Assembly (NCBI GenBank): GCA_018813625.1
Contig: JAHJBA010000057.1
Coordinates: 1 to 33,560, forward strand
Length of the DNA: 33,560 nucleotides
Source: Patescibacteria group bacterium
GTDB taxonomy: Bacteria > Patescibacteriota > Minisyncoccia > Phycocordibacterales > UBA9973
Direction: 5' to 3'
Shown here: positions 1 to 33,560 of the stretch, in pieces
How positions within the stretch are numbered: position 1 is the stretch's first letter
Layout of the letters: the number at the start of each line of letters is the position of its first letter
Program-made: the position numbers and the translations under genes
The notes under the pieces: model-generated
The model's database searches: none
What the model saw: only the letters and a program-made list of their open reading frames with translations
Told to the model about the DNA's origin: nothing

Positions 1-333
1 CAAGCAGGATATTCGAACGCAACCGGCTCGGGGAATGTCTTTCTTGGGAGTCAGGCAGGATATTATGAAACAGGTTCTAATAAATTATTTATAGATAATC
101 AAGATAGAACAGACGAAGCTACTGCCAGAACTAATTCTTTGATTTATGGAATCTTTGATGCTACTCCAGCTAACCAAAAACTTACAATAAATGGTATGTT
201 AAATGTTTCCGTTTTACCTGCTTATGATGATGATGCTGGTGCTGGTGGTGGCGGATTAACAACTGGAGATTTTTATCAAACTACTGGATTAGGAGCGATA
301 GCAACGGCCGGAGTTGTAATGGTAAAACAATAA
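1..333 (+). CDS. 3' end of an ORF entering from upstream (frame 1 open from nt 1, stop TAA 331-333); Gly/Ala-rich repeat protein C-terminus resembling tail-fibre or surface-adhesin repeat proteins
   Basis: Frame 1 translates without stops as QAGYSNATGSGNVFLGSQAGYYETGSNKLFIDNQ...LIYGIFDA...LTINGMLNV. The G-x-QAGY / TGS-x-N-x-F / SNKLxIDN / LIYGxF pattern recalls repeat-type tail-fibre-like proteins. The track ORF 139..333 is only its TTG-initiated tail. Confidence 0.5.
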   Translation, partial: QAGYSNATGSGNVFLGSQAGYYETGSNKLFIDNQDRTDEATARTNSLIYGIFDATPANQKLTINGMLNVSVLPAYDDDAGAGGGGLTTGDFYQTTGLGAIATAGVVMVKQ

Positions 334-390
334 CTTTTTAAGTTTTCTAAAAATTTGCAATTTTCTCAAGCTTATAGTAAATTATAAGTC

Positions 391-813
391 GTGCCTACGA
401 TTAACCAATTAGTTAAAAAGAATAGAAAAACAACCCGCAAGAAGTCAAAGGCGGTTGCTTTGGCTCGTGGTTTTAATGTTTTAAAAAATAAACCAGTACA
501 TTTTCCTGCGCCATTCAAGCGTGGAGTGTGCACAAAAGTTACTACAACTACTCCAAAGAAGCCCAATTCTGCTCTTCGAAAGATTGCGAGAGTGCGTTTG
601 ACTAATGGCATGGAAGTGACAGCCTATATTCCAGGAGAAGGACATAACTTACAGGAACACTCAGTTGTTATGCTTCGTGGAGGACGCGTGAAAGATTTAA
701 TCGGAGTAAGATATCATATTGTTCGCGGAGTTTTGGATACGCAAGGAGTTGAAAAGCGTAGACAAGGCAGATCACTTTATGGAAACAAGAAACCAAAGAC
801 TGATAAAAAATAA
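391..813 (+). CDS. rpsL: 30S ribosomal protein S12
   Basis: GTG start; [10 protein letters not shown]..., [10 protein letters not shown] motif; first gene of the str operon order. Confidence 0.97.
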
Positions 814-824
814 TTTTAAATAAT

Positions 825-1295
825 ATGCGAAGAAAAGTAAAAAACAGAAATATAGTTGAACCAGATTTTATGTACAACTCTCAAAAGTTGGAGAAATTTA
901 TTAATTACATTATGTGGTCTGGAAAAAAAGAAACCTCCAGAAAAATAATGTATCAAGCTTTTGATGTGATAAAGGAAAAAACAGGCAACCCAAATCCGCT
1001 TGAGATTTTTGATTTGGCTATGAAAAATGCTGGACCATTAACTGAGGTTAGGTCAAAAAGAATTGGGGGAGCAAACTATCAGGTGCCTCGCGAAGTTCGA
1101 CCAGAGAGAAGACTTGCTTTGGCTATGCGCTGGATCAGGGATGCGGCTCGTGCCAAAAAAGGACAACCGATGCATTTAAAGCTTGCTGAAGAATTAATTT
1201 TAGCTTCAAAGAACGAAGGTGCAGCCATTAAGAAGAAAGAAGATACGCACAAAATGGCTGAAGCGAACAAGGCATTTGCTCATTTCGCTTGGTAA
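825..1295 (+). CDS. rpsG: 30S ribosomal protein S7
   Basis: 156 aa, GGANYQVPREVRPERR motif; follows rpsL. Confidence 0.97.
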   Translation: MRRKVKNRNIVEPDFMYNSQKLEKFINYIMWSGKKETSRKIMYQAFDVIKEKTGNPNPLEIFDLAMKNAGPLTEVRSKRIGGANYQVPREVRPERRLALAMRWIRDAARAKKGQPMHLKLAEELILASKNEGAAIKKKEDTHKMAEANKAFAHFAW

Positions 1296-1346
1296 TTTTT
1301 ACTTTGTAAAAATTATCCTGAGCTAGTCGAAGGATATAAAGTTTTC

Positions 1347-1371
1347 AAGATCCCTGAAAAGGGATTTTTTG
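1347..1371 (+). terminator. Putative rho-independent terminator after rpsG
   Basis: AAGATCCC-tgaaaa-GGGATTTTTT hairpin followed by a T-run. Confidence 0.5.
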
Positions 1372-1400
1372 TTGACATGGGAATGTGAAAAGTATATAAA
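1372..1400 (+). promoter_or_regulatory. Sigma70-like promoter for the orphan ORF 1439..1780
   Basis: TTGACA (1372-1377), 17-nt spacer, TATAAA (1395-1400). Confidence 0.55.
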
Positions 1401-1438
1401 TAAAGTAGAGAAAATAGTACAAAACTAAATTTGTTGCC

Positions 1439-1780
1439 ATGGAAGAAAAAATGAGAGATGTAGAAACCATTGCTGAAGAACTGAGGCAGATGAATGGAGA
1501 CATTGGACTTGTTTCTAGGAAAATTGAGCTTTGCTTTGAATTGATGACATCTTATTGTCAGAAAAAAAAGGGAAAAAGGTTTTGGTTTCTTTCATGGGGA
1601 TATTTTATAGAAAGGAGCCATTGCGTTTATGCTGCCAAGGTTTTGGGCAATATGCAACACAAAGACTTGGCTCTTGGAAAAAGAGCTTTAAAGTTCACGG
1701 AGGAATTTGAAAAAGAACTTCCTTCAAAGGTCACAAAGAACTTATTCTTTGTAGCTCACAAAATGAACAAGCCAAACTAA
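1439..1780 (+). CDS. Hypothetical protein (113 aa) inserted between rpsG and fusA
   Basis: Intact ORF with its own promoter and terminator; no family recognised from the sequence. Confidence 0.5.
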   Translation: MEEKMRDVETIAEELRQMNGDIGLVSRKIELCFELMTSYCQKKKGKRFWFLSWGYFIERSHCVYAAKVLGNMQHKDLALGKRALKFTEEFEKELPSKVTKNLFFVAHKMNKPN

Positions 1781-1803
1781 ACCGCCCTTGAGCGGTTTTT
1801 TTA
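1780..1803 (+). terminator. Rho-independent terminator
   Basis: AACCGC-ccttga-GCGGTT followed by TTTTTTATTT. Confidence 0.7.
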
Positions 1804-1806
1804 TTT

Positions 1807-1873
1807 GTCCAGATAGCAGGTTTAATAAAGTTTAAAGGTGCGCTTTGCGCATTATTAAAATTCACTACGGGGT
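1807..1873. repeat. Family C palindromic element, copy C1 (degenerate left arm)
   Basis: The right arm ATTATTAAAATTCACTACGGGG and the apical GCGCTTTGCGC match copies C2-C4. The left arm is only partly complementary. Confidence 0.55.
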
Positions 1874-1900
1874 TTGCAAAAAAAAAGTTTATGTTATATA
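1873..1900 (+). promoter_or_regulatory. Putative promoter of fusA (extended -10)
   Basis: TTTGCA (1873-1878), 16-nt spacer, TGtTATATA (TG 1892-1893, hexamer 1895-1900), directly after element C1. Confidence 0.45.
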
Positions 1901-1956
1901 GTCTTCATAGCGCACTAGGCGCTTTTTATCATTAAATTTGTTTTTAGATATTTTAT

Positions 1957-4104
1957 ATGGAAAGAGATTATCCGTTAGAAAAAGTTAGGAACATTGGAAT
2001 TATCGCACACATTGATGCGGGCAAAACAACGACTACTGAGCGTGTTTTGTTTTATACTGGAGTTTCACACAAAATAGGTGAAGTGCATGAGGGCGAAACT
2101 GTCACCGATTGGATGGAACAAGAAAGAGAAAGAGGAATTACTATTACCTCTGCTGCAGTTACCTGCTTCTGGACTCCGACTTATGCCAATAATGACAAAA
2201 GCAAGAAACATCGTTTTAATATTATTGACACGCCGGGGCATATTGATTTTACCGTAGAAGTAAAAAGATCTCTTCGCGTGCTTGATGGCGCTGTTGTAGT
2301 TTTTGATGGAGTAGCAGGAGTAGAACCTCAATCTGAAACAAATTGGCGTTATGCTGATGAAGCGAAGGTCCCACGTATTTGTTTTATAAATAAATTGGAT
2401 AGAACAGGTGCTTCCTTTGAACGTTCTTATGCAACGATTTTAGATCGTCTTACTAAAAAAGCTGTTCGAATGCAGATACCTATTGGTCTTGAAGAAAAAC
2501 ATGAAGGTGTTGTGGATCTTTTAAAAATGAAGGCCTATTACTTTGAAGGAGAGATGGGCAATCAGGTTATTGAAAAGGAAATTCCAGAAGAAATGAAGGC
2601 AGATGCTGAAAAGTATCGCAATGAATTAATAGAAAAAATTGTGGAACAGGACGATGCAGTCATGAATGATTATTTTGAAGGCAAAATTCCGGAGATTGAT
2701 GTTTTGAAAAAACTTTTGAGACAGGGAGTTATTGCTAATGAAATCTTTCCAGTCTATGCTGGTTCTGCTTTGAAAAATAAAGGTGTTCAATTGGTGCTTG
2801 ACGGAGTAGTCGACTATCTTCCTTCTCCGCTTGATATTCCACCAATGGAAGGAATCGATCCAAATAATGAAGAACATGTAGAAAGAAAAGCCTCAGATTC
2901 TGAACCATTTGCCGCTCTCGCCTTTAAGGTTGCGACTGATCCATTTGTGGGCCAGCTCATTTTCTTTAGAGTTTATTCCGGAACACTTGCTTCTGGGTCT
3001 TATGTTTATAATCCAAGGACTAGAAACAAAGAACGTATTGGTAGAATTTTACGCATGCACGCAAACGATAGAGAAGAGGTGAAGAAAGTTTTTGCTGGGG
3101 AAATTGCCGCTGCGGTTGGGCTTAAAGATACTATTACCTCGGACACAATTTGTGACGAAGAACATCCGATTGAATTGGATAGAATTATTTTTCCAGAACC
3201 AGTTATTTCTCTTCGCATAGAACCAAAAACCAAAGCTGATCAAGAAAAAATGGGCATGGCATTAAATAGGCTTGCTCAAGAAGATCCGACTTTTAAAGTT
3301 AGCACAGACCAAGAAACAGGAGAGACAATTATTTCTGGTATGGGAGAACTTCACTTAGAAATTATTGTTGATCGCATGAAAAGAGAATTTAGCGTTGAGG
3401 CAAATGTGGGCAAGCCACAAGTTGCTTATCGCGAAACGATTACTGGAAATTCAGAAGCAGAAGGTAAGTATATCAAGCAGTCTGGCGGGCGTGGTAATTA
3501 CGGCCATGTGAAGATAAAGGTAAAACCAATGACCATTCTCACAAAAGAAGAGATAGAAGATTTGCCTAAAAACACAAAGCGCTCGGGTGGATTCGAGTTC
3601 ATAAACAACATCAAAGGGGGGGTTATTCCACAAGAATATATTCCTGCTTGTGAGAAGGGATTTAGGGAAGGTCTTGATCGTGGAGTTTTGGCAGGATTCA
3701 AAATGGTAAATGTTTCAGTTGATCTTTGGGATGGAAGTTACCATGAAGTAGACTCAAACGAAATGGCTTTTAAAATTGCAGCTTCTATGGCAATTCAAGA
3801 TGCTTGTAAAAGAGCGAATCCAGTTATTTTAGAACCAATGATGAAGGTTGAAGTTGTCACTCCGGATAAGTTCATGGGAGATGTTACAGGTAATCTTTCA
3901 TCAAAACGTGGAATTATTGAAGGAATGGAAGAGCGCGGAATGAATAAAGTTATTAAAGCCATTGTGCCATTATCTGAAATGTTTGGTTACATGACTGGTC
4001 TTCGTTCCATGACTGAAGGAAGAGCATCATTCACTATGGAATTCATTCGTTACGATATTGTGCCAAACAATGTGGCAGAAACCATCATTGCTGCACGAAA
4101 GTAG
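1957..4104 (+). CDS. fusA: Elongation factor G
   Basis: 715 aa; [23 protein letters not shown] and NKLDR GTPase motifs. Confidence 0.97.
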
Positions 4105-4124
4105 ATCTCAATTTTATTTTATAT

Positions 4125-4151
4125 TTGACAGACCTGCTTTTAAAATATAAG
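4125..4151 (+). promoter_or_regulatory. Possible promoter for ORF 4177..4419
   Basis: TTGACA (4125-4130) and TATAAG (4146-4151), but the spacer is only 15 nt. Confidence 0.3.
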
Positions 4152-4176
4152 CTGAATTTAAACTTGAACAAAAAAT

Positions 4177-4419
4177 ATGGAAAAGATGGAAAATAAAGAA
4201 AATTTCTTTATCGACCAAAGTAAAATAAATGAAGAGGAAAAATATGTAAGCGTGCCCGTTAATTACCCTGAATATTATGATAGAGATGATGTAGTATGGT
4301 TTTGGAATAAGGTTGAGGATGAATTGAAGAAAAAATATCCAGATATTAATTTTTCAGGAATATCAGAGGGAAAATCTGGGGAAGATGGGAAAGAAGAATT
4401 TTTGTTTTACTTTGAATAA
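4177..4419 (+). CDS. Hypothetical acidic protein (80 aa) inserted between fusA and tuf
   Basis: Intact ORF followed by a hairpin terminator; no family recognised. Confidence 0.45.
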   Translation: MEKMENKENFFIDQSKINEEEKYVSVPVNYPEYYDRDDVVWFWNKVEDELKKKYPDINFSGISEGKSGEDGKEEFLFYFE

Positions 4420-4455
4420 AGCCTTTTGTTTTGACAACACGAGGCTTTTTTTATT
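4419..4455 (+). terminator. Putative rho-independent terminator
   Basis: AGCCTTTTGTT-ttgac-AACACGAGGCT hairpin followed by TTTTTTTATTT. Confidence 0.55.
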
Positions 4456-4457
4456 TG

Positions 4458-4525
4458 ATCCCGTAGTAGATTTTGATGATGCCCTTAAGGCGCGCTTTGC
4501 GCTTCATCAAAATTCACTACCGGAT
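4458..4525. repeat. Family C palindromic element, copy C2
   Basis: ATCCCGTAGTAGATTTTGATGA ... GCGCGCTTTGCGC ... TCATCAAAATTCACTACCGGAT. About 22-bp arms, preceded by TTGAT; the last T begins the TTGACA -35 box. Confidence 0.85.
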
Positions 4526-4552
4526 TGACATTGTTTTCTAATTTGCTATTAT
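4525..4552 (+). promoter_or_regulatory. Sigma70-like promoter upstream of tuf
   Basis: TTGACA (4525-4530), 16-nt spacer, TATTAT (4547-4552). Confidence 0.6.
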
Positions 4553-4741
4553 CTTAGGTAACTGCACTTTCGGCAGTTTTTCTATTGCTAATTTATTAAT
4601 TTTAGTAATATTAAATTATTAACAATAATCCCGACGTAAAATCGGGACTCCGATCTAAAGGGTCGGAGTTTAGTTAAATTAGTAATTAAGCCTTAGCGAC
4701 TGGTTCTCGTACGTTAAGTTTTAATTATTAAAAATAAAAAT

Positions 4742-5935
4742 ATGGCAGAAGAATTTAAAAGAGATAAGCCACACGTAAACGTTGGCACCATCGGTCACGT
4801 TGACCATGGAAAGACTACATTAACAGCTGCAATTTTGCATGTTCTTAATTTGGCTGGGAATCAGGTAAGGCTTCGCGATGTTAATCAGATTGACAATGCT
4901 CCTGAAGAAAAGGCTCGTGGAATTACTATAAATATTTCACACAACGAGTATGAGACTGCGACTCGTCACTATGCTCACATCGATGCTCCAGGACACGCTG
5001 ACTATATTAAAAACATGATTACCGGTGCCGCTCAAATGGACGGTGCTATTTTAGTGGTTGCCGCAACGGACGGAGCTATGCCTCAGACACGCGAACACGT
5101 TCTCCTTGCAAAACAGGTTGGTGTTCCAAAAATAATCGTATTTCTAAACAAGTGCGATATGGTTGACGATAAGGAAATGATTGATATGGTTGAAGAAGAA
5201 ATTCGTGAACTTCTAACCAAGCAAGGATTTGATGGCGCAAATGCTCCTGTTATAAAGGGATCAGCGCTTAAGGGTCTTGAAGCAAAGGATGTTAACGACG
5301 AATGGGCAAAGAAAATTCTTGAACTTACAAATGCTTTAGATACATACATTCCAGTTCCAGAGAGAGATACATCTAAGCCTTTTTTGATGCCGGTTGAGGA
5401 TATTTTCTCAATTGAAGGCCGTGGCACAGTTGTAACCGGAAAAATCGAAAGAGGTATTGTAAAAGTTGGAGAAGAAATCGAAATTATCGGCATAAAGCCA
5501 ACTCAGAAGTCGGTAGTGACTGGTATTGAAATGTTCAACAAAAACTTACAAGAAGGTATGGCAGGAGACAATGCTGGTATTCTTCTTCGTGGACTAAAGA
5601 AAGAAGATATTACTCGTGGGCAAGTTCTTGCAAAGCCAGGAACAGTTACACCACATGATAATTTTACCTGTGAAGTTTATGTTTTGAAAAAAGAGGAAGG
5701 TGGGCGTCACACCCCATTCTTTAAGGGTTACAAGCCTCAATTCTATATCAGGACTACTGATGTTACGGGCGACGTTACTCTTGCAGATGGTGTAGAAATG
5801 GTTATGCCAGGAGATACGGCAAAACTTACCGTTAAGTTGGTTACTCCGGTTGCCCTTGAGGAATCGCAAAAATTTGCTATCCGCGAGGGAGGTAAGACCG
5901 TCGGGGCAGGAGTCGTTGTGAAGATTCTTGCTTAA
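4742..5935 (+). CDS. tuf: Elongation factor Tu
   Basis: 397 aa; [21 protein letters not shown] and NKCD motifs. Confidence 0.98.
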
Positions 5936-5963
5936 TAAAATTAAAAACGCAATTTATTAGTTC

Positions 5964-6407
5964 ATGACAACATCAGAAACAAAAGTAAAAAAGCCGAAAG
6001 CGGTAAAAGCGACAAAAGCAACGAAGACAGTTAAAGCAGTCGCTAAAACGACCACTAAGGATTCCAAAGAGCCGAAAACAAAAAAGAAAAAAGAGGATGG
6101 GAAAGTGGTACTTCGCATCAGAGTTCGTGCCTACGAGAGCAAGATACTAGATGCGTCAGTCAAACAAATTATAGATACCGCAATGCGTTACGATGCCACT
6201 GTCGTTGGGCCGGTTCCTTTGCCAACGGAGATTAAGAAATATACGGTTAATCGTGCTTCTTTTATCTACAAAAATACACGAGAACAATTTGAAATAAGAG
6301 TACATAAAAGATTAATTGATATTATTAACCCGTCAGCAAAAACAGTTGAAGCGCTTACTAACCTTTCGCTTCCTTCGGGAGTTGATATTGACGTGAAGAT
6401 GCTGTAA
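5964..6407 (+). CDS. rpsJ: 30S ribosomal protein S10 with a ~45-aa Lys-rich N-terminal extension
   Basis: The C-terminal ~100 aa (LRIRVRAYESKILD...PLPT...) are canonical S10. The N-terminus is KKPKAVKATKATK...KTKKKK. Confidence 0.95.
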   Translation: MTTSETKVKKPKAVKATKATKTVKAVAKTTTKDSKEPKTKKKKEDGKVVLRIRVRAYESKILDASVKQIIDTAMRYDATVVGPVPLPTEIKKYTVNRASFIYKNTREQFEIRVHKRLIDIINPSAKTVEALTNLSLPSGVDIDVKML

Positions 6408-6414
6408 GAAGGAA

Positions 6415-6544
6415 ATGAATCCCGTTAGAAGCCGCGATCGCAATTTAAAAATAGATAAAAATATGAAATCAAATATAGAAAAAATTAATAACATAAAACA
6501 TCAGATATGCGAGTTGATCGCGATCTGCTTCTAAACAGGATGAA
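6415..6544 (+). repeat. Family A start-codon hairpin element, copy A1 (between rpsJ and rplC)
   Basis: ATGAA|TCCCGTTAGAAGCCGCGATCGC ...~75 nt A-rich... GATCGCGATCTGCTTCTAAACAGG|ATGAA. Long inverted repeat with a duplicated ATGAA. Confidence 0.85.
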
Positions 6545-7154
6545 ATTTATTCTTGGAACAAAAGAAAATATGATTGAGTATTTTTCTGAAGACGGTACAG
6601 TCATACCTGTAACGGCTGTTTTGGCTGGTCCAGTGACCGTGACCAGGGTGTTTGAAAAATCCAAGGATGGATATAATGCGGTGCAGGTTGGTTTTGGTGT
6701 TCAAAAAAAACACAGAATAAGCAAAGCAAGTATAGGCCAAATGAAAGGTGGTTTTTACAAAAATCTTAAGGAATTCAGACTAAAGCCCACCGATTCAACC
6801 GATTTCAAAGAAGGTGACATAATTGATGTCTCGGCTTTTTCCATTGGCGATAAATTGATAATTTCTGGTACTTCAAAAGGAAAAGGTTTTCAGGGAGTCG
6901 TTAAGCGACATGGCTTTGGTGGTGGTCCTAGAACGCACGGGCAGAAACATTCAGAAAGAGAACCTGGATCGATTGGTGGGGGACTAAGAACCCATGTTCC
7001 TAAAGGGATGAGGATGGCAGGTAGAATGGGACAGGATCGTATCACTCAGAAAAATTTGAAGGTTATTTTCACAGACAAGGAAAATAACATTATGTTAATT
7101 AAGGGTGCAGTACCTGGCAGGCGTGGCAGTTTGGTTGAAATAATAAGTAGATAG
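6540..7154 (+). CDS. rplC: 50S ribosomal protein L3
   Basis: MKFILGTKENM... is a canonical L3 N-terminus; KGKGFQGVVKRHGFGGGPRTHG motif. The track start at 6507 lies inside repeat A1. Confidence 0.93.
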   Translation: MKFILGTKENMIEYFSEDGTVIPVTAVLAGPVTVTRVFEKSKDGYNAVQVGFGVQKKHRISKASIGQMKGGFYKNLKEFRLKPTDSTDFKEGDIIDVSAFSIGDKLIISGTSKGKGFQGVVKRHGFGGGPRTHGQKHSEREPGSIGGGLRTHVPKGMRMAGRMGQDRITQKNLKVIFTDKENNIMLIKGAVPGRRGSLVEIISR

Positions 7155-7156
7155 AT

Positions 7157-7284
7157 ATGGATCCCGTTAGAAGTCGCGATCGCGATTATAATGGAAATAA
7201 AAACATGAAAGAAGATAATAAAACACAAAAAAATATTGAAACTTCCGAAAATACCAGATCGCGACCTACTTCTAACGGGATGGA
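7157..7284 (+). repeat. Family A element, copy A2 (between rplC and rplD)
   Basis: ATGGA|TCCCGTTAGAAGTCGCGATCGCG ... AGATCGCGACCTACTTCTAACGGG|ATGGA. 14-bp perfect outer stem plus a 7-bp CGCGATC/GATCGCG inner stem. Confidence 0.85.
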
Positions 7285-7939
7285 AGCAAAAATTTACAAT
7301 CAAAAAGGAATTGAAAAAGGAAAAATAATTCTTTCAGAGAAGGTTTTTGGTGCTAAGTGGCGAGCTGATTTGGTTCATCAGGTCGTAGAAGGCATGCGTT
7401 CTAATAAAAGAGCTGGTACAGCGGATACAAAAGGTAGAGGGGAGGTTTCTGGAGGAGGAAAGAAGCCTTGGAAACAAAAAGGAACAGGACGTGCTCGTCA
7501 TGGATCCACACGAAGCCCTATTTGGGTTGGAGGGGGTGTTACCCATGGGCCTCTTGCAGAAAAGAACTATAAAAGGAAGATTTCGAAGACAATGCGTGCA
7601 CAAGCTTTATTTTCAGTTTTGTCAAAAAAATTAAAAGACGAGGAGATACTCTTTGTTGATTCTTTATCCTTGCCCGGAATTAAGACAAAAGACGCCGTGG
7701 AAGTAATGAAAAATTTAGCTAAGGCCTCAGGATTTAAAATGATCGCTGAATCAAAAAAACCTAAAGCTCTTGTGGCTCTCTATGAGAGAAACGAGAAAGC
7801 AGAAAAAAGTTTTAGAAATTTATCTCAACTTGAAATGGTTTTTTTAAAAAACTTAAACCCCGTAGATGTTTTGAATCATAGATATCTTTTGATAGAAAAT
7901 CCAGAAGAAAGTGTTAAGTTTTTAGAAAGTCGAGGTTAA
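7280..7939 (+). CDS. rplD: 50S ribosomal protein L4
   Basis: MEAKIYNQKG...; KPWKQKGTGRARHGSTRSPIWVGGGVTHGP motif. The upstream in-frame 41 codons (from 7157) are repeat A2. Confidence 0.88.
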   Translation: MEAKIYNQKGIEKGKIILSEKVFGAKWRADLVHQVVEGMRSNKRAGTADTKGRGEVSGGGKKPWKQKGTGRARHGSTRSPIWVGGGVTHGPLAEKNYKRKISKTMRAQALFSVLSKKLKDEEILFVDSLSLPGIKTKDAVEVMKNLAKASGFKMIAESKKPKALVALYERNEKAEKSFRNLSQLEMVFLKNLNPVDVLNHRYLLIENPEESVKFLESRG

Positions 7940-7943
7940 AAAT

Positions 7944-8016
7944 ATACTTGTCCCGTGCTAAATTTTTGATTACGGGGCATAAAGATGAAGATTATTAATA
8001 AAATTTTAGTACTGGG
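7944..8016 (+). repeat. Family B hairpin element, copy B1 (between rplD and rplW)
   Basis: ATACTTGTCCCGTGCTAAATTTTTGATTACGGGGCATAAAGATGAAGATTATTAATAAAATTTTAGTACTGGG, immediately followed by the ATG of rplW. Confidence 0.85.
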
Positions 8017-8292
8017 ATGATAACGATGAAAATAATTAAAAAACCAAGAGTTACCGAGAAGGCATCTTTCGTGGCAGAACAGAATGTTTACACTTTTGAT
8101 GTCCCAAAGTCTGCAAATAAAACGGAGATTAAAAAAGCAATTTTTGAACTTTATAAAGTAAAGCCAGTTAAAGTAAATATTTTAACAGTTCCATCAAAGA
8201 AGATTTTTGTTAGAGGAAAAGTTGGGACAAAGAGTGGTGGTAAAAAAGTTCTTGTTTATTTAAAAAAAGAAGATAAGATAGAAATTATTTAA
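8017..8292 (+). CDS. rplW: 50S ribosomal protein L23
   Basis: IIKKPRVTEKA... is L23-like; position between L4 and L2. The start could also be the ATG at 8026. Confidence 0.92.
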   Translation: MITMKIIKKPRVTEKASFVAEQNVYTFDVPKSANKTEIKKAIFELYKVKPVKVNILTVPSKKIFVRGKVGTKSGGKKVLVYLKKEDKIEII

Positions 8293-8308
8293 TCCTGTAC
8301 AAGAAAAT

Positions 8309-9157
8309 ATGAAAAAATATAAACCTACAACCAAATCAAGAAGACAAATGACGAATGTTAATTATCGTGGGGTTTTAACCAAAACTGAACCGGAAAAATC
8401 GTTGACCCATGGGTTTAGGCGTTCTGTTGGAAGAAATAGTCAAGGGCGCATTACAACTCGTCACAAAGGGTCAGGACACAAGCGTCTTTTCAGGGATATT
8501 GATTTTATGTATGACAAAAAGGAAATTCCGGCAAAAATAAAATCTATAGAATATGACCCGAACCGCTCAGCCTTTATTGGTCTTGCAGTTTATAAAGATG
8601 GTGAAAAAAGATATGTAATCTTACCTAAGTCTATAAAACCAGGAAGTTCATTTTTAGTTTCGGAAAAAGCGGAGCTTACTACTGGCAATAGATTACCTTT
8701 AAAAAATATTCCAGTTGGAACTTTTGTTTACAATGTAGAAATAAAGCCTCGTGGAGGTTCAAAAATAGGAAGATCAGCAGGAATTTTTGCACAAGTTGTA
8801 GCAAACGCAGAAGGGTACACAAATTTAAAAATGCCTTCAAGCGAGGTGCGTAAAGTTTCAGAAAATTGCTGGGCATGTATTGGTTCTGTTTCGAACGAAG
8901 AACATCATTTAGAGAACTATGGTAAGGCAGGTAGATCTCGCTGGAAGGGAATTCGACCGACTGTGCGAGGAACCGCCATGAATCCGGTTGATCATCCCTA
9001 TGGCGGAGGAGAAGGAAGACAGGGACGTGGAACAAAGAGGCCAAAAACAAAGTGGGGAAAGGTGACTGGCGGAAGAAAAACTAGAAAACCAAAGAAATAT
9101 TCAAATATATTTATTGTATCTCGCAGAAAAACAGGCAAATCCAGAAAAAGTCAATAA
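8309..9157 (+). CDS. rplB: 50S ribosomal protein L2
   Basis: 282 aa; HKGSGHKRLFRDIDF and MNPVDHPYGGGEGR motifs. Confidence 0.97.
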   Translation: MKKYKPTTKSRRQMTNVNYRGVLTKTEPEKSLTHGFRRSVGRNSQGRITTRHKGSGHKRLFRDIDFMYDKKEIPAKIKSIEYDPNRSAFIGLAVYKDGEKRYVILPKSIKPGSSFLVSEKAELTTGNRLPLKNIPVGTFVYNVEIKPRGGSKIGRSAGIFAQVVANAEGYTNLKMPSSEVRKVSENCWACIGSVSNEEHHLENYGKAGRSRWKGIRPTVRGTAMNPVDHPYGGGEGRQGRGTKRPKTKWGKVTGGRKTRKPKKYSNIFIVSRRKTGKSRKSQ

Positions 9158-9174
9158 AAACAAAAACTTTTTTA

Positions 9175-9201
9175 ATACACAGGCGAGTCCTGTGTATTTT
9201 T
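9175..9201 (+). terminator. Rho-independent terminator inside the S10 cluster (after rplB)
   Basis: ATACACAGG-cgagt-CCTGTGTAT followed by TTTTTGTTTTTG. Confidence 0.7.
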
Positions 9202-9209
9202 GTTTTTGT

Positions 9210-9237
9210 TTGACTTTATTTTGTATTTTGCTATTAT
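9210..9237 (+). promoter_or_regulatory. Sigma70-like promoter upstream of rpsS
   Basis: TTGACT (9210-9215), 16-nt spacer, TATTAT (9232-9237). Confidence 0.55.
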
Positions 9238-9276
9238 AAAACTTAGCTCGATTTCGGGCTTTATTTATTATAGTTT

Positions 9277-9618
9277 ATGACACGATCAATTAAAAAAGGT
9301 ATAAATTTGGATGAAAGGTTATTAAAAAAGATAGCTGGGAAAAATCCGCTTCAAACTCCAATGGTAAAAACATGGAATAGGGCGTGCCAGATAGCACCTG
9401 AAATGGTTGGCTTTACTTTCGGTGTCTATAATGGAAAAAGTCACATTGAAGTCTTGGTGTCAGAGGATATGGTTGGGCACAGACTAGGGGAGTTTTCTCC
9501 AACCAGAAAGTTTATAAAACATGGAGGAAAGATGCAGAAAGAGCTTGAGCAGAAGAAGAAAGAAGCCGAAATAGCTCAGGCCAAAGCTGCTACAGCGGCG
9601 GCAGCCGATAAAAAATAA
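9277..9618 (+). CDS. rpsS: 30S ribosomal protein S19 with a C-terminal extension
   Basis: GHRLGEFSPTRKFIKHG motif; ~20 extra Lys/Ala-rich residues at the C-terminus. Confidence 0.95.
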   Translation: MTRSIKKGINLDERLLKKIAGKNPLQTPMVKTWNRACQIAPEMVGFTFGVYNGKSHIEVLVSEDMVGHRLGEFSPTRKFIKHGGKMQKELEQKKKEAEIAQAKAATAAAADKK

Positions 9619-9654
9619 CCTGCCTGCCGGGCAGGTAGGTTTAATAAAAAAATC

Positions 9655-10146
9655 ATGAAAGCATTTTTAAAAAATTACAGACAATCTCCTAGAAAAGTTC
9701 GCTTAGTTGCAGGACTCATTAAGGGCAAGGATGTTGCGAGGGCTATCGTTGAGCTTGATTTTTTAGTGAAGCGCGCAGGAGACCCGATCAAAAAACTTTT
9801 ACTTTCTGCTGTTGCGAATGCTAGTCAGATGGGAAAGGAAAAAGAAAATTTATTTATAAAGGAAGTGCGAGTTGATAAGGGAATAGTTATGAAAAGAATA
9901 ATGCCAGCCGCCATGGGGTCAGCACATAGGATTAACAAACGCACGAGTCATATAATCCTGACTCTTGGAGAGAAGGGGGAAAAAATGATAAAAAACAAAA
10001 AAGAAGAGAAAAAAAATTTAAAAACAAAAGAGGGGAAAAAGCCCATAAAAGATGTTTTAGACAGCAATATTAAAAAAGAAGTCAAAAAAACAGCTAAAAA
10101 AGAAGTCAAAAAAGTCGTAAAAAAGGTAGTAACCAAGAAAAAATAA
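9655..10146 (+). CDS. rplV: 50S ribosomal protein L22 with a ~50-aa Lys-rich C-terminal extension
   Basis: SPRKVRLVAGLIKGKDV... L22 core followed by a KKEVKKTAKKEVKKVVKKVVTKKK tail. Confidence 0.93.
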   Translation: MKAFLKNYRQSPRKVRLVAGLIKGKDVARAIVELDFLVKRAGDPIKKLLLSAVANASQMGKEKENLFIKEVRVDKGIVMKRIMPAAMGSAHRINKRTSHIILTLGEKGEKMIKNKKEEKKNLKTKEGKKPIKDVLDSNIKKEVKKTAKKEVKKVVKKVVTKKK

Positions 10147-10150
10147 TTAT

Positions 10151-10825
10151 ATGTCAAAGATAGTTCATCCATATGCACATAGATTGATTATTTTAAGGGA
10201 CTGGAAGTCTCGCTGGTTTGCTGATCATAAAAAATATTGCGACTATCTTAAAAGCGACGTTCTTTTGCGTGAATATTTAGAGAAGAAATTACGTGGCATG
10301 CATGTTTCTTCTATTGAGATTGAAAGGAGCAGGAAAGCTACACGCTTCATTATTAAAACTTCTCGTCCGGGTCTTATAATTGGAAGGAACGGGGAAGGTG
10401 CGACCAAATTAAAAGAAGATATCCTGAGTAAGATGAATAAGCTAAATCTTCAAAAGGCTGAAGATTTTAAGCTTGAAATTGTAGAAATTGCAAATCCAGA
10501 AGCGGATGCATCAATTGTCGCATATATGATAGCCGAAGGTTTAGAAAAAAGAATGCCGTATCGTCGGGTCATCAAACAAGTTATTGAAAAAGTTATGGCA
10601 ACTCATGGAGTTGAGGGGGCACGCATAGTACTTTCCGGTAGGTTGGGAGGGGCTGAGATAGCTCGCACAGAAGAACTGAAGCGCGGATCTATCCCTCTTC
10701 AAACTTTTCGTGCGGATATCGATTTCAGGAGAGAAAGAGCGCACTTGCCCTATGGTGATATAGGTATAAAGGTTTGGATTTATCGTGGCAAAATCTTTGC
10801 AGACAAAAAAAAGAAGGAAAATTAA
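10151..10825 (+). CDS. rpsC: 30S ribosomal protein S3
   Basis: KIVHPYAHRL...WKSRWFA; GRLGGAEIARTE motif. Confidence 0.96.
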   Translation: MSKIVHPYAHRLIILRDWKSRWFADHKKYCDYLKSDVLLREYLEKKLRGMHVSSIEIERSRKATRFIIKTSRPGLIIGRNGEGATKLKEDILSKMNKLNLQKAEDFKLEIVEIANPEADASIVAYMIAEGLEKRMPYRRVIKQVIEKVMATHGVEGARIVLSGRLGGAEIARTEELKRGSIPLQTFRADIDFRRERAHLPYGDIGIKVWIYRGKIFADKKKKEN

Positions 10826-10841
10826 GAATTAATTAAACAAC

Positions 10842-11267
10842 ATGTTATTACCAAAGAAAGTAAAATTTAGAAAATGGCATACCGGACGCTTAAATCCAAA
10901 AGCTATGACGCCAGAAACCAGGGGGACGAAGCTTGCCTTCGGTTCTTTTGGGCTTAAGGCTGAGACTCAATCTCGTGTAAAATCAAACCAGATCGAATCT
11001 GCCAGAAAGGTTATATCTCGTACGCTTACTAAGGCTGGTAAATATTGGATACGTATTTTCCCAGATCGTCCCTATACTGCAAAAGCAGCAGAGGTAGGAA
11101 TGGGAAAGGGAAAAGGAGACCCGCAGGGATATTGTTTTGAAGTTTTTCCGGGACGTATTCTTTTTGAAGTTGATGGAGTTGAAGGATCGATTGCAAAAGA
11201 AGCCCTAAGAAAAGCTGGTACGAAGCTTCCGCTTAAGACTAGGATTATTTCAAGATCTAATAAATAA
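10842..11267 (+). CDS. rplP: 50S ribosomal protein L16
   Basis: MLLPKKVKFRKWHTGR... is a canonical L16 start. Confidence 0.97.
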   Translation: MLLPKKVKFRKWHTGRLNPKAMTPETRGTKLAFGSFGLKAETQSRVKSNQIESARKVISRTLTKAGKYWIRIFPDRPYTAKAAEVGMGKGKGDPQGYCFEVFPGRILFEVDGVEGSIAKEALRKAGTKLPLKTRIISRSNK

Positions 11268-11275
11268 TATTTATT

Positions 11276-11476
11276 ATGGCAAAAAAAGATGAAAATTTAA
11301 AAGGGATGAACCAAGAAGAGCTAAAAATAAAGCTCGCTGATCTGAGAGAGAGTATTAGAGTTTTGCGGTTTAAAATGGAAGGTTCAAAGTCAAAGAATGT
11401 TAAATTACTCGGATCTCTCAGAAAGCAAGTAGCGAGAGTGTTAACAGAAATAAATAAAAATAATAAAAAGAAATAA
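11276..11476 (+). CDS. rpmC: 50S ribosomal protein L29
   Basis: 66 aa; ELKIKLADLRESIRVLRFK is L29-like; position between L16 and S17. Confidence 0.9.
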   Translation: MAKKDENLKGMNQEELKIKLADLRESIRVLRFKMEGSKSKNVKLLGSLRKQVARVLTEINKNNKKK

Positions 11477-11479
11477 TAT

Positions 11480-11761
11480 ATGGATACAAAGGCAACAAAA
11501 AAAGAAAAGAAAAAAGGAGGGAGTATTTTAAGGGGGGTGGTTATTTCTGACAAGATGAATAAAACCATTGTTGTTTCTGTTTCGAGGTTTTTAAAGCATC
11601 CTAAATATGGAAAGTTTTATAAGATTAGCAAGAAATATAAAGCACACGATGAAGATAATAAATATAAGACAGGAGACAAAGTGGAAATAGTTGAAACTAG
11701 GCCGATTTCAAAAGATAAAAAATTTAAAGTAATTAACCACGCCAAGGCGGGACAAGAATAA
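11480..11761 (+). CDS. rpsQ: 30S ribosomal protein S17
   Basis: [29 protein letters not shown] motif. Confidence 0.93.
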
Positions 11762-11765
11762 TTTT

Positions 11766-12137
11766 ATGATTCAACCAGAAACATTAGTTAAAATAACAGA
11801 CAACGCAGGAGGTACTCTCGGAAAAGTCTTTAAGGTCTTAGGGTCTGCGCATAAAAGATATGCCACTTTAGGTGAAAGGGTTATTATTTCCGTAAAGGTT
11901 GCTCAGCCTAGAAAGGCCGTAAAGAAAAAAGATGTATGTCAGGCAGTCGTAGTGAGAACTAGGAATGCTTATAGAAGAAAAGATGGATCTTATATTCGTT
12001 TTGATGATAATGCTGTGGTAATTTTAGAAAAAGGGAAGCAAGATCCAAAGGCAGGTCGTATTTTTGGTCCAATACCGAGAGAATTGGCGGAAAAGGGTTT
12101 TCAGAAGATAGTTTCTTTGGCGCCAGAGGTAATTTAA
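11766..12137 (+). CDS. rplN: 50S ribosomal protein L14
   Basis: MIQPETLVKITDNAG... is a canonical L14 start; 123 aa. Confidence 0.97.
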   Translation: MIQPETLVKITDNAGGTLGKVFKVLGSAHKRYATLGERVIISVKVAQPRKAVKKKDVCQAVVVRTRNAYRRKDGSYIRFDDNAVVILEKGKQDPKAGRIFGPIPRELAEKGFQKIVSLAPEVI

Positions 12138-12156
12138 TAAGTTTTAATATTTAAAA

Positions 12157-12462
12157 ATGAAATTAAGAAAAGGAGACAATGTAATAGTGATGGCTGGAAA
12201 GGATAAAGGCAAAAAGGGTAAAATTATCCGTGTTTTAGTTGAAAAAAATAAAGTTGTGGTGGAAGGCGCCAACATGACAAAGAAACATCAGCGTCCAAAG
12301 AAATCCGGGGAGAAAGGACAAATAATAAGTATTGCGATGCCTATACATGCATCGAATGTTATGATAGTGGATCCTAAAAGTGGAAAGGGTTCGCGCATTG
12401 GAAAGAAAAAAGTTGGTGATAAAATGATTCGCATTGCACGTAAAAGTAACCAAGAAATCTAA
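12157..12462 (+). CDS. rplX: 50S ribosomal protein L24
   Basis: KLRKGDNVIVMAGKDKGKKGKI KOW motif. Confidence 0.93.
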   Translation: MKLRKGDNVIVMAGKDKGKKGKIIRVLVEKNKVVVEGANMTKKHQRPKKSGEKGQIISIAMPIHASNVMIVDPKSGKGSRIGKKKVGDKMIRIARKSNQEI

Positions 12463-12469
12463 TTAAAAT

Positions 12470-13033
12470 ATGAAACATTTAACTGTAAAAGAAAAAGAGG
12501 CACATGTATTTGAAAAAATGAAAGGAGCTTTTCATTATAAAAATGCTATGGCTGCTCCAAAACTAAAGAAGATAGTTTTAAATGTTGGCACAGGCACAGC
12601 TGTTAAAAAAGATAAAAATAAAAATGAAGCAATAGCAGAACGCTTAACTAAAATTACGGGACAAAAACCTGCCCTACGCGGGGCCAAGCAATCCATTTCT
12701 TCTTTCAAAATTCGCCAGGGTGATCCAGTTGGAATAATGGTTACACTTCGCGGGAAGAGAATGTACGCCTTTTTAGAAAAATTGATTAATATTGCACTTC
12801 CTCGCACGAAGGACTTTCGTGGAATTAATAGAAAGGCAGTTGATAATGTCGGAAATCTAACTCTTGGCATTAAGGAACACACAATTTTCCCAGAAACAGC
12901 AGACGAGGATATCAAAGATGTTTTTGGTCTTTCTGTTGCTTTAGTTTCTTCTGCTAAGTCAAAAGGTGAGGCTTTTACTTTCTATGAACTTCTTGGTATT
13001 CCTTTTAAAAAGGAAGACGAAAAGAAGAAATAA
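12470..13033 (+). CDS. rplE: 50S ribosomal protein L5
   Basis: 187 aa; GNLTLGIKEHTIFPE motif; position after L24. Confidence 0.96.
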   Translation: MKHLTVKEKEAHVFEKMKGAFHYKNAMAAPKLKKIVLNVGTGTAVKKDKNKNEAIAERLTKITGQKPALRGAKQSISSFKIRQGDPVGIMVTLRGKRMYAFLEKLINIALPRTKDFRGINRKAVDNVGNLTLGIKEHTIFPETADEDIKDVFGLSVALVSSAKSKGEAFTFYELLGIPFKKEDEKKK

Positions 13034-13046
13034 GATTTTTTTAAAA

Positions 13047-13070
13047 GGCTCCCCAAGGGAGTCTTTCTGT
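13047..13070 (+). terminator. Putative terminator after rplE (inside the spc cluster)
   Basis: GGCTCCC-caa-GGGAGTC hairpin followed by TTTCTGTTT. Confidence 0.5.
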
Positions 13071-13099
13071 TTGACTAATTCTGAGCTTTTTGATAGGAT
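13071..13099 (+). promoter_or_regulatory. Sigma70-like promoter upstream of rpsN
   Basis: TTGACT (13071-13076), 17-nt spacer, TAGGAT (13094-13099). Confidence 0.55.
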
Positions 13100-13205
13100 A
13101 TATGGGTCTGGGATATTAGGTCTGATCTGTGTTTCTCCTTAAGGCTTTTAATAAGGTTTTAAGAAAAAACACAAGATATCACCTATAAACAGACGATATT
13201 TATTT

Positions 13206-13391
13206 ATGGCAAAAACATCAGTAGTAGCTAGATCAAAAAAGAAACCAAAATTTTCAAGCCGAGCCAAAAATCGATGTTTTCGCTGTGGGCGAGGAAATGG
13301 TTTTATGAGGGACTTTGGTCTTTGTCGTATTTGTTTCAGAGAATTGGCAAACGAGGGAATGTTGCCTGGAGTAAGAAAGTCTTCTTGGTAA
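13206..13391 (+). CDS. rpsN: 30S ribosomal protein S14, zinc-binding type Z (61 aa)
   Basis: [25 protein letters not shown] carries CxxC...CxxC; 61-aa short form. Confidence 0.93.
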
Positions 13392-13401
13392 AAATAAATT
13401 T

Positions 13402-13788
13402 ATGGATTCAATTTCAAACATGATAATAATGATGAAAAACGCAAGCTTGGCAGGCAAGGAGTCTGTTTCTTTTCCATCTTCGAAGATAAAGAGTGCAATT
13501 TCAGAATGTTTAAAAAAGGAAGGTTTTATTTCCTCTGTTTCGAAGAAAGTTAAAGGGGGAATTCCCGTGATTGAAGTTGGATTAATTTATGTTGATAAAA
13601 AACCAAAAATTACGGAAGTGGAAAGAATCTCAAAACAATCAAGGAGGGTTTATTTTGGAGTGAAGGATATTCATACAATCAGGAATGGATTTGGCCTTCT
13701 TGTTCTTTCGACGCCAAAGGGCATTTTATCAGGGAAAGAAGCAAGAAAAGAACAGGTCGGAGGTGAAGCTTTATTTAAAATTTGGTAG
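13402..13788 (+). CDS. rpsH: 30S ribosomal protein S8
   Basis: 128 aa; DSISNMIIMMKNA start and GGEALFKIW end are S8-like. Confidence 0.95.
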   Translation: MDSISNMIIMMKNASLAGKESVSFPSSKIKSAISECLKKEGFISSVSKKVKGGIPVIEVGLIYVDKKPKITEVERISKQSRRVYFGVKDIHTIRNGFGLLVLSTPKGILSGKEARKEQVGGEALFKIW

Positions 13789-13818
13789 TTCGATTAACTC
13801 ACTATAAATAAAAATTTT

Positions 13819-14352
13819 ATGTCAAGAATAGGCAAACAAGAAATACAAATACCGACAGGAGTGGAAGTAAGCCGAGATGGTGCTATTTTGACAGTTAAGG
13901 GCCCAAAGGGGACGCTTTCAAAAAACTTTAGAGATGAAGTTGAGATAAAAATTGCTGATGGAACAATAATCCTGAATGTTAAAAGAAATGATAAATTTTC
14001 AAAATCTCTTTGGGGGACATACGCTTCCCATATTAAAAACATGATTACTGGAGTGCAAGTTCCGTATCAAAAGAAATTAATTTTAGAGGGAGTAGGATTC
14101 AAGTCGGAAGTTAAGGGAAAGGAACTGCACCTTGCTTTAGGATTTTCTCATCCGGTTGTGGTAAAAATACCTGAAGACATTACGGTTACAGCAGAAAAAA
14201 ATAATATTACTGTTTCAGGGATTGATAAAGAATTAGTTGGAAGTTTTACTGCTGGTGTTCGAGCACTTAAGAAGCCAGAACCATACAAGGGCAAGGGAAT
14301 GCGTTATGAAGATGAAGTAATTAGACGCAAGCAGGGGAAAAAGACAGTATAG
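13819..14352 (+). CDS. rplF: 50S ribosomal protein L6
   Basis: MSRIGKQEIQIPTGVEV... is a canonical L6 start. Confidence 0.96.
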   Translation: MSRIGKQEIQIPTGVEVSRDGAILTVKGPKGTLSKNFRDEVEIKIADGTIILNVKRNDKFSKSLWGTYASHIKNMITGVQVPYQKKLILEGVGFKSEVKGKELHLALGFSHPVVVKIPEDITVTAEKNNITVSGIDKELVGSFTAGVRALKKPEPYKGKGMRYEDEVIRRKQGKKTV

Positions 14353-14380
14353 GTAGTTAAAAATTATAAATTCTAAAAAT

Positions 14381-14722
14381 ATGGTCAAGAAAAATGACAA
14401 AAGAATAAGACTGAAGAAAAAGATTAAAGCAAAAATTTTAGGCACTTCGGAGCGCCCAAGATTATCTGTATTTCGGTCAAATAGATTTGTCTATGCGCAA
14501 ATTATTGACGATATTGCAAAAAAGACCTTAGTTCAAGCTAGTGATATTAAAGTGAAGAAGGGTACAAAAACAGATAGAGCAAAACAGGTTGGTAAAATGA
14601 TTGCTGAAGTTGCTCTTAGTAAAAAAATAAAAAAGGTTGTCTTTGATAGAAATGGGTTTAAGTATACTGGGCGAATAAAATTAATAGCTGACGAAGCTAG
14701 GGCAAATGGCCTTAAATTTTAA
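14381..14722 (+). CDS. rplR: 50S ribosomal protein L18
   Basis: RPRLSVFRSNRFVYAQIIDD motif. Confidence 0.93.
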   Translation: MVKKNDKRIRLKKKIKAKILGTSERPRLSVFRSNRFVYAQIIDDIAKKTLVQASDIKVKKGTKTDRAKQVGKMIAEVALSKKIKKVVFDRNGFKYTGRIKLIADEARANGLKF

Positions 14723-14730
14723 TTAAATAT

Positions 14731-15303
14731 ATGGAAAAAACAAATGAAAAAAAGAATAATCGTCGGACTTCTTCTTTTAGTAAACCAAAACCTGAATTTG
14801 ATCAGAAAATTGTGGATATCCGTCGTGTAACTCGTGTGGTTGCTGGCGGACGTAGATTTTCTTTTAGTGTTGTATTGGTGGCGGGAGACAGAAAAGGATC
14901 TATTGGTCTTGGGTTAGGAAAGGCGGGAGACACCTCTTTGGCGATAAACAAAGCCCTCAGAAATGCTAAGAAAAATATGATAAAACTTAACTTAACAAAA
15001 ACAATGTCAATTCCGCACGAACTTTCCGCAAAATTTTCAAGTTCAAGTATAATTATTATACCCAACAAAGGACGTGGCCTTGTAGCAGGCTCAGTGATTC
15101 GTGACATTGTTAAGTTAGCTGGGATTAAGGATATTACTGGAAAAATCTTATCTGGCAGTAAAAACAAGCTTAATAATGCTAAGGCTGTTATGACAGCACT
15201 TTCTATTATTTCTAGCAAGTATTCAAAGCCCATATTGAGGGAAGAGGAGAACGAGAAAAATGTTTTGAAGGGCGATTTAGCAGAAGTCGAGGAAGATAAA
15301 TAA
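14731..15303 (+). CDS. rpsE: 30S ribosomal protein S5 (with terminal extensions)
   Basis: IVDIRRVTRVVAGGRRFSFSVVLVAGDRKGSIGLGLGKA motif; 190 aa. Confidence 0.93.
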   Translation: MEKTNEKKNNRRTSSFSKPKPEFDQKIVDIRRVTRVVAGGRRFSFSVVLVAGDRKGSIGLGLGKAGDTSLAINKALRNAKKNMIKLNLTKTMSIPHELSAKFSSSSIIIIPNKGRGLVAGSVIRDIVKLAGIKDITGKILSGSKNKLNNAKAVMTALSIISSKYSKPILREEENEKNVLKGDLAEVEEDK

Positions 15304-15307
15304 ATTT

Positions 15308-15379
15308 TACTTGTCCCGTACTAAATTTTTGATTACGGGGCATAACAATGAAGATTATTAATAAAATTTTAGTACTGGG
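15308..15379 (+). repeat. Family B hairpin element, copy B2 (between rpsE and rplO, in the usual L30 slot)
   Basis: TACTTGTCCCGTACTAAATTTTTGATTACGGGGCATAACAATGAAGATTATTAATAAAATTTTAGTACTGGG followed by the ATG of rplO. Confidence 0.85.
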
Positions 15380-15817
15380 ATGCAGATACATAATTTAAAA
15401 AGACAACATAAGAACAAAAAAGATCGCATGGTTGGCCGTGGAGGAAAACATGCAAAAACATCGGGTCGTGGAGGTAAGGGGCAGACCGCAAGGGCTGGCA
15501 ATAAGCGACGTCCGGAATTACGTGATATCATAAAAAAATTACCGAAAAACCGTGGATATAAATTTAATTCTTTTCAAATAAAACCGGTTGGTGTTTCGTT
15601 TGATAAAATAATGGGAGCATATTCGAATGGTGGGACAGTTGACCCTATTAGTCTACTTGAATTGAAGATAATAAGTAAAAAGAAAGGGATTGTTCCAAAA
15701 GTTAAAATTTTGAACGGCAAAAAAGACTTTAACTTAAAAATAAAAATTTCAAAGTGTTTTGTTTCTGATTCTGTTAAAAAAAAGATAGCAGAATTGGGCG
15801 GAGAAATTGAACTATAA
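15380..15817 (+). CDS. rplO: 50S ribosomal protein L15
   Basis: GRGGKHAKTSGRGGKGQTARAG motif; position before secY. Confidence 0.93.
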   Translation: MQIHNLKRQHKNKKDRMVGRGGKHAKTSGRGGKGQTARAGNKRRPELRDIIKKLPKNRGYKFNSFQIKPVGVSFDKIMGAYSNGGTVDPISLLELKIISKKKGIVPKVKILNGKKDFNLKIKISKCFVSDSVKKKIAELGGEIEL

Positions 15818-15821
15818 AAAT

Positions 15822-17093
15822 ATGCAAAATTTTCTTAAAAAAATAAAATTAGTTTGGACAGATCATTCTTTGCGAAAAAAGATTTTATTTGTGCTTCTTT
15901 CTTTAGTTGCTTTTAGATTACTTGCTTCGATTCCCATACCGGGAATCGATACACTAGAGCTTGATAGGTTTTTGACCAATAATCAGTTTTTTGGTATTTT
16001 AAATATATTTTCTGGAGGAGGACTTTCCAATCTTTCTATAATAATGCTTGGCGTCGGTCCATACATTACAAGCTCAATTATTATGCAGTTGCTTACTATT
16101 ATGGTTCCGGCTTTAAAAAAGCTTTACCACGAAGAAGGGGAGCTGGGAAAGAAAAAATTTACCCAGTATTCGAGGATTCTTACTGTCCCATTGGCAGCTA
16201 TTCAAGGTTTTAGTCTTTTGGCGATTTTAGAGGGTCAGAAGATTTTAGTTAATCTAACTTTATTTGACAGGGTAACAAATTTGATTATTGTGGTTGCTGG
16301 CTCAATGCTTCTAATGTGGATAGGTGAGCTTATCTCAGAATTTGGTATTGGTAATGGAGTTTCCCTCTTAATTTTTGCTGGTATAATAGCTGGTATTCCG
16401 TCACATGTGAGTCAGCTTATTTTTACTTTTGATGTTTCTCAAATTCCTCTTTATATTTTATTTATTGCCGTTGGGGCGCTTGTTGTTGCTGGAGTTGTTG
16501 TTGTCACGGAGGCGGAGCGTCCAATTCCTGTAACCTATGCAAAGCGTGTAAGGGGAATGAAAATGTATGGGGGTGGTTCAACATATTTACCGCTTCGCGT
16601 AAATCAGGCTGGGGTTATTCCAATAATTTTTGCACTTTCTATTTTACTCTTTCCGCAGATGATAGGTAATTTTTTGGCTGGCTCAACTAACGCAGTTGTA
16701 ATGAAAATTTCTCATGCATTAGTTTCGTTTTCACAAACAGGCTTGTTATATGCTGTTCTGTATTTTATATTAGTATTTTTATTTACTTATTTTTATACTG
16801 CAGTTACTTTTGACCCAGAGGCTCTTTCTACTAATTTACAAAAAAACGGGGCTTTTATTCCGGGCATTCGACCAGGTGCTTCTACTTCAGCTTATATTTC
16901 AAAGGTTTTAAATCGTATTACCATGATGGGAGCAATATTTTTGGGTGTAATTGCAATCCTTCCTTTAATTATGCGTGCGATGACAGGTATTACGGCCATA
17001 GCTCTCGGCGGAACGGCACTTCTCATTGTGGTTTCTGTTGTTCTTGATTTGATCAAAAAAGTGGACGCGCAAATCTCGATGCGGGAGTATTAA
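15822..17093 (+). CDS. secY: Preprotein translocase subunit SecY
   Basis: Multi-TM protein; GIGNGVSLLIFAGI motif. ATG at 15822 is preferred over the TTG at 15807, which overlaps rplO. Confidence 0.95.
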   Translation: MQNFLKKIKLVWTDHSLRKKILFVLLSLVAFRLLASIPIPGIDTLELDRFLTNNQFFGILNIFSGGGLSNLSIIMLGVGPYITSSIIMQLLTIMVPALKKLYHEEGELGKKKFTQYSRILTVPLAAIQGFSLLAILEGQKILVNLTLFDRVTNLIIVVAGSMLLMWIGELISEFGIGNGVSLLIFAGIIAGIPSHVSQLIFTFDVSQIPLYILFIAVGALVVAGVVVVTEAERPIPVTYAKRVRGMKMYGGGSTYLPLRVNQAGVIPIIFALSILLFPQMIGNFLAGSTNAVVMKISHALVSFSQTGLLYAVLYFILVFLFTYFYTAVTFDPEALSTNLQKNGAFIPGIRPGASTSAYISKVLNRITMMGAIFLGVIAILPLIMRAMTGITAIALGGTALLIVVSVVLDLIKKVDAQISMREY

Positions 17094-17099
17094 TTTTTG

Positions 17100-17164
17100 A
17101 CCTGGTAGTGAATTTTGATGATATTTAAATGCGTTTTGCGCGTCATCAAAATCTACTACCGGGT
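17100..17164. repeat. Family C palindromic element, copy C3 (arms in flipped orientation)
   Basis: ACCTGGTAGTGAATTTTGATGA ... GCGTTTTGCGC ... TCATCAAAATCTACTACCGGGT. Preceded by TTGAC; the last T begins the TTGATT -35 box. Confidence 0.85.
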
Positions 17165-17192
17165 TGATTATTTTCTAAAAAGTGTGTATTCT
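17164..17192 (+). promoter_or_regulatory. Sigma70-like promoter of adk; geometry predicts a leaderless mRNA
   Basis: TTGATT (17164-17169), 17-nt spacer, TATTCT (17187-17192), then 6 nt to the ATG at 17199. Confidence 0.55.
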
Positions 17193-17198
17193 TTTGAT

Positions 17199-17783
17199 AT
17201 GAATTCAAAAGCTTTTTTGTTTTTTGGACGATCGGGGTGTGGAAAAGGCACCCAAGCTAAACTCTTGGCAGATTTTTTAAGGGATAAAGGGAGAAAGGTG
17301 GTTTATGTGGAGACAGGGGGTCGGTTTCGAGAATTTATGAAAAAAGAAAGTTATTCTAGTCAATTGACACAAAATATTTTACATGAAGGAGGTTTGTTGC
17401 CGGTTTTTTTACCTATCTGGCTTTGGACCAATATTTTGGTTGATAATTTTTCTGGTGAAGAGGATTTAATTTTAGATGGATTATGCAGGAGAAAAGAGGA
17501 ATCAATGGCACTTGATTCTGCTTTTGATTTTTATAAAATCGAGAGACCGAATATCATTTTAATGAATGTCTCTAGAGAATGGTCTTTTGATAGAATGATG
17601 AAAAGAAAGCGCCCAGATGACACGCCGGAGAAGATACAAAATCGCCTAGATTGGTTTACAAAAGATGTTATGCCTGCGATTGATTATTTTCGTGAGAAGC
17701 CGGAATGTAATTTTATTGAAGTAAACGGAGAACAGTCTATTGAAGACGTGCACAAGGATATCATTAAAGCCTTAGGACTGTAA
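17199..17783 (+). CDS. adk: Adenylate kinase-like nucleoside monophosphate kinase
   Basis: MNSKAFLFFGRSGCGKGTQAKLL P-loop; position after secY. The track start at 17115 runs through repeat C3. Confidence 0.85.
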   Translation: MNSKAFLFFGRSGCGKGTQAKLLADFLRDKGRKVVYVETGGRFREFMKKESYSSQLTQNILHEGGLLPVFLPIWLWTNILVDNFSGEEDLILDGLCRRKEESMALDSAFDFYKIERPNIILMNVSREWSFDRMMKRKRPDDTPEKIQNRLDWFTKDVMPAIDYFREKPECNFIEVNGEQSIEDVHKDIIKALGL

Positions 17784-17856
17784 TACTTGTCCCGTATGAA
17801 ATTTTTGATTAAACGAAATAAAGATGAATACAAAAAATAAAAATTTTCATACTGGG
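17783..17856 (+). repeat. Family B hairpin element, copy B3 (divergent; between adk and the pyrH-like gene)
   Basis: ATACTTGTCCCGTATGAAATTTTTGATTAAACGAAATAAAGATGAATACAAAAAATAAAAATTTTCATACTGGG followed by ATG at 17857. Both arms changed in a compensatory way. Confidence 0.8.
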
Positions 17857-18537
17857 ATGGAAGAAATAATAATCATTTCACTCGGAGGTTCACTCATTAT
17901 TCCCGATCAGATAGATGTGGATTTTTTGAAAGACTTCAAAAATCTGATTCTTTTGCATATTTCACAAGGGAAAAAATTTATAATCATAACCGGCGGTGGA
18001 AAGATCTGCAGAAGGTATCAAGAAGTTGCTAAAGAAATTTCGAATCCCTCAAATGAAGACTTAGATTGGATAGGGATTGCTTCTCTTAAACTAAATGCGG
18101 AACTGCTCAGGGTTATTTTTAGTGAAAAGGCACACGAAAAAGTTGTTAGTGATCCACACCAGAAATTGTCTTTTGAAAAGCCGATTATCATTTGTTCAGC
18201 TTATAAGCCTGGAAGGAGTACGGATTGGGATACCGTGATAGTGGCCAAGAATGTTGGTGCCAAAAAAGTAATCAATCTTTCGAACATTGACTATGTTTAT
18301 GATTCTGACCCGAAGATAAACCCAAATGCTAAAAAGATAGAAAAGATATCTTGGGCGGAATATCGTTCAATTATCCCAAAAGAATGGAATCCAGGCTTAA
18401 ATACTCCTTTTGACCCTATTGCTTCAGAAATGGCTGAAAAAGAGGGAATGCAGGTCGTAATTATGAACGGCAAGCCAGTGAGTAATTTAGCTAAGTGTTT
18501 GAATGGCGAGAAGTTTCTTGGAACGATAATAGAATGA
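17857..18537 (+). CDS. pyrH: Amino-acid-kinase-fold protein, archaeal-type UMP kinase-like
   Basis: MEEIIIISLGGS..., ITGGGK, ...SDPKINPNAKKIEKIS... and ...GTIIE resemble archaeal-type uridylate kinases of ~225 aa. The start is chosen at the ATG that follows repeat B3. Confidence 0.7.
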   Translation: MEEIIIISLGGSLIIPDQIDVDFLKDFKNLILLHISQGKKFIIITGGGKICRRYQEVAKEISNPSNEDLDWIGIASLKLNAELLRVIFSEKAHEKVVSDPHQKLSFEKPIIICSAYKPGRSTDWDTVIVAKNVGAKKVINLSNIDYVYDSDPKINPNAKKIEKISWAEYRSIIPKEWNPGLNTPFDPIASEMAEKEGMQVVIMNGKPVSNLAKCLNGEKFLGTIIE

Positions 18538-20201
18538 ACGAAAAAAACGAAAAAAAAATATGTAAGACTTGTGGAAAGGATTTTGAAATAAGAAAAGAGG
18601 ATTTTATATTTTTTAAACAGGTAAAAACTGCGTCACCACTAGATTGTCCTGATTGTCGCATGGCGAGGCGTTTAGTGTTTCGGAATGAAAGAACTCTTTA
18701 TAAGAGAGCGTGTGATCTTTGTAAAAGAGATTTAATAACAGTTTATTCGCCAGAATCAGATTTTAAGGTTTATTGTCATGATTGTTGGTGGAGTGATTCT
18801 TGGGATCCAAAAAGCTTTGCGATGAATTATGATTTAAATAAATCTTTTTTTGAACAATATAAAGAGTTACAAAAAAAAGTTCCTAGACAAAGCATGGCAG
18901 CGGTAAATAATGTTAGAAGTGATTATACTAATGGTTCTGCGGAAAATAAAGACTGTTATTTAATTTTTGCTGCTGATTATAATGAGGACTGCATGTATGG
19001 TAGGTTGCTTCAAAGAGATAAAAATTGTCTTGATTGTGCTTTTTTGCATGAATCAGAACTTTGTTATGAATGTATTGATTCTAGAAGTTGTTTTAAGTGT
19101 ATGTTTTGCGAGCAATGTCAGTCATCAAGTGATTTGCTGTTTTGTTATAATATGAGAGATTCAAATAATTGTATTCTTTGTACAAATGGAAGACATTTAT
19201 CTAATTCAATTTTAAATGTTAAATATTCTAAAGAAGAATTTGAAAAGAAAAAAGCTGAAATTCTTTCTAGTTATGAAAATATTGAAAAAGCAAAAGAAGA
19301 GTTTTCTGAATTAAAGAAAAATACTATTGTAAAATATGCTTGTCAAACAAAATGTAACGAGGTTACTGGTAATTATTTACACAATTGTCATCAGGGAATA
19401 ATGCTTTATGATACTTATGATTCAAAAAACTGTTCTTATATGACAGATACCGAAAGTCCTATTGACAGTCAAGACTGTAATAATTATTATTATAAACCAC
19501 AATTTGGATATAACGTTATGGGAGCATTAGAAGGTAGTCAATTAAAAAATAGTGCTTTCGTTTTTTATTGTAACGAAGTTGAATATTGTGAAAATTGTCA
19601 TCATTTAATAAACGGGATAGGATGTAGCGCTATTCGCAGAGGGGAATATATGATTCTTAACAAACAATACACAAAAGAAGAATATTATAAGTTGAAAGAA
19701 AAGATAGAAGAACAGATGAAAAAGGAAGGAACTTACGGGCAATTTTTTCCAGCTGAACTTGCGCCGTTCGGATATAATGAAACATTAGCGCAAGATTATA
19801 TTCCATTAAAAAAAGAAGAAGCTTTGAAAAGAGGTTTTAGTTGGCAAGAAAAAATAACAGGTACTTATGGAAAAGAAACCATTAAAAAAAGCGAGATACC
19901 AAGTTCTATAGAAAATATAGATGAAAGTATTTTAAAAGAAATATTAGTGTGTGAAGAATGTAATAAAAATTTTAGAATTACTGAAGCAGAGTTAAGTTTT
20001 TACAAAAGAATGCATTTACCATTACCACATAAAGATTTTGAGTGTAGACATAAAGATAGAATGTTAAAGAGAAATCCACGTAAACTCTGGCATAGAAAAT
20101 GCATGAAAGAAGGTTGTAAGAATGAATTTGAGACAAGTTATGCACCTGATCGACCAGAGATTGTATATTGTGAGGACTGTTATAAAAAAGAGGTATACTA
20201 A
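18534..20201 (+). CDS. Cysteine-rich protein (555 aa) with homologous zinc-ribbon-like modules at both termini; function unknown
   Basis: The ATG overlaps the pyrH-like stop (ATGA at 18534-18537). N-terminal CKTCGKDF...CPDCR...CDLC...CHDCWW and C-terminal CEECNKNF...ECRHKDR...CEDCY. The central region is dense in C-x2-C. Confidence 0.8.
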   Translation: MNEKNEKKICKTCGKDFEIRKEDFIFFKQVKTASPLDCPDCRMARRLVFRNERTLYKRACDLCKRDLITVYSPESDFKVYCHDCWWSDSWDPKSFAMNYDLNKSFFEQYKELQKKVPRQSMAAVNNVRSDYTNGSAENKDCYLIFAADYNEDCMYGRLLQRDKNCLDCAFLHESELCYECIDSRSCFKCMFCEQCQSSSDLLFCYNMRDSNNCILCTNGRHLSNSILNVKYSKEEFEKKKAEILSSYENIEKAKEEFSELKKNTIVKYACQTKCNEVTGNYLHNCHQGIMLYDTYDSKNCSYMTDTESPIDSQDCNNYYYKPQFGYNVMGALEGSQLKNSAFVFYCNEVEYCENCHHLINGIGCSAIRRGEYMILNKQYTKEEYYKLKEKIEEQMKKEGTYGQFFPAELAPFGYNETLAQDYIPLKKEEALKRGFSWQEKITGTYGKETIKKSEIPSSIENIDESILKEILVCEECNKNFRITEAELSFYKRMHLPLPHKDFECRHKDRMLKRNPRKLWHRKCMKEGCKNEFETSYAPDRPEIVYCEDCYKKEVY

Positions 20202-20203
20202 AA

Positions 20204-20276
20204 ATACTTGTCCCGTACTGAATTTTTGATTACGGGGCATAAAGATGAAGATTATTAATAAAATTTTAGTACTGGG
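20204..20276 (+). repeat. Family B hairpin element, copy B4 (between the Cys-rich ORF and map)
   Basis: ATACTTGTCCCGTACTGAATTTTTGATTACGGGGCATAAAGATGAAGATTATTAATAAAATTTTAGTACTGGG followed by the ATG of map. Confidence 0.85.
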
Positions 20277-21047
20277 ATGGCAATAATAATTAAAACACCA
20301 GAGGAAATAAAAATAATAAGAGAAGGAGGGAAAAGACTCGCTACTGTTTTAAACAAAGTTAAGGAGATGGTTGCTCCTGGTATTTCGACTAAGGATTTGG
20401 ACGATTATGCAAGAAAGCTTATCAGTGAGATGGGAGACTATCCATCTTTTTTAAATTATTCACCCGATGGTGCCAGCAAGCCCTATCCAGCGGCTCTTTG
20501 CGTATCGGTTAATGATGAAGTTGTACACGGCATTCCTAACAAAGATAGAATTTTGCAAGAAGGAGATATCGTTTCTATAGATCTGGGATTGAAGCATAAA
20601 AATCTTTTTACCGACATGGCCATGACAGTTTCGGTTGGCGAAATAAGTTCGTCTTCAAAGAAGCTTTTAGAAACAACGGAGAGGGCATTGTATGTTGGAA
20701 TAAATGCTGTGCGAGCAGGAAATAGAATAGGAGATATAGGTCATGCTATAGAAAGTTTTGTTCGTCCACATAGGTATGGCATTGTAGAAGTTTTGGCGGG
20801 GCATGGTGTTGGTAAGGCGGTTCACGAGGATCCATATATTACAAATTTTGGCAAAAAGGGAATGGGGGAGAAATTAGTTCCAGGTATGGTTATAGCCATA
20901 GAGCCGATGATAAATAATGGAACTAAAAATGTGACCCTAGATAAGGACGGTTATACTTTTCGTACCGCAGACGGAAAAAAGAGTGCACACTTCGAGCACA
21001 CCATTCTTGTCACGGAAGGGGAGCCAGAAATCTTGACTCGAATATAA
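20277..21047 (+). CDS. map: Type I methionine aminopeptidase
   Basis: 256 aa; HGIPN, DxG...D, HGVG, EPM and EHT metal-ligand pattern. Confidence 0.96.
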   Translation: MAIIIKTPEEIKIIREGGKRLATVLNKVKEMVAPGISTKDLDDYARKLISEMGDYPSFLNYSPDGASKPYPAALCVSVNDEVVHGIPNKDRILQEGDIVSIDLGLKHKNLFTDMAMTVSVGEISSSSKKLLETTERALYVGINAVRAGNRIGDIGHAIESFVRPHRYGIVEVLAGHGVGKAVHEDPYITNFGKKGMGEKLVPGMVIAIEPMINNGTKNVTLDKDGYTFRTADGKKSAHFEHTILVTEGEPEILTRI

Positions 21048-21057
21048 GTAACAAAAG

Positions 21058-21082
21058 AACCACTCAATTGAGTGGTTTTTTT
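21058..21082. terminator. Hairpin terminator between convergent map and ORF 21096..21611
   Basis: AACCACTC-aatt-GAGTGGTT followed by TTTTTTG; A-rich on the 5' side. Confidence 0.75.
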
Positions 21083-21095
21083 GTTTTATTATTTT

Positions 21096-21611
21096 TTATA
21101 AACTAGGACCTCCCGACAAGGCAGAACCATATTTAATATCTTTTGTGTTTACATATATTGCTTTGTTTGTTTTTGGATCAGGCCCTATTCTTCCGCCAAA
21201 CTTATCTGCTTCAGCTTCGGCCAAAATAGCTTCCATCTCTTTTTGGCTTGGCTCTGTGAAATAACCTTTTTTAATGGCATTTTGAACAATTGCCCCGTGT
21301 CTTACAATAAAGTCTCTTTCTTTTTTATTTTTAAATAAAAACTTATCGGCAAACTTTTCTCCGGTTTCTCTTATTCTTTTTTCGCTGTCTGACAGGAACA
21401 TGCTAGATATTTTTGAACCCAAATCTTTTCGCCTAAGCTTCTCTTGAAGTTTTTTTAACTCCACTAATTCTGCTTGTTCGGAAGCGCTTAAGCTTTCTAC
21501 ATCTTTTATTGCCTCCTTTGCAATTTCTTTAGTATCGCCTCCATCCAATTTATTTTCTTCTTTCACTTCTTCTCCAGTGGCGACCTTTTTTTCTAATTTT
21601 TCCATCTCCAT
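21096..21611 (-). CDS. Hypothetical Glu/Lys-rich protein (171 aa)
   Basis: Intact ORF, divergent from the 935-aa ATPase; no family recognised. Confidence 0.55.
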   Translation of the reverse strand: MEMEKLEKKVATGEEVKEENKLDGGDTKEIAKEAIKDVESLSASEQAELVELKKLQEKLRRKDLGSKISSMFLSDSEKRIRETGEKFADKFLFKNKKERDFIVRHGAIVQNAIKKGYFTEPSQKEMEAILAEAEADKFGGRIGPDPKTNKAIYVNTKDIKYGSALSGGPSL

Positions 21612-21722
21612 AATATTTTTGTGTTTAATTATTTTTATAAAGCGACTTTTAATATTATATACATTTTGATTAATGATTGTCCACTAAACTAGTATACCAA
21701 ATTTAATTTTAAAAGTCAATGG

Positions 21723-29150: not shown

Positions 29151-30488
29151 CAACCGGACTTGGTTAAATATAGTATTTATGCGATTTTCTTCTTTGGCCT
29201 CGCCAATTATGCGTATTACTGGCTCAGTATTGGAGGGTCTAATATGAACCCATGAAGAGTCTGGCCAGTCGAAGCGTAGGCCGTCTAGGGTGTTTGTAGA
29301 TGCCTCTTTGAACTTTGCCTTAAGTTTCTCATAAAGTAGAGTTAGGTCGCCAGAAAAGGTAATTTTATCTTTTTTCATAAAATATTTAGGCAGGCTCTCT
29401 ATAATTTCTGATATATTTTTTTTCTCTCTTGCCATAAGCTCGAGAACAAGAGCAATACCGGCCAGGCTATCTCTGGCTGTATTTATTTTAGAATAAATGA
29501 CCCCACCATTTCCTTCTCCTCCTATGAGTGCGCCTCTTTCAATCATTTTTTCGACTACATTAGGTTCGCCGACTTTTGTTCTAAAAACTTTTTTATTGTA
29601 ATTATTTGCCAAGTCTTCACACATTTTTGAGGTAGACATATTTAAGATCACATCGCTAGGGTTTTTAGATAGAACACTTTTTACGGCGAGTGCTAGTGTA
29701 TATTCTTCATTTAAAATTTCTCCTTTTTCATTTGCGAGTACCAGACGGTCAGCATCGGGGTCCTGGGCGAATCCTATATCTGAATTATTTTTAGAGACTG
29801 CTTCCGCTAGTTGTTTTAAATTTTTTGCCAGTGGTTCTGGTTCGTGCGCGAATTCTCCATTTTGTTCTTCGTTGATTTGAGAAACTTCACAGCCGAGTTC
29901 CTCCAGTAATTTTTTTGTGATTGTACTGCCTGCGCTATTTATAGGATCGTGGGTAACTTTAAATTTTTTGCTTTTGATCAGGTTTACGTCTATATTTTTT
30001 AATACTTCTTTTATGTGTATCTTTTGATAGCTAGAATTGTCGCAAACTTCTTCCTCATTTTCTTTTTGTGAAAAATTTTTTTCATCTTCAATTAAATTTT
30101 TTCTATTTTCCTCGATTTTTTCTATTTCTTTTTGGGTGGCGAATAGACCATTTTTATTTATAAATTTAAGACCGTTATATTCTCTAGGATTATGCGAAGC
30201 AGTTATCATTATTCCTCCACCAAAAGAGAGTTTTCTTGCTAGAAGAAGCATCGATGGAGTAGGGATGATGCCGGCGTATTCTCCCTCTAAGCCTTCTTTT
30301 TTTAATGCTAATTTTATAGCTTTAAATATTTGTGGTCCGGTTTTGCGTGCATCTCGCCCGATTAAAATTTTATGGCCTCCTTGTTCTTTTATCATTTTTG
30401 CAAAAGCACGCCCAAAATCAAAAGCGATTTTCTCGTCTAAATCTTTGCCCCATATTCCTCTATATCCCGAAACATTCAATTTTGGCAT
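29142..30488 (-). CDS. glmM: Phosphoglucosamine mutase / phosphohexomutase family protein
   Basis: ITASHNPREYNGLKF phosphoserine loop; DPDADR; GGEGNGG. The gene symbol is tentative because PGM/PMM cannot be excluded. Confidence 0.8.
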   Translation of the reverse strand: MPKLNVSGYRGIWGKDLDEKIAFDFGRAFAKMIKEQGGHKILIGRDARKTGPQIFKAIKLALKKEGLEGEYAGIIPTPSMLLLARKLSFGGGIMITASHNPREYNGLKFINKNGLFATQKEIEKIEENRKNLIEDEKNFSQKENEEEVCDNSSYQKIHIKEVLKNIDVNLIKSKKFKVTHDPINSAGSTITKKLLEELGCEVSQINEEQNGEFAHEPEPLAKNLKQLAEAVSKNNSDIGFAQDPDADRLVLANEKGEILNEEYTLALAVKSVLSKNPSDVILNMSTSKMCEDLANNYNKKVFRTKVGEPNVVEKMIERGALIGGEGNGGVIYSKINTARDSLAGIALVLELMAREKKNISEIIESLPKYFMKKDKITFSGDLTLLYEKLKAKFKEASTNTLDGLRFDWPDSSWVHIRPSNTEPVIRIIGEAKEENRINTIFNQVRLIL

Positions 30489-30516
30489 GCCTGTATTTTA
30501 CATTAATTATTTTAAA

Positions 30517-30549
30517 TAAAAAACAGCTTTGTTTTTTACAAAGCTTTTG
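30517..30549 (-). terminator. Rho-independent terminator downstream of tmRNA
   Basis: Minus strand: AGCTTTGT-aaaaa-ACAAAGCT followed by GTTTTTTATTT. Confidence 0.7.
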
Positions 30550-30557
30550 CTTAGATG

Positions 30558-30947
30558 TGGAGATGGGGGGAATTGAGCCCCCGTGCAGAAGGTTTTTGTA
30601 AGGAAGTCTACATACTTAGCGCGCTTGTTTGTTTAAATTAAAAAATTATTAAGCGAGCGAAATATTTTTTAATCGATCCTCTATGTTTTGGAAGAAAGTC
30701 GAGGTATTCTTTTTCCTATCCCGATAATATTATGCCTTACCCTATATATCGGAAGTCTATAGGGAAGACACCAACTTACGCTAGAGCGTATGCTGGAGCA
30801 AATCCGAACGCATTACCGAAGTAAGGCGAACGAACTGCCTTAGTAGCTAATTTTGCAATTAGACATTTGAGCGAAGTTTTGCGAGATTGCGCTCATTCTC
30901 GGTATGCATCAATAACAAAAGGCCAACTGTCTATGCCTTGCATCCCC
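30558..30947 (-). ncRNA. ssrA: tmRNA (SsrA)
   Basis: Minus strand 5' GGGGATGCAAGGCATAGACAG pairs with the 3' ...GGGGGCTCAATTCCCCC-CATCTCC-A. This gives an acceptor stem with a G3.U pair and a T-arm. An internal frame ends ...GNAFGFAPAYALA-TAA (stop 30776-30778). Lies 11 nt downstream of smpB. Confidence 0.8.
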
Positions 30948-30958
30948 ATTTTTTGTTT

Positions 30959-31420
30959 TCAACGTCCTTTATATTCGCGCCTTACTTCTCTTTCCGTCTC
31001 GCGCTTTTTGATCGTCTCTCTCTTGTCGTGTTTCTTTTTTCCTTTCACTAAAGCAATTTCTACTTTAATTTTTCTGCCTTTATTATACACTGAAATTGGC
31101 ACTATTGTCAAACTTTTGTTTTTTTCGCTTCCGGCAAGTTTTTCTACTTCTTTTTTGGTCAGCAAAAGTTTTCTATTTCTAAGCGGATCGTAATCTTTCG
31201 GCATATTATTTGGCTGGTATGGTTGTATATTTGTATTGATTAAAAAAGCTTCACCTCCACGAATTATGACATAAGCCCCCTCGAGCGATATTTTTCCGCT
31301 TCTGATGGATTTAACTTCAACTCCTAAAAGCTCAATGCCTGTTTCGTATTTTTCGAGAATTTCGTAATTAAAATGTATTTTTCTGTTTTCAGCGTAGTTT
31401 GCCATATCCAATCTTACCAT
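30959..31420 (-). CDS. smpB: SsrA-binding protein SmpB
   Basis: ENRKIHFNYEILEKYETGIELLGVEVKSIRSGKISL... and the C-terminal basic tail. The start could be the internal ATG at 31405. Confidence 0.93.
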   Translation of the reverse strand: MVRLDMANYAENRKIHFNYEILEKYETGIELLGVEVKSIRSGKISLEGAYVIIRGGEAFLINTNIQPYQPNNMPKDYDPLRNRKLLLTKKEVEKLAGSEKNKSLTIVPISVYNKGRKIKVEIALVKGKKKHDKRETIKKRETEREVRREYKGR

Positions 31421-31452
31421 AAATTTTTATCCTTTTCTTTGCTCATTTTTTA

Positions 31453-31461
31453 TGCTAATAT
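31453..31461 (+). promoter_or_regulatory. Extended -10 promoter (TGcTAATAT) positioned 6 nt before the first ATG of element A4
   Basis: TG at 31453-31454, TAATAT at 31456-31461, then CTACGC, then ATG at 31468. Confidence 0.45.
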
Positions 31462-31467
31462 CTACGC

Positions 31468-31595
31468 ATGGATCCCGTTAGAAATCATTCAGTTAATTGA
31501 AATTACGGGAAATAATATATTGAATTAGCTTGTATAGTCGTTTTTAGTAATTTAACTACGGAAATCTAAAGATTTCCTATTTCTAACGGGATGGA
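31468..31595 (+). repeat. Family A element, copy A4 (on the ftsH start codon)
   Basis: ATGGA|TCCCGTTAGAAAT ... ATTTCTAACGGG|ATGGA. 14-bp perfect terminal stem; the interior differs from A1-A3 and has the internal hairpin GGAAATC-taaa-GATTTCC. Confidence 0.85.
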
Positions 31596-33507
31596 TTTTA
31601 ATTTGCTCAACCAAAAAAAAGCTCCCAATAAAGGAAAGAAAGGAAAAGGTGGTTCAAAATTTTCAGGAAGCATAGCCGGAGCTATTTTAATTTTTATGCT
31701 TATAACAGCACTGTATTTAGTGGTGTCTGATAATACAAAAAATGTGCCGGAGACCCCGCTTTCTGATCTGGCGAAAAGTGTTTCAGCTGGAGAGGTTAAA
31801 AAGATTTTAGTTGAAGGTGAAAAACTTACAATTACTTATAAAAATGATGAAATTAAAAAATCAAAAAAGGAGGTAGAATCTTCTCTCTCGCAAACACTTT
31901 TTAATTATGGCGTTGGGCCTGAAGCTCTTGCAGGGACAGAAATAGAAGTAAAGAATGAAAGTGGATTTGGATATTGGCTCGTTAATGCTCTGCCTTTTCT
32001 TTTGCCTATTGCTTTTATTATATTTTTCTTCTGGTATCTCTCACGTCAAGTTAAAGGAGCAGGGATGCAAGCATTTACTTTTGGGCAGTCGAAGGCGCGT
32101 ATTACGGACCCGAATGATAAAAACAATAAGGTAACTTTTAAAGATGTCGCTGGATGCAAAGAGGCCAAGGAAGAGTTGAAAGAAATCGTAGATTTTTTAA
32201 GAAGTCCGAAAAAGTTTTTAGATATTGGCGCGAGAATTCCAAAAGGAGTGATTTTAACTGGTGCTCCTGGCACTGGGAAAACACTGCTTGCTAGGGCTGT
32301 CGCAGGAGAGGCCAGTGTTCCTTTCTTTCATCTTTCTGGATCAGAATTTGTGGAAATGTTTGTTGGCGTTGGAGCTTCGCGTGTGCGAGATTTATTTAAG
32401 CTGGCAAAGAGAGCTGCGCCGTCTATCATATTTGTGGATGAAATTGATGCCATTGGAAGGACTCGTGGTGGAGGTTTTGGGGGAGGTAACGATGAACGTG
32501 AGCAGACATTAAATCAGATATTAGTTGAAATGGATGGATTTGAACCAAATGAGAAAGTGATAGTTATGGCTGCCACAAACAGGCCAGATGTGCTTGACCC
32601 AGCCCTTATTCGCCCGGGACGCTTTGACAGAAAAGTGATACTTGACATGCCTGATAGAGCGGATCGTGAGGAAATTTTAAAAATTCATGCTGTTAAAAAA
32701 CCACTAGCTGAGGATGTTAATTTAAAACTGATTGCGGAGAGGACCCCAGGTTTTTCTGGTGCTGATTTGTATTCTTTGATGAATGAAGGCGCCATATTGG
32801 CGGCTCGTGAAAATCGCAAACAAGTTTTTCAGTTCGATCTCATCCGAGCAATCGAAAAGGTAATGCTTGGTCCCGAGCGTAAGAGTCATTTGCTCTCCAA
32901 AAAAGAGAAAGAAATTACAGCTTACCATGAAGCGGGACATGCCCTGATTGCTTCGGTGTTACCCAATGCGGATCCTGTGCATAAAGTTTCTATTATTGCT
33001 CGCGGGAGTGCTGGGGGATACACCCTTAAACTTCCTCTTGAAGAAAAACACTTGCAATCCAAGAAGGAATTTATAGATGACATTGCTGTGTCGCTTGGAG
33101 GATATGTGGCAGAAAAAATGATTTTTGGGGATGTTACGACCGGACCATCAAGTGATTTACAAGGGGCAACGAATTTAGCACGTGCCATGGTGACGCGTTT
33201 TGGAATGTCCGATGTTATCGGCCCTGTAGCGGTTACGGAGGGTGGCGGAAGAAATCGTTGGGCAGAGGTTCTGGAAAAAGAATATTCCGAAACAGTTTCG
33301 ACCAAGATTGACTCGGAAGTTTCAAAGATAATAGATAAGGGAATAAAAACCGCAGAGAAGATATTGTCAGAAAATAAGAAGGCCTTCATTGCCCTTGCTA
33401 ATAAGCTCATTGAAGTTGAGACGTTAGAACAGGAAGAGTATGAGCAAATAATAATTGCACACGGTATAACACCTAAGAAACTAGATAAAGAGGAGAAAAT
33501 TGCATAA
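31591..33507 (+). CDS. ftsH: ATP-dependent zinc metalloprotease FtsH
   Basis: 638 aa; [17 protein letters not shown] Walker A, DEID Walker B, SRH region, HEAGHAL zinc site and two N-terminal TM segments. Confidence 0.97.
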
Positions 33508-33536
33508 AATCACTTGATGAAATAGAATGGTGATAT

Positions 33537-33560
33537 CCGTCCTTAGCTCAGTTGGTTAGA
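33537..33560 (+). tRNA. 5' part of a tRNA gene truncated by the window edge (identity undeterminable)
   Basis: TAGCTCAGTTGGTTAGA is a canonical U8-A9 plus D-arm sequence, preceded by 7 nt of presumptive acceptor stem. The anticodon is not in the window. Confidence 0.5.

Follow-up and report, generated by a model that had tools for sequence, protein, structure and literature searches.

The palindromic REP and BIME repeats and their RAYT (Y1) transposases reportedly form a system in which a single-copy enzyme gene is flanked by dispersed palindromic repeats. GIY-YIG homing endonucleases such as I-TevI, free-standing or intron-borne, spread to a single cognate allele through repair; they contain DNA-binding domains and lack inverted ends, target duplications, and miniature derivatives. 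The Correia elements of Neisseria are an example of bacterial MITEs that are cotranscribed with genes. In one paper, MITEs are short, carry no gene, and have terminal inverted repeats as well as target duplications, and the REP2 repeat of Neisseria is joined to the start of translation in many genes that are unrelated, stem-loops being predicted for the 5' region of the mRNA (Delihas 2011, PMC3184786). SsnA is a single-domain GIY-YIG protein of 94 aa whose gene has copies of the NTS/SRM hairpin repeat on both sides, with many more across the genome; its authors term this architecture identical to that of insertion sequences, and the role described for Ssn is the modulation of transformation rather than the movement of its repeats (Chenal et al., Nat Commun 2025, PMC11893778).

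We analyzed a stretch of 33,560 nucleotides from a Patescibacteria group bacterium (contig JAHJBA010000057.1; hereafter the window, and its genome G000), in which three families of hairpin elements, A, B, and C, had been predicted to share their ends. All the ends quoted for these families were found at their positions (table 1). A (with its subfamily A2) and C, and probably B as well, are likely to be miniature, gene-less descendants of a single superfamily of tiny mobile elements whose full forms encode a nuclease. We found no published description of this element family in the literature.

Table 1. Hairpin elements and smaller hairpins in the window
Feature	Position	Strand	Context
Family C copy, decayed	1808..1872	+	upstream of fusA; right end intact, left eroded
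Family C copy	4459..4524	+	TTGA duplicated (4455-4458, 4525-4528)
Family C copy	17101..17163	+	between secY and adk; TTGA duplicated
Family C copy	29082..29149	+	upstream of infC; TCAA duplicated (TTGA on minus strand)
Family A copy, 121 nt	6420..6540	+	rplC (L3) start; L3 by Pfam
Family A copy, 119 nt	7162..7280	+	rplD (L4) start; ATGGA 7157-7161 duplicated
Family A copy, 117 nt	28393..28509	-	between infC (IF3) and rpmI (L35); ATGAA duplicated
A2 subfamily copy, 119 nt	31473..31591	+	ftsH start; ATGGA duplicated
Family B copy	7946..8017	+	rplW (L23) start; ACTTG + TCCCGT..CTGGGA, then TG; no duplication
Family B copy	15309..15380	+	rplO (L15) start
Family B copy, diverged (65-79% to others)	17785..17857	+	amino-acid-kinase-family gene start
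Family B copy	20206..20277	+	map (methionine aminopeptidase, M24) start
Terminator-like hairpin after rpsG	1350..1371 (stem 1350-1365)	+	ATCCCT GAAA AGGGAT + T-run
Terminator-like hairpin	27796..27819 (stem 27796-27813)	+	ATCCCC TTGATA GGGGAT + T-run
Double hairpin, tuf leader	4629..4668	+	TCCCGACG..TCGGGA + CTCCGA..TCGGAG

The Shared Terminus

A terminus common to A, B, and C is real, but the original prediction had delimited it as ATCCC/GGGAT, and its true core is TCCCGT...ACGGGA. The outer A and T around TCCCG/GGGA are flanking bases: immediately 5' of TCCCG, family A has the A of the duplicated ATGNA, family B the G of ACTTG, and family C the A of TTGA, and the T 3' of GGGA is part of either the start codon or the duplication. 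A start codon is indeed formed where the right end of A or B meets the next G, as had been proposed, but its T is flank and the element supplies only the A. Likewise, TTGA at the right of family C starts a promoter-like site (TTGACA in tuf), but the T thought to be the element's last base, opening the -35 hexamer, belongs to the duplication.

For G000, we counted words followed by their reverse complement within 3-200 nt and compared the counts with 40 dinucleotide shuffles. ATCCC/GGGAT was not enriched (78 vs. 73.4±10.1) and ranked 224 of 1024 in a separate ranking of words. The corresponding values were 59 versus 20.4±4.8 for TCCCG/CGGGA, 43 versus 10.6±3.7 for CCCGT/ACGGG, and 25 versus 1.4±1.1 for TCCCGT/ACGGGA. 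Different clamps, for example AACCTGCCTGCCGGCAGGCAGGTT, close other palindromes of G000.

Among 45 elements from G000 and 365 kb of its relative G022, positions 1-6 (TCCCGT / A[C/T]GGGA) are invariant, and the arms behind this foot are of 23 types with compensatory changes, the compensating pairs falling at positions 7, 8, 9, 11, 12, and 13 of the arm. Intermediates between families are plentiful and link A with B: in C43:2847-2939, the ACTTG flank is of B type and the arm of A type, and A-type arms are also present in many copies of 66-70 nt. The 22-nt A end is spread through many Patescibacteria lineages, occurring in at least 121 stretches of MAGs with 29-55% G+C. Together, the strong enrichment of the core, the intermediates, and the other clamps elsewhere support a single hairpin-element superfamily.

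Three smaller hairpins had been regarded as kin of these families. Two, the one after rpsG and the one at 27796, lack the CCCGT core and were excluded; both look like ordinary terminators by eye, and the former, whose ATCCC clamp is not enriched, is missing from the list of the terminator scan. The third, at 4629, belongs to a distinct family of double hairpins with 6 copies; for this hairpin, a trivial G/C clamp is possible.

Insertion Sites and Mobility

In G000, 29 of 32 copies terminate precisely on the ATG of a real gene, one that opens a frame of 60 codons or more, and by the same definition this holds for 71 of the 78 A copies found in other Patescibacteria; among all ATGs, 21% open such a frame. 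Forty of the 71 downstream proteins were scanned, and 38 of these have Pfam domains, many beginning at residue 1-5; these proteins serve diverse housekeeping functions.

Target duplications of 3-6 bp accompany A and C. By eye, the ATG of the gene itself is duplicated together with the next 2-3 nt at 15 of the 16 A/A2 copies of G000 (ATGAA, ATGGA, ATGAG, ATGCAA, and ATGAAA), and the duplications in G022 are ATGAG, ATGGA, ATGAA, ATGTTA, and ATGTA. Among the 78 A copies from other genomes, an upstream ATG lies within 6 nt in 61 and an exact adjacent 4-nt repeat is found in 43; CGTTG and GTGGA are non-ATG duplications of this set. The TG of the start codon follows the right end immediately, and the last A of the element together with the duplicated TG restores ATG, with the old ATG and the upstream signals staying on the left. 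C inserts with the same geometry, its targets being the TTGA or TATA in promoter-like boxes.

The duplication varies in length (3-6 bp) yet the right junction is fixed, which is unusual for classical transposases and speaks against a mobile-element view.

Families A and C are mobile, as is evident from their target duplications and the empty orthologous sites in relatives. For ten G000 elements, an ortholog lies in the fetched part of G022, and none of the ten is present there; conversely, G000 lacks all 16 elements of G022, and no insertion site was common to two congeners. The rplC copy, whose ATGAA duplication occupies 6415-6419 and 6540-6544, has an empty site in 26 of 26 relatives. At rplD, where the upstream ATG is in frame and followed by no stop over 41 codons, 26 of 28 relatives are empty, one (G008) has another subfamily member with an ATGGA duplication identical to that in G000, and one (G016) has a decayed relic.

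For family C, the right TTGA of the copy at 4459 opens the tuf promoter-like site TTGACA-16-TATTAT, and nine relatives align to the promoter flank only, the match beginning exactly at TTGACA. The secY-adk copy is followed by TTGATT-17-TATTCT (8/12 by eye; not called by the promoter scan), the infC copy adjoins TTGACT-17-TAAACT on the minus strand, and TTGCAA-17-TATAGT comes after the fusA copy. TTGA was duplicated three times in the window (once reading TCAA on the plus strand); TATA, TCTA, TAGCA, and ATCTAT were duplicated in relatives. The promoter scan called three of the four window sites, the link of C to promoters being one of consensus match only.

Family B is inserted flush against the ATG without duplication and has a conserved ACTTG at its left edge; at the rplW junction it is missing in all 26 readable relatives. 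We found no nuclease-coding B master, and a pattern search of 60 congeners gave 4 hits versus 6 in a reversed control. Since duplications and a master are lacking, only termini, arm covariation, and intermediates argue that B is probably a member of the superfamily.

A Nuclease-Coding Full-Length Form

The element G000:C5:1831-2108(-) is a full-length form of 278 bp with A-type ends, an ATGGA duplication, and a gene for an 84-aa GIY-YIG nuclease (Pfam GIY-YIG, E 2.7e-17, above cut-off). It reads ATGGA, TCCCGTTAGAGATC, the 84-aa ORF, CCTATCTCTAACGGGA, and TGGA, and the stop codon of the gene sits inside the right end. The same form is present in G054, G046, and G071, and G064 has a nuclease-coding form with the TACGAAAT arm. 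C-type ends (TCCCGTAGTAGATTTTT..AAAAATTCACTACAGGA) surround nuclease homologs of 89-90 aa, ~50% identical to the 84-aa protein, in G046 and G048. The best solved relative of the 84-aa nuclease is a UPF0213 protein (1zg2, E 6e-9), and a weak NCBIfam match to TIGR01453 (E 5e-6) is below its cut-off. The right end of the A2 copy at ftsH (TTCCTATTTCTAACGGGA) equals the 3' end of the nuclease-coding element; in G054, the full form precedes an ORF whose first 10 codons are nearly identical to those of ftsH, a probable ftsH ortholog.

Similarity to this nuclease covaries with element load: across 60 congeners, the best identity to it correlates with element count (Spearman rho 0.48, P-value = 9e-5, kinship ignored; rho 0.46 without the unpublished G076). 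The median number of elements is 20 in genomes having a homolog of at least 80% identity and 2.5 otherwise (kinship ignored; identity cuts of 60% and 80% picked after the data were seen). Counter-examples are G057, which has 36 elements yet no homolog at E<=1e-8, and G064, which has a 69% homolog yet zero elements by pattern. DDE_Tnp_1, IS1380, and TnpB were not found in the search, and rve was sporadic. The ends, the mobility, the nuclease-coding forms, and the covariation thus support both the superfamily and the predicted shared kind of mobilizing enzyme, GIY-YIG nuclease genes lying inside A-type as well as C-type ends.

Comparison with Known Systems

The Ssn system resembles the present one in its single-domain GIY-YIG protein of ~90 aa (94 aa in SsnA, 84-90 aa here), in a gene bracketed by a hairpin repeat that is also scattered genome-wide, and in the TCCCG/CGGGA foot, which the NTS hairpin (..ATTCCCGCG..CGCGGGAAT..) also has. 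However, the present repeats constitute a single long palindrome that encloses either the gene or nothing, target duplications (A and C) and a location at start codons or promoter-like boxes belong to them, and the SRM consensus is unmatched beyond TCCCG/CGGGA. With MITEs, the elements share a size of <300 bp, absence of genes, terminal inverted repeats, target duplications, long hairpins, many intergenic copies, and presence/absence differences between relatives; unlike MITEs, they have a parent coding for a GIY-YIG nuclease and no known transposase class, and in >90% of cases a copy stops precisely on a start codon, which it restores. REP2, in the same source's account, is similarly found at translational starts of unrelated genes and forms 5' mRNA stem-loops, but has its own promoter, ribosome-binding site, and ATG and lacks terminal inverted repeats, whereas the present elements have inverted ends and duplications, lack a ribosome-binding site, and give only the A of the ATG.

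The REP/BIME likeness lies in palindromic repeats dispersed by an enzyme whose gene the same repeats flank, and REP/RAYT-type systems do occur in this genus; the differences are another enzyme class, no Y1 covariation, and the duplications of A and C. A small GIY-YIG nuclease gene acting as selfish DNA recalls the homing endonucleases, but only the present elements have inverted ends, duplications, and miniature derivatives.

Alternative Explanations

Purpose-built cis-regulatory RNAs, i.e., translational operators or processing sites in which the AUG is concealed and whose shared end is the site of one RNA-binding or RNA-cutting factor, are quite unlikely. Such a role agrees with the orientation of 32/32 G000 copies like the downstream gene, with the A and U of AUG lying in the stem, with a sense fold more stable than the antisense in 16/16 B and B-like copies, with transition-type arm mismatches that are G.T in 6/6 cases and never A.C, and with an internal ACGGGR in many copies as a possible alternative partner of the left end. 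However, orthologous conservation is absent (0/10 and 0/16 shared between G000 and G022, 0/26 at rplC), target duplications exist, the downstream functions are unrelated, the sense fold of A/A2 is the stabler in only 7/15 copies, no Rfam family matches, and the nuclease-coding forms have the same ends. As the sole explanation, RNA operators are already contradicted by the empty sites.

A fixed 3' junction, variable duplication length, and sense orientation would also follow from an RNA intermediate, copied by a resident reverse transcriptase (RT), that spreads the miniatures. In line with this, only the left junction varies (a 3-6 nt duplication, none in B), every copy is in the sense orientation of transcribed genes, and an RT is present in 16/19 genomes with at least 10 elements versus 13/42 others (Fisher P-value = 2e-4, kinship ignored). 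We regard this route as quite improbable: the RT of G000 belongs to a classical diversity-generating retroelement, whose RTs are specialized, with an Avd-like gene and a TR/VR pair differing only at adenines; G048, 100% complete, has 15 elements and no RT candidate; poly-A and 5'-truncation signatures are absent; and nuclease-coding masters with the same ends exist.

That the hairpins are REP-like palindromes moved by the common Y1 (RAYT/IS200-like) transposases of the genus is very unlikely. Y1_Tnp genes occur in 42/60 congeners and are palindrome-flanked in REPtron fashion, B inserts without duplication like single-strand transposons, and GTAG lies inside C ends, recalling the GTAG rule of REPs. 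On the other hand, the flanks of eight Y1 genes inspected (seven from 13 fetched loci) are other palindromes, such as TACCAAGGGGAACCCTTGGTA and GCAAGGACCGTCCTTGC, with no TCCCGT beside them; G000 has 28 elements and zero Y1 hits; covariation is absent (rho 0.12, P-value = 0.34), 6/19 element-rich genomes lacking Y1; and A and C make duplications.

Finally, a trivial G/C clamp in an AT-rich genome, with three unrelated families, is hardly credible and is refuted for A and C, for although G000 has 36% G+C, ATCCC/GGGAT is not enriched, and two small hairpins are ordinary terminator-like stems, the TCCCGT/ACGGGA excess, the six positions invariant across 23 arm types, the other clamps of other palindrome families here and in relatives, the 22-nt end unchanged in genomes of up to 55% G+C, and the homologous nucleases inside both A-type and C-type ends all oppose it.

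A Proposed Mobile Element of Ultra-Small Bacteria

The preferred reading is that of a mobile element of ultra-small (CPR) bacteria. Its full-length forms, of ~278 bp, have inverted TCCCGT..ACGGGA ends and a single gene for an 84-90-aa GIY-YIG nuclease, and it lands on start codons or promoter boxes, rebuilding them upon insertion. The predicted nuclease might recognize the conserved hairpin foot, and its cuts would mobilize full-length and miniature copies alike; families that look unrelated may keep the same terminus because of this recognition. The joining step is unexplained by the nuclease alone, which counts against the mobile-element view.

The persistence of copies at start codons and promoter boxes may reflect targeting by the enzyme or, in a genome as compact as this one, the loss of all insertions that fail to restore the signal. 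Once transcribed, the hairpin (-11.5 to -44 kcal/mol) would pair the A and U of AUG, and would be opened by ribosomes coming from the retained upstream ATG or, at a B copy, by those ending the upstream gene 6-11 nt before it. Alongside their mobility, the elements may have an additional RNA-level effect on expression.

Repeat Inventory of the Genome

The window, the whole 33.6-kb contig C34, belongs to a genome (G000) of 549 kb in 60 contigs, with 36% G+C and 94% completeness, and contains the str/S10/spc ribosomal-protein region. Pfam analysis of its proteins recognized EF-Tu, L3, L4, L23, L15, adenylate kinase, an amino-acid-kinase-family protein, methionine aminopeptidase, IF3, L35, and FtsH. 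The repeats and termini quoted in the original prediction were all present at the positions given. By self-comparison of the genome, family A (including the A2 variants) has 16 copies of 80–122 nt, family B together with B-like copies about 17 of 64–104 nt, and family C six of 63–68 nt; a few mini hairpins of 29–36 nt were also found. The tmRNA gene was the sole match in an Rfam 15 gathering scan of the window, which recognized none of the hairpin repeats, and a scan at E ≤ 1 over positions 6300–8100 returned zero matches.

Scanning G000 for TCCCG...YGGGATG hairpins gave 34 matches, of which 32 were kept; the other two (C24:2506 and C38:708) lack the CCCG clamp, both having TCCTG, and form just 11 of 13 pairs. 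The upper length in the hairpin scans of G000 and of the congener G022 was 145–260 nt, that is, below the 278 bp of the full-length form. No end pairs 0.3–6 kb apart were detected in these two genomes.

Two small ORFs lie inside the str operon, and 3′ of each there are a terminator-like hairpin and a family C copy. The rpsJ ORF has about 47 additional Lys-rich N-terminal codons, in which no repeat was detected; these codons were unaligned in 26 of 26 relatives, tblastn matches beginning at residue 48–49.

Locations of elements and associated features (^ marks an element edge; window, contig C34 of G000)
Feature	Location	Strand	Details
Full-length element	G000:C5:1831-2108	-	278 bp; ATGGA^TCCCGTTAGAGATCAATC-ATG...84 codons...CCTATCTCTAACGGGA^TGGA
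Promoter-like site, tuf	window		TTGACA-16-TATTAT; abuts C copy; called by promoter scan
Promoter-like site, infC	window		TTGACT-17-TAAACT; abuts C copy; called by promoter scan
Promoter-like site, fusA	window		TTGCAA-17-TATAGT; abuts C copy; called by promoter scan
Site beside C copy, adk	window		8/12 by eye; absent from promoter-scan calls
In-frame upstream ATG, L4	window 7157-7279		+41 codons
In-frame upstream ATG, amino-acid-kinase-family	window 17824-17856		+11 codons
Terminator-like hairpin	window 1350-1365		no core; T-run behind; absent from terminator-scan list
Terminator-like hairpin	window 27796-27813		no core; T-run behind
Double hairpin	window 4629-4668		separate six-copy family
Small ORF, rpsG-fusA	window 1439-1780		113 aa
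Small ORF, fusA-tuf	window 4177-4419		80 aa
rpsJ ORF	window 5964-6095		N-terminal extra codons
tmRNA gene	window 30555-30947	-	Rfam RF00023, 113.8 bits
Diversity-generating retroelement, complete	G000:C55:3492-5956		outside window; target gene with VR, TR, Avd-like ORF, RT
VR	G000:C55:4116-4225		
TR	G000:C55:4473-4583		
Avd-like ORF	G000:C55:4622-4993	-	
RT	G000:C55:4937-5956		339 aa
RAYT-like Y1 gene	G022:C1:165211-165912		

Duplications and Empty Sites

In 15 of the 16 A/A2 copies of G000, judged by eye, the left edge of the element carries a second copy of the initial 5–6 nt of the gene that follows. This duplication tracks the gene and not the family, being ATGAA^...^ATGAAATTT at rplC and ATGGA^...^ATGGAAGCA at rplD; ATGAG, ATGCAA, and ATGAAA occur at other copies. 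Family C is flanked by TTGA in three window copies (one seen as TCAA on the plus strand) and by TATA, TCTA, TAGCA, ATCTAT, or TTTA in relatives. The left edge of family B is a conserved (T)AYTTG, and an alignable empty site (AAAAAAAAT-ATGATC vs. AAAAAAAAT-ACTTG[B]ATGATC) demonstrates insertion flush with the ATG and zero duplication. An unpublished congener genome (G076) is included in the genus tallies and correlations, and likewise in one C-flank example (locus L062).

Orthologous junctions are largely empty. The rpsJ–rplC junction is short and element-free in 26 of 26 relatives; at rplC–rplD, 26 of 28 are empty, one is occupied by another subfamily member, likewise flanked by repeated ATGGA, and one by a decayed relic; and B was found at rplD–rplW in none of the 26 readable relatives. 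G000 and G022, whose L4 proteins are 84% identical, have zero insertion sites in common: 29 G000 elements were queried, and all 10 with an ortholog in the compared part of G022 were absent there, as were, in the reverse direction, all 16 of 17 G022 elements with an ortholog in G000. At tuf, nine congeners match the promoter flank alone, starting exactly at TTGACA, that is, the empty C site. Given these duplications and empty orthologous junctions, sequence comparison identifies A and C as insertions. In one congener (G042:C8, locus L016), the rplC–rplD spacer is split by an 847-nt insertion with two small ORFs.

Position on Start Codons and Promoter Boxes

All 32 G000 copies have the right junction ...GGGA^TG and the same orientation as the downstream gene, and the junction ATG opens a frame of 60 codons or more in 29 of them; the corresponding share among all 17,044 ATGs is 21%. 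Among the three exceptions, two have TGNTATAAT directly behind (TGCTATAAT and TGATATAAT), a sequence resembling an extended −10 box. Assuming about 600 genes, about 5% of gene starts in G000 have a hairpin on the start codon, including those of rplC, rplD, rplW, rplO, rpmI, map, and ftsH. The ATG is rebuilt from the last A of the element (...CGGGA) and the duplicated TG, straight before an unaltered second codon, and the original ATG and all upstream sequence are retained to the left. On reading, the elements contain no Shine-Dalgarno-like sequence before the ATG and provide only its A. Directly beside three of the window's four C copies, the promoter scan called a site, by consensus match only.

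The start-codon bias may reflect either aiming or survival, and the sequences are compatible with both. An insertion that hit a TG at random and survived is estimated to fall on a start in under 10% of cases, starts making up about 600 of the several thousand intergenic TGs; thus, either the elements aim strongly or copies that fail to restore the signal are lost quickly. Translational coupling via the upstream ATG was considered and rejected: the upstream frame ends at −7/−8 nt in just 3 of 15 copies, one of them without the upstream ATG. A single copy has it in frame with the gene, and in the rest it ends 27–122 nt upstream, with no conserved arrangement.

Nuclease-Coding Full-Length Elements

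A Pfam search for GIY-YIG domains detected small ORFs in all five genomes searched (G000 and four element-rich congeners). In G000, the ORF occupies C5:1839-2090 on the minus strand and lies within a 278-bp element with A2-type ends, a duplicated downstream start, and its stop codon within the right end. The product is an 84-aa single-domain GIY-YIG nuclease scoring over the Pfam cut-off (E 2.7e-17), and its best solved relative is the UPF0213 GIY-YIG protein BH0048 (1zg2, E 6e-9). Units of the 278-bp type are present too in congeners G046, G071, and G054, in the last of which the unit precedes an ORF whose first ten codons nearly equal those of G000 ftsH; this ORF is probably orthologous to ftsH, where G000 has a 119-nt A2 copy. 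A version with TACGAAAT arms in G064 carries the nuclease and the same ATGCAA duplication as one G000 miniature. C-type ends (TCCCGTAGTAGATTTTT...AAAAATTCACTACAGGA) enclose two further nuclease genes, in G046 (L220) and G048 (L225), one of these elements lying on an ATG with a TGGA duplication; C-type and A-type nucleases are ~50% identical. Among the 20 nuclease loci examined, 16 had a recognizable ORF and 8 of these 16 had TCCCG-type left ends, the others lying in other palindromes or none. A pattern search of the congeners found no B-type nuclease-coding form.

The original prediction had proposed a search for candidate genes that co-vary with element presence. The GIY-YIG nuclease is one candidate: best identity to the G000 nuclease correlates with element count across 60 congeners, which are kin genomes (Spearman rho 0.48, P = 9e-5; 0.46 without the unpublished genome). 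The median is 20 elements in genomes with a nuclease homolog of at least 80% identity and 2.5 elsewhere. Since the genomes are kin and the identity cuts post hoc, this co-variation is support and not proof; an exception is G057, which has 36 elements and no nuclease homolog at E ≤ 1e-8.

Other Enzymes

In the same five genomes, DDE_Tnp_1 (PF01609), IS1380 (NF033539), and TnpB (PF07282) were each found in none. The rve domain was present in three, once below the Pfam cut-off, and was absent from G000 and G022. A Y2 search had no hit in the five, but it is uninformative, since the control genomes were equally silent.

Retro-mobilization of the repeats by a reverse transcriptase has low odds in our view. 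Reverse transcriptase co-varies with element load, being present in 16 of the 19 genomes that have 10 or more elements and in 13 of the 42 others, but that of G000 is part of a textbook diversity-generating retroelement, in which VR and TR are identical at 95 of 110 positions and every difference lies at a TR adenine.

Movement by RAYT-like (Y1) enzymes, as in REP systems, is contradicted: Y1 genes are common, yet each has its own different palindrome, their context lacks the repeats, and their number does not co-vary with element load (rho 0.12). RAYT-like genes encoding 210–240 aa (L076, L078, L080–L083, and one in G022) are flanked by palindromes such as TACCAAGGGGAACCCTTGGTA and GCAAGGACCGTCCTTGC, often with TATAAT immediately behind, and palindromes resembling these flanks fill the ribosomal-protein spacers of other species.

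Other palindromes occur in G000. The perfect palindrome AACCTGCCTGCCGGCAGGCAGGTT has six copies (C2:449, C7:16671, C9:9372, C13:1639, C18:1926, and C36:1682), several of which are beside tRNA genes, and its clamp is the most enriched 6-mer clamp of the genome (33 vs. 4.3 expected). Nested palindromes (..GCACGGATATTTTTCTGCTGAAAAATTCCTCGTGCTCGCGCCGTCGCGCTC..) have 11 copies (C10:8642, C10:11634, C10:13677, C32:1219, C45:1126, and others), often within a second, site-specific inverted repeat. A likeness to integron attC sites (GTTAGAA/TTCTAAC) was discarded, the order of boxes relative to the loop being wrong by attC rules.

Spread beyond the Genus

The exact 22-nt A end was detected in at least 121 stretches of MAGs with 29–55% G+C; titles among the matches listed include Nomurabacteria, Paceibacteria/-ota, Sungiibacteriota, Liptonbacteria, Terrybacteria, Taylorbacteria, Wildermuthbacteria, and Levyibacteriota, and some MAGs are auto-labeled Saccharibacteria or Gammaproteobacteria. 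We rely for spread on this exact scan and not on a phylum-wide loose-pattern survey (including one row for G230), which is noisy in GC-richer genomes (control up to 4) and places few lineages clearly above control (21 vs. 3, 22 vs. 2, 18 vs. 1, and 15 vs. 0). Neither the A end nor the B end matched viral_contigs (0 and 0), and hence phage carriage was not seen there.

Junctions were parsed for 78 distinct A copies from 80 loci with DNA among the at least 121 stretches. TG follows the A end in 75 of the 78, and in 71 the frame opened at the junction runs for 60 codons or more. An upstream ATG within 6 nt is kept in 61 (ATGNN in 45, NATGN in 11, and ATGNNN in 5), and several of the remaining 17 are one substitution away from ATG (ATAGA, ATATA, ATTAA, and TTGAA). 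Of the parsed copies, one is flanked by a CGTTG duplication at a site that is no start codon, and another occupies a GTG start. Pfam domains, many beginning at residue 1–5, were found in 38 of 40 downstream proteins tested from the 71. The functions of these proteins are unrelated (DnaA, SSB, TopA, trigger factor, RRF, RF, L3, L18, L29, S19, YidC, SecDF, Mur ligases, NrdR, and others); the downstream genes are not a regulon. Tandem A-type elements were observed at ~3000–3250 of JAUXUB010000024.1 (L099), the second sitting in the ATGAA rebuilt by the first.

The Shared Terminus

We counted words paired with their reverse complement 3–200 nt apart in G000 and compared them with 40 dinucleotide-preserving shuffles, with which an analytic expectation agrees. 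The clamp originally named, ATCCC/GGGAT, shows no excess (78 vs. 73.4 ± 10.1). The enriched pairs are TCCCG/CGGGA (59 vs. 20.4 ± 4.8), CCCGT/ACGGG (43 vs. 10.6 ± 3.7), and TCCCGT/ACGGGA (25 vs. 1.4 ± 1.1); the A or G before TCCCG and the T after GGGA are flank bases outside the element. Across 45 elements from G000 and 365 kb of one congener, positions 1–6 (TCCCGT / A[C/T]GGGA, the foot) are constant in all 45, and the next eight positions form 23 types of arm, compensatory pairs occurring at six of the eight. Foot and complementary arm of 8–20 nt constitute terminal inverted repeats in every one of the 45. C ends measure 16–21 nt. Three smaller hairpins had been grouped with the clamp originally named. 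All three exist, and two, which lack the core, look by eye like ordinary terminators; the third is a member of a double-hairpin family found in either orientation relative to genes.

Intermediate forms linking A and B were also found. The frame pattern TCCCGT, 50–110 nt, YGGGATG is present in 55 of 60 congeners (0–42 copies per genome vs. 0–2 for the reversed control), and the matches listed form a continuum. A-type arms (TTAGAAAT) are seen on copies of 66–70 nt, arms of other types (TACGAAAT and TTAGAGAT) on copies of 120 nt, and one G000 copy combines a B-type ACTTG flank with an A2-type arm. Family C proper occurs in 10 of 60 congeners. Family B was detected in 12 of the 24 congeners compared but in no member of 16 other genera from the same order, and the mini-ORF inside it (MKIINKILVLG) varies from copy to copy and is unconserved. 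Family C, and less surely B, belongs to the same nuclease-bearing superfamily as A. A trivial G/C clamp, the deflationary reading of the terminus, is contradicted by the TCCCGT/ACGGGA enrichment, by the constancy of six positions across arm types and in genomes whose G+C reaches 55%, and by the presence of homologous nucleases within both A-type and C-type ends.

Proposed Mechanism

Among the features of MITEs and small IS, we found terminal inverted repeats and presence/absence of copies, together with duplication in A/A2 and C (not B) and a coding form for A2 and C (not B). It is somewhat probable, in our judgment, that A, B, and C are miniature offspring of an undescribed class of minimal transposons of ~278 bp, with inverted ends and one GIY-YIG gene of 84–90 aa, Patescibacteria-wide. 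Such transposons would either aim at the opening bases of start codons and promoter boxes or persist nowhere else, restoring these signals with their terminal base and a short duplication, and the foot would be the recognition site of the nuclease. The nuclease probably recognizes the invariant foot, perhaps as a single-stranded DNA hairpin in the manner of Ssn enzymes (open-access text of Chenal 2025), and makes the cuts, joining being left to host repair, and miniatures retaining the foot would be moved in trans. A right junction that is fixed, combined with duplications that vary between 3 and 6 nt and that B lacks, is not the pattern of classical transposases.

A purely regulatory RNA role of the hairpins conflicts with their empty orthologous sites, with their duplications, and with the unrelated functions of the genes on which they sit. 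The transcript hairpins are stable (−11.5 to −44 kcal/mol), with A and U of the AUG paired. A ribosome on the kept upstream ATG would cover the left arm and could open the stem; in B, where the stop of the upstream gene lies 6–11 nt before the left arm, a ribosome ending there could do the same. The sense strand folds better than the antisense in 16 of 16 B and B-like copies and in 7 of 15 A/A2 copies (no bias), and all six transition mismatches in arms are G.T; the bias in B and these mismatches are a weak sign of RNA-level constraint.

Comparison with Known Systems

Correia elements, RPEs, and homing endonucleases are further systems with which these elements were compared. Among systems described in open-access text, the closest is Ssn/SRM, in which the gene of a 94-aa GIY-YIG single-strand nuclease is flanked by a dispersed hairpin repeat with hundreds of copies, an architecture its authors term IS-like, and the hairpin foot has TCCCG/CGGGA (PMC11893778). 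The protein described here is likewise a single-domain GIY-YIG protein (84 aa vs. a criterion of ~90–100 aa there), and its gene has a dispersed hairpin repeat on both sides. In contrast, the published NTS/SRM consensus (CGTCATTCCCGCGMAVGCGGGAATCYRG) was unmatched, only TCCCG..CGGGA being common by eye, and our elements have one long palindrome, duplications, and a preference for start codons and promoters; the nuclease is at most a possible member of the CDD family cd10448 to which Ssn nucleases belong. The nearest repeat fused to start codons in such text is Neisseria REP2, which lacks the inverted ends found here and contains promoter, RBS, and ATG (PMC3184786), whereas these elements supply only the A of the ATG. 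No published description of them was found in open-access text, which leaves most subscription journals uncovered, and the SRM-genome lists of Chenal 2025 might include Patescibacteria.

Implications

Gene callers and automatic annotation will misplace the starts of element-bearing genes, as at the in-frame upstream ATGs of two window genes. Since no site is common to two congeners, the elements are handy markers of recent divergence. Insertions in essential operons of a compact genome can be tolerated in that the signal hit is restored by the insertion itself. If the nuclease moves the elements, its gene would rank among the smallest self-contained mobile genes, would move by a mechanism that belongs to none of the known transposase classes, and would supply hairpin-specific nucleases comparable to the Ssn enzymes.

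Follow-up and report, generated by a model that had tools for sequence, protein, structure and literature searches.

The palindrome directly upstream of the tuf -35 box in this stretch, copy C2 of a repeat family that we call family C, is best explained (at a probability of about 0.8) as a MITE-like element that lacks an ORF and is non-autonomous, belonging to a family of small palindromic mobile elements found in Paceibacteria/Patescibacteria; the full-length form of this family would be an element with a GIY-YIG nuclease as its only gene. C2 and its relatives combine three of the features by which MITEs are recognized: terminal inverted repeats, a target-site duplication that varies between copies, and empty sites in related genomes.

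The window, i.e., the whole 33,560-nt stretch of DNA analyzed here, belongs to a low-G+C bacterium and holds the str/S10/spc ribosomal-protein cluster along with infC-rpmI-rplT, smpB, a tmRNA gene, and ftsH; the close EF-Tu relatives of this bacterium all carry the label Paceibacterota, Minisyncoccia or Nomurabacteria. The longer intergenic gaps of the window consist mostly of palindromes, which belong to three families with ends that all read (T/C)CC(C/G)GT...ACGGGA. Family C is represented by four copies of a ~65-bp palindrome, three of them intact and one decayed, and all have TTGA or TTTG on both flanks:

1804..1876, no strand assigned: copy C1 (element 1808-1872), left arm decayed, TTTG flanks at 1804-1807 and 1873-1876
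4455..4458, no strand assigned: left target copy TTGA of C2, a single TTGA in the empty-site relatives L204, L205, L201, and L202
4459-4524: C2 element, 66 nt
4459..4479, no strand assigned: left arm of C2 (terminal inverted repeat), TCCCGTAGTAGATTTTGATGA, 21-nt pairing with 4504-4524
4480..4503, no strand assigned: variable core of C2, TGCCCTTAAGGCGCGCTTTGCGCT, two G+C-rich mini-hairpins in the fold
4504..4524, no strand assigned: right arm of C2, TCATCAAAATTCACTACCGGA
4525..4528, no strand assigned: right target copy TTGA of C2, identical with bases 1-4 of the -35 box TTGACA (4525-4530)
4525..4552, plus strand: tuf promoter, TTGACA, 16-nt spacer, and TG-extended TATTAT, with the same promoter and leader in L201-L205
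17097..17167, no strand assigned: copy C3 (element 17101-17163), TTGA flanks at 17097-17100 and 17164-17167
29078..29153, minus strand: copy C4 (element 29082-29149), TTGA flanks at 29150-29153 and 29078-29081

Copy C2 and its empty sites

An initial annotation of this locus had quoted the C2 sequence correctly, including the 16-nt spacer, the TATTAT, and a GCGC-N3-GCGC hairpin (GCGC-TTT-GCGC, 4492-4502), which together with GCC..GGC makes up the two mini-hairpins of the core. The arms, which it put at ~22 bp, measure 21 bp, with one A.C and one G.T at arm positions 10-11. When short and ORF-bearing copies are compared, the core occupies the position taken by the GIY-YIG ORF in full-length elements. 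The C2 fold is far above shuffled sequences in stability on both strands (z = -6.4 (-6.35) and -7.1), and the intact copies in the window range from z = -6.4 to -7.8 on either strand; in C1, folding is lost (z = 0.15). C2 does not qualify as an intrinsic terminator: its right arm runs into TTGACATTG, with no T-run, and it is absent from the terminator scan. Across the window, ARAGORN returned zero tRNA or tmRNA, and the only Rfam match is to tmRNA, elsewhere than C2. The palindrome itself had no Rfam match at the gathering score and, at E up to 1, only a sub-threshold L10-leader hit ending at 4460.

The tuf promoter is the top sigma-70 match of the first 20 kb (11 of 12 positions plus the TG; the extended -10, TGC-TATTAT, lies at 4544-4552), and relatives with 96–97% identical EF-Tu carry it uninterrupted (TTTGACATT...TGCTATTAT). 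In L201, L202, L204, and L205 (L203 is similar) the site reads ...TATTTGACATTATTTTCTAATTTGCTATTATCTTTAGAACTGCACTTTCGGCAGTTTTT, i.e., the window minus 4459-4528. More fully, L204 and L205 have TATATTTGACATTATTTTCTAATTTGCTATTATCTTTAGAACTGCACTTTCGGCAG, and the window has TTATTTGA, the 66-nt element plus TTGA, and CATTGTTTTCTAATTTGCTATTATCTTAGGTAACTGCACTTTCGGCAG, such that the window without 4459-4528 becomes the tuf promoter sequence of the relatives, exactly in register. At the level of sequence comparison, C2 is shown to have inserted into the -35 hexamer of a pre-existing tuf promoter, duplicating the target TTGA. The -35 box of tuf is target DNA, not element-derived: with the right TTGA in place, TTGACA is complete again and properly spaced from the TG-extended -10, hence the palindrome appears “fused” to the promoter, and the first T of the box, previously counted as the last base of the repeat, lies outside it, in the TTGA duplicated on both flanks. 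C2 is presumably without effect on tuf expression. At the C2 locus, contigs of the source run gave a single form, but contigs drop rare variants and are uninformative on excision, and diverged relatives in another sample skip 4457-4524 but hold unrelated sequence, which is not a clean empty allele.

The flanks of C1, C3, and C4 are built like those of C2. C1 occupies the -35 region of the fusA promoter, which is uninterrupted in L204 (GGTTTGCAAAAAAGAGATTTATGTTATATAT); C3 lies in the interval from the secY stop to adk and adjoins TTGATT-17-TATTCT; and C4 adjoins TTGACT-17-TAAACT 5' of infC, with the stop codon of the PGM-like ORF upstream falling within its left arm. At the C3 site, the relatives show site variation only: secY and adk are 3–9 nt apart in L206 and L207, with palindrome and promoter both absent, and L208 holds a different palindrome at the same place, likewise between two TTGA. 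The initial observation that all four copies separate transcription units of translation-related genes and touch a -35 box holds; the TTGAY said to precede every well-preserved copy is present as TTGA at C2, C3, and C4 but not at C1, where the word is TTTG.

The arm motif CAAAATYYACTAC (≤1 mismatch) occurs eight times in the window against 0.23 expected, and seven of these eight occurrences fall within C1-C4. A rare inner arm (GATGA/TCATC) and a GCGC-TTT-GCGC mini-hairpin are common to C1, C2, and C3, which makes it probable that these copies multiplied in the lineage itself. The palindromes of families A and B are located within polycistronic ribosomal-protein transcripts and are absent from relatives, in which the S10-L3, L4-L23, and S5-L15 gaps measure 23, 18, and 8 nt. 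L3 and L4 have 204 and 219 aa in these relatives, and the corresponding ORFs in the window 215 and 260 aa, family B being inserted in frame in L4.

Target duplications, arms, and site choice

Searching species-representative genomes with an arm-based pattern yielded at least 119 further genomic stretches with the element, from many genera; all are Patescibacteria MAGs except five Pirellulaceae-labelled ones, which hold a different repeat. Direct repeats of ≥3 bp, exact and in register, flank 106 of 122 copies, compared to 8 of 366 in a shifted control, with lengths of 4 bp in 60 copies, 5 bp in 24, and 3 bp in 19. The flanking word varies by copy (TTGA, TCAA, TGCTA, TATCA, TAAGA, TCCA, TATA, and others) and is mostly of the form T..A. 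In-register repeats that vary between copies indicate a target-site duplication and rule out insertion beside a fixed word; the expectation that copies would always stand 3' of TTGAY did not survive this census, given that the word both varies and is duplicated on the two sides. Some tandem copies share one duplication, and one array consists of four copies with an 81-bp period. Other copies occupy start codons, adjoin tRNA genes, form tandem arrays, or sit within the end of a coding region.

In 119 distinct copies, the arms pair over 21 nt, with an arm-to-arm distance of 15 to 45 nt among copies. Counting only positions outside the bases fixed by the search pattern, arm positions 1-3 and 18-21 pair in 106–116 of the 119 copies, via three to five pair types, and positions 18-21 vary yet remain complementary. 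Positions 10-11 hold one G.T and one A.C in 112 of the 119. This conserved imperfection suggests that the arms are recognized as a folded strand rather than as two identical duplex ends. Distances between paired arms are bimodal, with 130 pairs at ≤120 bp and 37 pairs at 251–450 bp. When arm pairs 0.45–4 kb apart were sought in 1.2 Mb, no transposase-sized class with C-type arms was found: the 11 pairs at such distances are neighboring independent copies around host genes, and a DDE transposase or other large partner was rejected on this basis.

Many copies across genomes are aligned with promoters: 29 of 116 match the register of a -35 box and 15 that of an extended -10, together 38%, while random positions give 0.5% for each of these classes and about 1% overall. 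The 29 copies adjoin a -35/-10 pair whose -35 begins with the duplication, and the 15 copies adjoin an extended -10, TGnTAnnnT, that begins with the 5-bp duplication TGnTA. The -35 association first noticed in the window thus extends well beyond it. One of the loci, L092, carries an independent family C insertion in TTGACT, the -35 box of its own tuf promoter. ORF-bearing copies favor start codons (TGGA, TATG, and TGAA) and GAGG (Shine-Dalgarno), and short copies favor TTGA. Because the two size classes have different site spectra, post-insertion selection contributes to these spectra, keeping insertions whose duplication rebuilds the signal that was hit. TTGA is also more frequent than other T..A words where the surroundings are just as A+T-rich, which suggests that a genuine preference for this target exists too, although the difference in favored sites between ORF-bearing and short copies means that target choice and selection are not separable.

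GIY-YIG genes between the arms

The full-length form, found at many metagenome loci, is ~300 bp long: two ~21-bp arms of the type (Y)CCN-GTAGT-RR-ATTTT..., bounded by 4-bp duplications, enclose a single gene for an 85–90-aa single-domain GIY-YIG nuclease. At L093 (6729-7043), for instance, family C arms and a TAA(G/A) duplication surround an 88-aa ORF that fills the inter-arm space and matches Pfam GIY-YIG at 2e-17; the ORFs match PF01541 only. Nine related ORFs were present in 880 kb of genome loci, five of them inside a family C copy or within ~120 nt of one, and the 33.5-kb window contains zero GIY-YIG genes. A metagenome scan by alignment of these proteins gave 80 loci from 457 confirmed relatives, of which 73 were evaluable. 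Inverted repeats lie tight around the ORF in 46 of the 73 (15–40 nt before the ATG and 7–60 nt after the stop), and none flanks the gene in the remaining 27. Arm type goes with protein type: C-type arms accompany proteins 60–70% identical to that of L093, and CCCCGTTAGAA arms, the type of the window's family B, accompany proteins 46–55% identical, the family B palindrome of the window (CCCGTTAGAAG) matching the arms of this sister subfamily. Direct repeats of ≥4 bp flank 25 of 43 ORF-bearing elements versus 4 of 43 in the control.

The nuclease residues Y5, Y16, R26, H30, and E62 are invariant and catalytic-type. The protein family comprises at least 7,816 clusters, with generic names only, and its nearest PDB sequences are the UPF0213 proteins 1zg2 and 1ywl (E = 2e-9 and 1e-7), followed by SLX1; NCBIfam was uninformative. 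In the source metagenome, a 267-nt contig combines a C-type left arm with the start of a GIY-YIG gene; its depth of 2.6, versus 16.3 for the window contig, means that it is not assignable to the window genome. At L121, a mini-ORF (ATG GAT CCC GTA GTA GAT TTT TAA) lies seven nt 5' of the GIY-YIG ORF. Translational coupling of the GIY-YIG ORF to host start codons was considered as an idea only and set aside, the reading frames being inconsistent among elements.

From these arrangements we infer that the nuclease acts in trans on the arms and may mobilize both the short and the long forms. It would probably recognize the arms as a hairpin or cruciform with the conserved G.T/A.C distortion, by analogy with the Ssn nucleases, which recognize their own hairpins in single-stranded DNA. 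Integration would proceed through a 4–5-bp staggered break at T-N2-3-A sites, with TTGA preferred, and the excess of copies at -35 boxes, extended -10 boxes, and start codons could partly reflect this preference and partly the survival, in very compact genomes, of only those insertions that regenerate the interrupted signal. GIY-YIG enzymes are hydrolytic nucleases for which we know of no strand-transfer activity, and the characterized members leave short 3' overhangs, which do not obviously explain a 4–5-bp duplication; host repair or ligation would be needed to obtain such a duplication from a hydrolytic nuclease. We propose tentatively, and at somewhat under even odds, that these elements represent a new class of prokaryotic DNA transposon, with an ~88-aa GIY-YIG nuclease as its only protein, folded 21-bp arms, a 4–5-bp T..A duplication, and a preference for promoter boxes and start codons.

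Alternative explanations and related systems

The palindromes might instead be moved by another enzyme (RAYT/Y1 or an unseen DDE transposase), the GIY-YIG ORF being a selfish homing endonuclease that invades palindrome loops. GIY-YIG enzymes are textbook examples of homing endonucleases, related ORFs that lack C-type arms occur within a 16S rRNA gene and next to tRNA genes (L032 and L059), the arms contain GTAG, a hallmark of REP sequences, and such a scheme would also accommodate the 27 of 73 GIY-YIG loci without inverted repeats and the RAYT-like Y1 gene of the close relative L203. We nevertheless consider it unlikely, since arm type co-varies with nuclease subfamily and the ORF exactly fills the inter-arm space, leaving 4–30 nt on each side. 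Furthermore, ORF-bearing copies have their own duplications at start codons, unlike the sites of short copies, and must therefore have inserted as units, not into resident short copies. Around the Y1_Tnp gene of L203 lie hairpins (GTACTAGGC..GCCTAGTAC) unrelated to the family C arms, no transposase-sized element with these arms was found in the 1.2 Mb searched, and neither REP/RAYT nor IS200/IS605 makes a target duplication. The early reading of C2 as a mobile hairpin was thus right in kind, but not in its IS200/IS605 version with insertion 3' of TTGAT and a Y1 transposase: between C-type arms, the 1.2 Mb searched hold no Y1 gene, and the gene found there encodes a GIY-YIG protein.

The remaining alternatives assign the palindrome a function in place. 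A role at the RNA level, i.e., a structured RNA, an RNase III processing site, or an mRNA stabilizer whose spread is incidental, appears very improbable. It would fit the very stable folds (z about -7), the two apical mini-hairpins that hold their shape as the sequence changes, and the position of families A and B inside ribosomal-protein transcripts, but it leaves the target duplications and the ORF-bearing relatives unexplained. Both strands are equal in folding, orientation relative to neighboring genes is not fixed, Rfam offers no match either at the gathering score or with E relaxed to 1, and C2 is probably poorly transcribed, located as it is between a terminator-like hairpin and the promoter downstream. 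Also scarcely credible is a cis-regulatory site, be it a terminator-plus-promoter cassette or an operator through which a dimeric regulator would control translation genes, both of which the initial annotation had entertained. The four window copies between translation-related transcription units, touching -35 boxes, and the 38% of copies in register with a promoter box across genomes are what such a site would lead one to see. However, in close relatives the tuf and fusA promoters are the same but lack the palindrome, and the -35 box stems from target DNA, which is duplicated on both flanks. No T-run follows the stem, which speaks against the cassette; the variable arm spacing (15 to 45 nt) speaks against the operator, and the inner arm sequence is free to vary while complementary. 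Nor are copies confined to promoters, as the sites noted above at start codons, next to tRNA genes, in tandem arrays, and within the end of a coding region illustrate.

As a MITE-like mobile element, C2 has well-known counterparts in the Correia/NEMIS elements of Neisseria, RUP, and the Rickettsia palindromic elements, which are short and ORF-less, with terminal inverted repeats, a target duplication, and a stable hairpin. These bacterial MITEs lie between genes or in frame and interact with promoters, Correia elements creating or altering them, and the in-frame insertion of Rickettsia palindromic elements in genes is paralleled by family B in L4 of the window. They are DDE transposase-linked or without a known partner, and Correia duplicates TA; here, in contrast, the partner with the same ends encodes a GIY-YIG nuclease only, and the 4–5-bp T..A duplication regenerates the interrupted -35 or -10 box. 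The palindromic extragenic repeats of the REP/REPIN-RAYT, IS200/IS605, and PATE systems resemble ours in their conserved GTAG, in an imperfect hairpin with a conserved mismatch, which suggests recognition of folded single-stranded DNA, and in a small nuclease gene between repeats. REP and IS200/IS605, however, make no target duplication and insert beside a fixed word on one side only, whereas our element has a variable word duplicated at its two ends. IS200/IS605 (including PATE) was accordingly rejected, given this variable two-sided flank and ends that are true terminal inverted repeats, as was REP/REPIN with RAYT, given the duplications and the lack of a Y1 gene between C-type arms in 1.2 Mb.

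The nearest published system to the Paceibacteria element is Ssn/NTS. Ssn nucleases are ~94-aa single-domain GIY-YIG proteins that cut single-stranded DNA beside a hairpin repeat (NTS/SRM), which flanks the nuclease gene and is also scattered in hundreds of copies; the authors noted that this layout resembles an insertion sequence and left mobility as a hypothesis (Chenal et al., Nat Commun 2025, PMC11893778). The two systems are alike in their ~90-aa single-domain GIY-YIG gene, with the repeat on both flanks and in scattered gene-less copies, in the co-variation of repeat and protein, and in a hairpin stem that begins ..TCCC/GGGA... They differ in that each Ssn flank is its own ~28-nt hairpin, whereas here the two flanks are terminal inverted repeats complementary to each other, and a copy without the gene is one long hairpin. 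The SRM motif HGTCWYN(0-2)YYVSBRHN(0-5)WNVSBRGN(0-2)RNCYNB had 0 matches in the window, including C1-C4, and matched the NTS control. Target duplications, empty sites, and promoter-directed insertions do not feature in PMC11893778, nor do Patescibacteria; for the Paceibacteria element, duplications and empty sites are demonstrable.

Our literature search found no description of GIY-YIG inverted-repeat elements or MITEs in Patescibacteria. The genomes of this group are tiny, tightly packed, and thought to be poor in transposable elements. At least three related palindrome families lie within the most conserved operons of this cell and take up a visible share of the intergenic DNA in the window. 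Target duplications, empty sites, and pairs of short and long elements constitute the first sequence-level evidence that hairpin repeats associated with a mini GIY-YIG nuclease behave as transposable elements. Insertions survive where the duplicated target rebuilds the -35 box, extended -10 box, or start codon that was hit. The arms also break metagenome assemblies, with contigs ending within them, and cause false N-terminal extensions in gene calls, e.g., 41 extra residues on L4, so recognizing them should improve the annotation of CPR genomes. If the proposed transposon class is real, a duplication that restores the interrupted signals would let such elements colonize even the ribosomal-protein operons of minimal CPR genomes, and mini-nucleases of the Ssn/UPF0213-like type would gain a biological role.

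Arms and flanks of palindrome families A and B

Besides the ~65-bp insertions of family C, two further palindrome families, A and B, are present in the window, each in the following copies.

Copies of families A and B in the window
7946-8016, family A
15309-15379, family A
17789-17860, family A
20206-20276, family A
6415-6545, family B
7157-7282, family B
28394-28517, minus strand, family B
31468-31590, family B

Family A copies, of the form TCCCGTRCTAAATTTT...AAAATTTTAGTACTGGGA, occupy the gaps that run from a stop codon to the following ATG, namely L4-L23, S5-L15, adk to the next gene, and upstream of map; in relatives, the gaps at these sites span 8-18 nt. All window copies have TACTTG as left flank, and no evident duplication was found in their flanks. 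The S5-L15 interval (15303-15380) lacks rpmD (L30), an absence that is usual in CPR bacteria. At another locus, L133, the arms (TCCGGTACTAGAATTTT) resemble those of family A.

Family B has arms beginning with TCCCGTTAGAAG, and its palindrome contains GCGATCGC. Each of the four window copies is bracketed by a duplicated start-codon word, ATGRA. Read-through of the 7157 copy is in frame and lengthens L4 at its N-terminus by 41 residues (260 aa in the window vs 219 aa in relatives); the copy at 6415 extends L3 by 11 residues. Family B arms also surround the ORFs of a sister GIY-YIG subfamily (L152, L172, L183, L191, and L199).

Family C sites, GIY-YIG ORFs, and a RAYT-like gene

The family C copy before infC, C4, is inserted in the last codons (29142-29153) of a PGM/PMM-like ORF, whose TAG stop now lies within the C4 left arm (...RLIL*); minus C4, this ORF would end ...RLTLGMK* and overlap the infC promoter. 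Between secY and adk, where the window carries C3, contig L208 from a relative has a different palindrome, CCCACACACTTATTTTG-TATAGC-CAAAATAAGTGTGTGGG (2918-3000), with TTGA on both sides and then TTGATT-17-TAATCT, similar to that at C3. This suggests either an insertion hotspot or the replacement of one element by another. At a further locus (L081, 2207-2526), four family C copies lie head-to-tail with an 81-bp period and CTTG between copies, i.e., a tandem array whose unit is the element plus the duplication.

Related GIY-YIG ORFs without C-type arms were located inside a 16S rRNA gene and beside tRNA genes, and at L059 the 5' part of a tRNA gene is duplicated.

GIY-YIG ORFs without C-type arms
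L032, 1665-1952
L059, 5734-5994
L062, 216-491

A separate family, GTAGTGGATTTTGCTAAAAATCC...GGATTTTTAGCAAAATCCACTAC, occurs in L060, L070, L080, L091, and L110 (Pirellulaceae-labelled MAG); these palindromes matched the search pattern because of their GTAGT..ATTTTG core and, like REP elements, start with GTAG. A RAYT-like Y1 transposase of 223 aa (PF01797) is encoded within the ribosomal-protein cluster of a close relative, between rplB and rpsS (L203, 6424-7095), and has its own flanking hairpins, GTACTAGGC-N3-GCCTAGTAC. At this position between rplB and rpsS, L204, another relative, has an unrelated ORF of 79 aa, and the window has only a terminator and a promoter.

Contig ends, tmRNA, and layout of the str operon

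Palindromes break short-read assemblies, with contigs ending inside them: the end of Logan contig L001, at 6444, falls in an arm of family B, and run X2, from a second sample, has contigs that stop at 4474/4485, within C2, the family C copy of the tuf promoter. A tmRNA gene adjoining smpB in the window was identified with Rfam (113.8 bits) and missed by ARAGORN.

30555-30947, minus strand, tmRNA gene

The tuf leader is long (4553-4741) and without Rfam match. Directly after the tuf -10 box stands a hairpin, AACTGCACTTTCGGCAGTT, with a T-run; near the start codon, GCCTTAGCGACTGGTTCTCGTACGTTAAG is conserved in contigs L201-L205 from relatives, in contrast to the variable middle part of the leader. 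The leader could stabilise the 5' end, work as an attenuator, or form a leader structure. Lineage-specific orphan ORFs, without Pfam match in either the window or L204, are contained in the S7-fusA and fusA-tuf intervals.

Orphan ORFs of the S7-fusA and fusA-tuf intervals
Window, 1439-1780, 113 aa
Window, 4177-4419, 80 aa
L204, within 7345-9764, 96, 692, and 86 aa

Given these orphan ORFs, the str operon is therefore a set of separate promoter-terminator units with variable inserts.

Follow-up and report, generated by a model that had tools for sequence, protein, structure and literature searches.

A MITE-like hairpin element positioned on gene start codons in Patescibacteria

The rpsJ-rplC junction of this Patescibacteria contig raises two questions: what is the hairpin that lies exactly on the rplC start codon, and how does the gene behind it stay expressed? 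Within the window, by which we mean the whole 33,560-nucleotide stretch analysed, the junction at 6415-6544 has the order TAA(rpsJ)-GAAGGAA-ATGAA-TCCCGTTAGAAG...CTTCTAAACAGG-ATGAA. The original prediction had given these coordinates and this sequence, together with a 39-codon frame from the first ATG to the TAA at 6532-6534, and all proved to be as claimed. The features of the locus are as follows.

6405-6407, forward strand: stop codon TAA of rpsJ (S10 domain), 7 nt upstream of ATG1
6415-6419, forward strand: left member of the target duplication (ATGAA), with the upstream context of ATG1 unchanged
6415-6417, forward strand: ATG1
6415-6534, forward strand: leader frame from ATG1, 39 codons, MNPVRSRDRN...IAICF
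6420-6540, forward strand: element A1, TCCCGTTAGAAGCCGCGATCGC ... GATCGCGATCTGCTTCTAAACAGGA
6420-6441, forward strand: 5' arm of A1, TCCCGTTAGAAGCCGCGATCGC
6463-6465, forward strand: internal start ATG of A1, context AAAAATATGAAA
6463-6534, forward strand: 23-codon frame from the internal ATG, without indels in the A1 subfamily in other genomes
6516-6540, forward strand: 3' arm of A1, GATCGCGATCTGCTTCTAAACAGGA
6523-6526, forward strand: bulge in the 3' arm, ATCT (AUCU in RNA), from RNAfold
6532-6534, forward strand: leader-frame stop TAA, within the right terminal repeat, 5 nt before ATG2
6540-7154, forward strand: rplC (L3, 204 aa, MKFILG...), true start ATG2 at 6540-6542

The terminal A of A1 (6540) doubles as the A of the real rplC start codon. 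That ATG2 is the canonical L3 start, as had been proposed, is borne out by the length of the protein, 204 aa in nearly all of the 120 homologues listed. RNAfold agrees with the earlier description of an imperfect stem bearing a C.A mismatch and a bulge, the latter being of 4 nt and located in the 3' arm: A1 folds into a long stem (-25.8 kcal/mol, z = -2.7) with a geometry of 12 bp, 4-nt bulge and 8-9 bp, or about 21 bp overall, and the A and U of ATG2 are paired at its base. The sister copies A2-A4, described below, yield z values of -5.7, -4.8 and -3.2. The loop had been described as not conserved, to which the A1 subfamily forms an exception: there it is kept across genomes along with the internal ATG and the 23-codon frame, the stretch just upstream of this indel-free frame having three indels. 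The same A1 and A2 insertions are present in an independent assembly of run SRR2540949, in which contig ends fall within the repeats. Since that assembly and many metagenomes carry the element, an assembly artefact was rejected.

A1 is an insertion, absent from close relatives. Among the relatives, obtained through exact-protein look-ups, the rpsJ-rplC and rplC-rplD junctions are compact and empty where L3 is 88, 79, 76 and 72% identical (empty sites in loci L002, L003, L004, L083 and L084), the empty rpsJ-rplC site reading stop-spacer-ATGAAATT. The search for empty orthologous sites suggested in the original prediction therefore had a positive outcome, as did that for further copies, at least 120 of which were found in unrelated metagenomes. 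One relative (L085, L3 80% identical) carries a different, TCCCG...CGGGA hairpin on the same rplC ATG, indicating independent hits on one site. In further genomes the A1 subfamily occupies different genes, rplV in L099 being one, and near-identical copies occur within single genomes (two in L134, and family B below). Among Patescibacteria of the Paceibacteria/Nomurabacteria type the element occurs widely, though with a patchy distribution. Several of the hits are on JGI contigs of 0.6-0.75 Mb, such as Ga0155180_11, Ga0074198_1000007 and Ga0076053_15, and a copy is present on one IMG/VR contig (L082); a BLAST search of phage records gave no match to A2. Throughout, the element is 94-122 nt long, contains only frames of 6-39 codons with non-conserved peptides, and has perfect terminal inverted repeats, TCCCGTTAGAA...TTCTAACGGGA, the terminal repeats TCCCGTTAGAAG / CTTCTAACGGGA being lengthened by covarying pairs.

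The window itself holds three further copies at the start codons of rplD, rpmI and ftsH, found where the original prediction had put them and with ATGRA on both flanks, as well as copies of at least two further families whose TCCCG...CGGGA tips are shared with the A copies.

7157-7282, forward strand: copy A2, before rplD (ATGGA 7157-7161, element 7162-7280, ATG2 7280-7282)
28514-28391, reverse strand: copy A3, between infC and rpmI (ATGAA 28514-28510, element 28509-28393, rpmI ATG2 28393-28391)
31468-31593, forward strand: copy A4, before ftsH (ATGGA 31468-31472, element 31473-31591, ATG2 31591-31593)
7946-8019, forward strand: family B copy 1, before rplW, TCCCGT...GGGA tips, adjoining the ATG
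15309-15382: family B copy at rplO
17785-17859: family B copy at an AA-kinase gene
20206-20279: family B copy at map
4455-4528, forward strand: family C copy 2, TTGA, then TCCCGTAGTAG...CTACCGGA, then TTGACA
about 1808-1872, and 17096-17167: family C sister copies
29153-29078, reverse strand: family C sister copy

The 11-mer TCCCGTTAGAA occurs 6 times in the window where 0.56 occurrences are expected, a count reached in 0 of 100 shuffles. The frame in A2 is open and in phase with rplD, giving a possible 41-aa extension, and the ATG1 frame of A4, where a -10-like TAATAT precedes ATG1 by 6 nt, has just 10 codons. The family B copies, 94-96% identical to one another within the window, have neither an ATGNN duplication nor an ATG1. 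In the first of them the 5' CTTG pairs with the AUG by wobble and a frame from an internal ATG crosses the 3' arm; its site, the rplD-rplW junction, is empty in L083 (L3 88% identical). Family C duplicates the 4-bp TTGA, and the right TTGA of its copy 2 serves the tuf promoter as its -35 box (followed by N16 and TATTAT).

The element sits almost always on the start codon of a gene, exactly and in one orientation. Among the matches listed, a flank-blind scan of metagenomes for the palindromic pattern yielded 88 copies, in 83 of which (94%) the terminal A plus TG forms an ATG opening a long ORF, on exactly one strand. An ORF of at least 50 codons, or the contig end, follows 116 of the 123 listed copies (median ORF 191 codons), and 84 of the 123 show a perfect 5-nt ATGNN duplication. 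The duplicated NN varies from site to site and is the same on both flanks (AA 57, GA 15, AG 6, CG 3 and others, TA and AT among them, in the listed copies); beyond (A)TG[AG][AG], nothing is conserved in the flanks. The duplication and the element's terminal A together rebuild an intact ATG for the gene, while the left copy remains next to the sequence that originally preceded the start and, at ATGA overlaps, leaves the upstream gene its stop codon. The ATGAA target duplication originally proposed is thus upheld as a duplication, its length excepted: it is probably of 4 bp (TGNN), the A being supplied by the element. Empty sites, more than 120 copies, the 83 of 88 positions on ATG and the matched variable NN strongly support the earlier reading of a start-codon-targeting MITE with target-site duplication.

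How far this location reflects target choice may be gauged from the TGRR sites lying outside coding sequence in the window, 21 of 63 of which are at gene starts and 42 elsewhere: random insertion followed by purging predicts about 33% of copies at starts, against the 94% observed. Even so, much of the pattern could be the work of purifying selection instead of a choice of target. A few copies are found away from start codons, and some flipped copies have perfect duplications. The orientation with respect to the gene hardly varies, the bulge motif (YCT) being on the 3' arm in 66 copies and mirrored in 2; pairs of copies with similar interiors likewise match on the same strand. The bulge figures come from a sequence-motif count, the side of the bulge in minimum-free-energy structures being too noisy, and the motif is recognisable in only about half of the copies.

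The stem behaves as a palindrome of DNA. In the listed copies its position 12 is G-C in 61 and A-T in 52, and position 13 is T-A in 69 and C-G in 43, with G.T almost absent at either, a strictly Watson-Crick covariation that points to the DNA level. Selection on the stem as RNA is not clearly indicated, since folding of the sense strand is more favourable than that of the antisense by only 0.9 kcal/mol and the excess of G.U pairs is slight (360 against 299).

An ATG frame stopping at the TAA of the right repeat, 4-5 nt before ATG2 (that is at -7 or -8), is found in 66 of the 123 listed copies, compared with 16 flipped copies, 26.8 +/- 4.7 after shuffling of the interior and 32.2 +/- 4.0 after shuffling of the loop only (maximum 46 of 300). 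The enrichment is independent of ATG1, amounting to 44 of 94 against 17 for copies that have it and 14 of 29 against 5.6 for those that do not. Some ATG frame reaches ATG2 in 89 of the listed copies and none does so in 34; the TAA-terminated frame is missing from 57. Although 27 frames span the whole element from ATG1, their peptides are conserved only where encoded by the terminal repeats, so that inherited coding sequence is not the cause of the frame; a coding N-terminal extension was rejected on the same lack of conservation. In-frame fusion with the downstream gene occurs in only 4 of the 94 copies with ATG1. To judge from sequence, the frame has the layout of a coupling leader, crossing the masking helix and stopping within a few nucleotides of the start. 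The original suggestion that translation of an upstream frame may melt the stem and permit re-initiation accordingly gains statistical backing (66 of 123 against 32 +/- 4 loop-shuffled and 16 flipped). The orientation bias, at 97%, exceeds the prevalence of the frame, which alone does not explain it.

The reading that we favour, at a probability of about 0.62, is that of a MITE-like element whose insertions fall on start codons and duplicate 4-5 bp of the target, and which is made harmless by translation of its leader frame and re-initiation at the rebuilt ATG. A transposase acting in trans would make a 4-5 bp staggered cut at (A)TGRA, and the element, once transcribed, would fold into the stem of about 21 bp, in which the A and U of the true ATG are base-paired. 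Ribosomes would start at the duplicated ATG1 or at a loop-internal start and, translating the short leader frame through the 3' arm, would melt the stem, terminate at the right-repeat TAA, and begin again at the real ATG 4-5 nt further on or leave it, now exposed, to incoming ribosomes. Inside operons, ribosomes that finish the preceding cistron might assist likewise: the stop of an upstream same-strand ORF lies within 60 nt in 64 of 117 copies, 14 of these being ATGA stop/start overlaps. On this proposal the gene stays expressed because ribosomes translate the leader frame through the 3' arm, and the start codon would be one of the few places where insertion can be harmless, making the element a genome parasite adapted to a gene-dense, nearly Shine-Dalgarno-free genome. 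Gene starts in the window have A/T-rich upstream sequence and no Shine-Dalgarno motif. We would advance only tentatively, as a possibility with the odds against it, the stronger statement that the integration machinery itself reads start sites, in an ATG- and strand-specific manner with a 4-5 bp duplication, that the host may have co-opted the module and that the sister families are analogous.

Instead of being translated through, the stem might be cut on its 3' side by an RNase III-type enzyme, the hairpin remaining upstream and the downstream cistron receiving a short unstructured leader; in flipped copies the hairpin would stay with the downstream mRNA, and such copies would be purged. Such a model would explain the orientation bias, and the stem of 12 bp, 4-nt bulge and 8-9 bp, with its YCT bulge on the 3' arm (66 against 2), is in keeping with it. 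In phage T7, a single cut is made in processing signals that have an asymmetric internal loop. The Correia MITEs of Neisseria are reported to bind RNase III, which either cleaves or protects them (PMC2649163). We consider processing unlikely, however, as the recognisable bulge motif is confined to about half of the copies, neither G.U enrichment nor a stability bias towards the sense strand is seen, and the enriched frames running through the 3' arm to the TAA imply translation of an intact hairpin instead of its removal.

Strict Watson-Crick covariation, as expected of a DNA-level element, would equally suit a purely selfish one, whose transposase merely prefers TGRA and whose other insertions are lethal in a genome that is about 90% coding, the leader frame and orientation bias being by-products of a coding ancestor or of composition. 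The absence of any conserved flank motif beyond (A)TG[AG][AG], the few copies off starts and the flipped copies with perfect duplications are also on its side. We find this account improbable in view of the 42:21 ratio of non-start to start TGRR sites in the window, set against 94% of copies at starts, and of the TAA-terminated frame, whose frequency is at least double that in composition-matched shuffles and four times that in flipped copies. Interiors, furthermore, are mostly unrelated, with just 19 same-strand pairs showing detectable similarity (a single opposite-strand pair was one element counted twice).

Improbable too is insertion by single-strand hairpin recombination, of the attC, HUH/IS200-IS605 or REPIN-RAYT kind, in which no DDE transposase would take part and the folded strand would fix the orientation. 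The whole element is a single imperfect hairpin with a conserved one-sided bulge, its pairing is strictly Watson-Crick and its orientation is fixed relative to an asymmetric target. In attC, one-sided extrahelical bases can dictate the choice of strand and orientation, and the tips contain GTTAGAA/TTCTAAC, which we take to resemble attC core sequences. These motifs are, however, ordered opposite to those of attC, and a variable NN identical on both sides is what a staggered cut with fill-in produces, whereas insertion of the site-specific or HUH type gives either no duplication or a core that does not vary. A replication-strand rule is at odds with the placing of A1, A2 and A4 on the plus strand and A3 on the minus, and no recombinase or HUH gene was found nearby.

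Very doubtful is a regulatory switch in which the 5' tip TCCCGTTAG pairs either with the 3' tip, masking the start, or with an internal (T)AACGGG, freeing it, such that the element would provide attenuator-like translational control. ACGGG does lie about 20 nt from the 5' end in 26 of the 123 listed copies (2 at the mirror position, about 2 in shuffles), and internally in A3, A4 and family B in the window. This amounts to about a fifth of the copies, A1 and A2 lacking it, and the data suggest no ligand or protein partner; as the element stands before unrelated housekeeping genes and is absent from close relatives, no common regulatory signal is plausible. Programmed bypass, with take-off at ATG1 (ATGAA), landing at the identical ATG2 (ATGAA) and the hairpin skipped, recalls T4 gene 60 and the yeast mitochondrial byps, where take-off and landing codons flank a hairpin, and a stable hairpin between identical pentanucleotides is indeed present, but this earlier suggestion can practically be set aside, since target duplication explains the repeat, the NN of which varies with the target, the repeated codon serves initiation, at which point a nascent peptide that could drive hopping is lacking, conventional read-through frames stopping at -7 are enriched as bypass does not predict, and family B lacks ATG1. 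A terminator (no U tract, elements inside essential operons), a ribosomal-protein operator (unrelated genes, absence in relatives) and an intron or BHB motif (no such geometry) were likewise rejected.

The element has the characters of a MITE, being short and without a transposase gene, with terminal inverted repeats, a site-variable duplication of constant length, dispersed copies and empty sites. Bacterial MITEs, such as Correia/NEMIS of Neisseria, ERIC, RUP, bcr1 and Nezha, are likewise short and transposase-free, with inverted repeats and a short duplication, and likewise have many dispersed copies, presence/absence variation between relatives, co-transcription and hairpin folding (PMC10969869). 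The geometry of about 21 bp plus an asymmetric bulge would be compatible with an RNase III substrate of the Correia/NEMIS type. Known MITE families use targets such as TA, or insert in intergenic DNA regardless of gene signals, and do so in both orientations; unlike them, the present family is found on start codons with an (A)TGNN duplication and in one orientation, rebuilds the ATG and carries a leader frame stopping 4-5 nt before it. The Rickettsia palindromic elements are translation-compatible palindromes of about 100-150 bp at or inside genes of a reduced genome (PMC10969869). They differ in forming in-frame fusions inside ORFs with a conserved peptide, as against 4 fusions in 94 and non-conserved peptides here, where moreover the site is a start codon with target duplication, and membership of that group was rejected.

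Mycobacterial interspersed repetitive units (MIRU) are intercistronic operon repeats, oriented with the genes and having small frames that overlap neighbouring stops and starts, which suggests translational coupling; unlike the present element they are direct tandem repeats without inverted repeats, hairpin or start-codon duplication. At the MS2 coat/replicase and ATGA junctions a helix-sequestered start is freed by upstream translation terminating alongside, and CaMV shunting, with its sORF plus stem, is a related case of coupling or unmasking. Those systems are fixed to their genes or viruses, whereas here helix, leader and stop are portable, on a mobile element. REPIN/RAYT and the IS200/IS605-derived palindromes are likewise hairpin repeats of similar size (REPIN/RAYT: PMC8049555, PMC5581495). 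Together with attC, they differ in having no variable target duplication and in their signatures, a 5' GTAG, a fixed one-sided tetranucleotide or the order RYYYAAC...GTTRRRY, none of which is found in copies of this element. The variable NN duplicated on both sides, single spanning hairpin and lack of GTAG exclude it from IS200/IS605 and REPIN-RAYT, and the reversed order (GTTAGAA 5', TTCTAAC 3'), essential operons and target duplication from integron attC. Assignment to the T4 gene 60/byps type fails on the repeated initiation codon and on family B, which has no first codon.

A partner enzyme was sought among related loci and in the window. No transposase lay between any two ends spaced 170-4000 bp apart in the 2.15 Mb of related loci, and unpaired ends, matching duplications and ORFs between ends (L177, L134, L090 and L188) gave no autonomous element, as the candidate long elements in these loci all proved to be short elements lying side by side at consecutive genes. 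Among the unassigned ORFs of the window, Pfam showed no transposase, recombinase, reverse transcriptase or HUH gene. With no transposase found, we infer the chemistry of transposition only from the duplication. Rfam, searched with the whole window at E <= 1, gave no covariance-model match at any element, its matches being a tmRNA and two sub-threshold leader matches elsewhere, and membership of an Rfam family was rejected. No description of a start-codon-targeting hairpin element was found in Rfam or in a targeted literature search, and a 2024 review of prokaryotic MITEs makes no mention of start codons (PMC10969869). The contention that no described element class combines these features has therefore held up against these sources.

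The element has consequences for annotation in Patescibacteria. Gene calling goes astray at the insertions, with starts that are extended or misplaced (L3 is called at 215 aa rather than 204 and L4 at 260 rather than 219), and assemblies break at the repeats. If the stronger, tentative statement above is correct, this would be the first known case of a transposable element that homes to start codons, and it would bring masking helix, leader frame and stop together as one complete portable unit. Were the enzyme to be found, it would be a start-codon-specific transposase and a possible tool for inserting tags or leaders. Genomes without Shine-Dalgarno sequences would tolerate the module, and its co-option may enforce translational coupling or tune the expression of ribosomal-protein and other housekeeping genes. 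Sister families would do likewise at other expression signals, as family C, which duplicates TTGA, rebuilds a -35 box. The copies offer a natural experiment in start-codon selection and unmasking in bacteria without Shine-Dalgarno sequences. More broadly, they show how a mobile element persists in genomes almost devoid of non-coding DNA: at a site precise to the base, where the target duplication rebuilds the signal that insertion has split, and bringing along a read-through leader of its own.

The A1 copy of the palindromic element separates rpsJ from rplC in a window (33.6 kb, 36.5% G+C) that carries the str/S10/spc ribosomal-protein cluster, secY, adk, infC-rpmI-rplT, tmRNA/smpB and ftsH. 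Its reference points are as follows, ATG1 denoting the left, duplicated ATG and ATG2 the real gene start to the right of the element.

Features of the A1 site
6405-6407, plus strand: rpsJ stop codon TAA, followed by the spacer GAAGGAA
6415-6419, plus strand: left ATGAA of the site, from sequence reading
6415 to 6532-6534, plus strand: frame of 39 codons opened by ATG1 and closed by TAA, 5 nt short of ATG2 (6540)

After the left ATGAA come TCCCGTTAGAAGCCGCGATCGC, the A-rich loop, GATCGCGATCTGCTTCTAAACAGG and ATGAAATTT. In the RNAfold structure the arms form a long stem, interrupted by a single C.A mismatch and by four bulged nucleotides, AUCU, in the 3' arm; at the stem base the real rplC start codon has its A and U paired. 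The 120 listed L3 homologues place the window in Patescibacteria, the named sources including Minisyncoccia, Nomurabacteria and Paceibacterota; since nearly all of them are 204 aa long, L3 truly begins at ATG2. The insertions are also present in an independent assembly of run SRR2540949, whose contig breaks fall within the repeats. Sequence, folding, sister copies and this assembly all agree with the original prediction for the site, including the single mismatch and single bulge, the second ATG as canonical L3 start, and the leader frame. Gene callers read into the elements, stretching L3 to 215 aa (6507-7154) and L4 to 260 aa (7157-7939), and likewise at 904-1551 of the related locus L085; artificially long ribosomal proteins therefore enter public protein sets wherever elements occur. 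The neighbouring rpsJ (5964-6407) is called at 147 aa with its S10 domain at residues 51-145, and its N-terminal ~50 aa, rich in Lys, Thr and Ala and missing from the 96-aa rpsJ called for the relative L083, are either a lineage-specific extension or the result of a start called too early.

The three further copies that had been predicted, with shared termini and on start codons, are all present: A1-type ends recur at 7157 (rplD), 28514 on the minus strand (rpmI) and 31468 (ftsH), each with ATGRA flanks on both sides, and the terminal 11-mer occurs six times in the window against 0.56 expected. Empty sites, which the prediction had proposed looking for, were found at the orthologous rpsJ-rplC junction of five relatives, where stop, short spacer and ATGAAATT form a compact junction (L083 and L084, with L3 88% identical to that of the window; L002, 79%; L003, 76%; L004, 72%). 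The rplC-rplD junction reads ...AGATA-spacer-ATGGAAGC in L002, L083, L084 and L085, and the insertion there is missing from L003 and L004 too. Window junctions correspond to the relatives' empty sequence plus the element and one additional (A)TGNN; judged by sequence comparison, the element at both junctions is an insertion. In L085 (L3 80% identical) another hairpin with the same TCCCG...CGGGA tips occupies the identical rplC ATG, and the rplC site has therefore been struck independently. Elsewhere, two family-A copies stand in tandem at 6131-6367 of L164 with just TGA between them. Near-identical copies lie at two genes 1.6 kb apart in L134 (6316-6476 and 7907-8034, minus orientation), both with ATGAG duplications and one with a nested ~40-nt insertion in its 3' arm. 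On L082 (IMGVR_UViG_3300021077_000216), a contig of 6.6 kb catalogued as viral, an ATGAA-flanked copy preceded by TTGACA-N17-TATACT sits close to one end, at 149-252.

The wider search that the prediction called for yielded at least 120 matching metagenome stretches, using a scan pattern (TCCCGTTAGAA, N70-100, TTCTAA, N0-1, CGGGA) that specifies the palindromic tips only and leaves the flanks free. In a set of 88 copies (the window plus L082-L165, all these loci except L082 coming from the scan), the terminal A is followed by TG on exactly one strand in 83 and on neither strand in five. Among the 123 copies compared (window plus L082-L205), the ATG next to the element opens at least 50 codons or leaves the contig in 116, with a median of 191 codons. 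The left five bases equal the right ATGNN in 84 of the 123, NN being AA in 57, GA in 15, AG in six, CG in three, and AT, TA and AC once each; copies lacking a perfect duplication mostly differ by one base. Because NN depends on the site yet is equal on both sides, this is a real target duplication, as originally proposed, and not a recombination core; site-specific hairpin recombination is accordingly the less well supported account. Some left copies read GTGTA, GTGCG or TTGAA opposite right ATGTA, ATGCG or ATGAA. These are better explained if the duplication is of 4 bp (TGNN) and the element contributes the A; alternatively, the non-ATG left copies may stem from subsequent mutation of ATG1.

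Beyond (A)TG[AG][AG], the flanks have no feature other than being A/T-rich, as is usual for gene starts. The window has 1046 TGRR sites, 21 of them at gene starts and 42 in non-coding DNA outside elements, and random TGRR insertion with purging of coding cases predicts about one third of survivors at starts against the 94% observed. The excess calls for some active start-codon preference or for selection that removes copies from other intergenic positions, both being compatible with these data.

The tips are a perfect palindrome, whereas the interior is asymmetric and runs in the same direction relative to the gene. In 66 copies the 3' arm holds the bulge motif YCT-RY-TTCTAACGGGA; in two, the 5' arm holds its mirror image. 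Nineteen pairs of copies have similar interiors on the same strand, and the one opposite-strand pair is a single element counted twice, once per strand. Copies L143 and L180, which are reversed relative to the gene, have perfect duplications, and insertion is therefore possible in either orientation; the window copy at rpmI is inverted along with its minus-strand gene, so that orientation tracks the gene, not the replication strand. Directly inside the part fixed by the scan pattern, 61 copies have G-C at stem position 12 and 52 have A-T; at position 13, 69 have T-A and 43 have C-G. G.T pairs number 0-1, and A.C is equally frequent. Such Watson-Crick changes with near-absent G.T indicate pairing kept DNA-like, as expected of mobile-element ends. 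Sense folding is better than antisense by just 0.9 kcal/mol (p = 0.03), with 360 against 299 G.U pairs, and neither these measures nor G.T at the covarying positions point strongly to selection acting on the stem as RNA. A second ACGGG lies ~20 nt from the 5' end in 26 of the 123 copies (about two by chance; mirror feature, two), which gives the long stem a competitor in the local hairpin TCCCGTTA...TAACGGGA.

In 64 of 117 copies an ORF on the same strand ends no more than 60 nt upstream; 14 of the 64 sit exactly on ATGA stop/start overlaps, the duplication keeping both stop and start. The remaining copies are promoter-proximal. At ftsH a -10-like TAATAT stands 6 nt upstream of ATG1 (31450-31470), so that this transcript may begin at ATG1 itself; at adk, a -10-like TATTCT likewise precedes the ATG (~17196; region 17164-17198) by 6 nt. 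Shine-Dalgarno motifs were not found at gene starts of this genome in the window. These boxes and the SD-free upstream regions suggest that initiation in this organism is leaderless or Shine-Dalgarno-independent.

The right terminal repeat and start codon together read TTCTAACGGGATGA, and a passing ribosome meets one of three outcomes according to its frame: a TAA stop 4 nt ahead of the ATG, a TGA stop overlapping it (in genes beginning ATGA), or in-frame entry into the gene. The first is strongly enriched.

TAA-terminated ATG frames
Sense orientation, observed: 66/123
Flipped elements: 16
Interior shuffled: 26.8 ± 4.7 (maximum 39; 200 shuffles)
Loop-only shuffle: 32.2 ± 4.0 (maximum 46; 300 shuffles)
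Beginning upstream of the 3' arm: 58 observed, 20.7 ± 4.0 in the loop-only shuffle
Internal ATG frames, ATG1 present: 44/94 (17.3 expected)
Internal ATG frames, ATG1 absent: 14/29 (5.6 expected)

Twenty-seven frames from ATG1, of 33-39 codons, span the entire element, their peptides being alike only in repeat-encoded parts (MNPVR..., ...CF or ...YF). The description of the A-rich loop as not conserved holds in that interiors are mostly unrelated between copies, which also makes these counts largely independent; it does not hold for the subfamily of A1 (with L099, L109, L114, L172 and L178), where a frame of 23 codons, begun by an internal ATG in typical start context (AAAAATATGAAA), has zero indels, against three in the 20 nt preceding it. 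In our reading, selection favours frames that carry ribosomes across the 3' arm to the real start, and not a peptide.

We put the probability of a mobile insertion specific to start codons at about 0.9. A transposase acting in trans would make staggered cuts at the target; once transcribed, the stem would hide the start codon until opened by ribosomes that began at ATG1 or at an ATG in the loop, or that terminate at the end of the upstream cistron, and these would halt at the built-in TAA and re-initiate at the real start. That leader frame and re-initiation are how the genes remain expressed seems slightly better than an even bet. RNase III processing of the hairpin, which would account for the one-sided bulge and the orientation bias, is a possible rival that is compatible with the leader frame. 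Bypass and riboswitch-like control are less well supported.

Individual features of the start-codon insertion have parallels. MIRUs carry intercistronic frames that overlap neighbouring stop and start codons, and in classical translational coupling a helix over the start codon is unmasked, as proposed here. Rickettsia palindromic elements (RPEs) resemble it in insertion compatible with translation, and bacterial MITEs in anatomy; Correia elements, which are reported to interact with RNase III (PMC2649163), are the parallel for a possible processing of the hairpin. On the criteria tested it is not an RPE, an IS200/IS605-REPIN, an attC site or a bypass element. It has the tested properties of a MITE save an autonomous partner, of which none was found in the window or in 2.15 Mb of related loci, and we class it as an apparently undescribed variant. 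That no described class combines these features agrees with Rfam (no match), the literature searched (nothing comparable found) and a 2024 review of prokaryotic MITEs (PMC10969869), from which the words 'start codon' are absent.

At least two further hairpin families occupy the window.

Families B and C
7946-8019: family B, hairpin of ~72 nt abutting the ATG of rplW
15309-15382: the same, rplO
17785-17859: the same, amino-acid-kinase gene
20206-20279: the same, map
4455-4528: family C, hairpin between duplicated TTGA
17096-17167: the same
29153-29078, minus strand: the same (C4)
~1808-1872: the same

Three of the four family B copies are 94-96% identical to the reference copy and the fourth 65%. 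Their tips, TCCCGT...GGGA, are as in family A. They lack the ATGNN duplication and have instead, at the 5' end, a conserved (T)ACTTG whose pairing with the AUG makes use of G.U wobble; an ATG in the loop opens a frame passing through the 3' arm. The site ahead of rplW is empty in L083. This 5' extension, as CYTG, is seen again in metagenome copies L090, L102, L140, L153 and L177. The four family C copies are laid out as TTGA|TCCCGTAGTAG...CTACCGGA|TTGAC, and in three of them a sigma-70-like promoter (tuf, adk, infC) has the right TTGA as its -35 box. Upstream of tuf the site is empty in L083, which reads TTGAATTTGACA there, and this may be an excision footprint. At 29142-29153 (minus) the 5' arm of C4 takes in the stop codon of a glmM-like gene (29142-30488, minus), whose last few codons the insertion has therefore replaced. 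In the tuf 5' leader there is also a 41-nt insertion (4629-4670) of two mini-hairpins, TCCCGACGTAAAATCGGGA and CTCCGATCTAAAGGGTCGGAG, missing in L083. Of two ORFs among the housekeeping genes, one of 935 aa (21723-24530) weakly matches domains of TraG/TrwB-type coupling proteins and HerA-type ATPases, and one of 568 aa (18495-20201) is without Pfam match. The element is real, widespread and mobile, with an unusual and seemingly undescribed lifestyle, and from the positions of families B and C at starts and -35 boxes the superfamily seems to occupy and rebuild gene-expression signals.

Follow-up and report, generated by a model that had tools for sequence, protein, structure and literature searches.

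Bacterial MITEs, such as the Correia elements of Neisseria and the cyanobacterial Nezha, are small, carry terminal inverted repeats (TIRs), are flanked by a short target duplication and contain no transposase (PMC3184786, Delihas review). The mycobacterial interspersed repetitive units (MIRUs) are intercistronic operon repeats with small ORFs whose ends overlap the adjacent genes, and the Neisseria repeat REP2 lies directly upstream of many genes and supplies their ATG initiation codon (PMC3184786). Rickettsia palindromic elements (RPEs), of about 105–146 bp, lie in frame in coding genes and are kept as peptide segments, according to the account that a review gives of them (Ogata et al. 2000, cited in PMC3184786). 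Members of IS1380/piggyBac make 4-bp target duplications and have 5'-CC..GG-3' termini (PMC10045372).

Here we describe a repeat, family A, that occurs four times in a 33,560-nt stretch of DNA from a Patescibacteria group bacterium (the whole stretch analyzed, hereafter the window). The window, a ribosomal-protein region, belongs to a low-GC Patescibacteria genome; its best L4 matches are labeled Nomurabacteria, Paceibacterota or Minisyncoccia. In kind, family A is a bacterial MITE, with which it shares a length of about 120 bp, TIRs, a target duplication, many copies, filled and empty sites and an RNA-level stem-loop. What is unusual is its near-exclusive residence on start codons in one orientation, a coupling upstream ORF (uORF) and what looks like exaptation into ribosomal protein uL4. 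Unlike the MITEs above, about 90% of its copies sit exactly on a start codon, nearly all share one orientation, its terminal base completes the ATG and a coupling ORF is conserved (all among the matches listed); its host is Patescibacteria, and it has no known partner IS.

The other repeats resemble family A in part. MIRU ORFs reportedly (Supply et al., 1997) overlap the stop and start codons of flanking genes and run in the same direction as those genes, a coupling design like the one that we propose for family A, whose copies, all but two, share the orientation of their genes and whose small ORF has a stop that adjoins or overlaps the downstream start in 65 of 91 copies among the matches listed. 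MIRUs, however, are 40–100 bp long, often in tandem and devoid of long perfect TIRs, whereas family A is a perfect hairpin of 112–123 nt; duplication and rebuilding of a start codon are not reported for MIRUs, and the two have no sequence relation. REP2 has no TIRs and brings a promoter and a ribosome-binding site, whereas family A has TIRs and a target duplication but no Shine–Dalgarno sequence. RPEs, as reviewed, are mostly ORF-internal and typically in frame, whereas fusion is exceptional in family A (5 of 91, among the matches listed) and a separate uORF is the default.

A hairpin-forming repeat in frame with rplD

The first-pass annotation of the window described a stop-free, in-frame insertion of 41 codons (123 nt) ahead of L4, and its coordinates are confirmed. 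Positions 7157–7284 consist of ATGGA, a 118-nt hairpin-forming repeat and a second ATGGA, in frame with rplD and without a stop. From the first ATG (ATG1, 7157) to the rplD ATG (7280) there are 123 nt, or 41 open codons, which read MDPVRSRDRDYNGNKNMKEDNKTQKNIETSENTRSRPTSNG-MEAK... (Table 1). In a profile search, Pfam L4 begins at residue 59 of the 260-aa ORF, and an AlphaFold model of the 260-aa form gives residues 1–39 a pLDDT below 40 and no secondary structure, so the N-terminal extension of uL4 is predicted to be a disordered tail.

Table 1. Features of the rplD locus and of the other family A copies in the window
Feature	Positions	Strand	Remarks
rplC (L3) stop codon TAG	7152–7154	+	2 nt ahead of ATG1
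Left ATGGA: A of the original rplD start plus left target-duplication copy TGGA (7158–7161)	7157–7161	+	ATG1 opens the 41-codon in-frame extension; empty sites have a single ATGGA
Family A element body, 119 nt, TCCCGTTAGAAG...CTTCTAACGGGA	7162–7280	+	Final base A (7280) also serves as first base of the rplD ATG
Left terminal inverted repeat (hairpin 5' arm)	7162–7181	+	Outer helix plus GTCGCGATC inner helix
Right terminal inverted repeat (hairpin 3' arm)	7257–7280	+	CTA bulge; encodes SRPTSNG in the rplD frame
Element-internal (central) ATG (7205) and 25-codon ORF MKEDNKTQKNIETSENTRSRPTSNG	7205–7279	+	In frame with rplD; sole start kept in 12/12 orthologous loci
rplD (uL4) from the ancestral ATG	7280–7939	+	Right target-duplication copy TGGA is 7281–7284
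Family A copy 1, rplC start	6415–6544	+	ATGAA, element 6420–6540, then TGAA; period 125 nt
Family A copy 3, rpmI (L35) start	28389–28514	-	ATGAA, element 28509–28393, then TGAA; period 121 nt
Family A copy 4, ftsH start	31468–31595	+	Divergent interior; ATGGA, element 31473–31591, then TGGA; period 123 nt

The same arms recur at rplC, rpmI and ftsH, out of frame or interrupted by stops as the annotation had said (periods of 125, 121 and 123 nt, the last with a TGA), and none of these three copies forms an open in-frame fusion. At rplC, an internal uORF (6463–6534, MKSNIEKINNIKHQICELIAICF) stops 5 nt ahead of the rplC ATG (6540). The rpmI copy has no internal ATG, and its ATG1 ORF ends at codon 20; the ftsH copy is in frame but meets a TGA at codon 11. 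Copies at rplC and rpmI are flanked by ATGAA and those at rplD and ftsH by ATGGA, with the same pentamer on the two sides of each copy, which agrees with the statement of the annotation that ATGGA at rplD differs from the ATGAA of copies 1 and 3 and matches on both sides. The TCCCGTTAGAAG and CTTCTAACGGGA termini are present at both ends in all four window copies and in about 100 metagenome copies among the matches listed.

The copy 2 arms, TCCCGTTAGAAGTCGCGATCGCG and AGATCGCGACCTACTTCTAACGGG, fold with an energy of −34.4 kcal/mol (z = −5.3), a stability that none of 200 shuffles reached. Over 91 copies among the matches listed, the mean fold energy is −39.8 kcal/mol, and the A and U of the gene AUG are paired. 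An Rfam scan of the whole window returned only tmRNA, at 30555–30947, and the element had no match at the gathering score.

Empty sites and a probable 4-bp target duplication

We retrieved 12 closely related species representatives via their L4 gene, and in most of them the rplD site is empty: the rplC stop is followed by a few bases and a single ATGGAAGCAAAA. L212, the nearest relative (88% L4 identity), has an insert at neither rplC nor rplD, and the TGGA and TGAA that are doubled in the window are single there and in L003, L007, L065 and others. Two relatives, L002 and L010, have the same rplD ATGGA occupied by different, independent members of family A (in L002 both arms have changed together, and the L010 interior resembles window copy 1), so the rplD start has been hit repeatedly.

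A metagenome scan with an arm-only pattern, containing no flanking bases, found at least 120 loci ahead of unrelated genes; among the matches listed, 97 are complete, non-redundant copies. The element measures about 112–123 nt and contains no transposase ORF. The 4-nt flanks are identical in 67 of the 97 complete copies, and the commonest duplications are TGAA (50), TGGA (19), TGAG (8) and TGTA (4), in both cases among the matches listed. The upstream flank reads ATGNN, where NN are the two bases after the downstream ATG. Tandem stacking is only occasional (L174, L184 and L097).

Several features bear on the length of the duplication. The right junction is constant (ACGGG/ATG) and the upstream repeat is 4–6 nt long; L147 and L114 have GTG upstream and ATG downstream; the flanks of L093, L130 and L191 agree over 4 nt but not over 5 nt; and a sister family in the window, family C, has TCCCGT-type termini with T...A ends and clean 4-bp TTGA/TCAA duplications. 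Given the constant junction, the GTG/ATG pairs, these three loci and family C, the target duplication is most likely 4 bp (TGNN, here TGRA) rather than 5 bp, and the element would run TCCCG...CGGGA. Copy 2 can accordingly be parsed as a 119-nt element (7162–7280, TCCCG...CGGGA) plus a 4-bp TGGA. The target-site duplication that the annotation had proposed is therefore real, the empty sites being single, but its presumed 5 bp are most likely 4 bp and the terminal A of the element.

We have high confidence in the mobile-element anatomy of family A and regard it as a group of MITE-like, non-autonomous, hairpin-forming transposable elements of Patescibacteria (Nomurabacteria-type). Searches of the window, 1.3 Mb of fetched loci and viral contigs yielded neither a transposase nor an autonomous copy with family A termini, so we infer transposition from this anatomy only. 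We looked for an autonomous copy among partner arms no more than 5 kb away, in every TCCCG/CGGGA pair spanning up to 3.5 kb in the 1.3 Mb, in the ORFs of L158, in unassigned window ORFs (by Pfam) and in viral contigs; this gave only small elements nearby or chance matches to GC-rich contigs. Families A and C share 4-bp duplications and TCCC...GGGA ends with IS1380/piggyBac; the family A termini, however, are offset by one T/A base, and the target is TGNN, not TTAA. No IS1380-like transposase was found near any family A copy, and a link between the mobilizing enzyme and IS1380/piggyBac is only a lead. The searchable literature contained nothing relevant on the terminal repeat sequence or on start-codon MITEs in CPR/Patescibacteria.

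Residence on start codons in one orientation

Directly 3' of 87 of the 97 complete copies among the matches listed lies an ATG that begins an ORF 60 or more codons long (or one running off the contig end), compared with 30% for random ATGs. These ATGs coincide with true N-termini in all ten downstream proteins tested (L22, RuvX, RuvC, S13, SSB, L9, EF-G, L31, HU and RecR), in which Pfam profile positions 1–3 align to residues 1–9. About 98% of copies among the matches listed share one orientation, and two (L191 and L093) are reversed relative to the gene. We have high confidence in the association of family A with start codons.

The window contains 217 ATGRA sites, comprising 19 gene starts, 13 intergenic sites and 185 intragenic sites. 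If ATGRA is preferred and intragenic insertions are purged, about 59% of copies should lie at starts, whereas about 90% are observed there among the matches listed. The start-codon bias exceeds simple survivorship, and its source may be either the integration mechanism or selection.

An internal ORF leading to the gene start

The family consensus keeps an ATG in its A-rich center, and most copies carry one there. In 50 of 77 cases this central ATG lies 61, 64, 67, ..., 82 nt from the gene ATG; of these 50 ORFs, 42 are open as far as a TAA in the right terminal repeat, 4 nt ahead of the gene ATG (−7), among the matches listed. In 15 further cases the frame ends at an ATGA overlap, with 13 of the 15 open; only 12 central ATGs share the frame of the gene, and a stop closes 9 of these 12 (again among the matches listed). 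Counted over 91 elements among the matches listed, the ORF is coupled, that is, ends between −12 and +4 of the gene ATG, in 65 and fused to the gene in 5, whereas a reverse-complement control gives 14 coupled and 19 fused. Clustering at 70% identity leaves 40 of 56 clusters coupled (among the matches listed).

Within the same 91 copies among the matches listed, copy 2 belongs to the five fusions of internal ORF and gene and is the sole copy whose frame from ATG1 runs into the gene without a stop; 21 copies, window copies 3 and 4 included, lack a coupling ORF. No preferential openness of the ATG1 frame was found: 23 of 91 are stop-free, compared with 7–22 in the other frames, among the matches listed. 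Most copies of a short subfamily (~80 nt) reach the same end point starting from the duplicated ATG1.

The frame of the central ATG through the 3' arm is kept across many length variants, and the pattern of distances suggests that translation through the 3' half is a feature of the family. The predicted accessibility of the central ATG is moderate (mean unpaired probability 0.41). Shine–Dalgarno motifs were found neither in the element nor in the native leaders of this genome, and the native leaders are A/T-rich, resembling the context of the central ATG. We infer, with moderate confidence, translational coupling by the internal ORF. An outward promoter in the element was also considered and is unsupported, the sigma-70 promoter and terminator scan of 5900–8400 being no better than shuffles (5 promoter-like matches against 6.4 expected).

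An old insertion at rplD and its apparent conversion into a uL4 N-terminus

In 1.3 Mb of fetched sequence, the interior of copy 2 has matches at rplD loci only. Homologous rplD copies are present in many related metagenomic genomes, with the extension MKKDNxxQKNxxxSxxxxSRSTSNGM.... Among nine orthologs with an intact hairpin, the arms average 0.90/0.91 in pairwise identity and the interior 0.71–0.78, whereas third positions of the flanking L3 and L4 codons are only 0.37–0.60 identical; the rplD element has thus evolved more slowly than adjacent synonymous sites and is under nucleotide-level constraint. Recent transfer of the rplD copies was ruled out because the flanking synonymous sites are near saturation. 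Copy 2 is an old insertion common to related genomes. On the question of a single origin, the L4 protein tree is too poorly resolved, with filled and empty loci interleaved.

The hairpin has an energy of −33 to −38 kcal/mol in most rplD orthologs, is weakened in L200 and is absent from L208 and L210. In the nine orthologs with an intact hairpin the stems are 92–99% paired, and in L202 and L203 a left-arm G-to-A change is matched by a right-arm C-to-T change. The annotation had suggested asking whether the 41 codons change in a synonymous or a compensatory pattern. Codon-position identity is 0.80/0.79/0.76 in the internal ORF compared with 0.80/0.88/0.50 in the L4 core, and this equal conservation of the three positions is not a protein-type pattern. 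Covariation in the stem is weak and unconvincing as a sign of compensatory change, since 32 of 500 shuffles reach the observed score.

ATG1 lies exactly where the annotation placed it, 2 nt after the rplC stop. Of nine orthologs, six have it mutated, deleted or followed by a stop, whereas all nine retain the central ATG in a frame that continues into L4, and the central ATG is present in 12 of 12 loci examined. The open frame is partly an ascertainment effect of finding in-frame rplD orthologs via extended protein calls. The conserved entry is therefore 7205, not 7157.

Evidence free of this ascertainment comes from L208/L209 and L210 (three loci, two homologues). Here the left arm has been lost and the right arm shows drift, the fold is no more stable than those of shuffles (z near 0) and the ancestral rplD ATG is now TTA. 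With both the hairpin and the ancestral ATG lost, uL4 must start at the central ATG of the element. Judged from these sequences, the insert looks as if it has been turned into a fixed uL4 N-terminal tail of 24–25 residues, which would be a case of exaptation. L200 is intermediate, with a hairpin of −16.8 kcal/mol and a 3-nt deletion that keeps the frame.

The comparison of L4 N-termini in relatives, which the annotation had recommended, therefore has two sides: the nearest relative and most representatives have no extension, whereas L208/L209 and L210 have one without an inverted repeat or the ancestral start. The annotation had named an extension without an inverted repeat as evidence against its reading; what we find in part of the relatives looks like exaptation and does not argue against a mobile origin. 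Its view that the peptide is a by-product of a nucleic-acid element stands as far as mobile origin is concerned (TIRs, duplication, empty sites, arms at unrelated genes, lack of codon periodicity and nucleotide-level conservation of the arms), but the peptide is not a mere accident of the arms, given that the central ATG frame is kept. That an extended L4 could be made, as it also proposed, is plausible; for this particular genome, we put the chances that extended uL4 is made at about even.

A probable start-codon MITE with a proposed coupling ORF and competing explanations

We consider it likely that family A is a start-codon MITE with a coupling ORF and that copy 2 is a rare in-frame fusion. 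Insertion at the TGNN of a start codon duplicates the target, and the terminal A of the element and the duplicated TG would rebuild an ATG, which would allow the gene to survive the insertion. Ribosomes would translate the short ORF through the 3' arm, melting the hairpin, terminate at the repeat-borne TAA and then reinitiate at the gene ATG; via this ribosome relay, the family could tolerate or exploit its start-codon position. At copy 2, ribosomes entering the element would yield uL4 with a disordered tail of 41 or 25 residues, and in certain lineages decay of both hairpin and ancestral ATG has left the element-derived ORF as the obligatory start of uL4. We also envision, more tentatively, that family A and its TCCCGT sisters could be a start-codon-homing mobile translation cassette, in which integration would recognize starts in a fixed orientation and the hairpin and relay uORF would be kept for conditional translation control; such a cassette would form a mobile post-transcriptional regulon across housekeeping genes and would occasionally supply N-terminal tails to essential proteins such as uL4.

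An alternative reading is that of a purely selfish MITE whose transposase prefers [A]TGRA, whose intragenic insertions are purged and whose start-codon insertions survive through the rebuilt ATG, all ORFs, including the L4 fusion, being incidental. Such an element would leave terminal repeats, a duplicated target, empty sites and numerous copies; the ATG1 frame shows no particular openness, the central ATG has only moderate predicted accessibility, 21 of 91 copies among the matches listed have no coupling ORF, and survivorship alone would already place about 59% of copies at starts (19 starts versus 13 intergenic ATGRA). We nevertheless think it unlikely, because about 90% at starts and about 98% in one orientation (among the matches listed) exceed that expectation, the distance from central ATG to gene ATG has a 3-nt periodicity, in-frame fusions are rarer than in the reverse-complement control and sequence change in the rplD copy is far slower than at the synonymous sites beside it. 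Selection might instead act on the hairpin itself, as a cis-acting RNA that occludes the AUG (a translational repressor or thermosensor), as a site of RNase III processing or stability, or as a protein-binding site, with the ORFs secondary. The very stable folds that pair the A and U of the gene AUG, the arms as the most conserved part of the rplD orthologs (0.90), the 92–99% of stem cells that are paired and the G-to-A/C-to-T pair in L202/L203 fit such a role. It seems to us quite improbable as the main explanation, however: no Rfam family matches, the covariation is not significant and could in some part come from hairpin-templated correction, a hairpin alone explains neither the kept reading frame nor the orientation bias, and L208/L209 and L210 lost the hairpin yet kept the insert.

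Two further explanations concern rplD itself. The 41 codons could be an ordinary ancestral coding extension of uL4 with a coincidental inverted repeat, as the homologous extension in many L4 homologues (243–261 aa) and its presence in L208/L209 and L210 without an inverted repeat or internal start would suggest. This is effectively refuted by the empty sites and the multi-locus repeat: the nearest relative and most species representatives have no extension and a single ATGGA, and the same arms stand at three other window genes and at about 100 unrelated genes elsewhere (among the matches listed). The three codon positions are, moreover, equally conserved, and conservation is as high in the non-coding left arm as in the coding right one. 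Identical pentamers around a stable hairpin also recall programmed translational bypass, with take-off at the first ATGGA, landing at the second and the hairpin skipped. T4 gene 60 and the mitochondrial byps likewise have matched short sequences around a structured, non-coding insert in a translated region. In the T4 gene 60 bypass, a stop follows the take-off codon and the gap is about 50 nt; at rplD both features are absent, the sequence ATG GAT CCC reading on without a stop after the putative take-off codon and the gap being 123 nt. The target duplication accounts for the repeats, the upstream repeat varies in length (4–6 nt), 6 of 9 orthologs have lost the upstream ATG or carry a stop that closes its frame, and an insert at the very start of rplD needs no bypass. 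We reject this explanation.

Consequences for N-termini and gene calls

If family A is a start-codon MITE with a coupling ORF, parasitic DNA can occupy the start codons of essential genes, their most sensitive sites, by rebuilding the ATG and bringing a relay ORF, and there would be a concrete, datable path from a mobile hairpin to a fixed N-terminal extension of a core ribosomal protein. Family A would also offer a testable handle on translation start in bacteria without Shine–Dalgarno sequences.

Gene calls would be affected as well: the L4 calls of 243–261 aa, and starts placed inside other repeat families, would be produced by elements. A study of CPR ribosomal proteins has warned that additional N-terminal regions might arise from the prediction of start codons (PMC9297842). 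Because start calls can derive from elements, reported CPR-specific N-terminal regions need checking against repeats, and the rplD case is one concrete source of such regions. A 50-residue N-terminal extension of S10 was also considered as an element fusion and rejected, as it is a Lys/Ala/Thr-rich low-complexity tail without an inverted repeat. For L4 in the window, the mechanical ORF list gives 260 aa and the database protein from the same contig (P0001) 219 aa, and the database calls for L4 in relatives range from 243 to 261 aa.

Additional repeat families in the window

Besides family A, the MITE-like hairpin element that sits on gene start codons, the window holds a second and a third repeat family (Table). 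The right ends of the four family B copies, whose arms read TCCCGT.../...CTGGGA, abut the ATGs of rplW, rplO, an amino-acid-kinase gene and map, and an internal ATG in these copies opens a short ORF, MKIINKILVLG, that ends at or just past the ATG of the gene itself. All four copies share the left flank ACTTG, no target duplication is visible around any of the four, and the nearest relative (L212) has an rplW site that is empty of the element. An ACTTG flank running directly into TCCCGT is also found on some family-A-like copies, in loci L088, L136 and L148 from related or metagenomic genomes.

Family C, with arms TCCCGTAGTAGATTTTGATGA..., lies between genes rather than on start codons, and its duplications are clean and 4 bp long (TTGA/TCAA); at locus L097, a family A element is followed in tandem by a family C element. 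The mechanically called adenylate kinase ORF (17115-17199 region) takes as its start a TTG within a family C element. Residue 37 of this ORF is the first of its Pfam domain, so the ATG at 17200 is probably where the gene really starts, and the TTG call is a further start miscall caused by a repeat.

Repeat families and other features of the window
Feature	Position	Strand	Remarks
Family B (~74 nt)	7946-8019		
Family B	15309-15382		
Family B	17785-17858		
Family B	20206-20279		
Family C	4455-4533		
Family C	17116-17167		
Family C	29073-29153		
Family C	1825-1876		partial copy
tmRNA	30555-30947	(-)	Rfam, 113.8 bits
smpB	30959-31420	(-)	directly adjoins tmRNA

Recurrent and nested insertions

Different metagenomic genomes carry a family A element at the start codon of the same gene, namely ssb (L141, L168, L178 and L180), ruvC (L125 and L144), murG (L109 and L119), mreB (L157 and L174) and rpsR (L141 and L176), a recurrence that suggests either old shared insertions, as at rplD, or insertion hot spots. 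Elements are also nested or stacked (L124 ~4090-4260, L174, L184, L185 and L121): in L124, the right arm of a family A copy contains an inserted related element, whose arms read TCCCGTTAGAGG, with a CCTG duplication, and at several loci two tandem elements have one ATGAA in common.

Translation starts and other features

Across all gene starts in the window, a Shine-Dalgarno motif is recognisable in none of ~43 genes; the leaders, such as aaataaaaatATG, are rich in A and T, and only a few bases lie between many of the cistrons. S10 has a Lys/Ala/Thr-rich N-terminal extension of 50 residues (5964-6113) ahead of its Pfam domain, is 96 to 162 aa long among close relatives and does not derive this extension from the hairpin repeats.

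A 935-aa ORF (21723-24530) has weak TrwB/TraG-D/HerA-type coupling-ATPase domains; no Pfam family matches the adjacent ORFs at 18495-20201 and 21096-21611. One relative has an ORF with a GIY-YIG domain inserted 3' of rplB in the S10 operon (L207 3551-3735), and a CPR contig carries a distinct small palindromic repeat pair, GTCATTCCCGCGCAGGCGGGAAT...ATTCCCGCCTGCGCGGGAATGAC, between two divergent genes (L158 7594-7662).

Follow-up and report, generated by a model that had tools for sequence, protein, structure and literature searches.

What function a conserved hairpin could serve when it ends exactly on a start codon is the question raised by this locus. The stretch of DNA analysed here (the window, 33,560 nucleotides) contains four copies of such a hairpin, which we call Family B. 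An earlier note, made from the sequence alone, had described three near-identical copies and one divergent copy beginning at 7944, 15308, 17783 and 20204, and our analysis agrees with it in both number and position (Table 1). All four lie on the + strand, and each has GGG immediately 5' of an ATG. Over 80 nt, identity to copy 1 is 94% for copy 2 and 96% for copy 4, whereas copy 3 shows 65% in an ungapped comparison. The two altered arm positions of copy 3 are compensatory (ACTA/TAGT to ATGA/TCAT), and an orthologue with the identical arm variant is present at another locus (L024). A covariance model run over the whole window with filters off returned exactly four strong matches (89.5-96.2 bits), all on the + strand. 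The 3' arm AAAATTTTAGTACTGGG has five matches in the window at up to 3 mismatches, compared to 0.33 expected, and none of 100 shuffles reached five; among these matches is a 5' arm read on the reverse strand.

The downstream start codon stands at the 3' foot of the long hairpin in all four window copies, and the reuse of the element before unrelated genes also holds, as the ORFs downstream of copies 1-4 were assigned by Pfam to L23, L15 (Ribosomal_L27A), AA_kinase and Peptidase_M24 (methionine aminopeptidase). The + strand of the window copies folds at -16.1 to -17.4 kcal/mol (z of -2.1 to -3.1), compared to only -8.6 and -9.8 kcal/mol (z about -1) for the - strand of copies 1 and 4. As the earlier note suggested, the left-arm G of copy 1 forms a G.U pair, which points to RNA of the + strand; a second G.U pair is found in copy 4. 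A scan of the whole window against Rfam 15 (cmscan, E<=1) identified no family at any of the four copies, in agreement with the claim that the element is not a described ribosomal-protein leader. Elsewhere in the window the same scan found only tmRNA and two sub-threshold leader-peptide matches, and a tRNA scan gave no match.

Table 1. Positions of the Family B copies in the window and of the features that adjoin them.
Feature	Position	Strand	Details
Copy 1	7945..8016	+	tACTTGT-CCCGTGCTAAATTTT ... AAAATTTTAGTACTGGG; covariance model 96.2 bits; -17.4 kcal/mol
Copy 1, upstream flank	7937-7939		rplD stop
Copy 1, downstream flank	8017-8019		rplW (L23) ATG
Copy 1, 5' arm	7949..7967	+	UGU (pairs with AUG), CCC, GUGCUAAA, UUUU; G at 7957 gives the G.U pair
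Copy 1, 3' arm	8000..8019	+	bulged U, GGG, paired start codon ATG 8017-8019 of rplW
Copy 2	15308..15379	+	95.9 bits; rpsE stop 15301-15303 upstream; rplO ATG 15380-15382 downstream
Copy 3	17784..17856	+	divergent, arms ATGA/TCAT; 89.5 bits
Copy 3, upstream flank	17781-17783		adk stop, directly upstream
Copy 3, downstream flank	17857-17859		ATG of AA_kinase gene
Copy 4	20205..20276	+	94.8 bits; map ATG 20277-20279 downstream
Copy 4, upstream flank	20199-20201		stop of 555-aa zinc-finger-like ORF
-10-like hexamer TATACT	20194..20199	+	6 nt 5' of the A in copy 4 ACTTGT; read from sequence

Family B is not confined to the window. A scan with the 5' arm identified at least 105 loci in at least 73 Ca. 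Nomurabacteria/Paceibacterota assemblies, and metagenomes supplied at least about 80 further copies, in samples biased by their patterns (17 fixed bases of the 5' arm in the first scan, both feet fixed in the second). Several MAGs have at least four copies. The family is specific to Ca. Nomurabacteria/Paceibacterota (Patescibacteria), a group of ultra-small, uncultured bacteria. In viral contigs the 3' arm was unmatched and the element was not found; the seven viral matches listed for the 5' arm were taken as chance, as they had no counterparts in the 3'-arm scan.

All 103 strong covariance-model matches listed are oriented alike with respect to the downstream ORF, and 98 of them adjoin a start codon at the 3' foot (ATG in 94, GTG in 4). 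This is not a product of construction, since the search specified the 5' arm only. The random positions and orientations that the earlier note had named as evidence against its reading were not seen among these matches. No nucleotide ever intervenes between the helix end and the AUG. The element exists in two discrete sizes: the 5' flank tACYTGT is followed by a core of either 65-68 nt or 96-103 nt. It has at least three unrelated types of loop, and loop subtypes are common to non-orthologous sites. The genes located 3' of it are diverse and unrelated, mostly with translation, cell-envelope and housekeeping functions.

The stem consists of 18 pairs (up to approximately 23 in the commonest loop type) between inverted-repeat arms of 17-21 nt, and the folding energy of the + strand ranges across the family from -16 to -21 kcal/mol at 37 °C. 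Building a covariance model and searching relatives, as had been suggested, revealed a lineage-wide family with structure-supporting compensatory changes in larger alignments. Among the genome matches listed, 99.1% of 1854 cells are paired and 23 are compensatory, compared to 1.8 in shuffles, and 0 of 500 shuffles reached 23; only 33-56% of cells were paired in slid-alignment controls. For the matches listed from an independent metagenome sample the corresponding values are 98.4% paired and 31 compensatory cells vs. 2.9, with 8 arm variants that are each fully complementary; in both samples the independent compensatory events are fewer than the cell counts (there are, for example, only 3 independent GTG events). 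G.U cells outnumber A.C cells by 205 to 4 among the matches listed. The folding strand is the mRNA sense strand, the only one on which the G.U wobbles of the foot can form.

The start codon itself is base-paired within this conserved helix. The lowest pairs of the stem, between UGU and AUG, are U.G, G.U and U-A, and the foot pairs with AUG are kept in 95-98% of the copies listed. The base preceding CCC covaries with the first base of the start codon (Fisher p = 1.4e-6): among the matches listed, 93 combine T with ATG, 4 combine C with GTG and 1 combines C with ATG, and U-A is replaced by C-G in all four GTG copies listed. At the next position, which faces the U of AUG, only purines occur (G in 97 and A in 6 of the matches listed). 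The codon at the 5' foot is YUG and not AUG, with purines depleted at Y (A in 3 and G in 3 of 86 copies listed). A pairing of this Y, before UGU, with the base after ATG was also considered, and inspection of the alignment showed no relation between them.

The surroundings of the element fall into two main types. In 49 of the 92 copies listed, an upstream ORF on the same strand stops within 12 nt of the element, most commonly 2-3 nt before tACYTGT, so that 4-9 nt separate this stop from the first pair of the stem. Spacers of 7 nt or less precede the element at 43 of 58 filled junctions, compared to 15 of 56 empty junctions measured from stop to ATG (p = 7e-7). Of the remaining 43 copies listed, 21 have TAnnnT at -21 to -17 (background 16%), 11 of the 21 in combination with a -35 box. 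Many copies without a close upstream stop thus appear to start about 7 nt after a -10 box, at predicted transcription starts that would lie approximately 4 nt from the first stem pair. The hexamer TATACT upstream of copy 4 lies at the modal position of the family's -10-like hexamers, and the predicted transcription start of this copy is 20206, the first conserved base of the element. A promoter scan made a single promoter-like call close to a copy, TTTAGA-16-TATACT (7921-7948) near copy 1, which would borrow the element's own tACT; this -10 reading was rejected because the defining positions A2 and T6 are less conserved there.

The lineage has essentially no Shine-Dalgarno sequences. A Shine-Dalgarno-like 4-mer was found at 1 of 69 homology-verified starts and at none in the window, and several first genes have leaderless-type spacing, with a -10 box followed after 6-7 nt by the ATG. 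No 16S rRNA was found in the fetched loci. A terminator scan found no terminator at any copy, and there is no U-tract 3' of the hairpin.

We tentatively favor, at somewhat less than even chances, a model in which Family B is a copy-and-paste palindromic cassette whose looped-out mRNA hairpin masks the AUG and sets it beside the point at which ribosomes arrive; we infer all steps of this model from sequence. Ribosomes probably reach start codons from the mRNA 5' end or from an upstream stop codon, because Shine-Dalgarno sequences are absent, first genes look leaderless and internal genes begin a few bases after a stop. The folded hairpin would loop out its own sequence, leaving the AUG within a few nucleotides of this delivery point, and would conceal the AUG from independent internal initiation. 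A ribosome terminating or loading at the 5' foot might then melt the weak wobble foot and initiate at the AUG, so that the net effect would be translational coupling across the base of the hairpin. Coupling or attenuation had been proposed in the earlier note; the geometry of the copies with a close upstream stop fits the former, but the lack of a U-tract or terminator speaks against the latter. With respect to its origin, the cassette may spread or be exchanged among sites like a mobile or recombining element, after which the structure and much of the sequence would be maintained by selection.

Several considerations weigh against coupling. Copies at transcription starts have no upstream ribosome to open the stem, and we know of no precedent for a 5'-end-loading ribosome that uses an AUG whose pairing partners are nucleotides 4-6 of its own transcript. 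The hairpin, which would be even stabler in cold groundwater, should strongly inhibit initiation unless it is opened or cut. The short spacers at filled sites could reflect an insertion preference for tightly coupled gene pairs and not a functional constraint, and the conservation of the loop could stem from homogenisation against a conserved master copy instead of site-by-site selection. A bolder and rather doubtful extension is that hairpin-bridged initiation is a regular mode of translation in Nomurabacteria and relatives without Shine-Dalgarno sequences, carried by a portable cassette that passes from gene to gene; it would be the bacterial analogue of the ribosome shunt. A ribosome at the mRNA 5' end or at an upstream stop would then be handed across the hairpin base to the AUG paired with the 5' foot. 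In a variant of the same idea, the upper helix, at -5 to -12 from the AUG and above the bulged U, would dock in the place usually taken by the Shine-Dalgarno duplex.

The comparison of orthologous junctions bears on both the origin and the maintenance of the element. At rplE, secY, rplX, rpsN, map and AAK the junction is filled in some species and empty in others, and the empty junctions read stop, 2-11 nt, ATG. Where two species are both filled, the element has diverged far less than synonymous sites: in 19 orthologous pairs, identity at the saturated four-fold degenerate sites is 0.12-0.65 (mostly 0.2-0.4), compared to 0.58-0.97 for the element and 0.35-0.93 for its loop. The same genomes contain two sister families, A and C, with the ends T-CCCGT...ACGGG-A in common. 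Both are flanked by short direct repeats (ATG plus 1-3 nt; TTGA) that resemble target-site duplications, although those of Family A vary in length. Family A has ATG at both feet and clearly interrupts a leaderless adk gene at locus L072, and Family C hairpins are located directly upstream of, and overlap, -35 boxes. At another locus (L025), other palindromic families lie between ribosomal protein genes.

These patterns raise the alternative that Family B is a selfish palindromic repeat (MITE, REP or ERIC-like) that inserts 5' of start codons, is tolerated because its hairpin neutralises the insertion and is of no use to the cell, which we regard as unlikely but as a serious contender. Family B does resemble a MITE in having terminal inverted repeats, several non-coding copies and insertion polymorphism, the last seen in the filled and empty orthologous junctions. 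Near-identical copies occur within one genome and share derived loop features (window copies 1, 2 and 4), the loop subtypes and two length classes are reminiscent of MITE subfamilies, and the same origin is suggested by the ends and flanking repeats of the sister families, by the interrupted adk gene and by the additional palindromes at L025. However, no target-site duplication is visible for Family B where filled and empty orthologous sites were compared (rplE, secY). Nor was an autonomous partner seen, although the sole search, which looked through approximately 1.5 Mb of fetched loci for a long arm pair enclosing an ORF, carries no weight owing to a fault in its 3'-arm pattern; the only long-range pairs it returned were neighbouring copies in opposite orientation (L151). 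A single orientation at a start codon in nearly all matches listed would be unexpected from random insertion followed by tolerance, and the arm compensation and the covariation of U/C with AUG/GUG fit a folded single strand and not the recognition of double-stranded ends by a transposase. Copies at the same gene also retain conserved loops across species that are saturated at synonymous sites, and none were found in viral contigs. Other mobile or catalytic elements were considered and dropped: integron attC, relative to which the GTT/AAC core order is reversed; small self-cleaving ribozymes, of which no core is present; and the ends of group I/II introns.

Other explanations place the function of the hairpin elsewhere in gene expression. 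The zero spacing between helix end and AUG would suit an RNA processing signal, at which RNase III or a hairpin-specific enzyme cuts near the 3' foot to free a leaderless 5'-AUG mRNA while the upstream mRNA keeps a protective 3' hairpin, a 'hairpin punctuation' akin to mitochondrial tRNA punctuation. The lineage apparently translates leaderless mRNAs without Shine-Dalgarno sequences, a stem of 17-23 bp suffices for double-strand-specific RNases, and the hairpin is too stable for spontaneous opening. However, processing needs neither a paired start codon nor its covariation with the opposite U/C, and copies at transcription starts could be leaderless without any hairpin, so we consider this explanation improbable. 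Somewhat more improbable still is a common operator for a trans-acting protein or RNA, or an RNA thermometer, that controls a housekeeping regulon by masking the start codon. Such a role is consistent with a start codon held in a helix closed by weak wobble pairs, with unpaired loop positions conserved between species and with the functions of the downstream genes, but loops of at least three unrelated types, and cores of either length class, do equally well, which argues against a single sequence-specific loop ligand. In addition, membership of the supposed regulon differs between species, and we found no candidate for such a factor. A switch of the leader-peptide or attenuation type, in which translation of a mini-ORF and two mutually exclusive folds control the downstream gene, is largely refuted by the comparative data and we assign it very little probability. 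The mini-ORF that the earlier note had reported (MKIINKILVLG) is present in window copies 1, 2 and 4 but is not conserved across the family. In copy 3 the corresponding ATG shares the reading frame of the downstream gene. Among the short-form copies listed, an ATG of the window type is found in just 8 of 74 from genomes and 5 of 78 from metagenomes (most read GATAAAG), and other internal ATGs are in differing frames. The alternative CCCGTA/TACGGG pairing fared somewhat better, being available in 43 of the 74 short-form copies listed, and CGGG at this site is found in 36 of the 78 metagenome copies listed and recurs in a second loop subfamily. However, the pairing is absent from the whole type-2 loop subtype and is often lost through changes that are not compensated (CGTG, CGAG, CTGA), and a terminator U-tract is lacking. 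Finally, the conservation of TTGATT and TAAAAT, together with the overlap of the related Family C hairpins with -35 boxes, might suggest an element that acts as DNA, either a promoter that travels with the element, with TTGATTA as its -35 box and TAAAAT as its -10 box, or a palindromic transcription-factor site. We find this scarcely credible, as the two motifs are 27-29 nt apart in the short form and much further in the long form, TAAAAT lies 12 nt from the ATG compared to 6-7 nt at the leaderless genes of this genome, and the promoter scan calls no site that uses either motif. Duplex DNA also cannot explain the G.U asymmetry together with the compensatory changes.

Family B shares features with several known systems. 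Like the ERIC, REP/BIME and Correia-type repeats of enterobacteria and Neisseria, it is a short imperfect palindrome with many copies per genome, is conserved across related species, lies inside operons, forms an RNA hairpin when transcribed and is present or absent at orthologous sites. Those repeats occur in either orientation and at variable distance from genes, and Correia/MITE elements are flanked by target-site duplications and end in known transposase-type sequences; in contrast, Family B has one orientation, no target-site duplication that we could see and a 3' foot fused to a start codon embedded in the helix. A reading frame that stops a few nucleotides before a stable stem, with a restart directly 3' of that stem, is also the layout of the CaMV 35S ribosome shunt and of the T4 gene 60 bypass, and about half of the copies listed share it (close upstream stop, AUG at the 3' foot). 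The gene 60 bypass spans 50 nt and involves elongating ribosomes, and the shunt in the CaMV 35S leader involves eukaryotic scanning ribosomes. Both are single viral cases, whereas Family B is found at many cellular genes of a bacterial lineage and would act at initiation by a hop that is only putative. Matched take-off and landing codons of the gene 60 type are not found in Family B, with its 5' YUG, but Family A has ATG on both feet.

The MS2 replicase operator and the coupling of E. coli ribosomal proteins likewise hold a downstream start in a helix that can be opened by an upstream ribosome, and Family B also occurs within ribosomal protein operons. However, those hairpins are gene-specific, evolved in place and work with a Shine-Dalgarno site, whereas Family B is one portable sequence before dozens of unrelated genes of a lineage that lacks Shine-Dalgarno sequences, and is also found at 5' ends without an upstream cistron. 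The ribosomal-protein leaders in Rfam share the position before ribosomal protein genes, but Family B is not tied to one ribosomal protein or its rRNA binding site. As far as we have found, this hairpin of approximately 72 bases is undescribed in Rfam and in the literature searched; the literature search, which included preprints, gave no account of Family B, of palindromic repeats in these genomes or of leaderless translation in Patescibacteria.

Family B bears on how bacteria without Shine-Dalgarno sequences, including those of the Candidate Phyla Radiation, choose their start codons, above all within operons. It is a single, easily recognisable and strongly constrained sequence that marks exact starts, holds a start codon whose pairing is supported by covariation and is located both at predicted 5' ends and after stops. 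It suggests well-defined constructs with which leaderless-type initiation and re-initiation in these organisms could be tested, and offers an example of a portable RNA module common to dozens of housekeeping genes. If it is only a tolerated repeat, it would illustrate how a selfish element that folds so as not to obstruct translation can persist in a minimal genome. The element is also an aid to annotation, in that an ATG at the foot of the hairpin indicates the gene start. By this family rule, the start of rplW is likely the ATG at the helix foot, with an alternative ATG at 8026.

All four Family B copies listed by the earlier note are present in the window (see the table), and a repeat finder grouped them as one 80-nt family, with identities to copy 1 of 94% for copy 2, 96% for copy 4 and 65% (ungapped) for copy 3. 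The 3' arm AAAATTTTAGTACTGGG had 5 matches in the window with at most 3 mismatches against 0.33 expected, a count reached in 0 of 100 shuffles. Scored without filters across the entire window, a covariance model returned exactly these four copies, at 89.5-96.2 bits and all on the + strand. Each copy has the terminal GGG followed directly by ATG, and copies 1, 2 and 4 have derived loop features in common (GATGAAG, one T missing). Folding energies of the window copies are -16.1 to -17.4 kcal/mol for + strand RNA, with z from -2.1 to -3.1; for copy 1 and copy 4 read on the - strand they are just -8.6 and -9.8 kcal/mol, with z near -1. The CxxC-rich protein upstream of copy 4 is absent at the equivalent place in three related loci (L024, L072, L090), and in other relatives (L048, L064, L102) members of its family stand in tandem, with up to four or five paralogues in a row, and Family B copies precede some of them.

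Positions and strands of features in the window
Feature	Position	Strand	Details
Family B copy 1	7945-8016	+	upstream ORF L4, downstream ORF L23 (rplW), Pfam
Family B copy 2	15308-15379	+	upstream ORF S5, downstream ORF L15 (rplO), Pfam
Family B copy 3	17784-17856	+	upstream ORF adenylate kinase, downstream ORF AA_kinase protein, Pfam
Family B copy 4	20205-20276	+	upstream 555-aa ORF, downstream ORF M24 methionine aminopeptidase (map), Pfam
CxxC-rich 555-aa protein	18534-20201		between AA_kinase gene and map; no Pfam match
TATACT before copy 4	20194-20199
Family A copy (~115-120 nt)	6414-6542	+	ends on ATG of rplC; preceded by direct repeat ATGAA of first gene bases
Family A copy (~115-120 nt)	7157-7282	+	ends on ATG of rplD; preceded by direct repeat ATGGA of first gene bases
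Family A copy (~115-120 nt)	31468-31593	+	ends on ATG of 638-aa ORF; preceded by direct repeat ATGGAT of first gene bases
Family A copy (~115-120 nt)	28391-28514	-	ends on ATG of rpmI; preceded by direct repeat ATGAA of first gene bases
ORF of Family A hairpin	7157-7279		in phase with rplD
Extended -10 box TGCTAATAT	31453-31461		6 nt 5' of Family A's 5' ATG
Family C copy	4451-4533	+	3' foot merges into -35 box, TTGACA-17-TATTAT at 4527
Family C copy	17093-17170	+	3' foot merges into -35 box of adk, TTGATT-17-TATTCT-6-ATG
Family C copy	29073-29157	-
Family C copy, degenerate	about 1805-1880
Leaderless-layout start, rpsL	391		GTG; putative promoter read from sequence
Leaderless-layout start, adk	17199		putative promoter read from sequence
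Leaderless-layout starts, ORFs	21723, 25393, 27180		putative promoters read from sequence
Leaderless-type start, glmM-like gene	30488	-	putative promoter read from sequence
tmRNA gene	30555-30947	-	113.8 bits; adjoins smpB
smpB	30959-31420	-
147-aa ORF	5964-6407		upstream of rplC, presumably rpsJ (S10) from position alone; lysine/alanine/threonine-rich N-terminal extension (MTTSETKVKKPKAVKATKATKTVKAVAKTTTK...)

A scan of one genome per species with the 5' arm only as the pattern (CCCGTNNNNAATTTTTGATTA) yielded at least 119 loci; 14 of the listed matches were chance occurrences in unrelated bacteria, and at least 105 loci came from 73 assemblies labelled Ca. Nomurabacteria, Paceibacterota/Paceibacteria, Parcubacteria or Patescibacteria. 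A Ca. Portnoybacteria contig contained one hybrid copy. Beyond the 5' arm, almost all of these loci have a conserved 3' arm, TAAAATTTTAGTACTGGG, and next an ORF that starts with ATG. Among the matches listed, cores of 65-68 nt make up one length class (72 copies) and cores of 96-103 nt the other (19 copies). The covariance model found 103 strong hits in the listed loci and the window, with ATG next to the 3' end in 94 and GTG in 4; in the remaining 5, as read from the sequences, the ORF has its start within the loop and continues across the arm. The downstream genes of the listed loci, named by reading their N-terminal sequences, are diverse housekeeping genes, encoding ribosomal proteins (L23, L15, L5, L24, S14, L11, S2, S16, S21) as well as SecY, Map, LepA, Obg, HPF, NusG, MreB, FtsA, GatA, Def, MetK and PurA. 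For metagenome contigs, a second pattern with a different bias specified nothing but the feet (TGTCCCGT and ACTGGGATG, 52-59 nt apart) and gave at least 122 matches, about 81 of those listed being true elements. Among the matches listed, the 5' arm was the same in 53 of 78 unique copies, and an unforced AC[CT] stood in front of 72 of 78; therefore, conservation of the arm is not an artefact of the first pattern. No Family B copy was found in a search of IMG/VR viral contigs.

RNAalifold on a MAFFT alignment of the 72 short copies gave a 17-pair stem with 1 non-standard cell across all 72. The model-based alignment of 103 copies, scored with the U.G foot pair included, had standard pairs in 99.1% of 1854 cells, with changes on both sides at 4 pairs and 23 compensatory cells vs. 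1.8 in shuffles (0 of 500 shuffles reached 23); independent compensatory events are fewer than these cell counts, because variants are common to related copies. Control structures slid by 1-3 columns paired in only 33-56% of cells. The independent metagenome sample was 98.4% paired, with 5 covarying pairs, 31 compensatory cells vs. 2.9, and eight fully complementary arm variants (ACTAAA/TTTAGT, AGTAAA/TTTACT, ATTAAA/TTTAAT, ATGAAA/TTTCAT, TAGAAA/TTTCTA, TGTAAA/TTTACA, TTTAAA/TTTAAA and TTAAAA/TTTTAA). Model-based alignments are biased towards the model's own structure; the MAFFT alignment presents the same picture. With the commonest loop type, the stem grows to about 23 pairs through pairing of GAUUA with UAAUU; the copy in one related locus (L032) folds at -21 kcal/mol.

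The start codon itself lies in the helix, where UGU 5' of CCC pairs with AUG as U.G, G.U and U-A. Next to CCC, 93 ATG copies have T and just one has C, and all 4 GTG copies have C (Fisher p = 1.4e-6), although the latter represent 3 independent events since two of them (L023 and L049) are orthologous. Facing the U of AUG there is always a purine (G in 97 and A in 6 of the 103 copies), and the whole stem contains 205 G.U cells vs. 4 A.C cells. Thus, the structure works only in the sense strand, in agreement with the asymmetry of fold energy and the G.U substitutions of window copies 1 and 4.

The conserved block opens with tACYTGT, where information content climbs sharply at -7 from CCCGT, and 49 of 92 copies among the matches listed have the stop codon of a same-strand ORF (at least 60 codons) within 12 nt of this block. 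The most common gap is 2-3 nt, so that 4-9 nt separate the stop codon from the first stem pair. A TAnnnT hexamer with its first base at -21 to -17 (background rate 16%) precedes 21 of the 43 remaining copies, 11 of them together with a -35 box, and the predicted transcription start would fall on the A of ACYTGT. Window copy 4 has its TATACT at the modal position; copies 1-3 lack a convincing -10 box and look operon-internal. Element-free, homology-verified ribosomal protein junctions have a median stop-to-ATG spacer of 12 nt, and spacers of at most 7 nt occur in front of the element at 43 of 58 filled sites vs. between stop and ATG at 15 of 56 empty sites (p = 7e-7).

In this lineage, Shine-Dalgarno sequences are all but absent. 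None was found at about 40 gene starts in the window, where upstream regions are A/T-rich, and among homology-verified starts of ribosomal protein operons, taken from the window and eight related loci, 1 of 69 had an SD-like 4-mer. Several first genes carry a putative -10 hexamer 6-7 nt 5' of the start codon, the layout of a leaderless mRNA.

We also compared the same operon junctions between the window and related loci (L016, L025, L039, L075, L086, L024, L072, L090). The rplW and rplO junctions are filled in the window, rplX in L016 and rpsN in L039. Both states were seen at rplE (filled in L025; empty in the window, L075 and L086), secY (filled in L075 and L086; empty in the window), map (filled in the window and L090; empty in L024 and L072) and the amino-acid-kinase gene (filled in the window, L024 and L072; empty in L090). 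Empty junctions read stop, 2-11 nt, ATG, and filled ones stop, 3-5 nt, ACYTGT...GGG, ATG, with no visible duplication flanking the element at the junctions compared. Loop subtypes are common to unrelated genes of different species. Family B thus comes and goes in the manner of a mobile or recombining cassette. Retained copies, however, evolve much slower than neutral sequence: in 19 pairs before orthologous genes of different species, four-fold degenerate sites have reached saturation (identity 0.12-0.65, mostly 0.2-0.4), whereas element identity is 0.58-0.97 and loop identity 0.35-0.93. Homogenisation against a conserved master copy may be part of the reason. A long-form copy before map in L090 (about 1233-1372) has the 3' arm AGTATGGGG, with four C paired with four G and the map start codon (MGIIIKT) inside the arm; it looks like a deletion variant whose hairpin itself supplies the ATG. 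In some long-form copies (L070, L094, L081, L033) an ORF starts in the loop and runs through the 3' arm as ...KSKILVLGLI, its frame ending in L033 at a TGA overlapping the foot ATG.

Two sister families occur in the same genomes and have the Family B ends, T-CCCGT...ACGGG-A. Family A (CCCGTTAGAAG...CTTCTAACGGG) likewise ends on the ATG of the downstream gene, and the opening 4-6 bases of that gene recur on its 5' side (ATGGAT/ATGGAT, ATGAA/ATGAA, ATGC/ATGC, ATGA/ATGA, ATGAAA/ATGAAA), as seen in roughly a dozen copies, L100 being the one exception. A -10 box lies 6-7 nt 5' of its 5' ATG in L001, L067, L072 and one window copy, and in L072 a leaderless adk gene is plainly interrupted by it. These repeats resemble either a target-site duplication or a matched pair of take-off and landing codons. 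Use of the 5' ATG at the rplD copy could add 41 residues (MDPVRSRDRD...RPTSNG) to L4; the rplC copy is out of phase. Family C (TCCCGTAGTAGATTTTGATGA...TCATCAAAATTCACTACCGGA) sits directly 5' of -35 boxes with flanking TTGA repeats, and its three intact window copies fold at -32 to -50 kcal/mol. Hybrids with B flanks and A arms occur in L001, L023 and L104. The flanking repeats give the strongest indication that DNA insertion is how the superfamily arises.

The analysis establishes the fold, the paired start codon, the restriction to the sense strand, the placement relative to stop codons and -10 boxes, the missing Shine-Dalgarno sequences, the turnover and the constraint. Our favoured, if tentative, reading is that the hairpin, acting as a bridge, couples initiation to the delivery of ribosomes at its 5' foot. 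The element would fill the exact place that ATG would hold, after a 5' end or a few bases past a stop codon, and folding would return the ATG to that place and mask it; it is for this reason that we prefer it, and a masked-and-returned ATG is the most economical reading of Family B. A merely tolerated selfish palindrome is less likely, since placement in one orientation and only at start codons, and long retention under constraint, would be left unexplained, although it accounts for the turnover and for the flanking repeats of the sister families. The zero spacing could also reflect a processing site that creates leaderless mRNAs, but this is improbable and leaves the pairing of AUG unexplained. 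A common operator or thermosensor, which would fit masking of the start codon, is slightly more doubtful still, as several interchangeable loop types suit it poorly.

The mini-ORF and attenuation model of the earlier note is very unlikely: it fails on conservation, with the window-type ATG in only 8 of 74 genome and 5 of 78 metagenome copies among the matches listed, and a U-tract for attenuation is absent. Least probable of all is a DNA-level promoter, which fails on spacing and is contradicted by the G.U evidence.

Family B had no match in Rfam 15, and no description of it was found in a search of full-text literature and preprints. Its components are familiar: intergenic palindromic repeats are known, among them ERIC, REP and Correia elements, and so are start-codon-sequestering hairpins for coupling. 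The combination is unfamiliar; we are aware of no second portable hairpin of conserved sequence that is joined to the start codons of dozens of unrelated housekeeping genes, at both 5' ends and intercistronic junctions, in a lineage lacking Shine-Dalgarno sequences. Less probably, it is the sign of an initiation mode of its own.

Other palindromes were seen in related loci. Those of L025 (Ca. Nomurabacteria GW2011_GWB1_43_19), before rplW, rplB, rplX, rplF and rplR, belong to unrelated families that lie between ribosomal protein genes without fusion to the ATG (e.g., CCCATAAGTCAGACATATGGGAATTCCCATATGTCTGACTTATGGG and CAGGTGTTGGACACC...GGTGTCCAACACCTG). A copy in L113 (855-934, - strand) combines Family A-type arms with a B-type 5' arm tail, and is followed about 20 nt on by an apparent tRNA gene (GGGTGGGATGGCTGAGTGGTTGAAAGCG) instead of a start codon.

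Follow-up and report, generated by a model that had tools for sequence, protein, structure and literature searches.

The junction between the adenylate kinase (Adk) gene and an amino-acid-kinase-family gene in a Patescibacteria contig is filled by a 72-nt palindromic insert, which belongs to an apparently undescribed family (family B) of elements located exactly before genuine AUG codons. The two arms of the family covary as a long-range helix (P1), some orthologous sites carry an element while others do not, and a competing 5' hairpin occurs in a manner dependent on gene context. We propose, with an even chance in our estimation, that P1 acts as a translational gate: a mobile hairpin, transcribed as part of the mRNA, would hide the start codon and be opened either by the upstream terminating ribosome or by the alternative hairpin.

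Copies in the window

The window, i.e., the whole stretch of 33,560 nucleotides analyzed here, contains four copies of family B within 33.5 kb (Table 1). In copy 3, the left arm is CCCGTATGAAATTTTT (17791-17806) and the right arm is AAAAATTTTCATACTGGG (17839-17856), which is followed by ATG with no gap. This ATG is regarded as the true start because orthologues begin with MEE or MKEE, or M(E/K/Q)EE, right after Adk. The covariance model R1 is strongly strand-specific, giving 84-90 bits against 19-30 bits (copy 3 scores 83.6 bits for the + strand but 29.7 bits for the - strand). In all four right arms, one T is bulged (ACTGGG) and there is a T.T mismatch, and TATACT, a -10-like hexamer, ends 6 nt upstream of copy 4.

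The initial annotation had described a paired change on both arms of copy 3, and the sequence bears this out: the arms are GUAUGAAA/UUUCAUAC in copy 3 and GUACUAAA/UUUAGUAC in the other copies, with 17797T-17849A and 17798G-17848C standing where the latter have C-G and T-A. The sequence assigned in common to the other three copies is found exactly (CCCGTACTAAATTTT) in copy 2 only; it reads CCCGTGCTAAA in copy 1 and CCCGTACTGAA in copy 4, and both variants form a G.U wobble with the right arm unaltered. The absence of TACGGGG from copy 3 and the common frame of its mini-ORF ATG (17824) with the downstream gene were also described correctly. The mini-ORF itself is not conserved in the family, most members having ATA in place of its ATG, and opening of the helix by a mini-ORF in the loop was dropped on the same ground. 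Within the window alone, two compensated pairs in a single copy would be no more than suggestive of selection on the helix.

Table 1. Positions of family B copies and of copy 3 features in the window
Feature	Position	Strand	Remarks
Family B copy 1, class i, L4|L23	7946..8019	+	Predicted alternative hairpin 7949-7957 with 7971-7979
Family B copy 2, class i, S5|L15	15309..15382	+	Predicted alternative hairpin 15312-15320 with 15334-15342
Adenylate kinase stop codon	17781..17783	+	1 nt 5' of copy 3
Family B copy 3, 72-nt palindromic insert (ACTTGTCCCGT...ACTGGG)	17785..17856	+	Fills Adk|AA-kinase junction; identified by R1 covariance-model score and empty orthologous junctions
P1 5' arm, copy 3 (UUGUCCCGUAUGAAAUUUUU)	17788..17806	+	Compensated positions 17797-17798
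Mini-ORF ATG in copy 3	17824..17826	+	In frame with downstream gene; probably incidental; ATA in most of 107 members
P1 3' arm, copy 3 (AAAAAUUUUCAUAC-U-GGGAUG)	17839..17859	+	Compensated positions 17848-17849; bulged U 17853; start codon included
Start codon of 226-aa amino-acid-kinase-family gene	17857..17859	+	Genuine; partly paired in P1 foot; Pfam PF00696
Family B copy 4, class i, 555-aa ORF|Map	20206..20279	+	Predicted alternative hairpin 20209-20217 with 20231-20239

Family census and insertion history

A search pattern that fixed the AUG-contacting pairs and left the inner helix free gave 117 matches, about 103 of which were in Patescibacteria MAGs; about 100 further members were obtained from Nomurabacteria/Paceibacteria genomes. 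The loci compared were fragments of up to 8 kb per genome, and none contained an rRNA gene. Matches in unrelated phyla showed pairing at only about 2.5 of the six free positions, and a scan of viral contigs gave one match, which was attributed to chance. The termini are highly conserved and the inner arms variable; the arms are AU-rich, P1 is about 20 bp, and helix lengths are 20-24 bp across families B, C, and A. Loops are 25-45 nt in family B and range overall from 4 to 90 nt. No Rfam family fits the 72-base insert: scans with Rfam 15 found no family at E<=1 at the four window copies and no match for members in eight other loci (classes ii and iii, nested, and tandem). No description of the motif was found in the literature searched, and a search with the sequence string returned only primers and unrelated sequences.

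Since relatives lack the element at about 75 orthologous Adk|AA-kinase junctions, copy 3 is a lineage-specific, independent insertion of 72 nt; it lies precisely between TAAT and ATG, and the target was not duplicated. Its interior is nearest to class ii members and belongs to a subfamily without TACGGGG; this and the empty junctions contradict the history implied by the initial annotation, in which copy 3 would have drifted from a copy-1-like element with loss of TACGGGG. Filled and empty sites can be compared for about 25 genes. The difference is exactly the element in the pairs L008/L023, L064/L056, and L043/L022, and both for L008 against L023 and for the window against L139, L173, and L184 the filled site amounts to the empty one with 72 nt added; a target-site duplication of AT is excluded by the comparison of filled with empty sites. 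The 5' flanks have the composition of an ordinary pre-ATG context, and the sites occupied within ribosomal-protein operons vary between genomes. Family B thus resembles MITEs in being non-coding, multi-copy, about 72 nt long, bounded by terminal inverted repeats, and polymorphic in that some orthologous sites are filled and others empty, and departs from them in that no target-site duplication was found at the filled and empty sites compared.

Covariation of P1

When the covariation test was extended to an alignment of 107 members, 55 doubly changed cells were obtained against 6.5±2.4 after shuffling, and none of 500 shuffles reached 55. The covariation score was 0.110, compared with 0.025 for shuffled data and 0.007-0.023 for slid partners. 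The inner three pairs, which are 12/73, 13/72, and 14/71 in the family alignment, are paired in 97.4% of cells, and all four Watson-Crick types occur there with very few broken cells. At least 12 distinct, fully complementary arm variants exist, and L085 has the same GUAUGAAA/UUUCAUAC arms as copy 3 in a different genome and before a different downstream gene. Because the three inner pairs covary strongly, far beyond chance, the claim of the initial annotation that the long-range helix is under selection is upheld. Members with uncompensated arms, which had been set against that claim, do exist, but they are few (L041, L099, L073, and L098; about 5%) and are heavily outnumbered by compensated ones.

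In the predicted minimum-free-energy fold, P1 extends through the whole AUG start codon. In keeping with a coupling mask, the start codon is therein base-paired within a covariation-supported long-range helix, where the AUG-contacting pairs are weak (U.G, G.U, and U-A) and are invariant because the pattern fixed them, and so lie outside the covariation evidence. Exceptions in the core helix comprise 9 G.U and 5 A.C; since these counts are similar, wobble statistics do not tell an RNA helix apart from a hairpin in single-stranded DNA.

Placement at start codons

Among 128 occurrences of TGTCCCGT in the loci, 111 are complete elements with the GGGATG end. The spacing between element and AUG is invariably 0 nt, and the proteins downstream begin at canonical N-termini (L14, L24, S14, LepA, SerS, NusG, and Map). 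The element is immediately 5' of ATG (CAT on the opposite strand) without duplication, which could come from insertion beside a fixed short target, as in IS200/IS605-type PATEs or REP, or equally from selection. Of 105 elements, 51 start 0-10 nt past a same-strand stop, with a mode of 1-4 nt, and a further 12 contain the stop in their 5' half; the upstream ORF ends within reach of the ribosome, as suits a coupling mask, the distance being 1 nt for copy 3.

No Shine-Dalgarno sequences were found upstream of the window genes, and the host lineage (Nomurabacteria/Paceibacteria, candidate phyla radiation) is without Shine-Dalgarno sequences and has many leaderless genes. A -10-like hexamer ends 6-7 nt before A1, the first nucleotide of the element, in 15 of 106 elements; this spacing, which is a leaderless-gene signature, is also found at 85 of 738 ordinary ORF starts. 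In L009, L11 is not followed by an L1 gene, and Parcubacteria without uL1 have been reported to be mostly without the anti-Shine-Dalgarno motif (PMC9297842).

Alternative 5' hairpin

The competing 5' hairpin pairs nucleotides 4-12 (UGUCCCGUA) with UACGGGRCA. The TACGGGG pairing is found in about 40-60% of members, which upholds the suggestion in the initial annotation that it is dispensable or specific to a subfamily, and in fact it is both. With context classes defined by predicted promoter and prefix folding, the alternative hairpin occurs in every promoter-proximal member (18 of 18) but only in 30 of 60 operon-internal members (Fisher 4.8e-5, Mann-Whitney 4.4e-5), these p-values being optimistic because the members are not phylogenetically independent. 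An earlier, cruder test of hairpin against context was not significant (p = 0.11). Among members that are neither clearly operon-internal nor promoter-proximal, 12 of 24 do not have the hairpin, and L037 is also without it despite an apparent promoter 14 nt upstream. The alternative hairpin is obligatory solely at sites that lack the end of an upstream ORF at the helix foot. Its position 12 covaries with the partner (A-U in 61, U-A in 5/5, and G.U in 1), and wobble is tolerated at U6 (with A in 20 or G in 19) and at G5 (with C in 20 or U in 14). Predicted energies are close, being -16.5 to -21 kcal/mol for P1 and -13 to -15 kcal/mol for the alternative state.

Proposed mechanism and rival explanations

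According to the gate model, the element, inserted right before a start codon without target duplication, would be transcribed within the mRNA, where the conserved termini (ACUUGUCCCGU ... AC-U-GGG|AUG) together with the covarying inner arms would form P1 of about 20 bp. This helix would loop the insert out and bury GGG-AUG, and the gate would keep the insertion compatible with expression. At operon-internal sites such as copy 3, where the upstream stop is 0-10 nt and mostly 1-4 nt before the helix foot, the terminating ribosome could melt the pairs holding GGG-AUG and leave the start codon beside itself, resulting in translational coupling or re-initiation. At promoter-proximal sites, where there is no upstream ribosome, the alternative 5' hairpin, being transcribed first, could keep the 3' arm and AUG free. 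We infer that P1 forms in vivo and limits initiation, and that it is opened by ribosomes or by the alternative hairpin. Gating alone leaves the strong conservation of the termini and loop classes unexplained.

Another reading, for which we see only a modest chance, is that the element is a portable translation-start module for ribosomes without anti-Shine-Dalgarno, specialized for leaderless initiation or re-initiation. In one possible version, a cut at GGG|AUG would regenerate a leaderless mRNA, making the element a self-removing insertion and the 5'-UTR equivalent of an intron; in the other, also possible, the foot would melt and the inner helix at -5 to -12 would fill the SD/anti-SD cleft as a surrogate duplex in cis. 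A further rival is a processing signal, which we think unlikely: an endoribonuclease (RNase III-type in the stem of about 20-24 bp, or cutting 3' of G at GGG|AUG) would remove the insert and restore an mRNA that is leaderless or nearly so, with the hairpin left as a 3' stabilizer on the upstream fragment. The position exactly at the would-be 5'-terminal AUG of a leaderless mRNA with constant spacing, the highly conserved helix-foot sequences fitting a recognition site, and the 20-24 bp helices of families B, C, and A, which suit double-stranded RNA substrates, all favor processing, and a single mechanism would cover both promoter-proximal and operon-internal contexts. However, it does not predict that the alternative hairpin is obligatory at promoter-proximal sites only, and we know of no nuclease that cuts the 3' foot of such a helix. 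The same rule for the hairpin, as an mRNA-level signal, is not predicted by DNA mobility either, and it speaks against a selfish DNA palindrome (MITE, REP, or IS200/IS605-derived PATE-like), together with the co-orientation of every member with the downstream gene and the retention of the same loop classes across species. The arms would then be complementary for mobility with the RNA helix as a by-product, and ATG adjacency would come from a short target, CAT when read on the complementary strand, and from purging of disruptive insertions; this too we consider improbable, although presence/absence without target duplication, the varying positions in ribosomal-protein operons, kept termini with diverse inner arms, a bulge and mismatch conserved as in HUH-recognized hairpins, the indecisive wobble statistics, and the existence of short-loop, tandem, and nested derivatives are in its favor.

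A transcription cassette, in which the hairpin terminates upstream transcription or insulates against it and a loop promoter (TTGATT ... TATAAT-like) drives the downstream gene, is very unlikely. It draws on TGnTATAAT at a fixed loop position in FtsA- and RibE-associated members, on family A hairpins adjoining a -35-like TTGACA, and on the U-rich tract that follows the short-loop versions, which are the sole terminator-like forms. Family B itself departs from an intrinsic terminator, having long loops and AU-rich arms followed by GGGAUG and an ORF with no U tract. The spacing of -35-like and -10-like boxes in class i is poor (18-21 nt), and many members have a canonical upstream promoter; a loop promoter as a general explanation was rejected on these two grounds. 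Because the predicted start of the upstream promoters is A1 of the element, the 5' arm is considered to be transcribed. Least probable of all, and hardly credible, is a riboswitch or the protein-binding operator of a dedicated regulon. The bistable architecture with sequester and anti-sequester helices would suit it, and the ACUGGGAUG end resembles what we take to be GGA-containing sites of CsrA-type regulators, a resemblance for which the context gives no support; but the element is a single helix with variable loops and has no conserved multi-helix ligand pocket, it comes and goes at orthologous sites, and the genes downstream are functionally unrelated housekeeping genes. An integron attC site was rejected, since the order R''(RYYYAAC)...R'(GTTRRRY) is reversed (GTTAGAA...TTCTAAC in the related forms) and the context is the universally conserved ribosomal-protein operon.

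Comparison with known systems

In the coat-replicase region of RNA phage MS2 and in E. coli infC-rpmI-rplT, upstream pairing hides a start site and the ribosome on the upstream cistron opens the helix. The proposed masking of a downstream start by an upstream segment, opened by an upstream ribosome, would be analogous. Unlike in these systems, the mask here is portable, a cassette of about 72 nt whose ends are conserved and which occurs at about 100 unrelated junctions, the AUG itself would be buried in an organism without Shine-Dalgarno sequences, and family B brings its own alternative hairpin at 5' ends. In hok/sok-type mRNAs, an early metastable 5' hairpin competes with a stabler long-range helix that closes the translation start, to which the predicted 5' hairpin and long-range fold-back of family B may be compared; hok/sok, however, serves one toxin gene and includes an antisense RNA, whereas family B recurs as a cassette in front of housekeeping genes.

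The Correia/NEMIS elements known from Neisseria, and similar MITEs such as ERIC, are short, non-coding, multi-copy palindromes that are co-transcribed and form hairpins, with interior subclasses and possible promoter-like boxes. Family B is likewise short, non-coding, palindromic, intergenic, and multi-copy with subclasses defined by the interior. Correia elements differ in duplicating a TA target, in having 26-bp terminal repeats, and in not being locked to start codons, while family B has no target duplication, is always 0 nt from AUG, and is found in another host phylum. IS200/IS605-derived PATEs and REP, which are HUH/Y1 substrates, share with family B the lack of target duplication, imperfect hairpins with conserved extrahelical bases, and dozens of copies per genome; insertion next to a short fixed sequence may be a further common trait. 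Their hairpins are short and subterminal, whereas the arms of family B are 60 nt apart, and the context rule for its alternative hairpin points to a role at the mRNA level.

Significance

To our knowledge, nothing has been learned experimentally about translation start in uncultured bacteria of the candidate phyla radiation without Shine-Dalgarno sequences, and the present family provides a sequence-defined, multi-copy handle on initiation without Shine-Dalgarno pairing. Coupling, processing to leaderless mRNA, and a helix in cis that replaces the SD duplex can each be tested on short synthetic transcripts. For annotation, the family accounts for the recurring "mini-ORFs" and N-terminal extensions called before ribosomal-protein genes. 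It also shows how a mobile insert may persist where a genome leaves hardly any room between genes, namely by folding itself away.

Family B copies in the window

The window is a str/S10/spc ribosomal-protein region of low G+C content (36.5%); the L15 protein encoded there shares 91-92% identity with its counterparts in Candidatus Nomurabacteria/Paceibacterota MAGs. Four copies of the palindromic element designated family B, about 72 nt each, occupy entire intergenic gaps. Every copy begins with ACTTGTCCCGT 1-6 nt past the preceding stop codon and ends with ACTGGG, which directly abuts the next ATG. On rechecking the sequence, the arms given in the initial annotation proved exact: GUAUGAAA pairs with UUUCAUAC in copy 3, and GUACUAAA with UUUAGUAC in the other copies. 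The uniformity claimed for copies 1, 2 and 4 holds for the right arm; in the left arm, an A-to-G change gives a G.U wobble in copies 1 and 4. The predicted long-range helix formed by these arms is longer than noted, extending through a bulged U and CCC/GGG into all three bases of the start codon.

Repeat elements and other features of the window and of retrieved loci (L-numbers)
Feature	Location	Context or description
Family B copy 1	window 7946-8019	between L4 and L23
Family B copy 2	window 15309-15382	between S5 and L15
Family B copy 3	window 17785-17859 (incl. ATG)	between Adk and amino-acid-kinase-family gene
Family B copy 4	window 20206-20279	between 555-aa ORF and Map
Family C	window 6414-6545, 7157-7285, 28391-28514 (-), 31468-31596	125-130 nt
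Shorter family C relative	L069:5127-5198	
Family A	window 4455-4527, 17097-17166	25-30 bp near-perfect hairpins; 3' arm continues directly into -35-like TTGACA/TTGATT
Family A	window 29080-29154; partial 1825-1876	25-30 bp near-perfect hairpins
Element derivatives	L114:4535-4615, L032:6361-6398, L066:2347-2384, L079:4915-4958, L044:1247-1321	
S10 gene	window 5964-6407	N-terminal extension of about 50 aa, Lys- and Thr-rich; Pfam S10 domain = residues 51-145
tmRNA gene	window 30555-30947 (-)	RF00023, 113.8 bits; no ARAGORN call
935-aa ORF and 460-aa beta-CASP metallo-beta-lactamase	window 21723-24530 and 25778-27160 (pair)	weak matches to TraG/VirD4-type coupling proteins (935-aa ORF); resembles RNase J (460-aa protein)
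SLOG-family gene	window 27180 (region 27150-27182)	TATAAT-TAAAAT-ATG
S5-L15 gap	window 15303-15380	no L30 gene
NusG-L11 region	L009:2968-3969	followed by membrane protein gene, not L1

Covariation of the long-range helix

One genome per bacterial species was scanned with the pattern ACTTGTCCCGT-N45-62-CTGGGATG, in which the inner arms are unconstrained. At least 117 loci were obtained, and about 103 of the matches listed were from Nomurabacteria/Paceibacterota/Patescibacteria MAGs. In the alignment of 107 family members over an 18-pair helix, 97.4% of the cells hold standard pairs. Cells altered on both sides numbered 55 against 6.5±2.4 in shuffled alignments, with none of 500 shuffles as high, and the compensated change that had been proposed for the helix is therefore beyond chance. 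The covariation score was 0.110, compared with 0.025 for shuffles and 0.007-0.023 for partners slid by 1-3 columns. This signal is confined to three pairs: 12/73 (AU 94, UA 10), 13/72 (CG 78, GC 9, AU 8, UA 7, UG 3) and 14/71 (UA 92, GC 6, AU 3, CG 3); the search pattern dictated the outer seven pairs, which hence carry no covariation information. Family members include at least 12 arm variants with full complementarity, and the AUG/CAU arms of copy 3 recur identically in L085, which is from a different genome and has a different downstream gene. Uncompensated arm change is found in about 5% of members. Since the 14 other-phylum matches among those listed pair at only 0-5 of six free positions (mean 2.5), the pattern itself did not impose pairing. 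Covariance-model matches outside the pattern showed pairing-compatible changes only (CCU/GGG in L075; G.U for G-C in L011 and L107).

Mobility and the origin of copy 3

Comparison of downstream proteins across the retrieved loci provided filled/empty orthologous pairs for about 25 genes. The element lies between gtgtattattaagtcat and ATG in L008, and L023 has gtgtattattaagccat followed by ATG; the orthologues of the filled sites in L064 and L043 read TGTTATAAT-N7-ATG (L056) and TGATAAAAT-N6-ATG (L022). In all three example pairs the element alone distinguishes the filled from the empty site, and thus there is no target-site duplication. Sites in ribosomal-protein operons vary by genome, being before L15 in the window and before SecY, S5, S14, L24, L14 or S9 elsewhere. 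Loci totalling about 0.9 Mb contain 128 occurrences of TGTCCCGT, of which 111 are whole elements with a GGGATG end. At the adjacent ATG the downstream protein, such as L14, L24, S14, LepA, SerS, NusG or Map, has its canonical N-terminus, and the gap before this ATG is invariably 0 nt, whereas random insertion into ordinary spacers, which are 3-30 nt in the window, would give a variable gap. By these sequence comparisons, family B is mobile and locked to start codons.

Copy 3 had been regarded as a drifted copy-1-like element, and this view is contradicted by its interior and by its absence from related genomes. The interior is closest to members with A-rich loops and without TACGGGG (class ii; 77% identity with L019, L089 and L027) and less similar to copies 1, 2 and 4. 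Among 80 metagenomic loci encoding orthologues of the amino-acid-kinase-family protein (62-79% identity), the element is absent from all of the approximately 75 orthologous Adk-kinase junctions with enough upstream DNA, where the start codon directly follows the Adk stop (TAATG, TAATATG or TAAT-ATG). Because removal of 17785-17856 from the window restores the same type of junction, CTGTAAT followed by ATGGAAGAA, copy 3 is a lineage-specific insertion, and the orthologues show 17857 to be the true start of the kinase-family gene. The mini-ORF of copy 3 is in-frame as described but probably incidental, since most members have ATA instead of ATG there.

About 75 related metagenomic contigs preserve the direct succession of adk and the kinase-family gene; the order in L088 is Adk, family B element, Map. 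Between adk and map (17857-20201), the window has the kinase-family gene (PF00696) and the 555-aa ORF, which has no Pfam match and an N-terminus like a Cys-rich zinc ribbon (CKTCGKDF).

Competing 5' hairpin and its context

In class i members, which have the TACGGGG-type interior and include copies 1, 2 and 4, nt 4-12 (UGUCCCGUA) can pair with interior UACGGGRCA in a predicted 9-bp hairpin of about -12 kcal/mol. The predicted total is -13 to -15 kcal/mol for this alternative state, with the long-range fold at -16.5 to -21. Position 12 and its partner covary, being A-U in 61, U-A in 5/5 and G.U in 1; U6 faces A in 20 and G in 19, and G5 faces C in 20 and U in 14. Such wobble tolerance fits pairing on the + strand. 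When members were classed by context and each prefix was folded minus the 3' arm, the 5' hairpin was predicted for 18/18 promoter-proximal members (median -11.2 kcal/mol) and only 30/60 operon-internal ones (median -4.4; Fisher p = 4.8e-5, Mann-Whitney p = 4.4e-5), supporting the suggestion that TACGGGG pairing is dispensable or specific to a subfamily. Copy 3, without the alternative hairpin and starting 1 nt past the Adk stop, conforms to this rule.

Host initiation signals

Leaders of window genes are A/T-rich and without a Shine-Dalgarno sequence. In loci L001-L117 and the window, a -10-like hexamer, often in the form TGnTATAAT, ends exactly 6 nt before ATG at 85 of 738 ORF starts (extended TG in 47), other spacings having 5-25, and this 6-nt spacing is a strong signature of leaderless mRNAs. 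Before the first base of the element, a -10-like hexamer lies at 6 nt in 10/106 and at 7 nt in 5/106; the shared spacing suggests that this base substitutes for A of a leaderless AUG. The upstream stop precedes the element by 0-10 nt in 51/105 (most commonly 1-4 nt) and lies inside the 5' half in 12 more. Parcubacteria without uL1 are reported mostly to lack the anti-SD motif (PMC9297842). In L009, a related MAG, L1 is not next after L11, and this together with the missing L30 in the window would fit the Parcubacteria group without uL1 and uL30. The 460-aa beta-CASP protein is a candidate enzyme for mRNA 5'-end processing.

Possible mode of action

The best-supported reading is that family B is a co-transcribed hairpin which would mask GGG-AUG; that the covarying helix limits initiation and is opened by a ribosome or by the 5' hairpin is what we infer. 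A ribosome with a stop codon in the A site covers about 10-12 nt beyond it. At operon-internal sites where 1-4 nt separate the stop from the element, the terminating ribosome would open nt 4-9, the partners of GGG-AUG, and the inner helix would persist, holding the start codon beside that ribosome. Where there is no upstream ribosome, the 5' hairpin, transcribed first, would leave the A/U-rich 3' arm and AUG free. Opening by either route according to context would explain how copy 3 can do without TACGGGG.

The 0-nt spacing and conserved helix foot would also fit a processing signal regenerating leaderless mRNA, which the helix may be, but the context rule of the alternative hairpin is not predicted by it. 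That rule is likewise unaccounted for if the element is a purely selfish palindrome, whose hairpin may serve single-stranded DNA mobility, as mobility, absent target duplication and the conserved bulge would allow. TGnTATAAT in some loops is consistent with a terminator-plus-promoter cassette, which the element may be, although the helix is unlike terminators and canonical promoters lie upstream of the element. The unrelated downstream genes make a dedicated riboswitch or operator unlikely.

Related elements

Family C has the same plan as family B, AUG[G/A]AUCCCGUUAGAAG ... CUUCUAACGGG-AUG, with long-range helices of 21-24 bp. These helices terminate at the start codons of L3, L4, L35 and an FtsH-like gene; the folding z-scores range from -3 to -5.3, and two elements have an (A/U)ACGGGA alternative segment. 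Family A has arms similar to those of family B (CCCGTAGTAGATTTTGATGA...), a small G+C-rich inner hairpin and z-scores of -7 and -8 in the two copies folded; it may be a terminator or stabiliser plus promoter at operon boundaries. Short-loop derivatives share the ends of the element, followed by U-rich tracts, and are terminator-like. The L114 derivative is a tandem array of 43-nt units, and in L044 and L066 a CCCGU...ACUGGGA hairpin is nested within another.

The predicted action of family B resembles long-range translational coupling by the MS2 and rpmI-rplT masks, and its spread resembles that of co-transcribed MITEs (Correia elements) or, alternatively, of IS200/IS605-type palindromic elements; the target duplication of MITEs is absent from family B. 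No Rfam 15 family was matched by the element, and no description was found in the full-text literature searched. Family B is a real structured repeat family, apparently undescribed, and a small observation in the initial annotation has thus led to a repeat family with an unusual, testable relation to start codons.

Follow-up and report, generated by a model that had tools for sequence, protein, structure and literature searches.

A MITE-like palindromic element inserted at the start codon of ftsH in a Patescibacteria bacterium, and its relatives on other start codons

The ftsH locus and its empty sites

The window, meaning the whole stretch of 33,560 nucleotides from a Patescibacteria group bacterium that was analyzed here (GenBank contig JAHJBA010000057.1), encodes ftsH and its divergent neighbor smpB. 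At the start of ftsH lies a palindromic element that belongs to a repeat family, Family A. The features of the locus are as follows.

30959–31405, minus strand: smpB, divergent neighbor of ftsH; this 148-aa form matches relatives
31453–31461, plus strand: extended -10 box TGCTAATAT of a putative leaderless ftsH promoter
Between TGCTAATAT and the ATGGA at 31468, plus strand: 6-nt spacer CTACGC
31468–31472, plus strand: left copy of ATGGA, made up of the original ftsH start codon and the next 2 nt; L001 has the empty site
31468–31500, plus strand: 10-codon, putatively leaderless upstream ORF (uORF), MDPVRNHSVN followed by TGA; codons 2–6 span the left arm
31472–31485, plus strand: left arm of the terminal stem, ATCCCGTTAGAAAT
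31473–31591, plus strand: element body, 119 nt, with termini TCCCGTTAGAA...TTCTAACGGGA; its final A doubles as the first base of the ftsH ATG
31505–31510, plus strand: internal ACGGGA (L′), an alternative partner of UCCCGU in the left arm
31560–31577, plus strand: subterminal hairpin B, GGAAATCT-AA-AGATTTCC, with compensatory changes and conserved in the subfamily of the ftsH copy
31579–31592, plus strand: right arm of the terminal stem, ATTTCTAACGGGAT, which includes a TAA 4 nt ahead of the ATG and in which the A and U of the ftsH AUG are base-paired
31591–33507, plus strand: ftsH coding sequence, 638 aa
31592–31595, plus strand: right copy of the duplication, TGGA, inside the ftsH coding sequence

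The smpB open reading frame as listed begins five codons earlier, at 31420. For ftsH, the letters and coordinates of the original prediction hold: TGCTAATAT is followed after 6 nt by ATGGA at 31468, and translation from this left ATG gives the predicted ten codons and a stop. The real FtsH start had been placed at 31591, 123 nt past the left ATG, in agreement with homologues of 635–644 aa to which the 638-aa ORF aligns at 100% coverage. The predicted perfect 14-bp stem with the ftsH ATG at its 3′ base is likewise present, the two arms being exact 14-nt complements and the sole zero-mismatch matches within the window. When up to three mismatches were allowed, a scan of the window returned 14 arm matches against 4.9 expected, a number that none of 100 shuffles reached. 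Folded as RNA, the region of the ftsH element is predicted to close the terminal stem at -34.7 kcal/mol (z = -3.4).

Empty sites in close relatives prove that the element is an insertion. The window and L004 carry an element at the ftsH site, which is empty in L001 (whose FtsH is 91% identical), L002, L206, L208 and L126. In L001 it reads TGTTAACAT-CTATGC-ATGGATTTTAAT. The insertion is clean, comes with a 4–5 bp target duplication and split an arrangement of -10 box, six nucleotides and ATG, as had been proposed; the restored order of -10, N6 and ATGGATTTTAAT, which the original prediction obtained by removing the element, exists naturally at the five empty sites. Judged by FtsH identity, the window belongs with L001 (91%), and L002 with L004 and L206 (94–95%), and each group has filled and empty members. 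The duplication matches the own second codon of each lineage, ATGGA in the window and ATGAA in L004, which points to two independent hits on the ftsH start codon. A third element, of a different subfamily, occupies the ftsH ATG of L143. The ftsH element, in a Patescibacteria genome of the Paceibacteria/Nomurabacteria type, is a non-autonomous, palindromic, MITE-like mobile element of 119 nt that duplicated TGGA on insertion and whose terminal A rebuilds the ftsH ATG on the gene side.

The site that was hit is a putative leaderless or near-leaderless promoter and start, consisting of an extended -10 box, 6 nt and an ATG. The pattern TGnTAnnnT, then 6–7 nt, then ATG is found in all seven close relatives, with orthologous boxes 6–7 nt before the ftsH ATG in L001, L002, L004, L206, L208 and L126, and the comparison of upstream regions suggested along with the original prediction finds the geometry kept in every close relative. 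Among 63 CPR lineages, strong -10 hits peak 6–11 nt upstream of the ftsH ATG (31 hits, against about one per position elsewhere), and about half of the lineages have a box at that distance. This recurrence supports the leaderless reading of ftsH in silico, and we infer that the ftsH transcript starts at A31468.

A family of elements on start codons

With the ftsH copy, the 33.5-kb window contains four copies of Family A (at uL3, uL4, bL35 and ftsH), the other three being:

6415–6544, plus strand: copy 1, at the start of uL3; left ATG at 6415, host ATG at 6540, ATGAA duplicated
7157–7284, plus strand: copy 2, at the start of uL4; left ATG at 7157, host ATG at 7280 (spacing 123 nt), ATGGA duplicated
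28389–28514, minus strand: copy 3, at the start of bL35, between infC and rpmI; from 28514 (left ATG) to 28393 (host ATG), spacing 121 nt, ATGAA duplicated

Family loci number more than 120 among the matches listed, and come from many CPR lineages and from Omnitrophota. Nearly all copies sit on the start codon of a gene, and their orientation is fixed. The last base of the copy forms an ATG in 129 of 135 sampled copies, and an ORF of at least 60 codons is opened in 124 of those 129; gene calls and Pfam confirm true starts for uL3, uL4, bL35, FtsH, HisKA and a response regulator. An exact 4-nt duplication flanks 92 of the 135 copies. It is TGNN in 87 of these 92, preceded by A in 85, and the NN vary (AA, GA, AG, CG, AT, TA). 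An ATGRA target combined with lethality in coding DNA was rejected as the sole cause of the start-codon bias: about 20% of copies would then be expected at start sites (301 start versus 1168 intergenic sites, a crude count on rough gene calling), compared with about 92% observed. Because gene calling was rough, selection may still contribute a good part of the bias, some of which could be survival rather than targeting.

Copies measure 78–132 nt and contain mini-ORFs of at most 43 codons only. Their minimal conserved unit is the terminal stem, as the original prediction proposed from the ftsH copy: some 13–14 bp are conserved family-wide, with 13 bp paired and co-variation at positions 12–13, and many members extend the stem further. 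At the co-varying positions G-U and A-C mismatches occur 7 times each, a count that does not tell on which strand, or at which level (RNA or DNA), structural selection acts. In 1.4 Mb of loci, no matching arms were found 250–5000 nt apart except between separate short copies, and searches of IMG/VR viral contigs and of plasmid and phage collections returned no hit. As these searches yielded neither an autonomous element nor a transposase, the ftsH element is assigned to the MITE class by analogy, on account of its terminal inverted repeats, target duplication, small size, multiple copies and lack of a transposase gene.

A stable structure that pairs the start codon, with co-variation at stem positions 12–13 and in hairpin B, could also be expected of a vertically inherited cis-regulatory RNA of ftsH, for instance a thermometer-like start-codon hairpin, rather than of mobile DNA. 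We consider this highly improbable, given that presence and absence alternate among relatives 91–95% identical with clean empty sites, that the 4–5 bp duplications have variable NN and that copies precede unrelated genes across phyla. Nor did any Rfam family match: Rfam 15 at gathering score finds only tmRNA in the window and no family over the elements, where E-values up to 10 bring in chance-level matches only. A secondary use of the element as a regulator is possible.

Putative coupling frames and the expression of ftsH

Many family copies contain reading frames that lead toward the host start codon. The frame ending at the TAA of the right arm is open for 22.5 codons on average in sense, compared with 10–16 codons in the five frames used as controls. 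An ATG mini-ORF of at least 19 codons is present in 49 copies (controls, 1–7), and an ORF running from the left-ATG frame as far as the arm TAA is seen 32 times in sense and 6 times in antisense. Some coupling ORF is present in 88 of 124 copies, starting at the duplicated or an internal ATG and ending 4 nt before the host ATG, overlapping it or in frame with it. In the window, the uL3 copy has a 23-codon mini-ORF that starts at 6463 and ends at the arm TAA, 5 nt before the ATG at 6540, and in the uL4 copy the left ATG reads into uL4 without a stop, a possible 41-codon extension. The strong enrichment of these ORFs over antisense controls implies translational coupling, and we infer from their sequences that family copies would hand ribosomes to the host AUG by this means. 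An ORF from the retained or an internal ATG would be read through the 3′ arm and would stop at the UAA that precedes the host AUG by 4 nt, stop at an overlapping UGA or continue in frame; ribosomes translating through the arm would unwind the hairpin and arrive at the host AUG, either by termination-reinitiation or by RNA unfolding. Models of translational coupling, and the rpmI-rplT precedent for unfolding at a distance, have been reviewed (PMC12548453). The original prediction had overlooked the signal at the level of the family, namely elements on start codons that mostly carry coupling ORFs.

A second feature is an internal segment complementary to the left arm over at least 5 bp; 36 of 124 copies have one in sense, compared with 3 of 124 in antisense. 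Such a decoy is commoner in copies that have no coupling ORF (19/36) than in those with one (17/88; p = 4e-4), and both ftsH copies carry one for the left arm. In the predicted fold of the nascent ftsH RNA, pairing of the left arm with L′ is the minimum-energy state until the right arm is made, while RNA without the left arm is predicted to leave the AUG region unstructured. Closure of the terminal stem is favored over the decoy state by 11.5 kcal/mol (-34.7 versus -23.2), and an unpaired toehold would allow fast strand displacement, so that protection by the decoy would be transient.

Three conceivable routes of expression had been named for the displaced start of ftsH: cleavage at the hairpin base, internal SD-independent initiation and ribosome hopping. 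In principle no exotic route is required: only 1 of 38 genes in the window has an SD-like motif, which makes SD-independent internal initiation the norm there. The explanation that we favor, with moderate confidence, combines a mobile insertion at the ftsH start, coupling ORFs in the family and, for ftsH, a route through uORF and decoy. Transcription would still begin at A31468, and a 70S ribosome would load co-transcriptionally on the 5′-terminal AUG and translate the 10-codon uORF over the left arm. Translation of the uORF, together with the decoy ACGGGA (31505–31510), would for some time keep both the right arm and the true AUG unpaired, and during this interval SD-independent initiation could take place as for all genes of the genome. 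This uORF and decoy route is the least certain part of the explanation. Against it, no ATG-initiated ORF of the ftsH copy reaches the arm TAA, that is, the coupling ORF typical of the family was not found there, and the uORF stop lies 90 nt upstream of the real AUG. Moreover, the hairpin begins 5 nt after the 5′-terminal AUG and could, once formed, hinder leaderless 70S loading. Since the stem closes at equilibrium, the element most likely lowers ftsH translation or ties it to translation of the uORF.

Alternatively, ftsH could be driven by a promoter inside the element, with a -10-like TATAGT (31533–31538) and a transcript from about 31545, the old leaderless promoter then making only uORF RNA. 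Such a transcript would lack the left arm and thus never sequester the right arm and the AUG, and RNA starting past the left arm is indeed predicted to fold without significant structure around the AUG. TATAGT fits 5 of 6 positions, including the A at the second and the T at the sixth, but it has no -35 and no proper TGn extension, and a promoter scan of the plus strand of the element found nothing. The motif TATAGTCG is common to four subfamily copies, about 52 nt from the host ATG, yet TATAGT is absent from 8 of 12 subfamily members (present in 4 of 12) and from the independent ftsH copy of L004. Similarly, perfect TATAAT is somewhat commoner in sense (21) than in antisense (11), whereas -10-like hexamer copies are equal in the two (86 and 87). 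We regard an internal promoter as unlikely. A promoter borne by the element and directed outward was set aside, the right arm having no usable -10 at the correct distance, and is kept as a minor rival only.

Another possibility is endonucleolytic cleavage at or near the hairpin base, by RNase III or another enzyme, which would create a 5′-terminal or near-terminal AUG for leaderless translation. The host AUG always lies at the 3′ base of the stem, and the stem is a perfect 14 bp at ftsH and extended in many family members; in Neisseria, paired inverted repeats of Correia elements are cut by RNase III. However, 14 bp is short for RNase III, an enzyme that cleaves within a helix rather than at its terminal base pair, and the operon-internal copies (uL3, uL4, bL35) would all need to turn leaderless. 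The enrichment of coupling ORFs would also be superfluous if the hairpin were simply cut off, and we judge cleavage to be quite improbable.

The original prediction also raised, as highly speculative, a hop of the initiating ribosome between the two identical AUG-GA sites, which would resemble the take-off and landing codons of T4 gene 60; the ribosome on the left AUG-GA would slide over the closed hairpin to the copy on the other side of the stem base. Closing the stem does set the two AUGGA copies side by side, but their identity is fully explained by target duplication, with many different NN across the family, and ribosome hopping becomes unnecessary. The features of gene 60 are absent: no stop follows the would-be take-off codon, the frame instead continuing for 10 codons, and the gap is 123 nt as opposed to 50 nt. 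Family ORFs, moreover, end beside the host AUG. The probability of hopping is close to negligible. Of the earlier interpretation, the insertion, the leaderless geometry and the stem unit stand, while the matched-codon reading does not, and an exotic route is in principle not needed.

On a broader scale, we see about even chances that these elements form a mobile-hairpin superfamily of Patescibacteria and Omnitrophota whose niche is the translation start codon and which has evolved devices for passing on ribosomes. Its members would insert at ATGNN in a fixed orientation, the terminal A rebuilding the ATG and turning even GTG starts into ATG, and their devices would comprise ORFs that run from the retained start to a UAA at 4 nt from the host AUG, mini-ORFs acting as relays and the decoy for the 5′ arm. 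Such a start-codon lifestyle appears to be undescribed for a bacterial transposable element; literature searches by words and by arm sequence returned nothing on these elements, within an incomplete coverage that makes an earlier description possible. If the superfamily reading is true, the elements would act on essential genes (those for ribosomal proteins and FtsH) as mobile couplers or dampers of translation, mobilized by a transposase with start-codon-like specificity or retained through very strong filtering by survival. If an enzyme confers the target specificity, that transposase would be of interest for biotechnology, and if the coupling design works, it would be a natural counterpart of engineered bicistronic translation-initiation cassettes.

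Taken together, our findings describe a selfish element that occupies the most constrained position an essential gene has, its start codon (at ftsH, uL3, uL4 and bL35), in genomes where hardly any DNA is dispensable. It is tolerated there through duplication of the start codon and, apparently, by passing ribosomes on. The elements are natural experiments on translation start in CPR bacteria, which are mostly uncultured and here have no Shine-Dalgarno signals and apparently leaderless first cistrons. They also put annotation at risk, through the choice of a wrong ATG or a false N-terminal extension of about 40 residues, as in the 260-aa uL4 ORF. A further example is the FtsH product of the window, which is present in the protein database but did not turn up in an index of encoding contigs.

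Comparison with known systems

The hairpins are not integron attC sites. An attC site has the inverse core RYYYAAC at its 5′ side and the core GTTRRRY at its 3′ side, and lies at the end of a gene cassette. In Family A the core order is reversed, with GTTAGAA in the 5′ arm and TTCTAAC in the 3′ arm; comparison with empty sites shows that only the hairpin was inserted, and the hosts are ribosomal-protein operons and ftsH.

Family A is also reminiscent of REP/REPIN elements (RAYT, Y1 HUH) and IS200/IS605 PATEs, with which it shares hairpin-forming palindromes, co-varying arms, a subterminal hairpin, an orientation bias and a wide spread. Those elements, however, insert 3′ of a fixed tetra- or pentanucleotide and make no target duplication, whereas Family A has a 4-nt duplication with variable NN, which rules out this reading. 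The only Y1_Tnp gene seen, in the close relative L206 (4928–5596), is flanked by other palindromes: its flanks are inverted ATCGAGGGTAGTCCTCGAT, unrelated to TCCCGTTAGAA and not dispersed, and the palindrome beside it is GGGTAGTCC, unrelated to Family A.

In T4 gene 60 and mitochondrial byp elements, as at ftsH, identical codons flank a structured insert in the mRNA. At ftsH no stop follows the take-off codon, the insert is 123 nt and the identity of the flanks comes from transposition, and the architecture of Family A is one of termination-reinitiation. A take-off signal in the nascent peptide is, in addition, conceptually incompatible with an initiating ribosome, which has no peptide yet.

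Correia elements of Neisseria (CREE/NEMIS), a classic bacterial MITE, resemble Family A in their size of about 100–155 bp, their terminal inverted repeats that form a long hairpin and their lack of transposase coding, as well as in having many gene-proximal, co-transcribed copies, a short specific target duplication and a hairpin that affects the fate of the mRNA. Unlike Family A, they duplicate TA and insert intergenically rather than on start codons, and their known effects are promoters and RNase III cleavage, with no reading frames ending beside a host AUG. They also belong to a different phylum and have no sequence similarity to Family A. The bcr1 repeat of the Bacillus cereus group is another likeness, a non-autonomous repeat of about 155 bp with a duplicated target (TTTAT), transcribed and with a predicted stable fold; it differs in targeting a sequence other than a start codon and in lacking coupling ORFs.

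MIRU (mycobacterial interspersed repetitive units) are reportedly intercistronic repeats whose small ORFs overlap or abut the flanking stop and start codons, which a 1997 study by Supply and colleagues is said to have read as preserving translational coupling. A small ORF of this type, with a stop abutting or overlapping the downstream start, occurs in 88 of 124 family copies and is absent from the ftsH copy. MIRU differ in being tandem direct repeats of 40–100 bp that are not palindromic and have no terminal inverted repeats and no target or start-codon duplication. Rickettsia palindromic elements (RPE), like Family A, are mobile palindromes of about 100–150 bp in reduced genomes and are compatible with translation in expressed genes, which recalls the in-frame uL4 copy (7157). 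RPE sit in frame inside the coding sequence and are translated within the protein, whereas Family A lies at the start codon, duplicates it and mostly terminates translation just before the host AUG.

Insertion of a hairpin element at the ftsH start

The window, a Patescibacteria (CPR; Paceibacteria/Nomurabacteria-like) segment, holds str/S10/spc ribosomal-protein operons and, on its minus strand, rplT-rpmI-infC, phosphoglucomutase, tmRNA and smpB; the divergent smpB/ftsH neighbourhood is also found in relatives. Three further copies of Family A, a group of palindromic, MITE-like hairpin elements, are present besides the one at ftsH.

Features of the window
6415-6544, Family A copy at uL3
7157-7284, Family A copy at uL4
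28389-28514, minus strand, Family A copy at bL35
30555-30947, minus strand, tmRNA (Rfam, 113.8 bits)
31505-31510, decoy ACGGGA of the ftsH copy
31560-31577, conserved hairpin B of the ftsH copy
31591-33507, plus strand, ftsH (638-aa ORF)

All features that the original prediction described for the ftsH copy are present in the sequence. An extended -10 element, TGCTAATAT at 31453-31461, is followed by CTACGC (6 nt) and by ATGGA at 31468, the left ATG, whose frame reads MDPVRNHSVN-stop; this 10-codon uORF stops 90 nt upstream of the real AUG. The arms of the perfect terminal stem, ATCCCGTTAGAAAT (31472-31485) and ATTTCTAACGGGAT (31579-31592), are fully complementary and have no other exact matches in the window. 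ftsH begins at the second ATGGA, 123 nt past the first: homologues with 84-92% identity are 635-644 aa long and 100% of the 638-aa ORF is covered in alignment, so ATG 31591 is the true start. In the predicted RNA fold the terminal stem is closed (-34.7 kcal/mol, z = -3.4) and takes up the first two bases of the ftsH AUG, A and U, in pairs; hairpin B carries compensatory changes among subfamily members.

We compared this site with loci of other genomes (L numbers). In L001, the closest relative (FtsH 91% identical), the sequence upstream of ftsH is ...TTTTTTATGTTAACATCTATGC-ATGGATTTTAATTTAC, which equals the window sequence without bases 31473-31595, confirming that removal of the element restores the start arrangement. 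The site is also empty in L002, L206, L208 and L126, and these empty sites contradict a vertically inherited riboregulator at ftsH. In L004 it is filled by a copy of the same subfamily with ATGAA as the duplicated pentamer, in agreement with that lineage's own second codon (MNFN..., vs MDFN...). FtsH identity groups the window with L001 (91%) and L004 with L002 and L206 (94-95%). Since the duplication follows each lineage's second codon and both groups have empty members, the copies in the window and L004 are most parsimoniously read as two independent recent insertions; to explain them by one ancestral insertion would require three or more precise excisions, together with a parallel change in the two copies of the repeat. 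A third copy at the ftsH ATG, from a different subfamily, occurs in the more distant lineage L143.

An extended -10 (TGnTAnnnT) ends 6-7 nt before the ftsH ATG in 7/7 close relatives. Across the 63 CPR lineages with an assignable ftsH start, strong -10 hexamers (at least 5/6 matches, with A2 and T6 present) cluster 6-11 nt upstream of the ATG, with 31 matches within these six positions vs ~1 per position elsewhere. These patterns support an ftsH mRNA with no leader, or almost none, as a trait of the clade. Shine-Dalgarno pairing appears to be ignored genome-wide, an SD-like tetramer preceding only 1/38 window genes vs 13.6% of random 15-mers. The core of the original prediction, insertion into a putatively leaderless start arrangement, is supported at the sequence level.

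Leaderless-type geometry also occurs at another first gene (27160-27182; GGTATATAAT-TAAAAT-ATG, ATG at 27180) and at rpsL (start 391; region 360-393; TTGCAA-N17-TAAATT-N7-GTG); many first cistrons of this genome may be leaderless. A sigma-70 promoter of perfect consensus, TTGACA-18-TATAAT (31082-31111, minus strand), lies inside the smpB coding sequence, ~135 nt upstream of the tmRNA gene, and is presumably the ssrA promoter. Phosphoglucomutase is one ORF of 448-450 aa in the window (29142-30488) and L206, and is called as two ORFs (135 aa + ~304 aa) in L002 (6024-7342), L004 (7084-8399) and L208; the split may reflect a frameshift, a programmed event or an error in assembly.

Family A at start codons

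Scanning species-representative genomes with the pattern TCCCGTTAGAA-N(80-110)-TTCTAACGGGA yielded at least 120 loci. Those listed belong to CPR hosts (Nomura-, Kaiser-, Jorgensen-, Yanofsky-, Zambryski-, Taylor-, Vogel-, Moran-, Doudna-, Levyi- and Kerfeldbacteria, Saccharibacteria and Kazan) and, outside CPR, to Omnitrophota and one Planctomycetia bin. Among the matches listed, the last A of the element and the flanking TG form an ATG in 129/135 complete copies, and an ORF of 60 or more codons starts from this ATG in 124 of the 129. Where independent gene calls or Pfam exist, it is the annotated or domain-consistent start (FtsH; histidine kinase and response regulator in L004/L005; uL3, uL4 and bL35 in the window). 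Exact 4-nt duplications, found in 92 listed copies, read TGNN in 87, preceded by A in 85; NN is chiefly AA, GA or AG, and also CG, AT or TA. No sequence information was found upstream of the targeted ATG among family copies. A few copies keep GTG on the left flank and ATG on the gene side, as expected if 4 nt are duplicated and the element contributes a terminal A of its own. Tandem copies with only the duplicated tetramer between them (...CGGGA-TGAA-TCCCG...) indicate repeated insertion into an already occupied start codon.

The interior is oriented: YCTRY precedes the gene-side arm, often with a subterminal hairpin. Only a handful of listed copies are reversed, and in these the subterminal hairpin adjoins the distal arm. 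At co-varying positions of the terminal stem, G-U and A-C mismatches are equal in number (7 vs 7); the structural constraint may act on RNA or on single-stranded DNA.

Tandem and reversed copies
L014, ~7790, tandem
L092, ~6614, tandem
L097, ~7693, tandem
L023, 1784-1904, reversed
L040, 5966-6087, reversed
L065, 3226-3345, reversed
L069, 5458-5578, reversed
L026, 1887-2006, reversed

All classified reversed copies (L023, L040, L065 and L026; L069 not among them) lack a coupling ORF, that is, an element ORF ending close to, overlapping or in frame with the host ATG. By a crude count of ATGRA/ATGAG sites, ~20% of copies would be expected at start codons if lethality of insertions into coding DNA were the sole filter; the observed share is ~92% of those listed, so the bias needs an enzymatic preference or a strong survival filter.

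Proposed translational coupling and ftsH expression

The right arm holds a stop codon (TTC-TAA-CGGG-ATG). In sense, the frame closed by this TAA has a mean open length of 22.5 codons vs 10-16 in five control frames, the antisense controls having identical arms. In 49/124 listed copies it contains a mini-ORF that begins with ATG and spans 19 codons or more, vs 1-7 copies in controls, and through-frames to the arm TAA number 32 in sense vs 6 in antisense. The left ATG is intact in 90 copies; the ORF that it opens crosses the whole element to the arm TAA in 24 of them (33-43 codons, M-x-PVR...), stops at a TGA that overlaps the host ATG in eight, and continues in frame into the host gene in two, one being uL4 of the window. 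ATG-to-ATG distances fall into classes of 57, 35 and 32 copies; the 1 mod 3 class, in which the left ATG and the arm TAA share a frame, is over-represented. With a coupling ORF of some kind in 88/124 listed copies, the layout is, to judge by its sequence, that of translational coupling through termination-reinitiation and/or RNA unfolding; such coupling is most effective at very short stop-start distances (reviewed in PMC12548453).

The uL4 ORF, open from the duplicated ATG through the element (7157-7939), encodes 260 aa vs 219 aa from ATG 7280, and in the shorter protein the Pfam L4 model begins at residue 18. The 41 additional N-terminal residues may be real or may be an annotation trap.

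The ftsH copy, unlike most of the family, has no coupling ORF. A second putative device is a decoy, a stretch that lies 20-40 nt inside the element and is complementary to the left arm; such pairing of at least 5 bp occurs in 36/124 listed copies in sense vs 3/124 in antisense, and is enriched in copies without a coupling ORF (19/36 vs 17/88 with one, p = 4e-4). Until transcription reaches the right arm, the minimum-energy fold of nascent ftsH-copy RNA pairs the left arm with the decoy (-8.6 kcal/mol over the first 48-63 nt); with the right arm present, the closed stem is the more stable state by 11.5 kcal/mol. When the left arm is unavailable, no significant structure is predicted around the ftsH AUG.

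We propose that the transcription start would be retained at A31468, that a ribosome on the 5'-terminal AUG and decoy pairing would hold the true AUG open for a time, and that ordinary SD-independent initiation would follow there. The net effect of the element would probably be an ftsH output that is damped or uORF-dependent. Expression from a promoter inside the element (TATAGT, 31533-31538) is possible, although this hexamer lacks a -35 and is not conserved in the independent ftsH copy. The more exotic routes first suggested for ftsH found no support: cleavage at the base of the hairpin would be hard to reconcile with a stem of 14 bp and the family's ORF design, and ribosome hopping between the identical AUG-GA sites is unnecessary, the matched sites being the target duplication and the gene-60 hallmarks missing.

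Other hairpin families and known elements

Two more hairpin families occur in the window.

Copies of the second and third families
7940-8019, second family
15303-15382, second family
17779-17858, second family
20200-20279, second family
4455-4533, third family
29082-29149, third family
17115-17190, third family
1825-1876, third family
L034 1795-1864, third family

The second, with termini (ATAC)TTG-TCCCGTAC...GTACTGGGA-TG, likewise builds a start codon from its last A plus TG, at uL23, uL15, a UMP-kinase-like gene and methionine aminopeptidase. Its mini-ORF is MKIINKILVLG, whose stop TGA overlaps the host ATG at uL23 (ATGA) and whose frame stops 8 nt past the ATG at map. The third (TCCCGTAGTAG...CTACCGGA) has duplicated TTGA on its flanks and appears to be located on -35 boxes or TTG starts, not ATG: at 4533 the right TTGA is part of TTGACA-N16-TATTAT upstream of tuf, and at 29082 (minus strand) TTGACT-N17-TAAACT is formed upstream of infC.

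A close relative, L206 (4880-5610; also L207), encodes a 222-aa Y1_Tnp (PF01797) protein between an LDcluster4 gene and rplT. In L206 the gene is flanked by inverted copies of ATCGAGGGTAGTCCTCGAT, as a RAYT/IS200-like unit; this repeat is neither related to the start-codon elements nor dispersed like them.

A search of 1.4 Mb of loci and of viral, plasmid and phage collections revealed no autonomous partner of Family A, no Rfam family matches the elements, and the literature searched held no published description of them. An attC site was rejected because the core order is reversed, and a REP/IS200-type element because a duplication is made, with variable NN. The broader phenomenon, a family of hairpins that dwell in start codons with an apparent built-in translational hand-over, is undescribed as far as we checked.
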